NCBI RefSeq assembly: GCF_006345805.1
Contig: NC_042999.1
Location: 66,712,001 to 66,776,000, forward strand
Direction: 5' to 3'
Source of the DNA: Octopus sinensis
Taxonomy: Eukaryota
Length of the DNA stretch: 64,000 bases
Within the stretch, counting starts at the first letter, position 1. Each line of letters starts with the position of its first letter. A program made the position numbers and the translations under genes. Below the pieces are notes generated by a model. That model searched no databases and was not told the DNA's origin. It worked only from the letters and a program-made list of their open reading frames with translations. This document shows, in pieces, positions 1 through 64,000 of the stretch.

Positions 1-265
1 TATAGGAATATATCTCCAGCTGTCACAAGTGTCAGACATTCCTACTGGGTTATCATTTCTGGATTCTAATGGACGTGACATTAACATCCTTCGTCTGCGC
101 AATTATTAAGACTATAAATTCGTTGCTCATTGTCTGACGTGTCACATTTACGGCCATTGTAATTGCCATTTTGGATTGTGAGGTAATATATTACTTTTGC
201 ATGCATTTCCAAAATGGGAGAAAAATACAACTAAAGCTAAGAGAAATACATCTTACACACATTTA

Positions 266-1491
266 TTGGTTCATCTCATAAATAATGCAGTTTTTTTTAT
301 ACTTCTTTTACTTTTCAAAGAGTTCTTTTAATCTAAAATATAATCTCCATCTGTCTGGCAGACTTGCAAGACGCCTCTTCCAAATTTACTCGTGCGAGAC
401 GAAAATACACCTCCAGTACTGTTCTTACCTCGTCTACAGAATTCATACTTTTTCTGTACAAATGATTTTGAACACTGCGGAATAAATGATAATCAGATGG
501 GGAAATGTCCGGTGAATATGATGGGCAGGGCATCGTTTCCCATTCAAATGTCTCCAGCCTTTGGGATGTCATCCTTGCTGTATGTAGCGGACCAATATCC
601 TTCGTCTTGAAACCAAAGATGGCCGTTTATTTTTTACTATCGTTGACGTAAGCCGGTCAAGCTGCTCGCAATAGATCTCTTTTCTTATCGATTGGCTTAG
701 ATTAAAAGTCCAAAGTGGACTAAACCTTTCATATCCTACCAAACAGATAACAAAACCTTACGTGAGTGAAGAGTCTTTATAGCCTGGTGTGTCGGTGTTT
801 CTCCTTTCCCTACCCATTATCTTCAGCGCTTGACATTTTTACAGAGAACTCATTCATTATTAACTATTCGGTCCAAAATGGGTCCATTCCTGAAACGTGA
901 GAACAAAGAATACTTAATCACTCTCTACGCACGATTAGACTCAGAAAGTTTGTGAGAAACCCATTGACCCAATTTGCTTGCTTTTCCGATGGTATGTAGG
1001 TGTCGATGAATGTTGAAAGAGCAGATCCAAGCTTCTCTGCAAGCTCATCTACAGTTACGAATGAGATTTCATGTCAACAAGATTTGCAGGAAGTCCCCAT
1101 CGAGCTCTACAGATCTTCCAGGACGAGGCTTGTCTTCTAGGCTGTAGTTTCCTGCTCGGAATTTCTGGAACCACTGTTGACACTGGCTTACGCTTATTGT
1201 CAGATTCCATATACTGCATTAGTATTCCTCGCACTTACCGTTGCGTTGTTGTCTTTATTGAACACTTAAAGCAAAATATGCTGAATATGCTCTTTTGTTA
1301 CTTCCAGTATAGCTTTGAAAGAATAAATGTTAAAATCGAACTTCACTCTTCAGAATTTGCACAAAGAATAAGTTCAAGGTAAATCAACTACCTGTTTTTA
1401 TATCAAGTTCATGCAGGTAGTTAATCCCAACCCTCTCCGACTTTTAGTTCATGCAATTGGAAAAAACCGCATTATTTATGAGATGACCCAA
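266..1491 (-). mobile_element. Mariner (Tc1/mariner) DNA transposon, full length, transposase degraded
   Basis: ~30 bp TIRs (TTGGTTCATCTCATAAATAATGCAG at 266; reverse complement ending 1491) with TA on both sides. Minus strand encodes mariner motifs: N-terminal EHIQHILL*VFNK..NAVYG and C-terminal PSYSPDISPSDYHLFRS (ORF 333-572). Contains stops and frameshifts. Confidence 0.92.
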
Positions 1492-1720
1492 TATATGTGT
1501 GTGTGTCTTTGTGTGTATGTTTGTGTGTGTGTGTGTTTATGTATAATGTATATACACACACACGAACATGTATGCATGCATGTTTGTATGTATATGTGTA
1601 TATACATTCGATATGATCGAATAAAACCACGTAAGGCACTTGGGAGTCATACAGTCACTGGTCTAATAGTTACTGCTGATTTTCGATGACTAGAGAGGTG
1701 AATAATCCCACACACACACA

Positions 1721-2015
<295 letters not shown>

Positions 2016-2039
2016 TCTTTTATACGATTCAGCCCCAAG

Positions 2040-3035
2040 GCTGTGGCCGACCAGTCTTAGGCGATTGGAGAGTGGTTAGATGACTTTCTGAAAGCTAGAA
2101 GTCAGGCAGTGGGAAATGGAGCCACCTCAATGAAAATACAAATAGTGAGGGGTGTTCCACAGGGCACTGTCTTGGGGCCACTGCTTTTCACAGTGGCCCT
2201 CTCAGATATGCCCTCAACTGCCCGAATACAAAAGTCTCGCAGAAAATATAGAACCCCAGCAATGTTGCACTTATGCAGCAGGAGTTGAACTCAATTTACA
2301 AATGGGCTGAGGATAATAATATGCAGCTTAATGCTGAAACATTCCAAACCCTGCTCTACCAGCGTCCAAAACTTACAGGGTACACTGCTCCACTGGGAAT
2401 TACAATCCCAAAATCTAAATTATTGAGGGACCTGTGTATCGATATGAGTGATGATGCCTCTTTCCAAGTGCACATCACCAGGATGGCGACAAAATGCAGA
2501 CGCCTGGCTGGGTGGATCCTGAGAACATCCAGAACCAAAGATAAGGAAACCCTGATGGTCCGCTGGAGGACATAGTCCTCAACCGCGTAGATTACTGCTC
2601 CCAGCTCTGGTCACCCAACAGTGTAAAATTAACTGCGGACCTTCAAACAATCCAGCGAAACTTCACAAAGAAGATCGTCCCTTTGCAACAGCTCAGCTAC
2701 TGGGAAAGGCTGAAACAGCTAAGAGTCTACTCCCTTGCGCGAAGGCGGGAGACGTATACAGTAATATACATCTGGAAGATCCTGGAATGAATTGTGCCAA
2801 ATTTTGGTATTGAAAGCTACAAAAATGCCAGATCGTGTCGACACTGCACAGTGCCAAAGATCCCAGCAATGCCATCACGCTTCAGGACAGTTACTACAAC
2901 GGCCTGGGTTTCAGGGGCCCATAGCTTTTTAATATTCTCCCAAAGAGCCTGAAGAACCTGCACAAAGTAGATGTAGGCGTTTTTAAATCAAGACTTGACC
3001 TCTTCCTGTCGAAAGTCCCAGATGAACCTACCTTC
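2040..3035 (+). mobile_element. 5'-truncated non-LTR retrotransposon fragment (CR1/L2/Jockey-group RT C-terminal region)
   Basis: GVPQGTVLGPLLF RT motif at ~2152-2190, ORF 2273-2575 (WAEDNNMQLNAE..LRDL), and a typical tail FKSRLDLFLSKVPDEP near 2980-3030. The YADD segment is deleted and there are several frameshifts. Confidence 0.85.
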
Positions 3036-4638
3036 TGCAAAAGTACAGGAAAAGAGGAACGAAATATTACTCTTAAAATATTGCTGCTGACGTTAGAGTT
3101 TGAAAGCTAAAATATGAATAAATACTCTTATGTATATTTTTAATATTTACATAAAAGTTTATATTAAAATACTCAAGAAGCTATTTATTTTCAATTTTAG
3201 TGAAGACTGATTGAAAGTTTATACATTAAAATTTTAATATTACAAATGGAGTGCATTATATATTTTAAAAATCACATTGTGGCAATTATATAAATTCTGC
3301 TTGAACTGCTATATTAATTGCTGTAAGGGTTAAATATAACTTAACACCTTTCGACTGCTTTTAACTGCTGTATAGCTCATATTTTAATTGTTATTTTATC
3401 TGGTATTTTAAATACTACGTACATAGATCAAAGATAAATTTAACGACTACATACTAGTATTTTAACTACGATTTTATTTTCATAATTAGTCATTTATGGC
3501 CGTCATAATAGACTGTTATACAATAGGTATCCCTAGAATGTGAAGAAACGTGTCCTAGTGATCAGCGTTTCGATACCTAGTCTGGGCGACGCGTTGTGCT
3601 CTCGAGGTGGGAGAGTGACTCAATCGCTGGCACGGCGGCAGAAGTTCTTTACGGTATGTTTTTCGACTCTCTACTACCTGAGTCCAGATGCCACTTACTG
3701 GAGAACGCAACAAAAAAAAACAGTCTAATATGCAACCAAAGCCTACTCACTTTAAACAAAGTTCCAATAATCTACTTAACAGTGACAGATTAGGACGTAC
3801 AGAATGTGCTGAAGAACGTTCACTCTTGCAGGACATGCGCAATGGCAGACCACCAATACACCAGATCATTAGTTTGTAATTCTTCTTTATTCAGTCTATT
3901 AGATTATAACTCCGCTCTAGGATTATTCACCTCTCTATGCATCGAAAATCAACACTAACTATTAGACCAGTGACTTACGTGGTTTTATTCGAGCATATGG
4001 ACAATTATATATGTAGAAAAGGCCTGTAGAAATTGTTGCATTGATTATCCTTCGCTTTTCTTTATCTTTTTTTTTTTATTTATTCTTCAATAGAGATGTT
4101 TACATTGGGAGAATTACGTACATAATTCAAATATTGAAAACATCACCAGGTTGAAACACGGCTCATGGAGAATGTGTAACAAATCCAAAACGCAATAAAT
4201 ATTTCAGTGATGTCTCTTGCGCCTATACTGAGTAGAATTAGTTATGTCCAATTTTATCCTGTCATTAAGATTAATTAGATAAATTGACTGATCAATATAT
4301 CAATTACACAACTACCATCTTTAATATGCAGCAAGTGTTCAACAGAGTGATGTTTCCTGTATTAGTTAATAACAATTTATGGGAATGAAATATTACCATT
4401 ACAAATATTACAATCACAAATTAACAACGATTACATATTCCTAGATATATTTAATATTATAAGCATGAATTTTACATAGAACAGATATCGAAACCAATCT
4501 GATATTCGAGAGCTATTTTCTTCGCTTTTGTCAGTGGTCTATATATGTGCTCTCCATAAAATTATTGCTTATGATATCACATATCTTTATTGATTCTGTT
4601 CAGTGAATTGAATACAGTAAACAAACGTTGAATATAAT

Positions 4639-4808
4639 TCAGTGACGACAACTGTTTAAACACATTATATATTTCATAAGATTTTCTTGTTTCGAATATG
4701 AACTATAGCACCCATATCGACATTTGCAGTGCTCTCGGAAACACGACATCCAGTTGGTTTTCTCACCGTGTCCATGCGGACAATAAGGAGGACAGTCCAC
4801 GTTAACGC
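4639..4808 (-). CDS. CRP1 mature-peptide exon (terminal coding exon) of a secreted 8-Cys peptide; (G)VNVDCPPYCPHGHGEKTNWMSCFREHCKCRYGCYSSYSKQENLMKYIMCLNSCRH*
   Basis: Acceptor ctaattttAG (4810-4809), phase 1, open frame to TGA at 4641-4639, AATAAA ~48 nt downstream. Same 8-Cys framework and REHCKCRYxCY core as the exons at 41255, 50327 and 60542. Missed by the ORF track because it has no in-frame ATG before the motif. Confidence 0.85.
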
Positions 4809-5593
4809 CTAAAATTAGTAAATAATAAAATTTTTCTTTAATAACATTATATGATATTTAAAAACGAAGATGAAGATGCATTGTACTCATATGAAGATTA
4901 CTACATTAATTTCTTTGAACGTGTTTCTGCTAGACGGGTCAGCTTTCAACGTGGCCTCCATTTAAAGCAATTTTCTGTCAACGCATATATTTCTATCAAC
5001 GCATATATTTCTCTTTAAATTTCTTAATATCTCCGTATATCCTTCACCCATTATCCATACCTATTTTTCATTTGAACTCCATAATTTTGATTTTATTATT
5101 GACGACACAAAATTAATTAATTTAGCATTTTCCTTTTTGATTCTAATTGCTCTAATTACAATTTGGATGAATACCATGGGGCAGTTTACAAACAACGATA
5201 AGTTTCTGTGATATTGTCACCAAGATTTTTTATAAACTATACAACTGATAGACGTTTATTCCAAGCGAATAATTTACTGAGTCGTAACTTTATCTCAACA
5301 ACAGTGATCAATATATTACAAACGCCAATTGATGGTTTTCAGGGAATTTTTTGTTTTCCTCGAATGTAATCACACAACTTGAAATGTTCTTAATGTACAT
5401 ATACGCAGGCACAGGGTCTCAAATAGCATAATCCAAAGTTTAAAGTCTCTGAGAAAACAGAAGGGGGAAATGTAATCTAGAGAGTAGCAGATCTAATAAC
5501 GTAATATCCAATAAATAGGTTAAGGGAAGGAGTAAATGTCTCAAAGAAACATCATGGTGATAACATCTGTTTCGGTGATATCATCGTGAAAAA

Positions 5594-6289
5594 GGATCTT
5601 TTCGGTTTGAACGGCAGATTTTTAAAATAATTTCCATGTAACTAAAAAATTTTAAACTTCGTATACTGGTAGAATGTGTTTATAAAATATCTTTTTCTCT
5701 TGGCTTTCTTGAGAAAATTCTGTAGTTTGTAAGATATTTGTAATATATTTTCTTCAATTTCTGCACTTTAAACCAATCAATGACGTCTATTGAGGTGAAA
5801 ATGATTCCTGCCGTAGAGGGTAAACAACATTTCCTGGAAGTGTCATATGAAAATGTCACCCATAATTATGACCCTAGTATCGATCTATTGCATTTCAATC
5901 TGTTTTAGGGTTAGGGTTATAGTTAGAGTTAGTAGGGTTAGTTAGGGGTAGTTAGGGTTAGGGTTAGGGGTGGGCGGAAGGGTATGTTTTTTCTTCATAA
6001 ATGCAAATAAACCCAATCTGTTTCTTAAACGAGGGACATTTTCATATAACACCGCCAGAAAATGTCTACGGTAGAGAATGTTTTCACTTCACTAGACGTC
6101 ATTGATTGGTTGAAATTGCCGAAATTGAAGAAAATATATTACAAATATCTTACAAACTACAGAATTTTCTCAAGAAAGCCAAGAGAAATAGATGTTTTAT
6201 AAACACATTCTACCAGTATACGAAGTTTAAATTTTTTTTAGTTACATGGAAATTATTTTAAAAATCTGCCGTTCAAACCGAAAAGATCC
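5594..6289. mobile_element. MITE/foldback element with ~200 bp TIRs and internal degenerate (TTAGGG)n, in CRP1 intron
   Basis: TIRs GGATCTTTTCGGTTTGAACGG... (5594-~5790) and its reverse complement (~6087-6289). Direct repeat GTGAAAAA at 5586-5593 and 6290-6297 is an 8-bp TSD (9 bp if the end is shifted by one), compatible with Mutator/hAT-like elements. Confidence 0.88.
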
Positions 6290-7181
6290 GTGAAAAAATG
6301 AACAAACGATAGCATGAGATCTGATACATTTAGAACTGTTTGAAAAGTAGTTCATACTGGAGGTCTTTGCGGATGGAAATAAAGAAGCCCTGTTATAAAA
6401 TGTATTACATCAGTTCTGATACTGCATAGACATGTTGGCAACGGATGCATAAGAATGAATATATTCTTCTTAGCATGTGTAACACTATATCAGAAGGATC
6501 ACTCTAACTTAGTAAATCAAGTTCGCGGTGATGTGTAGTGTGTGTATGTGTGTGTGCGCGCATGTATGCGTGCGTTTGTGTGTGTGTGTATGCATGTCTT
6601 TGTGTCTGTGTGTCTGTGCATTACTTTGTGAGTGCATGTGTTTCAGAATGTTATGTTTAGTTCTACGTGTATTACTTACTTAAGTGTTAGATAATCACGA
6701 TTATCAAAACTAAGTATGACCTAGACGAAAAACCAGTTATTGTGCGTGGCCAACGAAAGGATAGATCTAATCAATGTGGTCGAATGCAATGGAGGGAATT
6801 GTAGCAGAATAGATTTAAGGCATTATTGGTGAGATAAAACAGTTCAAAATGTAAAGCGAAATGTGGTTGGAGCACACATGAATAGGAAAAAAGAATAGTG
6901 ATGAGAACAAACTGAACTGAAGGGATTGATTAAGGATTATATTGAGATATTTTTATTTATAAAAGGAATGTCATATACAGGAAATCTGATAACAGAACTT
7001 TCTTGTGGGAATTATGGTTCACATATATCGAGATACACAGAGAGGTAATTCTCGGGAAAATTGATTCTAGATATTTATAAACATATTTCACCTAAATTAG
7101 ATTTAGATGCACAATTAATCACCAACGTCATTAGACAGGGGTTGAAAGACTTTTTAACGAATGGAATAACAATTTTCCTAC

Positions 7182-7242
7182 CTTCGGTCAGAGAAATCGT
7201 CGAGTATATTGCCAAGATGATGAGAAAGAATGTAGAATTCAT
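7182..7242 (-). CDS. CRP1 signal-peptide exon (MNSTFFLIILAIYSTISLTE/G); spliced product 76 aa
   Basis: ATG at 7242, hydrophobic core, donor GAAG|GTAGG at 7182/7181 (phase 1, matches the 4808 acceptor), upstream acceptor AAAG|GTTCAAT at 7250/7249. Homologous to signal exons at 22474, 29991, 48381 and 58590. Confidence 0.85.
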
Positions 7243-7409
7243 ATTGAACCTTTAAAATCTATAAATGCAAACATACATACACATATATAAACAGATATTC
7301 AAACATAGAATGACTTATATGCAAGCATAGGCATTTATGTTTGTATGTCCTTAAATCATTTAAAATGTTTTAGCCCGAAGGTCGCAACCATGCTGGAGCA
7401 CCACCACAT

Positions 7410-7439
7410 AATATATATGTGTTCCTATATATTATATAT

Positions 7440-7484
<45 letters not shown>

Positions 7485-7499
7485 TATATATAATATATA

Positions 7500-7566
<67 letters not shown>
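7410..7566. repeat. (TA)n microsatellite
   Basis: Directly visible; source of spurious IY-repeat ORFs. Confidence 0.95.
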
Positions 7567-7568
<2 letters not shown>

Positions 7569-7802
7569 ATTTGATCGTTAATCTAAAAATATAATAACGA
7601 TTTCATCAAGTGGTCAGCATGGAAAAAATAACCTTCAAAGATAATAATTATTAAGATTATAATTATAATTTTAATAATTATTAATTATAATTAATAATAA
7701 CTTTTGTATATGAAATAATGAACTATTTTGTATAGATAATATACAAAAATTTAAATATAATCATAATGGTAGATACCATAATTTATATATATATATTATA
7801 TA

Positions 7803-7841
<39 letters not shown>

Positions 7842-7909
7842 TTATGGTATCTACCATTATGATTATATTTAGATTTTTGTATATTATCTATACAAAATAG
7901 TTTATATAT

Positions 7910-9048
7910 ATAAGTTCAGCAAAATTTAGATTCAAATGAATATGGTACTTAAGTTAGATGCACCAGAATTTTGAATGGTGTTATCCATATAAATCCATGG
8001 GGTGATTATAATCAAAATAAGCAACAAGAATATCTTCGGTAATTTGGTACGATCCTTTCACGCTACATCATTTTATTAAATATTGTAAGTATTACAACAG
8101 TTTTAAAATGTTGAGCAATCATCAGCAATTTATAGAGGTTTTCCTTTAATACATAATTTTCATATTAACTGACAACATAATAGAAAAGGTAGACATATAG
8201 ACAAATATGTCGATTTGAATTTTAAGAACATGAAGGTAGTAGAGTTTATGTTCTGACTGAAGAATATTCTAAAGTTATTTTGAACTGCTAAACGGTTGGG
8301 AAGTATAATTAGTTGAAAGGAGAGAAAAGAGATTTTCTATTTATAGAAATAGGGGTGAAATAAATGTCAGAAGTTATTCATAAAGAAATTCAAGTAGAGA
8401 GGGGGTTATAATACCCTAGAAGCTATTTACTATTATTTGGCAAACAGATTTTCTATCAAGAAAACAAGGTCAATGTCAGATGGTCACAATGACCACCTAT
8501 ATACCAAAAAGTTATAGAGAATACAGAGATCCCTTTATACTTATATACATAAGTTTATACTTAGCTGGTAGGTGTTGATTATTTTGATACGTTGGATTAA
8601 AGGAGAAATTATAAATCTAATATTTATTCATTTTGGAGAAAAATCTATCATTTATAATGAGTAGGTATAATACTTAATAAACTGAGGACAAAAGTCTTAT
8701 TAATAAAGTGAATATATTAGGGGTCAAATATATATATTGGAAGAATAGTAACCAAGATGAATAATATTCTTAGGTTTAGTAGAAGGCGATTTATTTTTAT
8801 GAAGAGAAGTAATCAAGATGAGTAAATTACTCAGATTTAGTAGATAGAGAATTGTTATTAAGGAATTAAATTATAGAATCTGTTAGACATAGTATTTACT
8901 ATCCGCGGAGGAAAGCTAATTAGTTAGGTAAAAATATCTTGGGTTAATGATATATTAAGAAATGGAAGTGAGGTAATCAACATGAACTGAGTAGTTTCTT
9001 TAGGGACATAGGATTTATACTATTTAATATAGGAGATTATAAAAAAAA
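7910..9048 (+). mobile_element. Inverted partial copy of the 5' part of the Penelope-like element
   Basis: 8007-9048 is the reverse complement of ~14367-15383 with scattered substitutions. Confidence 0.8.
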
Positions 9049-9974
9049 GAGAATTTAATTCCAAATGTGCAATGAATTTTTTTAGTAATCTATGCATGTT
9101 GAATTAAAAGCTAGTATGGTATATTCATTCTTATTTAATTATAAAGTTTAGGAATGGTCACAATATTATTATTTAAAATATTTAAATATACGGGATGTGC
9201 TATGTATGCAAGATGCTCCTAGTTCAGAACAGTTATTTAACAGATTTGTATTATTCCTATGTTTTAAAATTTCATATGTTTCCATAGAACAAAGTTCACA
9301 ACCATCTCTGCTATTTCTATAAGGCCATGCTTTTCTTACTATATCCCATTTCAGGTTAAATTCTATATTATTTCTTTTCAGTTCCCAAATTTTACTAGAC
9401 AATGATGTGCAACCTGCCTTGTGTTTAAGCCTAAAGGAGGAAAAATGATAGTTTAAATTGTTATATTTCGGAATGGTCATTTTGCCAGTTTAGCCAATAA
9501 AAACACACGCACTATATATTTGGTGTTACTTTGCTTCAGTGTTATTTATTTTTTACATTAATCTTAATCTTATTTCGGCCAGAGTTCTTTCGTCACACTC
9601 CTGTTTAAATGGTTTTTTTTTAAATCCACCGAACAACCGAAATAAAGATAGTTGTTATTTGAAGTCACTATTGTACATTTATAAATTAAATTTTGGATCA
9701 AACAGCGGCCAGATGTCGAACATTTCGATCTAATCCTACAATTACATCGGGGGGGGGGGGATAATTTCTGGTACTAGTATTATTTATGGATGAGTCGTTT
9801 TCATTTCCGTTACTCGAGTTATTATTAGTATTAGTGTTATTTCCTCTTACAGTAGTTATATTGTTATGTAACTAGTTATTAATCCATTCTCACTATCCTC
9901 ATCTTCTACATTTTTATCTTTACTACCTATATTATTGATGTTATTATCACTATTTATACTAATGCTGTTATTAT

Positions 9975-9976
9975 GA

Positions 9977-10017
<41 letters not shown>

Positions 10018-10063
10018 TTTTTATTATTATTATTATAATTATTATTAGCATTATTATCAATAC

Positions 10064-10136
<73 letters not shown>

Positions 10137-10150
10137 TTCATTATTATTAT
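9975..10150. repeat. (TAA/ATT)n microsatellite at the 3' junction of the R4/Dong LINE
   Basis: Directly visible; a shorter (ATT)n tract lies at the other junction (~13229-13290). Confidence 0.95.
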
Positions 10151-13100
10151 CATTCAGTAGTTTTATTTTTATAGCGTGCTTTCACTTCACTACCGAGCGC
10201 AGCTCTGTGTGCCTTGCGTATTTGCTGTGATTTGTTGTGATGCTTTGATTGTTACTGGATTGAAATTGTTCTGCGTAGGATGTGTGTAGTGCCTAGTAGT
10301 GCAATTTTCTGTATGTTATATGTGTTTGTAAGTCCTGATGTTTTTGTTATGTATTTATCTGAATATTTTTTTATCATGCCTAATGCACCTACTATGATAG
10401 GGATTCCACATTCTTTGTATATTGAAAGTTTCACCATTTCTTTTAGTGACACTTTGTCATCTGCTGGTATTGATACATCAATTAGAAGGCATTTTTTTCT
10501 TCATGATCTCTGACAACTATATCTGGTCTGTTGGCCTTAATTTCTCTATCTGTGTGTATTGGCATATCCCAGAGTATGGTTGCTTTCTCATTTTCTGTGA
10601 CCTTTTCTGGTGTGTGCCTATACCATCGTTTTTCTGTTGTTATTCCATAATATTGGCATAGCTTCCAGTCGTCTGAATATATTCCCTCTTAGCCAGGACT
10701 GGGCAGCCAGAGATAATATGATTTATTGTTTCTTGTCCATCTCCACATATTCTGCAGTTACTTGTTATATTTCTTTTCAGTACATGTGTTTGGTAATTTC
10801 TGATGGGGAGGGAGGCTTTGGTCTTGTGCTGCAACTAAAAATCCCTCTGTCTCTGCTTTGAGTCCTGAGCATCTCAACCATTGCTGGGATTTTTCTATGT
10901 CTATTTCTTTTGCATCTAGTTTAGTCCTGTATTTGCCATGACGGGACTTTTGTTGCCATCGTTTTATCATGGTTCGTTGCTGTTCTAGTTTTAGTTTGGA
11001 TTTCATTTGTTTTATAGCTTTTGTTGTTTCTTCTTCTTCTTCTTCTTCTCTTCTTCTTCTCCTTCTCCTTCTTCTTCTTCTTCTTCTTCTTCTTCTTCTT
11101 CTTCTTCTTCTTCTTCTTCATATTGTTAAGTGGTATGATTTCTCGTTTGTATTTGTCAGCTTCCTTAAATACTGAGAATAGGTTTTTGTTTTGCTATTCG
11201 TATCAGGTTTCCTTGCTTCTGAAGTAGGTATTTTTACAGTCCTATGGTGGTTATTTTATAGTAGTTTTCCAGCTGTTTAAGGCCTCTACTATCTTCTATA
11301 CGTTGTATATATAGCCTTTCTATGTCAGATTTTGGGTGATGCATCCTAGATTCTGTCATTATTTTTCTTGTTTTCCTAACTATTTTGGTCAGTTCATTTA
11401 GTGTCCAGTTATGGATATTGTAGCTGTAACTTATAACTGGGACGGCTAAAGTGTTAATACCTATTATCTTGTTTTTAGCATTGAGTTCTGTTTTTAGTAT
11501 TGATCTAACTCGTCTATAACATTCTTTTCTCTTTCATTTGTGTGTGTTGTGTTTTATCTAGTTCATGGATTCCTAAGTATTTGCAAGTTTGGCTTTGGTC
11601 TAATTCTTTTATTTCATTGGTTTTATCTAGTGTGATGTTGCTACGCTTAACTAGTTTTCCTCTTTTCATGGTTACTTTGGCGCATTTTTCTTATCCAAAT
11701 TTCATATCTATTTCTTTGGTGAATCCATGAACTGTCTTTAGTAGTGTTTCCAGCTGTTTGTCATTTGTAGCGTATAGTTTTAGGTCATAAAAGGTAGCTA
11801 ATCGTTTTGCCGTAACATTTATATCCGCGTCCAGTTCAATTTAGCAAATCAGATAGAGGTCAGAGTGCCAAGCAGAAAATGAGTGGAGAGAGCGTGTCTC
11901 CCTGGAATATTCCTCTTCTAATGTGGATGGCTTTGGTTTTCACGAGTCCCCTTTTGTTTGAAGCTGTAGCACTGTTTGCCATTTATTCACGCCTTTCTGT
12001 AGTCGATTCAGGCCATACTAAGGTCTTTCTTCTTTCTGTGGCTGTCTTCAGTTATGGCTTTATTAATCATTAGTTGATCTTTACAGCCATATGAGCTTTG
12101 CGGCATCCTTTCTGCTCTTCTGGAAACAGGTTGTTTTCGTCCTGGTGCTTGTTTAATCTTTGTGATAGTACTGCAGTAAATGCTTTGTACATTGTAGGGA
12201 GACAGGTTATAGGTCTGTAGTTTTCTGATTTTGCTGTCTCATTGGATTTGGGAATTAATATGGTTTTCCCCTTCGTGAGCCATTCAGGCATTGTCTCTGG
12301 CTCTGCCAGTATGTTGTTAAGGTTTTCAGCCAGCTTTTTGTGCATTCCTGTCAGATATTTCAACCAGAAGTTGGGGATCTTGTCATGCCCAGGTGCCTTC
12401 CAGTTGCTTAGTCTTTGCAGTGCCTGAGTGACCTCTTCAGTTGTTATGAGGGTTCAAAGTTGCTCAGATGCTATGTTTGTTGTTTTAATACTCCTTTGTT
12501 TTTGGTTGTTCATTCGCCGACCATATTCCTTTCCAGAATTCTCCCACTTCTGCCGTTGGTGCTTCAGTGATGTCTATTTTATTTTTGCCAATTTCTTGGA
12601 AGAACTTTTTGGGGTTGGAGTTTAATTATTTGTTTTGTTCAAAGAAACGTTGGCGTTTCTAATACCGGCGGATTCTTTGTGCTTTGGCAAGGATATCTTG
12701 CTTTAGTTTTTCTTTTATCTCAGGTAAATCTTTTTCTGTGATGTTGAATTTGCGCAGTATTTTTGTTTTCTTTTTGCTGCTTAGTAGCGTTGATTGTCTA
12801 CTGACTTCGTTAAGAATCGACAGATCTTTTCTCATTTTTTGTATTTTCTTTTGGATGTTATTTAACCACAGGGTTTGTTTGGGTGGTAGTACTCCAGTTT
12901 GGATGGGTTTCAGCTTCTTCATGATCTCTGACAACTATATCTGGTCTGTTGGCCTTAAATTCTCTATCTGTGTGTATTGGCATATCCCAGAGTATGGTTG
13001 CTTTCTCGTTTTCTGTGACCTTTTCTGGTGTGTGCCTATACCATCGTTTATCTGTTGTTATTCCATAATGTTGGCATAGCTTCCAGTGTATGTAGGTCCC

Positions 13101-13228
13101 AACTCTGTCGTGTCTGTGAATATATTCCTTCTTAGCCAGGACTGGGCAGCCAGAGATAATATGATTTATTGTTTCTTGTCCATCTCCACATATTCTGCAG
13201 TTACTTGATATATTTCTTTTCATTACAT
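10150..13228 (-). mobile_element. R4/Dong-clade non-LTR retrotransposon (RT + CCHC + restriction-like endonuclease), degraded
   Basis: RT N-terminal PEWLTKGKTILIPK..NYRPITCLPTMYK (12070-12363), WLRCSGLKAETEGFLVAAQDQ (10758-11006), CRICGDGQETINHIISGCP zinc knuckle, KANRPDIVV endonuclease motif, C-terminal IPIIVGALG..QKIALLGTTHILRR. Flanked by TAA repeats. Confidence 0.9.
11025..11119. repeat. (TTC)n microsatellite inside the LINE
   Basis: Directly visible; source of poly-K/poly-L/poly-F ORFs. Confidence 0.95.
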
Positions 13229-15532
13229 GTTTTCATTATTATTATTATTATCATTATTATTATTGCTATTATTATTATTATTACCATTATTATTGCTGTT
13301 ACTATTTATTCTATCTCTAGCTAACTTTATATTTTTACTATTAAGTATAGCTATTATGGTAGCCATATTTGGAAGAGTAGAATATGATATTCTTACTGAT
13401 TTCTTAGAAATTATTTTATAATATTCATGGGAAGCTGGGAAGTTTTTTTCTGGTATAGACATAGATCTGCTGTATATATTCGTAGAGATCGCCAGTTGAA
13501 GGGGATATTTAACCAAATAATATTTTTTCCTTTGTTTTTTTTTATTTGAGTAAGAGTGGGAAAGATTAATGTTATCTATATTCTTACGAAATTCATTATT
13601 CATTTTAGTCTTATATTTATGTTTATTAGGGTTTTTTCTTTGTGGGAGAGATTTTTATATTATTATTTACATTTATTTTATCTGGTTTAACATTTTCATA
13701 TTTATTTGCGATCTGTTTACTATTTTCATTCATATTATTGAGTTTATATACTAGGTGCTTTTTTTCTATTGATTTATGTTTATTTTGAGTATGAGATTCT
13801 ATATTATTTGAGCTATTTACATTCACTTCATCACGATCCAGGAAATCACCTTCCTGGTCGTATCCAGCCCTGGATAATGCAACATTATACTGATGCGAGT
13901 GAGAGTCAAACATTTCAATATTCAATGATAATTTTGAAATTCTCCGAGAAATATTTTTCACAATTCATTTTAGTATATAAGGGGGGGGTGATAAGATAAT
14001 TTGTTTACGTATTTGGTAACTTCACCTTCCTTTCTAAATAGGTGATATAACTTTGAATTTAAGTCTGAGGTAACGTCTAAAAAATTCACTAACTTGGTGT
14101 TATATTCATACGTAATACCTAAGTTGAAATCTTTGAAAAATTTACTAATTTTCTTTCTTATTTTCTCAATTTTTGATTTATTGTTACTAGGTACAATAAA
14201 CAAAGCATCATCTCTATATAAACCTCCTTGTAATTCTGGGATTTCCCTACTAATGCATTTTAATAAATACACCCCTACTAAATTAGTTATCTCTGCCGAA
14301 TCACTTGAGCCCATGGGTATGTCGAAATTATTTGGGGTATCAGCCCTAGTTCATAATTTTCCTTCAATTTTTTTTAATCTCCTCTATTAAACAGTATAAA
14401 TCCTATGTTCTTAAAGAAACTACTCAGTTCATCTTGATTACCTCACTTCCATTTCTTAATATATCATTAACCCACGATATTTTAACCTAACTAATTAACT
14501 TTCCTCCGCGGGTAGTAAATATTATGTCTAACAGATTCTATAATTTAATTCCTTAATAACAATTCACTATCTACTAAATCTGAGTAATTTACTCTTCGTG
14601 ATTACTTCTCTTCTTAAAAATAAATCACCTTCTACTAAACCTAAGAATATTATTCATCTTGGTTACTACTCTTCCAATATATATAGTTGACCCCTAATAT
14701 ATTCACTTTATTAATAAGACTTTTGTCCTCAGTTATTAAGTATTATGCCTACTCATTGTAAATGATAGATTTTTCTCCAAAATGAATAAATATTAGATTT
14801 ATAATTTCTCCTTTAATCCAACGTATCAAAATAATCAACACCTACCAGCTAAGTATAAACTTATGTATATAAGTATAAAGGGATCTCTGTATTCTCTATA
14901 ACTTTTTGGTATATAGGTGGTCATTGTGACCATCTGACATTGACCTAGTTTTTCTTGATACAAAATCTGTTTGCCAAATAGTAGTAAACAGCTTCTAGGA
15001 TATTATAACCCCCTCTCTACTTGAATTTCTTTATGAATAACTTCTGACATTTATTTCACCCCTATTTCTATAAATAGAAAATCTCTTTTCTCTCCTTTCA
15101 ACTAATTATACTTCCCAACATTTTAGCAGTTCAAAATAAGATAAACTCTACTACCTTAATGTTCTTAAAATTCAAATCGACATCTTTGTCTATATATCTA
15201 TCTTTTCTATAATGTTGTCAGTTAATATGAAAATTATGTATTAAAGGAAAACCTCTATAAATTGCTGGTGATTGCTCAACATTTTAAAACTGTTGTAATA
15301 CTTACAATATTTAATAAAATGATGTAGCGTGAAACGATCGTACCAAATTACCGAAGATATTCTTGTTGCTTATTTTGATTATATATATATATATATAGGT
15401 ATTTCAAATATTTATGAATGAAAAAGGGAAGAAAATGGAGAAAACGGCATACAGCCACCAGTTTATTCAATGATATTCAAATCTATATAATGAAATTCCT
15501 GTCCTATAACCATTTCCATATCTAATTACGTC

Positions 15533-15952
15533 AATTACAGAAATTAAAATAATTTAATTTAAATTAAATTTTCATTTTGAATTCTGGTTACTTAGGTATT
15601 TCATTGGAGCTGAGAAAGAGAAAGAGAGATTGAAAGTGAGTGAGAGAGAAAGATGGTAGGGAGAGAGAGAGATTGAAAGCGACAGAGAAAGATGGGTAGA
15701 GAGAGAGAGTGAGCAAGAGGGCGGTAGCATTTATCAAGTTGTGCATGGGTTTTTTTAAAAATGCGTTTTTTGCCAGAAATGCGTTTCTATAAAAACGCAC
15801 ACTTTCAAAAATGCACACATATGGATCTGTCGAAGGTGAACCAACACGTTGAAATGTAAAGCCCTTTTGGAAAAATTCTCTCCTGATGAAGTATTCAAAT
15901 AATTAGTTTCAATATGAAAATTTAAATTAAATTAATCTAATTTCATTTCTGT
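15533..15952. mobile_element. AT-rich inverted-repeat-bounded MITE-like element
   Basis: Imperfect ~50 bp inverted repeats (aattacagaaat..aaattttcat) at ~15533-15585 and ~15903-15952; TSD not resolved. Confidence 0.45.
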
Positions 15953-16169
15953 AATTAAACTAATTTGATACGATCTGATCGGTTCGAAGATTATCTACGA
16001 TTACGAATTAATTAAGGATCTTGTTTCCATCAACCGAAATATGTTATACAAAGAACGCTCATATGCAAAATTTATGTAGATTGAAGCTTCACAGAGTTTA
16101 CAAACGTATACGTAAGGATATAAGAAATGAAGTAACAACTTTATCACAATATTTGTTGTTTGTTCCTTG

Positions 16170-16370
16170 ACGAGTCACGCCTGGCTCATAAGAGCCAGTT
16201 TCCCGGTTTCCTTGGCGTATAGGTTCCCCACCTGGACGGGACGCCGGTCTGTCGCAGGTGAGCTGCAAGATGCAGGTGGAAAGAGTGACAGAATGTTGTG
16301 GCGAAAGAGTCAGCAGAAGTTCGTCATTACCTTCTGCCGGAGCCTCTTAAGCCAAAATAAAAGAGGAAAG
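16170..16370. mobile_element. SINE fragment
   Basis: Contains the CCTGGACGGGACGCCGGTC..TCGCAGG SINE body motif and shares its distal part with the SINEs at 21492 and 27828. Confidence 0.6.
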
Positions 16371-16848
16371 ACATCCATGTTCACTGATTATTCTATTATG
16401 CTTAACATAATACGTGTCATAGAAAAATAGCTTAGCTTTCTTAATGGAAGCGGGCGGGAAAAAATAAAAATAGGAGGTTTCGGTTCCAGAAAATCTGGAC
16501 ATAATAGAGAAATTTAGATATCGGATCTGAAATTGGCATCATAAATTTGGTAGGAATCATTAGGGTACATGCCTGTAACAACAAAAAAGTTGAAATTTGT
16601 TGTCTTGTGTTACACATTGATCTTATGCAACCATTCTTTACTTATTCACAAATTAGTATGGCCATTACTTTACAATCTGTGGCTCTATGTACTTCATATA
16701 TGTTCCATCTACAACCAAACGCCGGTATTTGAGCGTCGAAGTAAATGCTCAACCATCGCCATATTGCAAAAACTAACTTCCTGCAATAGATTTGTCACTT
16801 TTACTTCTTGCACAGCGAGGTGTTCCCTTTAGACATTCATGTAGTGTG

Positions 16849-16855
16849 TTATATA
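16849..16855 (-). promoter_or_regulatory. Putative TATA box of CRP1 (paralogous promoter module ~16830-17300)
   Basis: TATATAA on the minus strand in the context cttgctgtggaaaTATATAA, conserved at 23748 and 32751 and similar to cttggcgtaggattctTATATAA upstream of CRP5/6. Exon-1 donor not clearly identifiable. Confidence 0.5.
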
Positions 16856-17326
16856 TTTCCACAGCAAGTCTAATAATTGTATCCAGCACTGCCATTTTCT
16901 TATCTCCTTCGATTCGTTCATATTAATGATACAATGCAAACTGCCTAATCTTAATTCCACTGAATTTCAAACATCGAATGTTCTCTCCACGCCATTGTCT
17001 GATATGAATATCAAACACATATATCAAACTAGACTGGTCTCACCTACAGGTGAGAAAAGTATTGAGGCTTGTTCAAAATAATTAGATTGTGTTTCAAATT
17101 GTCCTCGAAGCTACAGATATCAACGTTTATATTTCAAAGGCGCAGTCAATTTTTCCTTTGTACGTGTGTTAGTTTCACACATACTGCAAATTCAATCCTG
17201 ATATGATAAATAAGTTTGGATTTCGTACACTCAGGTCATATAATCCACGAAGCTCTTGTTGAAATTGAAGTAAGCAAAATTTTAATTTACCGAGATTAGT
17301 TCTGAAAAGATTGAATAACTTCCCAG

Positions 17327-17327
17327 C

Positions 17328-17403
<76 letters not shown>
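17327..17403. repeat. (AAT)n microsatellite
   Basis: Directly visible. Confidence 0.95.
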
Positions 17404-17404
<1 letters not shown>

Positions 17405-17612
17405 TAACTTCAAATTCATCAGGAACAAGGAACACAAATATTTACGCACATGCACACACACACACATTCAAACACACATATAGATATGAGTGTGTATATG
17501 TGTGTATACAAATACACATATACACATATAGATATGTATGTGTGTATATGTGTGTATACAAACACACATATATATATATACACACACACATATTATATAT
17601 ATATATATACAT

Positions 17613-17671
<59 letters not shown>

Positions 17672-17682
17672 GTATATGTATG

Positions 17683-17872
17683 TATTCCTTTATTTGTTTC
17701 AGTCACTTGACTGCGGTCATGCTGGAGCATCGACCCCCCAGGACTTATTGTTTGTGAGCCTAGTACGAATTCTATCGGTCGCTCTTGCCGTACCTCTAAG
17801 TGACGGGGCCGTAAACTCACTAGCATGGGTTGTCAAGCGATGTTGGGGGGAACAACCACAGACACACAAACA
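17683..17872 (-). mobile_element. SINE 3' half (abundant octopus-type SINE)
   Basis: Same family as the complete copy at 25113-25526 (gctggagca..gacttatt..agtac..ctatcggtc..gttgtcaagc). Confidence 0.8.
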
Positions 17873-18123
17873 TATACATATATATACATTATATATATAT
17901 ATATATATATATAATATATTATATAATATATATATATATATATACGACGGGCTTCTTTCAGGTTCCGTCTACCGAATCTACTCACAAGTGGAGTGCTCAG
18001 CCACTTGCACGTTAATTTCACAAGCAGCTGTTTTGTTGATAGGATCAACTAGAACCCTCGTCGTCGCAACCTACAGTGTGCCAATATATATATATAATAT
18101 ATATTATATATGTATATATATAT

Positions 18124-18164
<41 letters not shown>

Positions 18165-18220
18165 TTTATAGTCGGGTTTAACACATAGTCCCACATCGCT
18201 GCAGACCTCGATTAAATTCA

Positions 18221-18302
18221 GGCGACTCGCTGATGAAGCTGACCTTAGCAAACATATTCTGTGTTTTGCTAGAAAGAAGCAGAAACCGCGGTACGAGTTG
18301 TT
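18221..18302 (+). ncRNA. Type I hammerhead ribozyme (minimal, palindromic helix III), copy 1
   Basis: Helix I GGCGACTCG/CGAGTTGTT (9 bp including G-U pairs), core CTGATGA (18230-18236), helix II GCT/AGC with inner TAGCAAA/TTTGCTA stem, GAAA (18282-18285), helix III ACC-GC-GGT. Predicted cleavage after GTA at 18293. Confidence 0.8.
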
Positions 18303-18666
18303 AAAGTTATCGGTAAACGTTTTTGATTTTCACTCTCGATAAATTCATCCCCTTTTTGTGTTCCCAGCACTCGGCATCTTTATTTAGGAGCCCTTAATTG
18401 TATAACTACATGAATAATATTTTTCTATATGAATAATATTTTTTGTCTTATGACTAATTCGTCTTTTGTGCTGGGCACCTGGTAGTAAATAATATTACTA
18501 CCCTTCTGTTTATATTCGCATACTACATGATGAATTTATTCGTAAAATTCTTCCCGGCATGCCCGTGTAAATTTTGGTCTGCGCGCAGAGATTTGAAAAG
18601 TTAAGATCTGCTAGTAGTCGGGTTTAACACATAGTCCCACATCGCTGCAGACCTCGATTAAATTCA

Positions 18667-18748
18667 GGCGACTCGCTGATGAAGCTGGCCTTAGCAAACA
18701 TATTCTGTGTTTTGCTAGAAAGAAGCAGAAACCGCGGTACGAGTTGTT
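18667..18748 (+). ncRNA. Type I hammerhead ribozyme, copy 2
   Basis: Same motif as copy 1 with one loop substitution; predicted cleavage after 18739. Confidence 0.8.
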
Positions 18749-18977
18749 AAAGTTATCGGTAAACGTTTTTGATTTTCACTCTCGATAAATTCATCCCCTT
18801 TTTGTGTTCCCAGCACTCGGCATCTTTATTTAGGAGCCCTTAATGTATAACTACATGAATAATATTTTTCTATATGAATAATATTTTTGTCTTATGACTA
18901 ATTCGTCTTTTGTGCTGGGCACCTGGTAGTAAATAATATTACTACCCTTCTTGATTATATATATATATATAATATAT

Positions 18978-19008
<31 letters not shown>

Positions 19009-19359
19009 TAATTAATATATCACGGTAATAAAGATTTTAGAAATTTTTTATTACTTTGGCTTAGCGTGTGGAAAAATTAGTCAATAGACTATATATTACA
19101 CATATAAATACAGTGTACATTTAAACACATAAGAGGTATCCGTCATTAGGATTCCTTTCACGCTAGAAGTAGGAGCTAAAGTCCAAACCACTATTAGGGA
19201 TAAAAGCTCGAAGGGAATGAAAAATAAAAACATTTAGCATCTGTCTCCTGAAACCATGGTTAAACTTGTAGTGCTGTGACCCACCTTGGTCACCGTCTAA
19301 TTACCAAAGCAAAGGAAAGATTTTGGTACATAGATAGATAGATTGATAGAGAGAAAGAA

Positions 19360-19394
<35 letters not shown>

Positions 19395-19703
19395 ATGTAG
19401 ATATACATATGCAGATAGGAAAAATGAAACTTACTGGTCAGTGTTTCTTCTTACATGATACGTAATGGAACAATGTTCTTATATAGCAACCATACGCTTA
19501 GTTGTCACATGTATAACACGTTCCGGGTTGTTTATCACTTGTTTATTTCAATGAAAGTTTTATTATAAACCTTGAAAATAGTAATTATTGAGATCACATT
19601 TGATTTCTACCTCGTGCGAAGTGTGACGTTTCCAGGCCAGAATACCAAGGTGAAGGAGAAATACCATTACATAGAGACATATCTACACATGCACGTGCAC
19701 ACA

Positions 19704-19737
<34 letters not shown>

Positions 19738-20496
19738 GTGATATATATATAAATGCATGTGCGCTTGTATGTATGCGTGTGAGAGAGAAAGATAGGCAAA
19801 GAGAGAGAAAGAGATAGAGACAACAAATAGTGCTCAATACATAATTTTTCTTCATTGGAGTAAATATGACTTACTATTCCCTATAATGTCTACTGCAAAG
19901 CAGCGGTAAGTCAAATTTACAGCAATTAAGAGAACATATGTAATGGCCATCATTTACATCTTGTCTTGCATATATCACTCAGTTTAAAAAGTAGTAAATC
20001 TGAAACACAGCCACGGGTTTACAAAACAGAGTGGTGATGAATAATATCCCAGGAATATGTCACGTGAATACGTGCAGTGTTTTATTAGACTAAGTAATAT
20101 TGTTAGTCTGGTGTACTAACAGAGACATTGTTTAAGTATTTTTACCGGATTACTAATATACCACAAATAACACTATTTCAATATACGCATATATGCATAA
20201 GCACACACCACACACACATACACACACGGATCATTCGAAGCCTTTAATCTTCAGTCAAGAACCGGATCATCCTCGCAATTTCGGCTGATTAATCTTGAGA
20301 TTGCCCCAATCTGGCCATCCCCAAGGAAAAACTAAGCTAAGAGCATTAGATTCATGGGAAAAATAACTTCGCATGTATACGAAACAAGGACAGAAAAACG
20401 GACGATGTTACACGAATATAGATACAAAAATAATACGAAAAAGCAATAATAATAATAATAATAATAACGGGACATCACAATATATATACATATAGG

Positions 20497-20695
20497 AGCA
20501 CTCTGTCGGTTACGACAACGAGGGTCTCAGCTGATACGATCAGTGGAACAGTTTGCTCGTGAAATTAATGTGCAAGTGGCTGAGCATTCCACAGACTCGT
20601 GTATCCTAACTTAGTTCTCAGGGAGATTCAGCTTCACACATAGTATCACGAGGCTGGCCCTTTGAAATACAGGTACAGTTCATTTTTGCCAGCTC
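20497..20695. mobile_element. SINE fragment (second family)
   Basis: gttacgacaacgaggg..gctcgtgaaattaa..gtggctgagca motif recurs at ~17985-18080 and ~26375-26510. Confidence 0.65.
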
Positions 20696-21491
20696 ATTCT
20701 AATTGCTCTGCTTTTTATGATTTTAATTCATCAAATTTATTTTACAATATCAATGAATTTCATGAGGCAATTTACAAACAACGATATGATGTCGAATATT
20801 GGATAGATCTTTAGGCAATGGCGTAAAGATTGCGTTCTTCTTAGATTGAGAGAAACTGGTACCGGTTAGTTTCATGTAACGTTGGAAGCCATGTCTGCTG
20901 CGGTGATTATTTCGGTATACGTATTCTCAAAGAATCACGAAATGACCGAGATCAAGAAAAGAAACTGATTGTTTATGTTGTTTTCCGGCATACGTGTGAC
21001 ATTGAAGCTGGTGATGAAAACTTCATTTGTAATAATTGATTGTTTGCTACAGATTAAAAAAAAAAAAAAAAGGCTAAATGATGAACATCAACTTAGCAAT
21101 GAACGGCAGTTTTTGAGATTCATGAAACCGGCACCGCAACCGAAATTGATTTACATTTAATCAAAGGAGTCATAACTTGGTTGCAGATTCCTTTTAAAGA
21201 TGAATAGAAAACGAAATTTTGTTTACGATACTTGTGTGTGTGTGTGTATATGTTTGCGGTTGTGTTTGTGTCTGCACGTGCGTTTGTGTGTATATGTCTA
21301 TGCATTAAATCGCGAATTCATGTGTTTCAGAATGTTATGTTAAATTCTACGTATTACATTTACATAGCTGAGGGATAATCAAAGTTATGAAAAACTAGTT
21401 ACTAGCCAAAGGAACAATCGGTAATCGAGGTTTTGGCCAATGAGGGATGAGAGCTAATTAATGTAGTTGAATGGAACGGAAGGAATTATCA

Positions 21492-21785
21492 AGTGACCGA
21501 CCAGACCATCAGATGTTGCTACACATCGCTGGTCACAATGCGTTCGCATTGTTTTAGCCTTCGAACGACGCCACCCCGCTGGCTAAGCGAGCAAGCTAAC
21601 AGAAGAAAGAGTGAGAGAAAGAGTGGGGAAAGAGTATAGCAGGGATCACCACCCCTCTGCCAGAGCTTCGTGGAGCTTTTAGGTGTTTTCGCTCAATAAA
21701 CACACACAACGCCCAGTTTGGGAATCGAAACCGCGATCCTACGACCGCCAGTCCGCTGCCCTAACCACTGGGCCATTACTCCTCC
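21492..21785 (-). mobile_element. tRNA-derived SINE
   Basis: Minus-strand head with A box TGGCCCAGTGG and B box GGTTTCGATTCCC; body repeated at 27828-28055. Confidence 0.85.
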
Positions 21786-22159
21786 ACTGGAAGAATTATA
21801 GCAGAATAAATTTAAGGTATTATTGGTGCCATAAACATAATCGTAGTGAATATTGAGTTGTGGTCTCTTGGAGCAGACATGAATAGGAAGCAATAATACT
21901 GAAGAGGACAAACTGAGCTGAAAGGACTAGTTAAGGAAAATTATGAATATTTTTATAAAAATCATGTTATATACAGGAAATGTATAAGATCATTCTTGTG
22001 TGAATTATGGTTTACAAATATCGGGCTACAAACAAGAGTAATTCTCAAGAAAAATTGATTCCAGTTATAAAATGCCTGCATCAAATTAGAATTGGATGCA
22101 AAAATCAATTGTAATAAGTGTCATTATACAATTGTATAATTGTATAATTGTATGATTGT

Positions 22160-22372
22160 GTTTGTCCCCCCAACATCGCTTGACAACCGATACTGGTGTG
22201 TTTACGTCCCCGTAACTTAGTGGTTCGGCAAAATATATCAATAGAATAAGTACTAGGCTTACAAAGAATAAGTCCTCTGGTCGATTTGCTCGACTAAAGT
22301 TGGTGCTCTAGCATGGCCACAGTCAAATGACTGAAACAAGTATAAGAGAAAAAAGAGAAAGAGAATACAAGG
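22160..22372 (+). mobile_element. SINE 3' half inserted in the CRP2 intron
   Basis: gtgtttacgtccccgtaacttag..gactgaaacaagta tail, same family as 25113-25526. Confidence 0.8.
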
Positions 22373-22413
22373 GTCGAAAAACCTCCTAGTGAATGGGATA
22401 ATAAACTTCCTAG

Positions 22414-22474
22414 CTTCGGTCAAGGGGATCGTCATGTATATTCCCAAGATGGTGAGAAAGAATGTAGAATTCAT
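22414..22474 (-). pseudogene. CRP2 signal-peptide exon remnant (MNSTFFLTILGIYMTIPLTE)
   Basis: Homologous to the CRP1 signal exon, but the donor reads GAAG|CTAGG (GT to CT). Homologous intron sequence continues to ~20700, then no mature exon is found. Confidence 0.8.
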
Positions 22475-23262
22475 ATTGAACCTTCAAAATTTAAAAAAAA
22501 ACAAATATACAGATACATATGTAACCATATATATATAGACATATAGTGACTTGTATGCATATATAGGCAATATTTTTGGATGTATTGTTCAAAGATATAT
22601 AGGGCGTGACATAATTACTATCATAAGTAATTTGCCGATATCATCGATTTCAGTTTTGAATATTAGAAATTGGTCGTCTAATTTCGATTTATATTCCCAT
22701 GGATTATCTACGATTAAGAGATAATTAAGGATCTTGTATCCATGAACCGAATTATGATATACAAACATTAATAAAAGAATTCTACATGACCGGTGTATAT
22801 TTACTACTTATAAACATATGTAGAAATAAGGCTTAACAGACTTTAAAAACGTATACGTAAGGATTTATTGGAAAATCTGATGACAAATGCAGTAAAGACT
22901 TCATTGCAAAATTTCAGCAGCCTAACTCCAGTAAATAGTTTAGAAGATATTAACGGTTTACTAAGAATAGAAAGAGGTAGCTGTTATGACAATACCGCAC
23001 AAATATTTTGGATACGTAAGCTTTTACATATATTTCAGATCACACCATAAAAGGAAACTTTCCGCTCAAGCGTCTGTGAGTGTTAAGCCACAGACACGGT
23101 CTTGCTGCTGCTATTACTAATACAACTATCACTTCTACTAATACCACTACTACAATTACCAGTACTACTGCCTACGAGTAGACTACAGTTACCTACAACC
23201 ACTAACACTGTTACTACTACAACTACTATGCAGCGTGTTATATATATTTCTACAGCAAACCA

Positions 23263-23492
23263 AGGCGGTGAGCTGGCAGAATCGTTAGCGCACCGGGCGA
23301 AATGCTTAGCCGTATTTCGTCTGCCCTTTAAGCTACGTTCTGAGTTCAAATTCCGCCTTTCATCCGTTCGGGGTCGACTAAATAAGTACCAGTTACACAC
23401 TAGGGTCGATATAATCGACTTAATCCATTTGTTTGTCCTTGTTTGTCCCCTCTGTGTTTAGCCCCTTGTGGGTAGTAAAGAAATAGGTATTT
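23263..23492 (+). mobile_element. tRNA-derived SINE (third family)
   Basis: GGCGGTGAGCTGGCAGAATCGTTAG head, GAGTTCAAATTCC B box, body ending gtagtaaagaaataggtatt. Confidence 0.8.
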
Positions 23493-23747
23493 CATATGCC
23501 GTTACGTTATACTACTACTATAACTACTACTACACCTACTCTGTGTCTTAACTGTTGCAAAAATGTGAAACATTATCACCATAAACCAAGACATTTTGAA
23601 TTTCCAGTCTGCATTGTGTTCACATAGACAGATGAAGAAATCCTTTCATTACACTAGGCAACAAAGATTTTATTACAGAAGACCAACTAGGTGTTCCTAG
23701 TTAATTTCGGTATGCTGATTGTTCTCTTTAGACATTCATGCAGTGTA

Positions 23748-23754
23748 TTATATA
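23748..23754 (-). promoter_or_regulatory. Paralogous TATA box upstream of CRP2
   Basis: Same context as 16849 and 32751. The homologous sequence ~30 nt downstream is replaced, so the exon-1 region appears deleted. Confidence 0.4.
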
Positions 23755-24343
23755 TTTCTACAGCAACTATCCAGTTGATATATCAACATTTCTCCTGTGA
23801 TTCGTTCATACTAAGAACATAATGAGCTGCCCAATCTTAGTACCACAGAATTTCAAACATATGATCTGTTCACGTCATTGTCTGATATGAATATCAAACA
23901 CAGATATCTAAGCAGAATGGTCGCACCTACAAACACGAAAAGAATTGAAGCCTGTTCAAAACACCATTGTGTTTCAAATTTTGCTCGGAGCTACAGATAT
24001 CATAAACGTTTATATTTCAAAGATGCAGTCTATCTCAATTTAGCAAGTTTATTATATTCGTTCTGTGTTGGATTCACACATGCTGCATATTCAATCCTGA
24101 CATGACACTATCTTAAATCTGTATTTCGTACATTGAAAACCTATAATGCACGAAACTCGTTTTCAAAAATGAAGCGCAAATGAAGTAAAGAAAAACATTT
24201 ATTTAGCGAGATAAATTCTGCTAAGGCAAAATGAAAAACGTTCAACTAATAATAATATATCAGTTGAAATACATCCAGAACAAAGAAATCAAATAGCTAA
24301 GCACTCACGCGCGCACACACTCGTACACACACGCGCGCACACA

Positions 24344-24566
<223 letters not shown>

Positions 24567-24571
<5 letters not shown>

Positions 24572-24660
24572 CAATTGAGGATAAAATCTTTATAAGAAAT
24601 TATCAGTAGTTAGCTAACTACTGATAATTTCTTATAAAGATCTTATCCTCAATTGTAAAT
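24567..24660. repeat. 94 bp spacerless palindrome (47 bp arms, one mismatch)
   Basis: ATTTACAATTGAGGATAAAATC...GTTAG|CTAAC...GATCTTATCCTCAATTGTAAAT, centred at 24613/24614. Confidence 0.92.
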
Positions 24661-25074
24661 TTATATTTTTCACCGGAATAGTTTAATACTGAATTTTTGT
24701 TCCGAGTAAGCAATTTAGTACCGAAATGCATTGCGATTAAGCCCGCCATTTTCATAGATATGTAAAGATAAACATTCGTACATGCTACGACGAATTCTAC
24801 GGTTGGCTATCGGGTTTGTAACGTTATGTTTTTTTCTTATATGTCTTGAGTTTGTTGCACTGATGAACATAGAATGCATATTCTGCATTAATTGCGAAAT
24901 CACATGTGATATGTAACTAAATTCTTTTTATAAATGACTTGCTTTGAAGTTTTGCATTCGGTAAAATTTTGTTTATTTTAGTAGTTTTGACCGCCATTGG
25001 TCCCTCTTAGCGTGCGGTATCTATAATAATAGTAGCCTCAATATAATATATATATATATATATATATAATATAT

Positions 25075-25105
<31 letters not shown>

Positions 25106-25112
25106 ATATATA

Positions 25113-25526
25113 TACTCTTTACTCTTTACTCTTTTACTTGTTTCAGTCATTTGACTGCGGCCATGCTGGAGCACCGCCTTTAATCGAGCAACTCGACCCC
25201 GGGACTTATTCTTTGTAAGCCCAGTACTTATTCTATCGGTCTCTTTTGCCGAACCGCTAAGTGACGGGGACATAAACACACCAGCATCGGTTGTCAAGCA
25301 ATGCTAGGGGGACAAACACAGACACACAAACATACACGCACATACATATATATACATATATATGACGGGCTTCTTTCAGTTTCCGTCTACCAAATCCACT
25401 CACAAGGCTTTGGTCGGCCCGAGGCTATAGTAGAAGACACTTGCCCAAGGTGCCACGCAGTGGGACTGAACCCGGAACCATGTGGTTGGTAAGCAAGCTA
25501 CTTACCACACAGCCACTCCTGCGCCT
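25113..25526 (-). mobile_element. Full-length tRNA-derived SINE with (AGAGTAA)n-type tail
   Basis: Head AGGCGCAGGAGTGGCTGTGTGGTAAG..GGTTCAGTCCC, internal TA/CA tract, tail repeats at 25113-25140. Resembles abundant octopus SINEs. Confidence 0.9.
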
Positions 25527-25650
25527 ATATATATATATATATGCATATATGTGTAGGTGTATGTGCGTCTATGTATATATATATATATATTTTATATACA
25601 CATATATGTGTGTGTGGGTGGGTGTATGTCTTATATATATATATATATAT

Positions 25651-26114
25651 AATACAATGTACATTTAAACACATAAGGACTCCACTCGTGGGATTCAACA
25701 TGTTAGAAAGAACAGATAGGTTCTATAACCACAAACTTGATTAAGTATTGTAAGTTTTTGGATAATTTTCGGATTTTAAAAGTTGGCATTTTCCTATTGC
25801 CGACGAGGGGATACGTCTGCGCAGTATATTTTGAAAATAATAGGATATATAAAGAAGGGGCACATAGTTGATTGCCTCATGTTTTATATATTTAATCTAA
25901 AGTGTACCTGTTGACGAAGATTTGACCTAGCGAATACTGTTTTTTTTTGCTAAACTAAAATCAGAAACCAATTGCTCCAGGAATCTAGATGGTAAAAGTT
26001 ATTATTTTTTCATTTCGTCCCTGTCGGATTTTGTGGTTATAGAACCTAGCTTTTCTTTCTAGCGTGTTGAATCCCACGAGTGGATTCCTTGTGTGTTTAA
26101 ATGTACACTGTATT
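25651..26114. mobile_element. Element with ~85 bp terminal inverted repeats enclosing a decayed hammerhead homologous to the retrozyme motif
   Basis: TIRs 25651-25735 and 26030-26114. Internal cctg-TTGACGA-a-gat..atc-a-GAAA-ccaattgctc-cagg (25907-25982). A left-TIR homolog also occurs at ~19107-19170. Confidence 0.65.
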
Positions 26115-26225
26115 TTATGAGTAATACATAGTCTTTGGACTAAATTTTTACACGGTAGGCCACTGGAAGTGAACATTTCTATTTATTTCCATTTCCCTTT
26201 GATATGATTAAGTATATATATATAT

Positions 26226-26272
<47 letters not shown>

Positions 26273-26275
26273 TAT

Positions 26276-26325
<50 letters not shown>

Positions 26326-26369
26326 TATACATATATATATATATACGAATATATATGTGTATATATACG

Positions 26370-26700
26370 TGACACAACGTTGGCTACGACAACGAGGGGT
26401 TCCAGTTGATCCGATCAGCGGAACAGACTGCTCATGAAATTAACATGTAAGTGGCTGATAACTCCACAGACACGCCTACCATGAACGTAGTTCTCGGGGA
26501 GAGAAATACAGATACAAGAGAAAGAGGAAGAGGAAGAAGAGTGAAGGTTGCGGTAAAAGAGTACAGCAGAGTTCGCCACCTAACCCTGCCAGAGCCTCCC
26601 GGGGCTTTAGGTGTTTTCACTCCGTAAAAACTCACAACGCCCGGCCTGGAAATCGAAACCACGAGCCCGTTGCCCTAACCACTGAGCCATTGTGCCTGCA
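26370..26700. mobile_element. Composite of two SINE fragments
   Basis: The left part matches the 20497 family and the right part matches the 21492 family, including the tRNA-like head on the minus strand. Confidence 0.65.
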
Positions 26701-26727
26701 CTATATATATTTTATATATAAATATAC

Positions 26728-26770
<43 letters not shown>

Positions 26771-26839
26771 ATATATATCTAAGTATATGCATATATACAT
26801 ATATGTACATACCTACATATATATGTATATATACATGCA

Positions 26840-27660
26840 TATATGGGTACGGGACATCAAAAAAAAACGTTGAACACAATGAGAAATGAAAACATAAAAA
26901 CAAAAACATAGAAAACAAACTCTTTTTCGAACAACGAAAAAAACAAACAGAGAAACAAGGCATACAACATAATGAATATTCCCCTTCATCAGTTGTCCCT
27001 GTTTCATCTACGCCGCGTTTCGGAGGCAAGGACAATACGCGACTTCGTTTAAACAGTCCTTCCCGAAAAAAAATTAAATTAAATTTGGGATTTTTTGCGG
27101 AGGGTGAGAGTTGTAACAAGAACAGGACAGTGAATATAAGATAGTAAAAACAAATGGTGAGGGCTGTTAAGCCAAGACGTTAGAAAAATTATTATGAACG
27201 CTAGGAGAACGAGCTTATGAGAGGAGGCAGGTATAAGCACGTGTTGTCTTTAGGAAGGAAATAGGCAGAAAGACAGATTCTCTTTCGTCGCGTGCCAGCG
27301 ACGAGATAGTCAAGGAGGATGAATGAGAAAGAGGGAACGGTGAAGGGAAGAGGAGACGAATAGGGAAAGGTGGGAGAAAAAACCAGAAAGGATGAAGAAC
27401 AAGAGAGGGAGAACCAAAAGTGACGGAGAGTGTTGGCCAGCATGTTTATGCTAAAATAAGAGTTGAATGAACTAAAACACTCCAATTTGATGAGTGACAA
27501 AGTTGTTTACACTTACACCGTTTAAAAAAATCAGCATAGGATTTAAACAGTTTTTCTTATATGATTGACAAAGGAAATTGAGTTTAACCCTAGGCGTTAA
27601 AGCCCGCTGATGAGAATTAAGCCGTCAACATCACGATTTGGAACCTCGATACGGCCTTGT
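26840..27660. mobile_element. Penelope-derived non-autonomous repeat with hammerhead-like remnants
   Basis: CTGATGA and GAAACGCGGCGTA motifs on the minus strand at ~26985-27025; degenerate type I layout agcccg-CTGATGA..cggcct at 27601-27658. Confidence 0.4.
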
Positions 27661-27733
27661 AGGACTTATCTCAATTTGTACATAGATACATGCACATACA
27701 TAAGTATGTGTGCATACACACACACACACACAT

Positions 27734-27827
<94 letters not shown>

Positions 27828-27830
<3 letters not shown>

Positions 27831-28055
27831 CACCGTGATCACGGTGACCGACCAGGCTATCAAGCGTTGCTACACATCGATGGTTACAATGCGCATTGTT
27901 TTAGCCTTCAAATGACGCCACCCTGCTGGCTAAGTGAGCAGGCCAACAGAAGAAAGAGTGAGAGAAAGTTGTGGCGAAAGTGTACAGCAGGGATCGTCAC
28001 CACTCCCTGCCGGGGCCTCGTGGAGCTTTAGATGTTTTCACTCAATAAACACTCC
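27828..28055 (-). mobile_element. SINE, 5'-truncated
   Basis: Matches the body of the 21492-21785 SINE. Confidence 0.8.
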
Positions 28056-28185
28056 CAAGCGGAATTTTCCTTGTATTGTTTGTCCTGTACTCTATTTTTT
28101 CGTTGTTTAAAAAAAGTCCGTTTCCTTGTTTGATTTTATGTTCTCGTCTCTCGTTGTGTTCTACGTTTATTTGTGGTATCCTGTA

Positions 28186-28267
<82 letters not shown>

Positions 28268-28391
28268 TGTATATATACATGTAGAGGTAAGTATGTACAT
28301 ACATGTATGTATATATATTTTATTTATTTATTATATTACTAAATGACCGAACGCACGCGTTATTTCTCTTCTCCAAGTTTTTATATGTATA

Positions 28392-28428
<37 letters not shown>

Positions 28429-28431
<3 letters not shown>

Positions 28432-28556
28432 GGTGTCCCAAAAAATGTATACACATAGTGGTTCGGCAAAAGAGAACGATAGAATAGTACTAGGCTTACA
28501 AAGATAACAAATTTACAATTATTTAAGGTGTGTATACATTTTTTTGGGACACCCTG
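28429..28556. mobile_element. 128 bp Tc1/mariner-type MITE
   Basis: TIRs CAGGGTGTCCCAAAAAATGTATACAC / GTGTATACATTTTTTTGGGACACCCTG flanked by TA; the interior contains a SINE fragment. Confidence 0.85.
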
Positions 28557-28565
28557 TATATATAC

Positions 28566-28603
<38 letters not shown>

Positions 28604-29075
28604 TCATACATACGAGACAAGCAGTTGATAATGGTTATTATATATTTTTCCCTCAAAGTAATAAATTTGACTTATGACTGTTTTCTAGGATGTCTACTGG
28701 AAACAGCTGTAGCTCCAATTTGCTGCAACTAAAATGTAATGACCATTATTTATATATTGCCTTGCATGTATCAATTTTTTTAAATAGACGGTAAATTCGA
28801 TGCACAGCAACGGATTTACAAAATAGTGTGGTGGTGAACTATAACCTCGGATTCTGCCATAACAATAGGTGGAGTTCTTTATTGATCTAAGCGAGAAATT
28901 ATGGAGCATTTTGTCAGGATTGATAATTCCCCACCAATAATTCTGTTTTAACATATACATGTATACACACACATAGATATACTTACATACACACACGCAG
29001 ATATTTATGCATGTATATATACATACACACGCACACATATATATACGGCCGACCACATAGTGGCTTGCCCTCCAA

Positions 29076-29113
<38 letters not shown>

Positions 29114-29930
29114 CATATATCATAATGATATTTATTCTCCGATGCAAAGCGACAATTTTCAAACAAACAAATGACCGAAAAAATGATGATCTAACCTCAG
29201 GCTGAATCGAACTCACACACCGACGCTTTCATGGCTCCTTGCGAATGTGATTGGCCAAACGCTTAGCCATCAATTTCAGTCAAATTTAGTTAAGTTATTG
29301 TTTAGTATACATACATATGGGTATGTGTGAGTGTGTGTGTGTCTGTCTGTCTCTGTGTCTGTGGAGATATATATCTGTGAATTAAATTGAGAGTTTGTGT
29401 TTCAGAATATTATGTTTAGTTCTACGAATTGTATTTACATAGCCGTGCGATAATCACAGTCACACTAAAAGAACAATCGATCATTGTCTGATATTGGCCA
29501 ATGAAAGGATAGATGTAACCAATGTATTCGAATGGAAAGGAGGAAATTGTAGGAAAATAAATTTAAGACATTATTGGTGAAATAAAAGCGTTTCAAGTGG
29601 ACATCGAGATGTGATCTGTTGGAGCAGACATGAATAGGAAACAATAATTGTGAAGAAAACAAACTAAACTGAATGGATTGATTAAGGATTATACTGAGAT
29701 ATTTGTATTTATTAGAGGAATGTCATGTTTAGGGAATCTTTTAACAGAACATTCTAGTGAATATTATGGTTCATATATATCGGAGGACAATGGGCAGTGA
29801 TTCTCAAGAAAATTGATTCAAGAGAGTTATAAATATCTTGCACCAAAACTAGATGCACAATTAATCATATTACGAATCCTTAGACAAGGGTCGAAAAATC
29901 ATTTAAATAATGGGATACTAGTCTTCTTAC

Positions 29931-29991
29931 CTTTCGTCAAGGCACTCATCACGTATATTCTCAAGATGAGTTGAAAGGATGTAGAATTCGT
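29931..29991 (-). pseudogene. CRP3 signal-peptide exon remnant (start codon ACG; TNSTSFQLILRIYVMSALTK)
   Basis: Exact 61-nt homolog with intact acceptor (CAG, 30001-29999) and donor (GTAAG), but ATG to ACG and polar substitutions in the hydrophobic core. No mature exon found downstream. Confidence 0.78.
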
Positions 29992-30115
29992 GATGAACCT
30001 GTAAAATTTATAAATATCAACATATATAGAGATATGTAAACACATATAAAGATTTAGATACATACATAGGTATTATGTTTGATGTGTGTCCATACATATA
30101 CAAACACATGATATA

Positions 30116-30151
<36 letters not shown>

Positions 30152-30155
<4 letters not shown>

Positions 30156-30298
30156 AATTAGAATAAAAAAACACTTTTTATCAATTCAACAATGAAAAAT
30201 TAAATTATACCATTTAGAAAAATTACATATAATATTTCTATAATTTTTCTAAATTTAATTTTTCATTATTGAATTGGTAAAAAGTGGGTTTTCTTCTA

Positions 30299-30305
<7 letters not shown>
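30152..30305. repeat. Imperfect AT-rich hairpin/palindrome between (TG)n and (TA)n tracts
   Basis: tataaattagaa..cactttttatcaattcaa..tgaaaaattaaatt mirrored by its reverse complement. Confidence 0.7.
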
Positions 30306-30366
<61 letters not shown>

Positions 30367-30606
30367 TATATTTTGTTAAATTTGATTTAGTATTTCTAAA
30401 TTGAATTTTCCCCTGTAAGTTTGGAATAATATTCCCTCATATTGTTATTATACATATATATATTGAACCCTTTGAACTTTTCTTAACTTGTACTTTCTGC
30501 TTTTTCCTATTGTCATTTCCTCCTACTCTGGTTGCTCTGGTTGTCCATGATAGATCGCTAGCCACTACACATTCTTTATTTTCTAGCCCTGTTTTTTTCT
30601 GTGTTC

Positions 30607-30642
30607 CTTTCTGTAGAAGAGCACAGGCTCGAAATGTTAAAG
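30607..30642 (+). ncRNA. Decayed minimal hammerhead ribozyme motif
   Basis: CTTT-CTGTAGA-A-GAGC-acag-GCTC-GAAA-TGTT-AAAG: helices I and II pair, core has A6 to T, helix III palindrome is mutated. Confidence 0.5.
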
Positions 30643-31404
30643 ACGTTTTCAGTTCCAGAGCATTAAACTAATGCATCTCTTTGTTGTCTACACCACCTGT
30701 CTCCGTCTTTTGTTTTTGGGGATTTTTTTTGTGAATTCTCCCTATATATGTGGTATGACGACCTAATTAGCATCTGACTTAACTCACCGATTTCATAGAT
30801 TTGAATTTTGAATACAAGAAAATAGTTATATAATTTCGATTTATATTCTATAGATTATCCACGATTAAGTGTGAATTAATGATTTTGTTTCCGTCAACTG
30901 AACCATTACATACAAAGAACGTTGATATGCAAATATAAATTCATGAAACAATTCTACAAGACAGCTATATGTTTAAAACTTTTAACATATGTAGATTAAG
31001 GTTTTAAAAACTTTACAAATGCATACGTAACAATGTATTTGAAGATCGCAAAATAAAGCTAGTAAAAACTTCATCACAAAATTTAAGCATGTTAACTCCA
31101 GTAAATAGTATATAAGCTATTAACAATTTACTAAGTATATGAAGATGTAGCTGCTATACTAGGGGCGCACAAATATTTTCCACATACCAGCCTGTATAAA
31201 TAAACATTTCAGATCACATCATGGAAGCAAACCTTCTGCTGAAGCGTCAGTGAGTGTTAACTCACAGACACGCTTTGGCTGCTACTACTACTAATACAAC
31301 AACCACGTCTACTTATGCGCAACTAGTACGTTTACCAATACTACTACCAAATTCTGTACTACAATTACCCACTACTACTAACACGGTTGCCACTGCTGCT
31401 TCTG

Positions 31405-31465
<61 letters not shown>

Positions 31466-32049
31466 AGTGTCTTAACTCTTACAAAAATGTGAAGCATTAT
31501 ATCCATAACCCAATACATGTTGAAATTCCAGTCTGCATTGTGTTTCCATAGACAGATGAAGAAATCCTTTCACTACACTAGGCAACAAGGATTTTATTAC
31601 GGGAGACCGAATGGGTGTTCCTAGCTAATTTCGGTCAAATCTACGATTACATTTTTTCTACTGAGTTTAGATTATCGTGTAAAAGGCGAATCAGTAAAAT
31701 TTACAACCACGTCTAGGTTTTCATTTTAATCGGCTTAATGCCAGTAATATAAAGTTTAAAACAATTTTGGTTTGCCAACTATATACATATTCTGACGATT
31801 TTGATCAATAAAATTTGTTCTGAGTTGGCAACACCTAGTGAAGAGCATTGTAAAGGCCGAACAGTCAGTCACTAGCTGGCAGTCATGTAGAGCGGTTGTT
31901 GAATCTCTCTGCTGGTAAGCAAATAACAAGCTGTGTAAACTTGAGTGTTTTTATAGCAATTATTTTGAACTGTAGTATGTATTTGTTTCTATTTTGTTCT
32001 TCGTTTATTATTTCTTTCTCCATTTCTTTGTGATATTGTATGGTAATTA

Positions 32050-32350
32050 AAATGCAATCAAGGAAACGTGCTTGTGAAAATTCTCCAGACAACTTTTGCT
32101 ATATCTATGGACAATATACACCTTAGCCAGAGCGTAGAAACATATCAACGAAGATTAAACTTGCCTACAAGTATTATTTTGACGGTAAGTTTGGAGATCA
32201 AAAGAAGAAGTGGGCACCAAATATTTGCTATGCGCAATGCACTGCATTGTTAATACTTTGGATGGAAAGTAAAAGAAAAATCTATGCTGTTTTCAGTCAC
32301 TTCAATGGTTGTTATTTCTCTTTGACATACATTTGGATTCACAAAGAAAA
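32050..32350 (+). mobile_element. Chapaev3/CMC-type DNA transposase N-terminal fragment (pseudogenised)
   Basis: My translation from 32051: MQSRKRACENSPDNFCYIYGQYTP*PERRNISTKIKLAYKYYFDGKFGDQKKKWAPNIC, matching the CxNSPDNFCYICG..AY..YFG..GDQDKxWAP motif I recall from this transposase family. Subterminal-like sequences lie at ~31620 and ~32410. Confidence 0.7.
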
Positions 32351-32750
32351 CAAATAAAGAATTCATGACACACAAATATCGGTTACACAAAGTCTGAACA
32401 TAATAGAGAAATTTAGATATCGGATTAGAATTTCGCATCTGGAATTTGGTAGGAATCAATAATTTACGTGTCTGTAACAAAACAGAAGTAAAACTTTCTT
32501 GCCGCGTATTATACACAGACCTTATGCAACCATTCTTTACTGATTCAGAATTTAATACGGTCGCTACTTTAACATCAGTGACAGATCTGTTTACTTCATA
32601 TATCTTAATTCTACATCCAAACGCGGATATTTGAGACCCTAATTAAAAGCTCATGCAGCGACTTGCTGCAACAGCTATCTTCTTGCAATATATTTGTCAC
32701 TTTTACTTCTTATAAAGTGGGTTGTTCTCTTTAGACATTCATGCAGTGTA

Positions 32751-32757
32751 TTATATA
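32751..32757 (-). promoter_or_regulatory. Paralogous TATA box upstream of CRP3
   Basis: cttgccgtagaaaTATATAA, within a ~600 bp module homologous to 16830-17300 and 23720-24290. Confidence 0.45.
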
Positions 32758-33365
32758 TTTCTACGGCAAGTCCAACAATTGTATCCAGCCCTTCCATCTA
32801 CGTGTCTCCTGTGATTCGTTCATACTAAGAGCATAATATAAGCTGTCTAATCTTAGTTCCACTGAATTTCAAACATCTAATATTCTCTCCACATCATTGT
32901 CATGATATGAATGTTAAACACATATATCTAACCAGAATGGTCGCACCTACGGACGCGAAAAGTATTGAAGCCTGTTCAAAATTACTACATTGTTTTATAT
33001 AGTCCTCGAATCTATAGATATTACAAACGTTTATATTTCAAACATGCTGTCAATCTCACTTTATAGCAAGTGTATGACAATCGTTCTGTGTTAGTCTCAT
33101 ACATGCTGCATATTAAATCCCGTCATTATAGATGTCCTTAATCTGGACTTGGTATATTGAAAACCTACAATCTACGAAGCTCTTGTTGAAAATGAAACAT
33201 AAACGAGGTAAAGACAAATTTAATTTACCGAGATAAGTTCTGCTGGCTAAGGAAAAATAATAACGTCCGGCGAATAATAATATATCAATTCAAGCACTTC
33301 CAGAACAAAGACTTCAAATAATTACACACAAGCGCACACAGACACGTATATATACACATATAGGT

Positions 33366-33404
<39 letters not shown>

Positions 33405-33405
<1 letters not shown>

Positions 33406-33604
33406 ATTCTTTTATTCCTTTCTGTCATTTGACTGTGGCTATGCTGAAGCACCGCCTTTGGTCGAACAAATCAACACCAGCACTTATTCCTTGTGATCCT
33501 AGTACTTATCCTATCGGTCTCTTTTTGCCGAACCGATAAGTCACGGGGACGTAAACACACCAGCATGGGTTGTCAAGTGATCATGGGGATACAAACATAG
33601 ACGC

Positions 33605-33644
<40 letters not shown>

Positions 33645-33790
33645 AGTTTCAGTCTACCAAATCCACTCACAATGTTTTGGTCGGCCCGAGGCTATACTAG
33701 AAGAGACTGGCCCAAGGCGCCACGCAGTGGGACTGAACCCCCAACCATGTGGCTGGTAAGCAAGCTACTTACCATAAAGCCATGCCTGCA
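33405..33790 (-). mobile_element. Near full-length SINE (same family as 25113-25526)
   Basis: Head, (CA)n spacer and 3' body all recognisable. Confidence 0.85.
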
Positions 33791-33806
33791 TCTATATATA
33801 TATAAT

Positions 33807-33857
<51 letters not shown>

Positions 33858-34271
33858 ATTGCAGCGTGGAAGGGGTGTTGTAAACCATTCGAGAACACAC
33901 ACAAACAATTAATTTCACTTCAACATTTAAATTTCATTTCTGTGAAATTGTTCTCGACACTTTGAAACTTGGACCTGTTTACTGAGAAATCTTCGTGCTG
34001 CAGAAATGAGGTTAGTGTTGCAAAGGGAAGCCATCCTTCCCGTCTTCAACTTATGATACACACGAACTCGATGGCTTCCCTTTGCAAATACTGATAGGGC
34101 ACAGAAAGTGTGTCTATAGCCAGCTGGAGGAGGTGTCCTCCTGGGGCTACAAACTACAGTAGCATCCATCTATATATATACGTCTATATATATATATATA
34201 TATATATATAAATGGCGGTGCCCCAGCATGGCCACAGCTCATGAGCTGAAACTAGAATCAATCAATCAATC

Positions 34272-34307
<36 letters not shown>

Positions 34308-34396
34308 ATATACATACATATACATACATATACCTATCACAGCTGCATCCTTGTTACACGAGAAAAGCCATTGCCAAGAAGACTTACTGAAATGAT

Positions 34397-34702
34397 TCAT
34401 GGTTGTTGCCATGTGATGGATGCCCTTATATGAGTTTTAAGCCCGGCCAAGCTTTTACCCATCTTATTACATACTAGACAACTGTGCTGGCTGGCAGGAG
34501 AGACAGGTGCCACGATATGCACTCTCTTAGCATGTCTTTTTAGACCTCGAAATGAGAGGCACACCCTTCCACATTTTACACACGTTCTGTTATGAATTTT
34601 AATAGTCACATCATTGTTTATCATGGGTCGATTTCTATGAGAATTTTGATAGCTTACCAGGCATGCACGACTCAAAAACCTCCGCCCACAAACCACACAC
34701 AA
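34397..34702 (-). mobile_element. Degenerate triple C2H2 zinc-finger fragment, probably the C-terminus of an RTE-clade LINE ORF
   Basis: CVVCGRRFLSRACLVSYQNSH / CVKCGRVCLSFRGLKRHAKRVH / CLVCNKMGKSLAGLKTHIR. No TGEKPY linkers; the S.AGL..H.R pattern is typical of RTE termini. Confidence 0.5.
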
Positions 34703-34760
34703 AAATGCAACACTCTCTCACTTTCCACATGTTTACACTTCTACACACAAACACACAGAC

Positions 34761-34762
<2 letters not shown>

Positions 34763-34842
<80 letters not shown>

Positions 34843-34868
34843 ATTGATAGAGAGAGAGGGGTAGATAG

Positions 34869-34903
<35 letters not shown>

Positions 34904-35008
34904 CAGGCAGATTGACAGACGGACAGACAGACAGACAGACAGACTGACAGACAGACAGACAGACAGGCAGACAGACGGATAGATAGATAAATAGATAGAT
35001 AGATAGAT
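34763..35008. repeat. (GATA)n/(GACA)n microsatellite
   Basis: Directly visible. Confidence 0.95.
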
Positions 35009-36512
35009 ATGTTTCTTTATTAGCCACACAGGGCTGCACACAGATAGAACAAATTACAAGGTAGAGCTTTTCTTTTGAAGGTAAAAAAAAGGGGGGGTGT
35101 TCGATCAAAAGGGATCGCAAAAGGAGAGAAAGAGGACAAAAAAAAGGGGGGTTAAAAAAAGGGGGAGAGGAAAAAAATTGATCAATAGGGATCGTTATCA
35201 CAGAAATGTCAATATGAAGTGTAAAGGGGAGGACAGGTGAGGTTTACCCGTGGAAAGAAAAGCCTACGGAAAAGACCACGGTAACCTCGGTCAATGAAGT
35301 CACACGTTATATTTCTTTCTTTTATTTTTTTTTTTTGCAAATAAGCAACTCTCTGTATTAATTTTTATGGTTCATAGAATCATAGTCAAGGTGGCTTCGT
35401 CATTCATACGTGCCATCCTTGCTACATTCACCCATCTTTTTTTAAAACATTCACTAGACAAAACTTGCCTCTCTACTCTCACTTTCCTCCTCAAGTGATA
35501 CTTGAAGAAGTTGATGAGAGATTGACCAGAGAGGAAAGTGTTTGTCTCTAATCCTTTCAGATACATTCTTTCGCCATAGCCACAAGTATGATAAAAATAG
35601 CTCTTCCTTCCCGTTTGAAGGAAGGAGGCGTGACGATATTAACGATAGACTCGGCTGATAAACCGACACGTCCCACACGTGACAGCAGTCGTTCGACATA
35701 AGCCCACAGGTGGGAAATTGCTGGACACTGCACGATTGCGTGCAGAGCGGTTTCGTCGCTCTGCCCGCATCTCGGGCAGGTCGGCCCCGTGTTTCTCGAG
35801 CCATGCCTATAGAGCTTATCCCGAACGGGTAGCGCTTCTCGGTAGCACCGCCAGGCCAGGGATCTCTGGAAGTTGTCCATAGGTCCCGGGCCGAAAGTCG
35901 TTTGAAACAGGCGGGTCAGGTATTCCTCGTCGACGCCCAGGTTTGCCCCGAGATCGTCGTCGTACCTCCCCTCCACTAATCCCCTATAGAATGCTTTGGT
36001 TGTGTTGAAGTCACTCAAGGTCGACCCGGGACGGCAGAGTTGCTTGAGAGCAACGCGACACTCGCGGTGCCATTCGCCCTTCCTCGGCCTCTTTTTGATC
36101 CACGACTGCAGTTCGGTCATGGAGACAAGTTGCGGGAATGCGTGCCTCACAAACGGCGACCACACCTGTTCACCGTCGTCTACATAGAGCCGGAGATGTC
36201 GCAGTCTCAGCGCGTGTCTGCGCATCATCAACCACGGCATGCCCAGCAATCCTTTTAACGGGTGTTGACAGCAAATGGATCGCCTGATCATCGGGACGCA
36301 TCCTTTCCACAAGAAGCGGAAGAGGATGCGTTCTAGTTTGGTGATGGTAGGGTCGGGACAAGGTACGACGGTCAGGCGGTAGTAGATGATGGACGCGATG
36401 TACGCGTTCGCCACCTCCGCCCGACCTTTTAGGGACAGTTTCCTCTCGGCCCATTGCTGGGCGAGAGTGACCACCCTGCTCGTTATCTCGTTCCAGTTCT
36501 TCTCCATTTGGT
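35009..36512 (-). mobile_element. 5'-truncated L1/Tx1-clade LINE (ORF2 C-terminal region + 3' UTR)
   Basis: W..RKLSLKGRAEVAN..IYYRL..FRFLWKG and zf-RVT-like PTCPRCGQSDETALHAIVQCP (ORF 35557-36618). The 3' UTR ends AATAAAGAAACA directly before (TATC)n. Confidence 0.88.
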
Positions 36513-36546
36513 AGACGGAAACACAAAGAAGTCCGTCGTATATAGG

Positions 36547-36577
<31 letters not shown>

Positions 36578-36768
36578 ATGTTTGTGTCTGTGTTTGTCCC
36601 CCTCGCATTGCTTGACAACCGATGCTGGTGTGTTTACGTCCCCGTCACTTAGCAGTTCGGCAAAAGCGACTGATAGAATAAGTACTGGGCTTATAAAGAA
36701 TAAGTCCCGGTGCTCCAGCATGGCCGCAGTGAAATTACTGAAACAAGTAAAAGAGTAAAAGAGAGTAA
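36510..36768 (+). mobile_element. 5'-truncated SINE abutting the Tx1 5' junction
   Basis: 3' half of the 25113 family with an agtaaaagagtaaaagag tail. Confidence 0.85.
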
Positions 36769-37276
36769 AACTGAAATCCAACCTCGGATTTACTAAATGG
36801 TATGGTAATGAACTATAACCCAGGACACTGCCATGGGAGTACATGGAGTTCGTTACTGGTCTAAACAACATCTTTAGCCTAGTGTGCTAACAGAGAGATT
36901 ATGAAGAATTTTGGTTGGATCGATAATCCCTCTCAAATGACTTTGTTTTAACATATACATATATGCGTACACGTACACACACGCACATGTACTATGAATG
37001 TATGTATGTACATCTATATATATATATATATATATGCATACATACATATATATAATATATATATATATATATTATATATATATATATATATAAAAGCATA
37101 TACATATATATATATATATATATATACATTACATATATATCTTTATGCATATATCTATATACATATATGTATATATATATGCATATACATATATATGCAT
37201 ACAAAATGTGACCGCGTGTGTATCGTTGGCGATTTTTTCCTCCGTCTTCCCTTCCTTGGATCTTTCCTTCTCTTAT

Positions 37277-37311
37277 GTTTCTGACGAAGGAATCCGCTCG
37301 AAACGTTAAGT
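37277..37311 (+). ncRNA. Minimal hammerhead ribozyme-like motif (helix II mutated)
   Basis: GTTT-CTGACGA-A-GGAA-tcc-GCTC-GAAA-CGTT-AAGT inside a short repeat (~37190-37405) also present in reverse at ~53495-53710. Confidence 0.5.
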
Positions 37312-37430
37312 CCTCCTACTTTCTTTCCTTTCCTGAGCGTCCAATAACACTATACTTGTTCAACGTCTTCGCGTTGTTGTGTTTTCATGTTTGGATTAAG
37401 TAACTATGCATATATGTATATATAAATCCA

Positions 37431-37507
<77 letters not shown>

Positions 37508-37514
37508 ATATATA

Positions 37515-38772
37515 TGAGGGGCGTTCAATAAGTAATGCCTCTGACCCACTTCCCATAGCAGTAGAGCAACGAAACTTGGCACAGTTATTAGTCTTTTCCT
37601 ACATAGGAACTACCCAGAGTCATGCATTTCTCCCATCGTTTGATACAGCTCTGGAGGCCGTTTTTGTAGAAGACCCCAGCTTGGTCCTCCAACCACGACG
37701 TGACTTCAGAAATCAAGGCTGCATCATCTGGGAAACGCTTTCCTTTCAAAATCAACTTCATGGCTGGGAAGAGGTGAAAATCAGAGGGTGCAAGGGGAGG
37801 AGTTCATAGCTGCACGCCTGTGCTTCTGATCTGGCGACACGCGAGTTGTGGACCGGAGCGATGTCCTGCAGGAGGAGGATGCCTTTGTTGATCTTGCCCC
37901 GCCTCTTGATTTTGATAGCTTCTCTTAATTTCCTCAAAAGTGAAGCACTATAGGCTCCTGTAATTGTGGTACCCTTTGCCAGGAAATCTGTCATCACAAC
38001 TCCGTCCTGGTCCCAGAAGACTGTGAGCATAACCTTGTCAGCGGAGGGCTGCACCCTTGCCTTCTTTGGAGGAGGTGAGTCACGATGCTTTCACTGCATT
38101 GAATGGGCTTTGGTCTATGTGATGGACCCAGGTTTTATCCTGTGTGATCAGTCTTTTGAAAAATTTTGACTCATCTTCTTGGCACATCTCCAAATTCATC
38201 CTCGTGCACTCAACGCGTTCTTGCTTCTGGAAAGGTGTGAGCAACCTGGAAATCCATCTGGCAGACACCTTTTGCATATGCAAATGGTCATGAATGATAG
38301 TTTCCACAGACCCGGTACTAATCTTGACCTTATGGGCTATTTGGCGAATAGTTATGCGTTGACCTTCCAAAATGCAGCCTCAACTTGACGGACAGACGTC
38401 TCATCAACGGCAGAAGGGGGCGACCAGATCTGGGAGCTGTTTCCACAGAGTTCCGACTATGTTTGAATTCACAATGCCAGCGTTTTACAAGGTCATATGA
38501 TGGGGTATCATCACCATAAGTTACTTTCATTTCATCAAAAGTCTCCCGTGGTGTGCGTCCTTTCAAATACAAAAACCAGATCACTGCTCGACACTCAACA
38601 GGCTCCATTTCACACTTGACTCAGTTCAAACACCTGTAAATCAGAAACCACAATTCAGAGCTGTAATTCGCCACTTAATCTATAGAGGTATAAATAAGTG
38701 CACATGCAAAATGTCATGCTAGATCAAACAAATGCAAGTGGGTCAGAGGCATTACTTATTGATCGCCCCTCG
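37515..38772 (-). mobile_element. Mariner transposon (irritans/Himar-like), full length between TIRs, transposase frameshifted
   Basis: TIRs YGAGGGGCG(T/A)TCAATAAGTAATGCCTCTGACCCACT with TA TSDs. ORF pieces MEPVECRAVIWFLYLKG..PRSGRP, ARWISRLLT..LITQDKTWVHH and KVMLTVFWD..LLQDIAPVH. Confidence 0.95.
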
Positions 38773-40490
38773 TATAATAAAAATGTGTGTCTGTCTGTGT
38801 GTTTCCCTAAAACTTGAGAACTACACAACCAATTTCATTCAAATTTTATACATGCCTTACTGAGGGGCCGGGGAGTGTCATAGGCAAAACAAATTTTTTA
38901 CTTTTTGCCTAGGGCGAGCCCACAGCAATATCATATCTTCTCCACTACGATTCCCTAAAACTTGAGAACTACACAACCAATTTCATTCAAATTTAACACA
39001 TGCCTTACTTAGAGCCCATGTAGTTTCATGGACAAAAAATGTTCTAATACTTGCCTAGGGCGAGCCCATAGCAATATCATATTTACTCCACTATCTCAGT
39101 ATTACGTGTTAAAAGTGAAACAAAAATATTTCTCTATTTTATGTGAGATACTTTCACTTTAACAATAAAAATTAGAGATAATAATAACAATTGAATTATA
39201 TGTAGTAAGTAATAATTAAAATCAAACTAAAGTATAATATAAACGTAACATAACAAAAGTTAAAATAGCAATTGGTATAAAATTGTATCAATGACTTGAA
39301 CTTGAATAAGTGGTTTCACATGAATGGGAATAAATTTTTTTTAAATTAGCGTGCAGAAATGGAATAGTCCAGATGGAGGTGTGCACATACCGTTTACTAC
39401 GGCTTTTACATTAGATTATCTGCTAATCAGCTAGCGTTAACTATCTATGTGAAGTTAGGCTGTATGTAATGTCTGTTTTCTCGAACAGCCGCTTCTACTG
39501 AGTACTGCTGTTGGTTTATTTCTTATACATAAAGGACTATAGCTTCAACTCCTTACTGCTTTTTGATTCACCGTAAAGTTTGTTGTTATTATTATTACTA
39601 TTTAACTATTGCTTTCACGTTTGTTGGTTCCTCGTAAGGGAAACGTTGTTGTGTTGCATTTGTTAAATAATTGTAAATTGCAACCCTCCCCCTTTGGGAG
39701 AAGGAGCTTTGGTTATTGTTTAAAAATTGAATTTTGTCCCTGTTTGGAGAAATTGACAATATGTTCATCGTTTACACGGAAGCAGTTTTGTTAGAATACC
39801 TTCGATAGAAGAAAGTCCAAAAATGAATTTCGCTGCAGCCGTCGGCGGGTGCGAACTCATTAAAATTAAAATGGAAGAAATACAAACCTATTTCGGATTG
39901 ATCACCGACAAAGATGTTGAATCTAGGATAACACCACCAAACGAAATAAAAGAATAAATTAAAGAAAAGACTATTGTCTATAAAAAATACAATGTAGAGA
40001 AAAAAAAAGATTTGAACACCTGGAGGAAAGCACCATCGAAAAGTGTCTTGGTGCGACTATGAAAGATATCTAACCAGAGGCGGTAAATTCGCCACAATAG
40101 AAGCAAGGTTCGAGTCAACGGAGCGTGCAAGGGAGTACTCGACTCGAACCTTGTAAAGTGGAAATATTTTATTTTTACCTTTATATCTGGGACGTAGGAC
40201 GACCCGGATAAAAATTTAAAATGTCCCCCCAGAAGTAGAGGTAGGCTGGATCGTAGCCACACTTCTATACAAGAGGGAGGACAAGATACAATTGATCGAA
40301 ATTGCTAGTGAAGGGCCTACAATTCCAATTTTGAGTACTGTTATCATTAGCGATATCAAGATATAACTTTGTATTTTGTATTTTATGTGTAGAGGTATAT
40401 ATATAGATGTACATGTAATATGTACACATATATATACACATAGATACATGCACTAGCACTATGACTCGACAACGACGGATCATAATGCTA

Positions 40491-40491
<1 letters not shown>
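38773..40491 (+). mobile_element. Possible non-autonomous Helitron-like element with internal 148 bp tandem duplication
   Basis: Starts tataataaaaatgtgtgtctgtctg and ends caacgacgg..tgCTAG|T at 40491. The tandem unit begins at 38803 and 38951. No Rep/helicase ORF. Confidence 0.42.
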
Positions 40492-40529
<38 letters not shown>

Positions 40530-41254
40530 TATATTATGTCGAGGGCATTACTATACATAAATGTCACACGCGAGGAGGGACACTTAATATCAAAACTACC
40601 AAAATAAATGAATACATAACTACTTGATAAATTCTTATGAAGATTTTATCCTATTTTACCTTATTCAAAGATAAAATTTAACGACTTTATTATTTAAATA
40701 CTATTTTAAATTTCGTGTTCTTCTTAAGGTGGAGAAGTAACAGAACCAATGACGCGTCGGCAGATATACTTTAATGCATATTTTTCGACTCATTGCGTCT
40801 TGATTTCAGATCCCAGTTGCCTGGAGAAAGCAACAACAAACTAGGGTTGTATCTATAGTTTATTCATTTTAAGCGAATTTCCAATAACCTAGTCAAAAAC
40901 GACAGGTTAGGGACGGGCATTCCCAGGTGAAACCGAGAGTGCTGAAGGAGGTTCACATATGCAGGACATGAGCAAAGATAGAGCACCAATAGACCAGATG
41001 ATATGTTTGTAATTTTTCTTTATTCAATCTTTTAAAATACAACGCCGCTCTATGGTTATTCACAGAAATATTATCTACTAGGTTGCTCATTGTAAATCGA
41101 CAGAAAACGTTAATCATTTGACGATGTGGCCAATACGTGCGTAGCATCGTGTTATTGAATCATTTTGACAATTATGTATGTAGTACAACATCAACTTTGG
41201 AAGCCGTTCAAGCTCTGTACAAGCTGCTGCATTGGTTTTCCTTTGCTTTCCTTT

Positions 41255-41451
41255 TTATTTTGGATATGGACAAGCCTTGGCACACTTTACATACTGGTAT
41301 AATATTCCTCTGCGGAAATATGTATAATAGCAATTATATCGACATTTGCAGTGCTCCTCTCGATAACACTTCTCCATAGAATTATAAGAAAGAGCAATAT
41401 CCTTGCTCTTAAGCTCAGCCTTGCAATCATATCGACATGCCAGTTCACCGG
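41255..41451 (-). CDS. CRP4 orphan mature-peptide exon; (A)GELACRYDCKAELKSKDIALSYNSMEKCYREEHCKCRYNCYYTYFRRGILYQYVKCAKACPYPK*
   Basis: Intact acceptor ctaattttAG (41453-41452), phase 1, 8 Cys, TAA at 41257-41255. Flanks 40740-41645 are an inverted copy of the CRP5 flanks. No signal exon found before the gap. Confidence 0.75.
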
Positions 41452-41808
41452 CTAAAATTAGAAAATGCGAAAAGTCATTAAATAGCATTTTATGATATTT
41501 AAAAACGAATTTAAAGATACATTGCATCTTACTACATTCATTAGATTCATCTCTTTCTTTAAACCTGCTTTACGCTGTTTCTACTACACAGGTCAACGTT
41601 CAACGTGTCCACCGTTTAAAACAATTTACTCTCAACGCATATCACACATACATACTCTCAACTATATCACACATACATATATATGGTGGTTACATAAGAT
41701 TTCGTTATTGCAATAAATTTGACATGCAGCTGTTTCCAGTAGCTATCATAAGAAACAGCTCTAAGTCAAATTTACTAAAACAAAGAAAAATTATGCAGTG
41801 ACAATTAA

Positions 41809-41876
<68 letters not shown>

Positions 41877-42419
41877 ATATGATATATAGTTCTAATCCAG
41901 AAACGCGTCCGTAACTAACCGTAGACTTTGTTTTCTTTATTTTTCCTTCTGTTTTACATATGTGAGTCACATGTATATGTTGTATGTGGAGTCATACTTG
42001 TAGAAAATTGAAATAAGCGGTCTTTGACTGGTGTTTTTAATTCTTCGGTATGTGACTAAGCAACCTTTTACTTGCCCTTTTGTATATATATATATATATA
42101 CATATATAAGCAAAGATGCAAGTTCTAAACCCTCTCCAGAGAATCACGTACTAGTTGTACTGCCAAGTAATATTCGTAGCCTCTTCAACATGAGTAAACG
42201 TTCGAACGAATTCTACTGCAATATTTTAACCCGAAGAGGACATCTACTCTATCTGGTTAACGATGATGCAGAGCTGAATCTGATAAATTGCAAGCAGAGG
42301 AGCTACCACATTCTAGTGTCTCGACGAGTAGACCACACTTGGTTTCGGGGTATTTCTGTCATCCTTCAGAACTGGACAACTTGTCTGCTAAAGATGGCAG
42401 TAGCTCGCCTATGCTTGCA

Positions 42420-42469
<50 letters not shown>

Positions 42470-43483
42470 GCGAACCCACAGTCGCTGTGTCCCTTGAAAT
42501 TTTACGTTACCATGGTGGACAGGTGAGTTTTAGCTTCACTACTATTATAATGTAAATCTTTTTGAACTCATAATATTCTGTACGTGTATACCAATATTTA
42601 CTGAACGTTTTTAATAATTCCTTCTGGAAATTATCTTGAGAATGTATAATATATTTGTTGTAATCTTTTGTGCCCATTATTTCAATGAGCTTGTTAAACT
42701 TTTTTATATTCTCAACATGCTCTTGTCACCAAAGAATGTACATTTATATGGATTGTAGTACTCTGTGTCAACCAATATTCTGTGCATGTTTGAATATACA
42801 GATACAATACCAATACCAATATCAATTCCTTCTGGAAACTATCTTAAGCATGTCCTTGAGAATGATTATTTATGTAGTAATCTTTTGTGCCCAATATTTT
42901 AAGGAACTTGTTGAACTTTTTTATGTCCTTAACATGTCCCTGTTACCAAAGATTGTATATATGTAATGTAGCAATTTGTAACACCAATAATTAACGCAAC
43001 CAAACTTCTACATGTTACTTTTGACAATCTTTTTCCAAAGAGTGAAACCGGTAAAGTAAATAAACATCTTTTAAATTACATTTTCAAACCTTCTTTCGTA
43101 TATAATTCCACTCGTGCGGTACCCTACAACGCCACTTTGTTATATATATACATCATGATTTAGAGTCTTCTCCAACACAACTTCGTTTTATAGACAGTTA
43201 CTCTATATCCAATTGACTACTCCTAATGTATTCTTTCCTCTCTGACGTTAAGGGATACATATGGTAATACTTATGATCATACCTAGCCATGAGCTGTCAA
43301 CTCAACTCACTCTTACCTTTATTCTAAACAGACACAGTCCTCCAGTCAAAGATGTAGTAGTTGATAAAGAGATAAATGAATTAGAAATAAATCACAATCC
43401 TCTACAAGCTACGACCCTAATGGACTTCATGCGATTCTTGGAAGGGAAGGCTATTCTTAGCTACAATAGCTATATATATATAG

Positions 43484-43488
<5 letters not shown>

Positions 43489-43577
<89 letters not shown>
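43489..43577. repeat. (TG)n microsatellite
   Basis: Directly visible. Confidence 0.97.
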
Positions 43578-43579
<2 letters not shown>

Positions 43580-44788
43580 GCAATGAAAATCCTGGTATGA
43601 AAATTTAGGAGCATCCAGCACCTGTTCATGACAAATATTCTCTTGAAAAATTCCAAAAATTATAAAAAGAATATAGTATTTGCAGATTGCCATGTTCAGT
43701 ATATAGCCTTATTTTTCACAATTACGTCAATCGCTTTCAAATGTATTCATTCAGCATAGTTTGCAGAAGAATATACGGAAAATGAAAACTGTGATCAATA
43801 GAAGTTAATTTGGCTGATGGTAATTTCAGTTTCTTCACTTTAAGAAATGGGAAACGTTTTAGAAGACTTTGACTTCAAACAAATTCATCTGAAAAATTTA
43901 TCAATGATTGCAACAATCATTTACTGCTTTTAATATGGCAGGCAAATGTAAACTCTCAGTACATTGGAGAAAGCGGTATGATATTGATGTGATAAGTGAC
44001 TAGCTTCTAAACAAAAGCTAAGAATAATAAAGCTGATGGTGTTTGGGAAAATTTCGATCAAAATATATTTCTGGTCCTTTTTTATTATTTACTTATGCTT
44101 TTTATTACATTTTTTAAAAATGTAAATTCATATGTATTGAATTGTCTTAAGTTAAACCATTTCAGCCTCATTTTTAGTAGTACTAGAATGTAAAATATTA
44201 ACGTAAATATAATTAATTATATTAATAACAGAAGCGTTGTCACAAAGACACTAGAATTAAAAGAGCTGTAACTGAGCCTGGAAAAGTACAGGAAAAGAGG
44301 AAAGAAATCTTCAAAATCTAAAATATCAATAACTGCCCTGAAATATTTTTTTAAATTTTTACAGAAAAGTTTATATTAAAATACTCAAGAAGCTATTTAC
44401 TTTCAATTTTAGTGCAGACTAACTACCCGAAATTTATACAGCAACATTTCAGTATTACAAATTTAGTGCAGTATACATTTTACAAATCACATAATAGTAA
44501 TTTAAGTAAAATTGATTATGTATTAAAAACCCTACATTCTGATGTTCCTTTTTTAAAGGATAAAGTGCCATATGTACATTTTGTACTCTACTTGTTTCTT
44601 GGCTTGCAGTTATTAAAATATATTCCTGACGGTAGACACTGTGTTATCTGAAACTGAAATCGCGATGAGATAATTTGTATCTTGGAAAACTTATATTTAC
44701 TACTTTTTTAGACTAAATTTTGAATTACATATCTTATAAATATACATGTACTATAAATATTTAAAACTGATATGTTAACGTAAATTCA

Positions 44789-44888
44789 NNNNNNNNNNNN
44801 NNNNNNNNNNNNNNNNNNNNNNNNNNNNNNNNNNNNNNNNNNNNNNNNNNNNNNNNNNNNNNNNNNNNNNNNNNNNNNNNNNNNNNNN
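44789..44888. other. Assembly gap (100 N, probably an unknown-size placeholder)
   Basis: Run of exactly 100 N. Confidence 0.99.
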
Positions 44889-45895
44889 CAAGTATCACTG
44901 GATACCTGGAGCCAGCCATTTTCAAAAAGTCAGGGAAACTCACTTCACCCGCGGCCACTGGGGTCCATAGAGTCAAAGTAATCTTTGCACCCTCCCAACT
45001 GACTGCAGGCGTCACCTTCACGTCTGAGAGTCTGGGCCTACTATCTCACAGGCCCCACCGGATGGCATCTGCGATCCACCCCGCTTCGGTGCCCGGGGAC
45101 AGCCCACATACCCAAGTTCGTATCACCTTCTTCCCACTTAATGTGGAAGAAACAAAATTTCTTCGCCTTGCAGGGGCTGGCTAGCCACACCACCAGCTTC
45201 CTCGGGGGAGTCAAACAGCAGCCACACCGTGGATATTTGACTCTCCTGGCTATAAAGTATTTTTAGCTTGAAAACACCTTGCCAGTTCTTTTTCTATGAT
45301 ACCCCTATCGCAGGGGGCGATGGCATGAAGCGACCTAGAATAGATCCGTATTACCACCGTTCTCCTCTCAAGGCTTTCAATCCATTACTTAGGTGGGACA
45401 ACCTCCCACTCTAAGGCACGTTTTGTATTTGTCATGTTAAAAATCAGTTCAAAAGGAGAAAGAAAGTCCAAATAAATTAAGAAGAAGTCCAAAAAGAAAT
45501 AAACAAGTCAGTCCAAAAATGAATAAAAAATAAAATCCAAAAGAAACGTGAAAACAGTTCCAAAAGAAAAAAAATACAGAAGGATAGTGAAAAGAAAAAC
45601 AGTTCATACAGCGAACATCAATGACCAACAGGTACTCCTGGCCAACTTCGTAGGTTCAATGGTAATCCAACAAGTTTCAATGGCAAAGTCCAATACGGTC
45701 GAGCGAGGATACGCCCACATTTTTTTCCAATACAACAGAACAACAAACAGCTGTCCCGACAGCAGGCACAATTACCCCGGAAATAGGCGAAATTCATCAA
45801 CAAACAAACAATTACTATTTGACAAATTACACCCAGCTCAAACGAAAACAAAACCACCTAGCTCGACGACCTTATGCCGCTGTTCTTTTTTTCTT
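44889..45895 (-). mobile_element. 5' UTR/ORF1 part of an L1/Tx1-like LINE, cut by the gap (copy 1)
   Basis: Near-identical to 55207-56210. Confidence 0.5.
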
Positions 45896-47342
45896 TCAGT
45901 TAAATATTGGATGGAGCCAGCACACTCACGTCCACCTCGGTTCCCTGTAATAAGCAACACCAACGCGCATGTGCGGGAAGCAAGCTACTTACCGCACAGC
46001 CACTCTTACGCTTATATTTGTAACGTTGTATTTGTATTTGTCATGTTAAAAATCAGAGCCAATCTTACGCCTATATTTATTTATTCGCATTACAAAAATT
46101 TTACATTATAATATTTTCTGTAAGTCAACTATAGCAAAGATTTTATACCAAGACATCAAGGACGACATCAAATTTTCTATATAAGTGTGTACCTTAAATG
46201 ACTTCGATTACTCTGTATGTTTTAAGGAATTACATTCTCTCTCATACGCACACACATACATAAAAAGATGTATGCATATGTATTCATCTATGTGTACATG
46301 AAGGATGTGTATGTGTGTGAGACAGAGAGAGACCGAGCGAGTGCCGCTTACACATACATGACAAGACATATCTTCACTCACGCAGTCTCTCTCTCTCTCT
46401 CATTCCCTGTCTCACACGCAGGTCCATTTCACATACACGTACATACCCCCACACACACACGCCCATTTCACATACATGCATATACCCACACACACACACG
46501 TCCATTCCACATACACGTACATACATCTTTCTCTTTCTCCTATCTTTCACTTTCTGCTCTCACTTCAAAGCAAACGTCGTGGTTTCACTTTCCCTTCTCT
46601 TTCAATTTCAGCTTTCTTCAAAGCATAAAGAAATAATTTTTGAAAAGGAACTGAGTTGCCAATTTTGACGAGTGGAATATCAAAAATTCAGTAATATTTT
46701 GGCCAGTAAAGTACCTTATTTGCATTTACATATTTGCATTACAAAAATTTAACATCTGTCTATAATTCAAGTATCCTAAACGAAATTGTATACCAAGACG
46801 ACGACGACGTCACATTTTCTATATGAGTGTGTGCCTTAAAAGACGTCCATTTCTCTATAAATTATGAGGAAATACAATCACTCACTTTCTCACATGCAAA
46901 CGCAGACACACAGAAAGATAATGTGTGTGAGAGAAATAAAGAGAAAGTGCGAGAGCGGGAGAAAGGTAGTGAAGACCACTTACACATACATGCAAAAGAT
47001 TACATACATGAAAACACACATTTCATTCATTCTCCCTCTCTTCCATACGGACACACACACGCATGCGCACACACACGTCTATTTCATATGCAAGTAGATA
47101 CATCTTTCACTTTCTCCTCCCTTTGCATTTCTGCTCCCAGTTGAAATCAAATGTCGCGTTTTCACTCTCTCCTCTTTTTCAATTTCTACTCTCTTCAAAG
47201 CATAAAGATATTAAAAAAATTCATACGGAAATTAAAGAACAATCATACGATCTACCATATGAAACACTCAACAACATTCCTGCTTCAAAAGAAAGGCTGC
47301 CGTAAAATATAATACTTTGGCGTACACACGCACGCACACACA

Positions 47343-47383
<41 letters not shown>

Positions 47384-47909
47384 CACACACACACACACAC
47401 ACTGCGTGAAACTTTTCTATATATTATGTTATTTCTTGCTATGTGCACGCGCAAAATTACAGCCGAAATACAATTGAAATCATGTATTCTATTCTGTAAT
47501 TCGTGAATTCTCTCTCTCTGTATATAGTTACATACATACTTAGAAACGCACGTATGCTTGGGCACATGCACTAATCTTACAAATGTGTGTGTGTGTTTGT
47601 GTTTGTGCGCGTGTGTATCTGTGTGTTGCGTTTGTGTGCATGTGTGTGTGTGTTTGTGTGTGTGCGCGTGTGTGTGCGTGTATATGTATCTCTCTATGTA
47701 GTGGTGTTTTCCTTTTTCTTTGAAAATGCATGCAAGGAGATAATGGCCAGGATCTTTACCTGTAAACGTGACACTTGACACAAGGAAGAAAGTAAGTGTA
47801 ATCTCAATAATTACTATTTTGAAGGTTTATAATAAAACTTTCATTGAAATAAACAAGCGATAAACAACTCGGAATGTATTGTATTTGTGACAGCTTGGCG
47901 TAGGATTCT

Positions 47910-47966
47910 TATATAAGAGCATCGTTACCTTCTGCACCACATATGAAGAAGCACTTACTGGTAAGT
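47910..47966 (+). promoter_or_regulatory. CRP5 TATA box, putative short non-coding exon 1 and donor
   Basis: TATATAA at 47910-47916; consensus donor CTG|GTAAGT at 47960/47961; pairs with acceptor ttttaCAG|GTTCAAC-ATG at 48373/48374. Confidence 0.65.
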
Positions 47967-48206
47967 TTCATTCTTCCTATCTTCACATCTATTTATATCT
48001 ATCTATCTCTCTATATATCTTACTGCTTGTCTCCGTCTGTCTCTATATATCTATCTTTGTATCTATTTGTCTATCTATCTATCTTCATCCATCATTTTCT
48101 TTAGTCATTAGACTGCGATCCTGGCAGTTTAACACGAACAGTTTGCCCACACTATTGAGCATCGTACTAACTACTTCTTTTAGGTAAGTTTAATGTTTCT
48201 GGATAT

Positions 48207-48308
<102 letters not shown>

Positions 48309-48380
48309 TATAAATATACATATATATGTGGACATATACATACAATATATGTTGGTATTTATAAATTTTACAGGTTCAAC

Positions 48381-48444
48381 ATGAATTCTACACTTTCTCT
48401 CATCTTCTTCTTGGGAATATACATGATGATTGCCCTGACCGAAG
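48381..48444 (+). CDS. CRP5 signal-peptide exon ([22 protein letters not shown]); spliced product 85 aa
   Basis: ATG at 48381, hydrophobic core, donor GAAG|GTAAG at 48444/48445 (phase 1). Confidence 0.88.
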
Positions 48445-50326
48445 GTAAGAAAACTGGTCACCCATTCGTTAAATGATTTTTCGACCTTTGTCTATTTGCG
48501 CATGCAAATCTAGTTTTAGTGCAGACTTTTCATAACTGTCTAGAATCAATTTTCCTGAGAATTACAATTCATATATTATGCTTTCTTAAAAATTTCCCTA
48601 TATATGGGATTCATTTTATAGATAAGATATATCTTAATATAATCCTTAATCAATCCCTTCAGTTCAGTTTGTTCCCTTCACTCTTATTGCTTCCTTTTCA
48701 TGTCTGCTTCAAAAGACCACATCTCAATATTCACTTCGAGCAATTTCATCTCACCAATAATATTCCATTCGACGAAATTCCTTAGCTCTATCCTTTCATT
48801 GGTCCGAATCACACAATTACCGATTGTTCCTTTAGGTTGGACTTAGTTCTCCATAAGTGCGATTGTGATTATCACACGGCTATGTAAATACCACATTTGG
48901 AACTAAACATAACACTGAAACACATAATAAACGCAATCGCACACATACATTACACATACGCTCACACGACATACACCACACAAGTATACTAAGCAAAAAT
49001 TCTTCTTTTATTAAAACTCTTAATGCAACACGGAACCAAAATCTGCCTCTTCTGATTAAATGCAGATGAATGTTGGTTGCGGTGCCCTTTTCATGACTCT
49101 CAAAACCCGTCGTTCATTGCTACATTGAGCGTTATTCATTTTGTCTTTACTGGAATGCGTAACGAATAATCGATTATTACAGGCCAAGATTCCATTGCCA
49201 ATTGCAGTATCACATATATGATGGAAACCAAAATAAAGAATAAGTTTTTTTCATGATTTTCAGCATTTCCTCATTCTCAGAGACTATTTCCAAAGATATA
49301 ATCACTGGAAACTCTTATTCTAAGAAGAAACACATTCCCTCTTATACACAATTGAAAACATATCAGTCCAATATCAAAAACGATGTAATGCATTTTATAA
49401 GAATGCTTAATCATTTCCTTCAGTAGAAACCTCAAGAACGCTGTCCTATCTTTCAAACAGTTCTAAACAAATCTCATGAAATCACTGAGTACCATACATT
49501 TGTAACGTTTGTCGATATTACTATCAAGAAGCATGACCTATCTCACTGACATCATCCTAATAAGTGTCATCAGTATGATCTCTCTTTTACAGATTCAATC
49601 CTTCTCTTAACCTATTTATTCAATATTTCGTTATTTGAGCTGCTACTCTCTAGAATACACTTTACATTTTAGTTTTCTCAGAATCGTGAAAATTTGGAAT
49701 GTCCTATTTGAGATACCGAGTCTGTGTAGATGTACATTAAGAACGTCTCTTCCACCTGTATTATCACCGTCACTTAAAACATAACGTTCTATGAAAATCA
49801 TCAATTGGTTTTTCTAATATATTGATCACTGTCGTTGAAAGTGAGTAAATATTTTCGCAGGAGTAAACGTCTCGCATTTTTATTTTAAATAAAAGCGATG
49901 GTGTCTCTATTACAGCAATATCATGTTGAGTGTAAATCGCTTCATGGAATTCATCCAAATTGTCAAATAATTTAGAGCACTTAAATACATGAAAAACAGA
50001 ACAATTAAAATCATAGCAGTCAAATCAACTAATTTTGTGTCGTCTACAATAAAGATAAAAGTAGGAAGTTCAAACGACAAATTGGTATGGGTAATAGGTG
50101 ACACAATAATGGAGTTATTTAGGATATTATAGAGAGATATATGCGTTGAGAGTAAATTGTTTTAAACGGTGGACACGTTGAACGTTGACCTGCGCAGTAG
50201 AAACAGCGTAAAGCAGGTTTAAAGAAAGAGATGAATCTAATGAATGTAGTAAGATGCAATGTATCTTTAAATTCGTTTTTAAATATAAAATGCTATTTAA
50301 TGACTTTTCGTATTTTCTAATTTTAG

Positions 50327-50520
50327 CCGGTGAAGTGGCATGTCGATATGATTGCCAGCCTGAGCTTACGAGCAAGAATATTGCTCTTACTTATGAATCT
50401 ATGGAGAAGTGTCGTCGAGAGCACTGCAAATGTCGATATAATTGCTATTATAAATATTTCCTCAGACGAATGATATACCACTATGTAAAGTGTGCCAGGG
50501 CTTGTCCAGATCCAAAATAA
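50327..50520 (+). CDS. CRP5 mature-peptide exon; (A)GEVACRYDCQPELTSKNIALTYESMEKCRREHCKCRYNCYYKYFLRRMIYHYVKCARACPDPK*
   Basis: Acceptor ttttctaattttAG (50325-50326), phase 1, 8 Cys, TAA at 50518-50520, AATAAA at 50516 and 50751. Confidence 0.88.
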
Positions 50521-52886
50521 AAAGGAAAGCAAAGGAAAACCAATGCAGCAGCCTGTACAGAGATTGAACCGCTTGCAAAGTTGATGTTGTACTACATACA
50601 TAATTGTCAAAATGATTCAGTAAAACGATGCTACGCACTTATTGGCCACATCGTCAAATGATTAACGGTTTCTGTCTATTTACAATGAGCAAACTAGTAG
50701 ATAATATTTCTGTGAATAACCATAGAGCGGCGTTGTATTTTAAAAGATTGAATAAAGAAAAATTACAAACATATCATCTGGTCTATTGGTGCTCTATCTT
50801 TGCTCATGTCCTGCATATGTGAACCTCCTTCAGCACTCTCGGTTTCACCTGGTAATGCTCGTTCATAACCTGTCGCTTTTTAATAGGTTATTGGAAATTC
50901 GCTTAAAATGAATAAACTATAGATGTATACAACCCTAGTTTGTTGTTGCTTTCTCCAGGCAGCTGGGATTTGAACTCAAGGCGCAATGAATCGAAAAATA
51001 TGCATTAAAATATATCTGCCGACGCGTCATTGTTTCTGTTACACTTCCACCTTTAGAGGAACACGAAATGAAGTATTTGCTCAAGAAATGAGGGTGTCAC
51101 CCAATCTAACCATCGTACATGTGCATCGCTGATCACTGGGAAACGTACCTTCGCACGTTAGGGATACTTACTGTGTAATAGACTGTGATGACGGCTTAAG
51201 CGGCTCGGCTGACAAACTATAAAGTTAAAATAGTAGTTATTACCAGAATAAAATCGTTCAATTTTATCTTTTATCGATATACTTAATATTTAAAATAGCT
51301 GTTAAAATAGCAGTTATAGAACAGTTAAAATTGGAGAATACAGACTCTAAGATTTCTTGGACCCTTAGAGTAACCTTTTTCTTTTCAGCTAAGTGAAATG
51401 AAGCTGGCGGTAAATTTTTTAGATGAATTTGTTTGAAGTCAAAGCCTTCTAAAACGTTCCCCGTTTCTTTAAGTGATGAAACTGAAATTACCTTCAGCCA
51501 AATTAACTTCTATTGACCACACTTTCATTTTCCGTTATTCTTCTGCAACATTTGAAAGCGATTGACGTAATTGTGAAATGTGAGGCTATATAAAATCTGC
51601 AAATAATATATTCTTTTATTATTTTGTAAATTTGTCATTAACAGGTGCTTCATCCTCCCAAATTTTGATATAAATAAGGAGACCCCCCCCCCACTTTGTT
51701 GATGCCCTATTCGGCAAAGATAATGTGTGATGTTCTAAAAACTGAATTTGTTTTTTGCTACAATCTCTTCAGTGTATTCCATGATCAGAATATTCAATAA
51801 TAACAGTAACGTCATTTATACACGAAGCACTTGTTTTGACAATTTGAATATAAATATTTTTCTGAACAAATTTTGATGTACCGAATGTATTGTTTGAAGA
51901 AATAAATAAAACTCTAAGACACAAAATCTGTAGAAACAGCTTCGAAGATCGGTAAATAACCTTAGAAACGCAAAAATTTGGCCAGCAAGCCGCTGCAAAT
52001 TATCGAGACTCTTAACACTAAAATTCTGGCTACCTGTGCCATTAAGTTGCATGACCCCTGATAACAGATACGGTCTTTATAAGAAAGATCATCAGCAGCA
52101 GCATCAGTAGCATCATCATCATCGCAAAAAGTGTTGACAGACTTTAGCAAAATTAAGGTGTTTGCATTCAGCGTCTATACTCATAATACATTGCCATGAA
52201 GAATGTTATAATTTTGCAGAAGCTATGGCAAATAACTTTAAATTCTTCAAAACCAGAGTTCCATCAAAGAAATTATTTTCTCCAGGATAATCGGTTATTT
52301 TTTTCTTTACTGGATAATGATCTATACCACTTTAAATCTGTGTGATGTGACAGAAAAATGTCTGTAATTTTATCCTCAATTCGGTGTGGAGACACACACA
52401 CTCACACACACGCACATACACACACACACTGGCACACACACACAAGCGTGCGCGCGAACTTCAATTTCAAAGCGGATCAACGGTTCATCTGGAGTCATAA
52501 GCTCCTGAGGCCGGTTTACCAAAGTGAAGAGAGAGTTCCAGGCAGGGGGAGGTAATAAGGGATTTCTTCTAACATTCTTATACAGAGAAACTTATCTCAT
52601 TAAAAAATAAATAAATAAATAAATACAGTGATTATCTCCCTTATTCGGGAAGAAATCCCTTATTACCTCCCCCTGCCTGGAACTTCTTTTTGCACTTCGT
52701 AATGAAGGCATGACACGATGTAGGTAAAGAAATTTGAGAAATTGAAAAGTTTACACGAAACCGGTTTTTCTCCAAAAACTATGTTACTATACACAAAATT
52801 TCCTAACATTTTTCTAACATAACGAATTAAATATATTCTTAAACCTTATAAAACAAGCCTTCTGTAGTTTTTTCAATCTTTTCTTT

Positions 52887-52930
<44 letters not shown>

Positions 52931-53004
52931 CATACATATAAATATATATATATGTGTGTGGTGTATGTGTGTCTATATATATATATATATATGTGTGTAA
53001 ATGT

Positions 53005-53051
<47 letters not shown>

Positions 53052-53416
53052 CTCTCTCTCTCTATATATATATATAAACATTTACTTGTATATAACAATA
53101 CAAGGCTAACAATAACTTTTAGAATAGTTAAGAACTGAACGTATTCTCACGGAAGGGTCGTAGGTTATAGCTCAGCACCACTCAATATTGTAAATACGTG
53201 GTCTCGCTTATATCAAACACACATATATATATGGTGATTACATATGATTTCTTTATTGCAATTAATTTGACATGCAGCTGTTTCCGACAGTTATCAGAAG
53301 AAACATTTGTAAGTAAAATTTACTGCAACAAAGAAAAATTATGTAGTGACAATTAACTAATGCTCGTCTCAATATAATATAAATGCGTATATATACATGT
53401 ATATATACATATATAC

Positions 53417-53501
<85 letters not shown>

Positions 53502-53584
53502 ATCGAAACAAGAAAACACAGCAACGCGAGGACGTGGAACAAATAAAGTATTATTGGACGCTCATGCAAATGGGAAGAAGGAGG

Positions 53585-53620
53585 GTTCAACGTTTCGAGC
53601 GGAGCTCTTCGTCGGAAACA
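53585..53620 (-). ncRNA. Minimal hammerhead ribozyme-like motif (core U4 to C)
   Basis: GTTT-CCGACGA-A-GAGC-tcc-GCTC-GAAA-CGTT-GAAC; helices I and II pair and helix III is the AACGTT palindrome. Confidence 0.5.
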
Positions 53621-53769
53621 TAGGAAAAGGAAAGATCCCGAGAAGGGACGACAGAGGAAAAAATCGGCGAAACAAATCGCTGGCGGTACTCACGAGGTCA
53701 CATAATGTATATATATTTATAAATGTATGTGTGTTTGTGTGTGTGTATATGCATATACACACACACATA

Positions 53770-53804
<35 letters not shown>

Positions 53805-53848
53805 AAAGCTAAATTCTCTCCAGAGATCTGCGTACAAGTTGTACGTAG

Positions 53849-54124
53849 CCACTTCAACATGTGTCTCCGTTCGAACGTACTCTTACTCTACGGCGATTTT
53901 TAAAAATTGCGAGCTGAAGCGAGTTACGGCCATCTTTGGTAGAAGAAAACCCAAAACCAGGACTGTTCTACTGGTCCCGTTACTTGATGGTGGTAGCGGT
54001 TGGTTCCCCTGCTCACAATTTATCTGATGTAGCTCTGCCTCAAAAACAAGCCGGAAGAAATGTCCTCTTCGTGTCAAAATTATTGCGGTAGAGTCCATTC
54101 AAACGGACAGACATGTAGAAGTGG
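53849..54124. mobile_element. MITE-like element with ~34 bp imperfect TIRs
   Basis: ccacttcaacatgtgtctccgttcgaacgtactc versus the reverse complement at 54091-54124; a related partial copy lies at ~42177-42420. Confidence 0.5.
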
Positions 54125-54142
54125 ATTCGAATAATACTTGCT

Positions 54143-54173
<31 letters not shown>

Positions 54174-54489
54174 CGATGTGTTTCTTTCAGTTTCCGTCTA
54201 CCAAATTCACTCACAAGGCTTCGGTCGGTCCGACGCTATAGTTGAAAACACTTGCCCAAGATGGCTCGCAGTTGGACTGAACCCAGAACAATGTAATTCG
54301 TAAGCAAGCCACAAGGGCAGTACACAGAGTAGCTGCGGGTTGGCCAAGGACATTATTGTGATGAGGGTGATAACGTTAAAAATGAATAAACCCCTCGAAA
54401 TCCCTGTTCAATTTAAAATTCAAGAATAAAAATTTAATATACAGTAATAAGATACAATTGTAAAAATTTCAAGAACAAGAATTCATTTT

Positions 54490-56210
54490 TCATTCATCTT
54501 CCTCGTCCGGGCCCCCAAGTAAGTTTCCTGCCGCCTGCAGGAAAGCCTGCATTGGCAGGCCCGGACGGAGGGACACAAAATCGTTATTAGTGCAGGTCCT
54601 CTTGGCCTCAATTAATTCTTCTTGGGGGATGGCCCCCGTGAAACCTGCGGAGGCCAACATGGACCGTCTATACAGACCGAGTCGTATCGTTCTCGGTCTA
54701 AAAGGCTATCCAAAAACATCTCACAAGGCCTACCCTTGACGTAGAAAATGAAAAGTTCCACCTCTTTCTCACGGGGAGGTGTCTCAACCTCCTCTGTCAG
54801 TGGCACAATTCCCACTGACAGATCCTCTCGCTCCGGAGGCACACTTCCCACCGGAGGATCATCAGTTTCGATCGGCGGCGCAGCACCATTCGCCGACTGC
54901 GTTCTTTTTCTTTTCTTCTTTCTTTACCCGTTTGCGGGAGTCGGAGCCTCCACCGGCACCCCGGGGGGTCCCTCTCCTCTCCCACAACCTGCACCTCACC
55001 TGGTGGGCAACTACCGTTGCTCACCTTCCTCTTCCTCTTTGTCGAGACTGACCCGTCAACAACCTCCTCCACCTCTCACTGCAATGGGAGAGCGGAGGGC
55101 ATCTTCACCTTTCCCTGCTCCGGGGCCTTACTACAGACCCTTGGGCAGCCCTTTTTAATGTAGGCCAACTCCAAGCACGAGTGAAACTTGAGGTGGGGAT
55201 GACCCTCAAGTATCACTGGATACCTGGAGCCAGCCATTTTCATAAAGTCAGGGAAACTCATTTCACCCGCGGCCACTGGGGTCCATAGGGTCAAAGTAAC
55301 CTTTGCACCCTCCCAGTTGACTGCAGGCGTCACCTTCACGTCTGAGAGTCTGGGCCTACTATCCCACAGACCCAAACGGATGGCATCTGCGATCCACCCC
55401 GCTTCGGTGCCCGCGGACAGCCCACATACCCAAGTTCGTATCAACTTCTTCCCACTTATTGTGGGAAGAAACAAAATTTCTTCGCCTTGCAGGGGCTGGC
55501 TAGCCACACCACCAGCTTCCTCAGGGGAGTCAAACAGCAGCCACACCGTGGATATTTGACTCTCCTGGCTATAAAGTATTTTTTAGCTTGAAAACACCTT
55601 GCCAGTTCATTTTCTATGATACCCCTATCGCAGGGGGCGATGGCATGAAGCGACCTAGAATAGATCCGTATTACCACCGTTCTTCTCTCAAGGCTTTCAA
55701 TCCATTACTTAGGTGGGACAACCTCCCACTCTAAGGCACGTTTTGTATTTGTCATGTTAAAAATCAGTTCAAAAGGAGAAAGAAAGTCCAAATAAATTAA
55801 GAAGAAGTCCAAAAAGAAATAAACAAGTCAGTCCAAAAATGTATAAAAAATAAAAATCCAAAAGAAACGTGAAAACAGTTCCAAAAGAAAAAAATACAGA
55901 AGGATAGTGAAAAGAAAAACAGTTCACACAGCGAACATCAATGACCAACAGGTACTCCTGGCCAACTTCGTAGGTTCAATGGTAATCCAACAAGTTTCAA
56001 TGGCAAAGTCCAATACGGTCGAGCGAGGATACGCCCACATTTTTTTCCAATACAACAGAACAACAAACAGCTGTCCCGACAGCAGGCACAATTGCCCCGG
56101 AAATAGGCGAAATTTATCAACAAACAAACAATTACTATTTGACAAATTACACCCAGCTCAAACGAAAACAAAACCACCTAGCTCGACGACCTTATGCCGC
56201 TGTTGTTCTT
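54490..56210 (-). mobile_element. 5' UTR/ORF1 (gag-like) part of an L1/Tx1-like LINE, degraded (copy 2)
   Basis: GC-rich frameshifted ORF pieces (55456-55677, 55076-55546, 54797-55072, 54612-54851) with a degenerate zinc knuckle (FHSCLELAYIKKGCP) and a low-complexity charged tail. Confidence 0.5.
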
Positions 56211-57557
56211 TTTTCTTTCAGTTAAATATTGGATGGAGCCAACACACTCACGTCCACCTCGGTTCCCTGTAACAAGCAACACCAACGCGCATGTGCGGGA
56301 AGCAAGCTACTTACCACACAGCCACTCTTACGCCTATATTTATTTATTCGCATTACAAAAATTTTACATTATAATATTTTCTGAAAGTCAACTATAGCAA
56401 AGATTTTATACCAAGACATCAACGACGACATCAAATATTCTATATAAGTGTGTACCTTAAATGACTTCGATTACTCTGTATGTTTTAAGGAATTACATTC
56501 TCTCTCATACGCACACGCACACACATATATAAAAAGATGCATATGTATTCATCTATGTAAACATGAAGGATGTGTATGTGTGTGAGACAGAGAGAGACCG
56601 AGCGAGTGCCGCTTACACATACATGACAAGACATATCTTCACTCACGCAGTCTCTCACTCCCTCTCTCATTCCCTGTCTCACACGCAGGTCCATTTCACA
56701 TACATGCATATACCCACACACACACACGTCCATTCCACATACACGTACATACATCTTTCTCTTTCTCCTATCTTTCACTTTCTGCTCTCACTTCAAAGCA
56801 AACGTCATGGTTTCACTTTCTCTTCTCTTTCAATTTCAGCTTTCTTCAAAGCATAAAGAAATAATTTTTGAAAAGGAACTGAGTTGCCAATTTTGACGAG
56901 TGGAATATCAAAAATTCAGTAATATTTTGGGGCCAGTAAAGTACCTTATTTGCATTTACATATTTGCATTACAAAAATTTAACATCTGTCTATAATTCAA
57001 GTATCCTAAACGAAATTGTATACCAAGACGACGACGACGTCACATTTTATAGAGTGTTGTGCCTTAAAAGACGTCCATTCTCTATAAATTATGAGGAAAT
57101 ACAATCACTCACTTCCTCACATGCAAACGCAGACACACAGAAAGATAATGTGTGTGAGAGAAATAAAGAGAAAGTGCGAGAGCGGGAGAAAGGTAGTGAA
57201 GACCACTTACACATACATGCAAAAGATTACATACATGAAATCACACATTTCATTCATTCTCCCTCTCTTTCATACGGACACACACACGCATGCGCACACA
57301 CACGTCTATTTCATATGCAAGTACATACATCTTTCACTTTCCCCTCCCTTTGCATTTCTGCTCCCATTTCAAATCATATGTCGCGTTTTCACTCTCTCCT
57401 CTTTTTCAATTTCTACTCTCTTCAAAGCATAAAGATATTAAAAAAATTCATACGGAAATTAAAGAACAATCATACCATCTACCATATGGAACACTCAACA
57501 ACATTCCTGCTTCAAAAGAAAGGCTGCCGTAAAATATCATAATTTGGCGTACACGCG

Positions 57558-57604
<47 letters not shown>

Positions 57605-58114
57605 ACTGCGTGAAACTTTTTTATGTATTATGTTATTTCTTGCTATGTGCACGCGCAAAATTACAGCCGAAATACAATTGAAATCATGTATTTCTATTCT
57701 GTAATTCGTGAATTCTCTCTCTCTGTATATAGTTACATACATACTTAGAAACGCACGTATGCTTGGGCACATGCACTAATCTTACAAATGTGTGTGTGTG
57801 TTTGTGTTTGTGCGCGTGTGTGCCTGTGTGTTGCGTTTGTGTGCATGTGTGTGTGTGTTTGTGTGTGTGCGCGTGTGTGCGCGTGTATATGTATCTCTCT
57901 ATGTAGAGGTGTTTTCCTTTTTCTTTGAAAATGCATGCAAGGAGATAATGGCCAGGATCTTTACCTGTAAACGTGACACTTGACACAAGGAAGAAAGTAA
58001 GTGTAATCTCAATAATTACTATTTTGAAGGTTTATAATAAAACTTTCATTGAAATAAACAAGCGATAAACAACTCGGAATGTATTGTATTTGTGACAGCT
58101 TGGCGTAGGATTCT

Positions 58115-58171
58115 TATATAAGAGCATTGTTACCTTCTGCACCACATATGAAAAAGCACTTACTGGTAAGT
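58115..58171 (+). promoter_or_regulatory. CRP6 TATA box, putative short non-coding exon 1 and donor
   Basis: TATATAA at 58115-58121; CTG|GTAAGT at 58165/58166; acceptor CAG|G at 58582/58583. Confidence 0.65.
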
Positions 58172-58589
58172 TTCATTCTTCCTATCTTCACATCTATTTA
58201 TATCTATCTATCTCTCTATATATCTTACTGCTTGTCTCCGTCTGTCTCTATATATCTATCTTCGTATCTATTTGTCTATCTATCTATCTTCATCCATCAT
58301 TTTCTTTAGTCATTAGACTGCGATCCTGGCAGTTTAACACGAACAGTTTGCCCACACTATTGAGCATCGTACTAACTGCCTCCTTTTAGTTAAGTTTAAT
58401 GTTTGTTGATATTTATGTATATATATTTATATGCATATATAAATATACATATATATATATATATATATTTATATGCATATATAATATATATATATGTGGA
58501 CATATATATATGCATATATAAATATACATATATATGTGGACATATACATACAAATATATGTTGGTATTTATAAATTTTACAGGTTCAAC

Positions 58590-58653
58590 ATGAATTCTAC
58601 ACTTTCTCTCATCTTCTTCTTGGGAATATACATGATGATTGCCCTGACCGAAG
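58590..58653 (+). CDS. CRP6 signal-peptide exon (identical to CRP5)
   Basis: ATG at 58590, donor GAAG|GTAAG at 58653/58654. Confidence 0.88.
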
Positions 58654-60541
58654 GTAAGAAAACTGGTCACCCATTCGTTAAATGATTTTTCGACCTTTGT
58701 CTATTTGCGCATGCAAATCTAGTTTTAGTGCAGACTTTTCATAACTGTCTAGAATCAATTTTCCTGAGAATTACAATTCATACATTATGCTTTCTTAAAA
58801 AATTCCCTATATATGAGATTCATTTTATAGATAAGATATATCTTAATATAATCCTTAATCAATCCCTTCAGTTCAGTTTGTTCCCTTCACTCTTATTGCT
58901 TCCTTTTCATGTCTGCTTCAAAAGACCACATCTCAATATTCACTTCGAGCAATTTCATCTCACCAATAATATTCCATTCGACGAAATTCCTTAGCTCTAT
59001 CCTTTCATTGGTCCGAATCACACAATTACCGATTGTTCCTTAGGTTGGACTTAGTTCTCCATAAGTGCGATTGTGATTATCACACGGCTATGTAAATACC
59101 ACATTTGGAACTAAACATAACACTGAAACACATAATAAACGCAATCGCACACATACATTACACATACGCTCACACGACATACACCACACAAGTATACTAA
59201 GCAAAAATTCTTCTTTTATTAAAACTCTTAATGCAACACGGAACCAAAATGTGCCTCTTCTGATTAAATGCAGATGAATGTTGGTTGCGGTGCCCTTTTC
59301 ATGACTCTCCAAAACCCGTCGTTCATTGCTACATTGAGCGTTATTCATTTTGTCTTTACTGGAATGCGTAACGAATGATCGATTATTACAGGCCAAGATT
59401 CCATTGCCAATTGCAGTATCACATATATGATGGAAACCAAAATAAAGAATAAGTTTTTTTCATGATTTTCAGCATTTCCTCATTCTCAGAGACTATTTCC
59501 AAAGATATAATCACTGGAAACTTTTATTCTAAGAAGAAACACATTCCCTCTTATACACAATTGAAAACATATCAGTCCAATATCAAAAACGATGTAATGC
59601 ATTTTATAAGAATGCTTAATCATTTCCTTCAGTAGAAACCTCAAGAACGCTGTTCTATCTGTCAAACAGTTCTAAATGAATCTCATGAAATCACTGGGTA
59701 CCATATATTTGTAACGTTTGTCGATATTACTATCAAGAAAGATGATATATCTTGCTGAAATCATCCTAATAAGTGTCATCAGTATGATCTCTCTTTTACA
59801 GTTTCAATCCTTCTCTTAACCTATTTATTCAATATTTCGTTATTTGAGCTGCTACTCTCTAGAATACACTTTACATTTTAGTTTTCTCAGAATCGTGAAA
59901 ATTTGGAATGTCCTATTTGAGATCCCGAGTCTGTGTAGATGTACATTAAGAACGTCTCTTCCACCTGTATTATCACCGTCACTTAAAACATAACGTTCTA
60001 TGAAAATCATCAATTGGTTTTTCTAATATATTGATCACTGTCGTGAATTGAAAGTAGTAAATATTTTCGCAGGAGTAAACGTCTCGCATTTTTATTTTAA
60101 ATAAAAGCGATGGTGTCTCTATTACAGCAATATCATGTTGAGTGTAAATCGCTTCATGGAATTCATCCAAATTGTCAAATAATTTAGAGCACTTAAATAC
60201 ATGAAAAACAGAACAATTAAAAAATACGTAGCAGTCAAATCAACTAATTTTGTGTCGTCTACAATAAAGATAAAAGTAGGAAGTTCAAACGACAAATTGG
60301 TATGGGTAATAGGTGACACAATAATGGAGTTATTTAGGATATTATAGAGAGATATATGCGTTGAGAGTAAATTGTTTTAAACGGTGGACACGTTGAACGT
60401 TGACCTGCGCAGTAGAAACAGCGTAAAGCAGGTTTAAAGAAAGAGATGAATCTAATGAATGTAGTAAGATGCAATGTATCTTTAAATTCGTTTTTAAATA
60501 TAAAATGCTATTTAATGACTTTTCGTATTTTCTAATTTTAG

Positions 60542-60735
60542 CCGGTGAAGTGGCATGTCGATATGATTGCAAGCCTGAGCTTACGAGCAAGAATATTGCT
60601 CTTACTTATGAATCTATGGAGAAGTGTCGTCGAGAGCACTGCAAATGTCGATATAATTGCTATTATAAATATTTCCACAGACGAATGATATACCACTATG
60701 TAAAGTGTGCCAGGGCTTGTCCAGATCCAAAATAA
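60542..60735 (+). CDS. CRP6 mature-peptide exon; (A)GEVACRYDCKPELTSKNIALTYESMEKCRREHCKCRYNCYYKYFHRRMIYHYVKCARACPDPK*
   Basis: Acceptor at 60540-60541, 8 Cys, TAA at 60733-60735; two nucleotide differences from CRP5. Confidence 0.88.
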
Positions 60736-63026
60736 AAAGGAAAGCAAAGGAAAACCAACGCAGCAGCCTGTACAGAGATTGAACTGCTTGCAAAGTTGAT
60801 ATTGTACTACATACATAATTGTCAAAATGATTCAGTAAAACGATGCTACGCACTTATTGGCCACATCGTCAAATGATTAACGGTTTCTGTCGATTTACAA
60901 TGAACAAACTAGTAGATAATATTTCTGTGAATAACCATAGAGCGGCGTTGTATTTTAAAAGATTGAATAAAGAAAAATTACAAACATATCATCTGGTCTA
61001 TTGGTGCTCTATCTTTGCTCATGTCCTGCATATGTGAACCTCCTTCAGCACTCTCGGTTTCACCTGGTAATGCCCGTTCATAACCTGTCGCTTTTTAATA
61101 GGTTATTGGAAATTCGCTTAAAATGAATAAACTATAGATGTATACAACCCTATTGTTGTTGTTGTTGCTTTCTCCAGGCAGCTGGGATTTGAACTCAAGG
61201 CGCAATGAATCGAAAAATATGCATTAAAATATATCTGCCGACGCGTCATTGTTTCTGTTACACTTCCACCTTTAGAGGAACACGAAATGAAGTATTTTGC
61301 TCAAGAAATGAGGGTGTCACCCAATCTAACCATCGTACATGTGCATCGCTGATCACTGGGAAACGTACCTTCGCACGTTAGGGATACTTACTGTGTAATA
61401 GACTGTGATGACGGCTTTAAGCGGCTCGGCTGACAAACTATAAAGTTAAAATAGTAGTTAAATTACCAGAATAAAATCGTTCAATTTTATCTTTTATCGA
61501 TATACTTAATATTTAAAATAGCTGTTAAAATAGCAGTTATAGAACAGTTAAAATTGGAGAATACAGACTCTAAGATTTCTTGGACCCTTAGAGTAACCTT
61601 TTTCTTTTCAGCTAAGTGAAATGAAGCTGGCGGTAAATTTTTTAGATGAATTTGTTTGAAGTCAAAGCCTTCTAAAACGTTCCCCGTTTCTTAAAGTGAT
61701 GAAACTGAAATTACCTTCAGCCAAATTAACTTCTATTGACCACACTTTTCATTTTCCGTTTATTCTTCTGCAACATTTGAAAGCGATTGACGTAATTGTG
61801 AAATGTGAGGCTATATAAAATCTGCAAATAATATATTCTTTTATTATTTTGTAAATCTTTGTCATTAACAGGTGCTTCATCCTCCCAAATTTTGATATAA
61901 ATAAGGAGACCCCCCCACTTTGTTGATGCCCTATTCGGCAAAGATAATGTGTGATGTTCTAAAAACTGAATTTGTTTTTTGCTACAATCTCTTCAGTGTA
62001 TTCCATGATCAGAATATTCAATAATAACAGTAACGTCATTTATACACGAAGCACTTATTTTGACAATTTGAATATAAATATTTTTCTGAACAAATTTTGA
62101 TGTACCGAATGTATTGTTTGAAGAAATAAATAAAACTCTAAGACACAAAATCTGTAGAAACAGCTTCGAAGATCGGTAAATAACCTTAGAAACGCAAAAA
62201 TTTGGCCGGCAAGCCGCTGCAAATTATCGAGACTCTTAACACTAAAATTCTGGCTACCTGTGCCATTAAGTTGCATGACCCCTGATAACAGATACGGTCT
62301 TTATAAGAAAGATCATCAGCAGCAGCATCAGTAGCATCATCATCATCGCAAAAAGTGTTGTCAGACTTTAGCAAAATTAAGGTGTTTGCATTCAGCGTCT
62401 ATACCCATAATACATTGCCATGAAGAATGTTATAATTTTGCAGAAGCTATGGCAAATAACTTTAAATTCTTCAAAACCAGAGTTCCATCAAAGAAATTAT
62501 TTTCTCCAGGATAATCGGTTATTTTTTTCTTTACTGGATAATGATCTATACCACTTTAAATCTGTGTGATGTGACAGAAAAATGTCTGTAATTTTATCCT
62601 CAATTCGGTGTGGAGACACACACACACTCACACGCACATACACACACACACTGGCACACACACACAAGCGTGCGCGCGAACTTCAATTTCAAAGCGGATC
62701 AACGGTTCATCTGGAGTCATAAGCTCCTGAGGCCGGTTTACCAAACTATGTGGTGTCTCTATCGCTACTCTCTGAACTGAACTCCGTATTGTCGCCGAGT
62801 TACCTATTTTTCCCAACTGTTTGGACTGTAGCAACGTGAAATGAATTGCTGAGGCCAAGAATACGATGCTTCGCCGACTCCAATAATCCAACCCAGAAGA
62901 TTGCAATCAAGATTGCAAAACACTAAGTTACACACCTTGTGTGTGTATGTGTATACATATATGAATATATTATGTATACACATAATATACACGTGAAAGC
63001 ACGTGGTTGGATATATATAAAAAAAA

Positions 63027-63573
63027 CAAAAGAGTGAAAAGACTACAGAAGGCTTGTTTTATAAGGTTAAAGAATATATTTAAGTCGTTATGTTAGAAAA
63101 ATGTTAGAAAATTTTGTGTATAGTAACATAGATTTGGGGGAAAGACCGGTTTTGTGTAAACTTTTCAATTTCTCAAATTTATTTACCTACATCGTGTCAC
63201 GTCTTCATTATGAAGTGCAAAGAGAGTTCCAGGCAGGGGGAGGTAATAAGGGATTTCTTCTAACATTCTTATACAGAGAAACTTATCTCATTAAAAAATA
63301 AATAAATAAATAAATAAAGTGATTATCTCCCTTATTCGGGAAGAAATCCCTTATTACCTCCCCCTGCCTCGAACTTCTTTTTGCACTTCGTAATGAAGGC
63401 ATGACACGATGTAGGTAAAGAAATTTCAGAAGTTGAAAAGTTTACACGAAACCGGTTTTTCTCCAAAGACTATGTTACTATACACAAAATTTCCTAACAT
63501 TTTTCTAACATAACGACTTAAATATATTCTTAAACCTTATAAAACAAGCCTTCTGTAGTTTTTTCAATCTTTT
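63027..63573. mobile_element. Foldback/MITE-like element with ~234 bp inverted arms and ~80 bp spacer
   Basis: 63027-63260 is the reverse complement of 63340-63573. The unit-1 counterpart (52525-52883) has lost most of the left arm. Confidence 0.8.
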
Positions 63574-63575
63574 CT

Positions 63576-63640
<65 letters not shown>

Positions 63641-63656
63641 GAATATATATACATAC

Positions 63657-63690
<34 letters not shown>

Positions 63691-64000
63691 CTATATATAT
63701 ATATATATGTGTGTGTGTGTCTCTCTCTCTTTCTATATATATAACATTTACTTGTATATAACAATACAAGGCTAACAATAACGTTTAGAATAGTTAAGAA
63801 CTGAACGTATTCTCACGGAAGGGTCGGAGGTTATAGCTCAGCACCACTCAATATTGTAAATACGTGGTCTCGTTTATATCAAACACACATATATATATGG
63901 TGATTACATATAATTTCTTTTGTAGAAGAAAACCCAAAACCAGGACTGTTCTACTGGTCCCGTTACTTGATGGTGGTACCGGTTGGTTCCCCTGCTCGCA

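Follow-up and report, generated by a model that had tools for sequence, protein, structure and literature searches.

A single-locus multigene family of cysteine-rich, putatively secreted and helical peptides in Octopus sinensis

In the 64,000-nucleotide stretch of Octopus sinensis scaffold C3 analyzed here (the window), three intact genes (A1, A2, and B) are accompanied by two dead signal exons and an orphan mature exon (A3), and all of these are homologous. The genes are genuine and code for peptides that are predicted to be secreted and helical. They probably belong to a multigene family, so far confined to Octopus and to a single locus, of peptides predicted to be helical and disulfide-pinned, which would act on a fast-changing external target. 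The array overruns the window on both sides, and the whole locus spans ~205 kb of C3 with ~14 exons of the signal type and ~15 of the mature type; no fewer than 8 genes are intact, and relics likewise number 8 or more. The features of the window are shown in Table 1.

Table 1 Positions of the family's exons, promoter modules, and related features in the window (a slash marks an exon boundary).
Feature	Position	Strand	Details
Paralogue C (4-Cys) promoter module, distal part	1..42	-	GGAATGT...GTGACAGCTGG...; nhmmer match 42..-60, promoter alignment
Gene B exon 3	4639..4808	-	Mature peptide (G)VNVDCPPYCPHGHGEKTNWMSCFREHCKCRYGCYSSYSKQENLMKYIMCLNSCRH then TGA; 8 Cys, short x12 loop
Gene B exon 2	7182..7249	-	7 nt 5'UTR after AAG acceptor; signal peptide MNSTFFLIILAIYSTISLTE; phase-1 donor G/GTAGGA
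Promoter module and non-coding exon 1	19406..19525	-	TATATAAG at 19485-19478; exon end 19435/GTAAGTTTC
Dead signal exon (MNSTFFLTILGIYMTIPLTE)	22414..22474	-	ATG present; dead because donor GT -> CT
Dead signal exon	29931..29991	-	Donor GT retained; dead because start codon ATG -> ACG; only ~700 nt of intron downstream
A3 orphan mature exon, intact	41255..41451	-	GELACRYDCKAELKSKDIALSYNSMEKCYREEHCKCRYNCYYTYFRRGILYQYVKCAKACPYPK then stop
Assembly gap	44789..44888	.	
Tandem ~8.5 kb unit x2, carrying A1 and A2	44889..63920	+	Copies 44889-53254 and 55207-63920
Gene A1 promoter module and non-coding exon 1	47870..47960	+	CGGAATGT, GTGACAGCT, TATATAAG at 47910-47917; exon end 47960/GTAAGT
Gene A1 exon 2	48374..48444	+	Acceptor ttttacag/GTTCAAC; ATG at 48381; 21-residue signal peptide; phase-1 donor
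Gene A1 exon 3	50327..50520	+	8-Cys mature peptide (A)GEVACRYDCQPELTSKNIALTYESMEKCRREHCKCRYNCYYKYFLRRMIYHYVKCARACPDPK then TAA
Gene A2 promoter module and exon 1	58075..58165	+	TATA at 58115-58122
Gene A2 exon 2, signal exon	58583..58653	+	
Gene A2 exon 3, mature exon	60542..60735	+	

All nine exons that an earlier note had placed in the window (five signal and four mature exons) were recovered at their positions. Their similarity far exceeds chance, with tblastn E-values within the window of 1e-45 to 1e-9 for the mature exons and 2e-10 to 8e-3 for the signal exons. The introns, which had been described as homologous, are 66–98% identical among the copies. Each of the four mature exons follows a TTTTAG acceptor in phase 1 and stays open up to its stop codon. 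The matching phase-1 GT/AG junctions of the earlier note hold for the other exons but not for the signal exon at 22474. This exon retains part of the downstream intron, and neither a mature exon nor a promoter accompanies it. The spliced precursors of A1, A2, and B have 85, 85, and 76 amino acids, within the proposed range of 76–85.

The signal peptide occupies its own exon and is followed by a phase-1 intron and a single stop-terminated exon for the whole mature peptide, an architecture generic to toxin and antimicrobial peptide genes. The note had anticipated this arrangement and missed only an additional non-coding exon upstream, so that the genes consist of three exons, with a conserved TATA promoter ahead of the short 5' exon. 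Exon 2 codes for a predicted signal peptide of 20–21 residues and ends in phase 1, and exon 3 codes for the entire mature peptide. In 11 copies, the promoter module is conserved, with TATATAAG invariant and GTAAGTTTC as the donor of exon 1. The precursor N-termini are hydrophobic with small residues at -3/-1 (T-E-A or T-E-G), and cleavage following these residues is predicted by the -3/-1 rule. In gene B, the coding part of the signal exon (7242-7182, minus strand) is intact and intron 2 is 2373 nt long. The promoter module and exon 1 at 19406..19525 presumably belong to this gene, judging from strand and order; intron 1 would then be ~12 kb long and packed with retroelement fragments. The signal exons of A1 and A2 (48381-48444 and 58590-58653) are identical, and their mature peptides differ at two residues (Q10K and L45H).

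Every 8-Cys copy in the window carries the framework C-x3-C-x12/18-C-x4/5-C-x-C-x3-C-x15-C-x3-C and the core (R/Q)EHCKCRYxCY, as had been reported. The earlier description of an unrecognized 8-Cys family needs one amendment. Although unrecognized, the 8-Cys peptides are, from their sequences, a derived subgroup of a larger family of 4/5-Cys helical hairpins, other members of which lie just outside the window. The core common to this larger family is the 4-Cys module C-x3-C-x18-C-x3/4-C. The cysteines are invariant across the members, and the products are basic (pI 8.2–9.1) with masses of 3.9–7.9 kDa, the 4-Cys octopus members being 33–40 amino acids long. AlphaFold, run with thin input alignments (6 and 9 sequences), predicted all-alpha structures for the A1 mature peptide (pLDDT 88; helices 10–15, 22–32, 34–44, and 49–58) and the 5-Cys paralogue F (pLDDT 83; helices 2–15 and 23–33, which bear the Cys pairs). 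In the A1 model, helices 34–44 and 49–58 bear C35/C39 and C55, C59 is located just past the helix end, and the first CxxxC (C5/C9) is non-helical. Both models agree with the earlier guess of a helical, disulfide-stapled fold, the disulfides being predicted. Neither contains beta strands, which are part of the folds of defensins, macins, ICK knottins, and Kunitz domains. The alpha-helices would be fastened to one another by disulfides, as a single helix-loop-helix hairpin in the 4/5-Cys members and, in the 8-Cys members of the window, as the same hairpin plus a second CxxxC...CxxxC hairpin, giving four helices.

The CxxxC...CxxxC helical hairpin itself is already a known structural kind (CS-alpha/alpha, alpha-hairpinin), which comprises scorpion kappa-KTx (kappa-hefutoxins and OmTx), Conus framework-XIV flf14a-c/vil14a, and plant alpha-hairpinins. 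Like these, the octopus peptides are small, often basic, and (by prediction) secreted, with two CxxxC motifs that would each sit on one of two antiparallel helices, an arrangement suggestive of C1-C4/C2-C3 stapling. The two groups differ in the loop, which has 15–18 residues in octopus versus ~10–13 in CS-alpha/alpha peptides, and in the 8-Cys form, a single chain of 63 residues in which C-x-C connects two hairpins. No CS-alpha/alpha peptide is known to have two hairpins joined in this way. The CS-alpha/alpha motif is Xn-C-X3-C-Xn-C-X3-C-Xn (PMC7191063). It is matched in part by the 4-Cys octopus members and by the latter half of the 8-Cys members, both predicted to be helix-loop-helix. Every 8-Cys member has it in its second module, as C-x3-C-x15-C-x3-C, and so do paralogues D and H, while most first modules deviate by a C-x4-C or C-x5-C second pair. 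No sequence relation between CS-alpha/alpha members and the octopus peptides was detectable among PDB chains (phmmer and hmmsearch, E <= 10). Since gene structure and origin are also unrelated, the likeness is most likely convergent. We tentatively propose, as a possible but still somewhat unlikely reading, that the 8-Cys peptides represent an undescribed disulfide framework. Two CS-alpha/alpha hairpins fused via C-x-C would form a four-helix, four-disulfide mini-protein that arose in Octopus out of one 4-Cys hairpin and provides fast-diversifying, externally acting effectors (antimicrobial or ion-channel-blocking). If so, these peptides would be a new class of cephalopod defence or venom peptides and a new scaffold.

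Database searches found no known named family, in agreement with the earlier note. Pfam gave no family at E <= 10 for the A1 precursor, the B precursor, or the A3 mature peptide, and a search with eight family precursors returned only single-member chance matches to MAGP (0.03) and BDV_G (0.058). Defensins, macins, ShK, ICK knottins, Kunitz domains, saposin-like proteins, and small Tim/CHCH proteins were rejected on the lack of a Pfam model match. The twin-CX3C small Tim and twin-CX9C (CHCH) proteins are likewise helix-loop-helix hairpins with two disulfides stapling paired CxnC motifs; they are intracellular (mitochondrial intermembrane space), ancient, and conserved, and have no signal peptide. 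No match at E <= 10 was found among all PDB chains by phmmer or profile hmmsearch, nothing significant by Foldseek against the PDB, and no family match by the literature search. Among 1.84 billion protein representatives, the only relatives were three mis-modelled Octopus vulgaris "hypothetical predicted proteins". With the exception of the same three models, no Logan-derived or other ORF in a 5.8-billion-cluster protein collection matched any member.

The fastest change is concentrated in the mature exons. A1 and the paralogue E diverge by 24.9% in their mature exons against 4.8% for the intron (Fisher p = 2e-17), and the synonymous divergence of the exon is high as well (0.52). For A1 and A3, the exon has diverged by 9.3% and the flanks by 1.6–4.3%; 18 of the exon changes are non-synonymous and 2 are synonymous (dN/dS 2.3, p = 0.002). 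Variable positions cluster in the last helix and in the loop of module 1, between flanks that are conserved. Gene conversion of the introns, instead of positive selection, could explain part of this contrast. Between O. sinensis and O. vulgaris, the A-type copies differ by 4–5 residues per 63; the exon excess was not significant for four A-type pairs (p = 0.10–0.40) and absent for E (p = 0.72). The array probably grows through duplications, both tandem and inverted, and decays as exons are lost, with gene conversion also at work, the promoter, signal exon, and introns remaining similar and the mature-exon loops and last helix changing quickly while each cysteine is retained. The presence of both intact and dead copies bears out the birth-and-death array suggested earlier. 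A similar mode of evolution is described for Mytilus MgCRP-I, whose lineage-restricted multigene expansion combines a signal region of high conservation with invariant cysteines in an otherwise hypervariable mature peptide (PMC4558851), and is shared by mollusc and cone-snail Cys-rich peptide families. MgCRP-I differs in having six cysteines in another pattern and a pre-pro region, whereas the octopus peptides lack a propeptide and have a predicted all-helical fold. The two have no sequence similarity.

The peptides would be released by secretory cells and bind a fast-changing target outside. A host-defence or antimicrobial function is quite possible, although pheromone or reproductive roles would fit the sequence evidence as well as a toxin or defence role. 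A rather less likely function is signalling between individuals or gametes, as water-borne pheromones or as ligands of sperm, egg, or the reproductive tract, the fast change reflecting sexual selection or species recognition. Small, secreted, disulfide-stapled helical peptides act as pheromones elsewhere: Aplysia attractin and the Euplotes pheromones are fast-evolving, lineage-restricted helical bundles with 3–5 disulfides. Their Cys spacing differs from that of the octopus peptides, and the PDB sequence search gave no match. The lineage restriction, the tandem expansion, and the rapid divergence of the A-type mature peptides even between these two species resemble those of reproductive proteins, and if expression were limited to glands that are seldom sampled, the absence of ORFs from the databases would be explained. 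Against such signals, the between-species excess is not significant and the cationic amphipathic character is more usual in defence peptides.

Salivary or venom neurotoxins from the posterior salivary gland appear unlikely. Like other CS-alpha/alpha toxins, they would use their hairpins to block ion channels of the prey, for example K+ channels via a Lys/Tyr dyad. Lys, Arg, and Tyr abound in the A-type peptides, toxin genes classically pair a conserved signal with a hypervariable mature exon, and the hairpin is the scaffold of the K+ channel blockers kappa-KTx and flf14/vil14a (PMC7191063). However, the octopus precursors have no propeptide and no relation to known toxins in the Pfam and PDB searches, and such peptides are not described in the cephalopod venom surveys found by the literature search. 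A weaker point is that no member occurs among proteins from public octopus data, though salivary-gland transcriptomes exist. A function other than defence, signalling, or toxin action is judged equally unlikely from the sequences.

It is very improbable that the array is non-functional, as decayed or never-expressed gene-like sequence, or that its tandem copies are an assembly artefact. Numerous copies are visibly dead, and the gene set of the same O. sinensis assembly has no protein for these genes among the matches listed. Nevertheless, eight copies still have their start codon ATG, their two splice sites, an uninterrupted reading frame, all cysteines, and the TATA promoter at 25–45% exon nucleotide divergence. 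The orphan A3 exon has changed faster than its flanks with its frame and all cysteines kept, which is not pseudogene behaviour. O. vulgaris carries the same array, and splicing in its three gene models occurs at the predicted acceptor, giving an LTE-A-GE junction, and in one of them at the exon-1 donor too. The pipeline behind these models drew on Iso-Seq and RNA-seq; all three are chimeras and may therefore have been built partly ab initio. As to an artefact, the gap adjoins the duplicated unit, but the two ~8.5 kb copies (97.6% identity) lie in one gap-free stretch, and the independent O. vulgaris assembly has the same pair of tandem A-type copies on the plus strand. Finally, it is extremely improbable that the exons travel with a transposable element, since the LINE and mariner fragments abundant in the window sit in introns and spacers, outside the exons of the repeat unit, and searches of the whole 2.72 Gb genome with signal-exon DNA, promoter DNA, and mature peptides matched only C3:66.61–66.80 Mb with no dispersed copies; with every copy in one locus, the exons are not transposon-borne or part of a transposon consensus.

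A3 lies in a 937-bp partial duplicate (40710-41642), in which the exon and its 3' flank are preceded by just the final 190 nt of intron sequence. In the O. vulgaris gene model P0003, a signal exon is spliced onto the A3 orthologue. The assembly gap is crossed by no exon and thus leaves the reading frame unaffected. Its flanks are not continuous in O. vulgaris, where the left one ends at ov 6102 and the right one aligns from ov 22479 on (98.2%). The O. vulgaris sequence at this position is at least 5.7 kb and possibly ~16 kb long and includes A4, a complete gene on the minus strand that has a promoter of its own and is the likely source of the A3 signal exon. At the other end, the TATA box, exons, and remainder of the paralogue C gene lie directly left of the window. 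Exon 1 of A1 and that of A2 each contain an out-of-frame ATG.

Three intact genes for 8-Cys peptides, designated A1, A2, and B, are present in the window (C3:66712001-66776000) together with an orphan mature exon (A3) and two dead signal exons. The earlier note had described an array of homologous signal and mature exons (exons 2 and 3), and these were found where it had placed them. After phase-1 joining, A1 and A2 each give a precursor of 85 aa, and the two differ by two residues. The matching GT/AG junctions that had been claimed fail at 22474, where the donor is CT; the proposed Cys framework with its EHCKCRYxCY core was invariant across the copies compared. Inside the window, tblastn E-values ranged from 1e-45 to 1e-9 for the mature exons and from 2e-10 to 8e-3 for the signal exons, and the introns, homologous as had been noted, are 66–98% identical among copies. 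These values rule out chance.

Features of the peptide array in the window and at the corresponding O. vulgaris locus (ov, O. vulgaris position; a slash marks the exon border).
Feature	Position	Strand	Remarks
A1 promoter module	47870-47960
A1 exon 1, segment with out-of-frame ATG	47943-47960
A1 signal exon	48381-48444	+	identical to A2; ATG start, hydrophobic, ends G/GTAAGA
A1 mature exon	50327-50520	+	after TTTTAG acceptor, open to TAA
A2 promoter module	58075-58165
A2 exon 1, segment with out-of-frame ATG	58148-58165
A2 signal exon	58590-58653	+	identical to A1; ATG start, hydrophobic, ends G/GTAAGA
A2 mature exon	60542-60735	+	after TTTTAG acceptor, open to TAA
Gene B	7242-7182 joined to 4808-4639	-	76-aa precursor
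Promoter module	19525-19406		presumably of B
Promoter module	42-1		gene just left of window
A3 mature exon	41451-41255	-	intact, without signal exon
Dead signal exon	22474	-	donor lost, now CT
Dead signal exon	29991	-	ATG lost, now ACG
LINE-type and mariner-type fragments	35557-36633 and 37758-38090
A4 mature exon (O. vulgaris)	ov 7288-7100	-	complete gene, after ov 6102
A4 signal exon (O. vulgaris)	ov 9262-9203	-
A4 promoter (O. vulgaris)	ov 12632	-

In the 244 kb of DNA examined around the window, a profile of the signal-exon region detected 14 copies, and the intron-end/acceptor region gave a series matching them. Within about 205 kb, intact genes and relics each number 8 or more. The cluster noted earlier is real as an array, and the family is larger, with other members outside the window. 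Whole-genome searches of the Octopus sinensis assembly ASM634580v1 (2,719,151,902 bases in 13,516 scaffolds) matched the signal-exon DNA, the promoter DNA, and the peptides to this single locus only. An origin of the exons within a transposon consensus, which the earlier note had raised as a possible refutation, was therefore rejected.

Another gene of the 8-Cys type, E, is located 7 kb beyond the right end of the window, and its protein is identical to one O. vulgaris protein. Genes to the left share the signal exon and intron but have much shorter mature exons (e.g., AENKCREKCMREHLENGNSIGRIAYLQCFYDKCSTYKVH, GKIICENKCKKEHMKPGYPQDFAGYLKCIFMKC, and DYMECRAICQKQYLTGGKSNDHTGFFKCLQDRCRCL). Their framework, C-x3-C-x18-C-x3/4-C, is shared with the first four cysteines of the 8-Cys peptides, which therefore consist of a 4-Cys module (module 1) and a second C-x3-C-x15-C-x3-C module (module 2). 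When the two modules of A1 are compared, CRYDC and CRYNC have 14 of 15 nt in common. A shuffle test for internal duplication was marginal for A1 (p about 0.05), and for E and B it did not reach significance; derivation of module 2 from module 1 by internal duplication may be entertained as an idea, not as a finding. Paralogue D, a longer 4-Cys member left of the window (-21204 to -21392; L020:8611-8796), carries RRRRK after its last cysteine, followed by a 16-residue tail, and the other family members have no such site. This arrangement resembles a cleavage site for proprotein convertases ahead of a C-terminal propeptide. Outside the window, at window coordinate +93343 (L019), an isolated signal-like exon, MNSTFCLVMLGLFIITAGAN, was observed with its own promoter copy at +88236. 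The candidate mature exon for it at +94407 was left unassigned, being off the family pattern (C-x12-C-x5-C-C); the pair may represent a further, more divergent branch.

The peptide genes are each predicted to have three exons and a promoter of their own. An acceptor, ttttacag/GTTCAAC-ATG, directly precedes every signal exon, and a conserved module located 0.4–12 kb upstream of the signal exons comprises CGGAATGT, GTGACAGCTGG, the invariant TATATAAG, and, after about 40 nt, /GTAAGTTTC. The locus contains 11 copies of this module; the rest of the genome has none, and both dead signal exons lack it. Precisely this exon-1 donor and the exon-2 acceptor are used by the O. vulgaris gene model P0002. 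In A1 and A2, the first exon includes an ATG (ATGAAGAAGCACTTACTG/GT) in a different frame from the peptide ORF; it is confined to these two genes, and most other copies have ACG. If transcribed, it would give an overlapping upstream ORF. The ATG lies about 30 nt past the TATA box and therefore may coincide with or precede the start of transcription. On the upstream side of the invariant TATA box, the words GGAATG (TEAD/M-CAT-like) and CAGCTG (E-box) are conserved among paralogues (e.g., 47870-47917), and they could hint at the cell type expressing the family.

The window was compared with a gap-free and colinear stretch of an O. vulgaris chromosome (OX597816.1:70217562-70269349; loci L031/L032). 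The flank left of the assembly gap (44789-44888) matches O. vulgaris with 99.2% identity up to ov 6102, and for the right flank (44889 onward) the closest match is the spacer that precedes the second plus-strand copy (98.2%). O. vulgaris has at this place an additional complete gene, A4, which stands head to head with its first plus-strand A-type gene. The sequence missing at the gap therefore amounts to at least 5.7 kb and perhaps to about 16 kb. The A1/A2 duplication is real, since no gap interrupts the stretch that carries both genes and a tandem pair is also present in O. vulgaris. A3 is an orphan mature exon in both species. In the O. vulgaris model P0003, the A4 signal exon is joined to the A3 mature exon (MMNALTE-A-GELACRY...), and thus A3 may be an alternative last exon of the gene hidden in the gap. 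P0003 then continues into a retroelement-derived exon and gene B read out of frame. P0001 has no signal exon, and P0002 reads the signal exon of one gene out of frame and runs into the next gene. No protein was returned by the protein search for the window's own genes. Current octopus annotations omit or mis-join these genes.

The claim that the family is unrecognised held in all collections searched. The 8-Cys products and eight family precursors gave no real match in Pfam, and single-sequence and profile searches of PDB sequences gave no match. When 5.8 billion protein clusters were searched by word index with the A1 precursor, a 4-Cys precursor, and the family profile, only P0001 and P0002 were returned, and a complete HMMER scan across 1.84 billion representatives returned only P0001–P0003. 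All database relatives are three O. vulgaris entries named 'Hypothetical predicted protein' (CAI9719436.1, CAI9719437.1, and CAI9719438.1). No description of the peptides was found in the open literature by key-word and literal peptide-string searches.

AlphaFold2 modelled the A1 mature peptide from a 6-sequence alignment with pLDDT 88 and pTM 0.64, predicting helices at 10–15, 22–32, 34–44, and 49–58 and no strands. The model of a 5-Cys paralogue is a plain helix-loop-helix (pLDDT 83). Both models fit the helical fold guessed earlier. The placement of Cys pairs on facing helices suggests C1-C4/C2-C3 stapling in each module. Foldseek, which is weak on folds this small, found no PDB match for the A1 model and one chance match (E = 6.5) for that of the 5-Cys paralogue, F, which lies outside the window. 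The nearest scaffold by shape is the CS-alpha/alpha hairpin of scorpion kappa-KTx, Conus flf14/vil14a, and plant defence peptides; the defining feature of this scaffold, also called alpha-hairpinin, is the motif C-X3-C...C-X3-C carried by a pair of antiparallel helices (PMC7191063). The octopus peptides would resemble it in working but are not members by descent. As far as we can tell, the fused double hairpin of the 8-Cys peptides is undescribed so far. Every mature peptide is basic (pI 8.2–9.1), and A-type peptides contain 8–10 Tyr and 13–14 Lys+Arg.

Between A1 and E, the signal exon (91.8%) and intron (95.2%) are more conserved than the mature exon (75.1%; Fisher p = 2e-17), and exon synonymous divergence is 0.52. 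Between A1 and A3, identity is 98.4% in the intron end, 95.7% in the 3' flank, and 90.7% in the mature exon, which differs by 18 non-synonymous and 2 synonymous changes (dN/dS 2.3, p = 0.002). A four-way alignment is a mosaic, in which E resembles the A type as far as the CKCRY core and B in the 3'UTR; gene conversion of non-coding parts may add to the exon/intron contrast. In this alignment, identity between any pair of types is about 50% in the loop of module 1 and in the last helix, compared with 70–90% in the flanks. This is a conserved frame with a hypervariable surface, a pattern common in genes whose products face a changing target outside. Between O. sinensis and O. vulgaris, the A-type exon excess had the same direction but was not significant, E had no excess, and the orthologues carried too few changes for a significant dN/dS.

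What the sequences say is that the peptides would be secreted, stable, basic, and fast-evolving. The weak point is the predicted role, for which host defence would rank before signalling between individuals or gametes, and a salivary toxin last. Very few secreted bioactive peptides of cephalopods are known at the sequence level, and this locus supplies at least 8 intact candidates of 34–65 residues that are readily synthesised and form a graded series, from a predicted single hairpin with 4 Cys to a predicted double hairpin with 8. With one promoter type common to all family genes and a sister-species comparison at hand, it is a clean system for the within-genus birth and diversification of a new gene family, the extension of Cys frameworks, and the target that a rapidly changing helical scaffold acts upon. 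If the peptides are neither expressed nor active, it is merely another lineage-restricted small-ORF array.

Several repeats were also observed in the window. A 1-kb inverted repeat (8007-9047 / 14368-15383, 94% identical) flanks about 5 kb with reverse-transcriptase fragments (RVT_1, 12070-12453; zf-RVT, 12858-13232). It is a retroelement insertion inside what is presumably intron 1 of gene B; one of its ORFs, at 13626-13964, is an exon in the chimeric P0003. Between A3 and the dead signal exon at 29991, two more fragments were identified, one of LINE type (zf-RVT, E = 3e-8) and one from a mariner-type transposase (Transposase_1, E = 8e-19). A local tandem duplication (18169-18515 / 18615-18960) is 98.6% identical. 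Microsatellites of the (CA)n, (TA)n, and (TCTA)n types are very abundant throughout, and in six-frame scans they give rise to long ORFs that are rich in Cys or Tyr but spurious.
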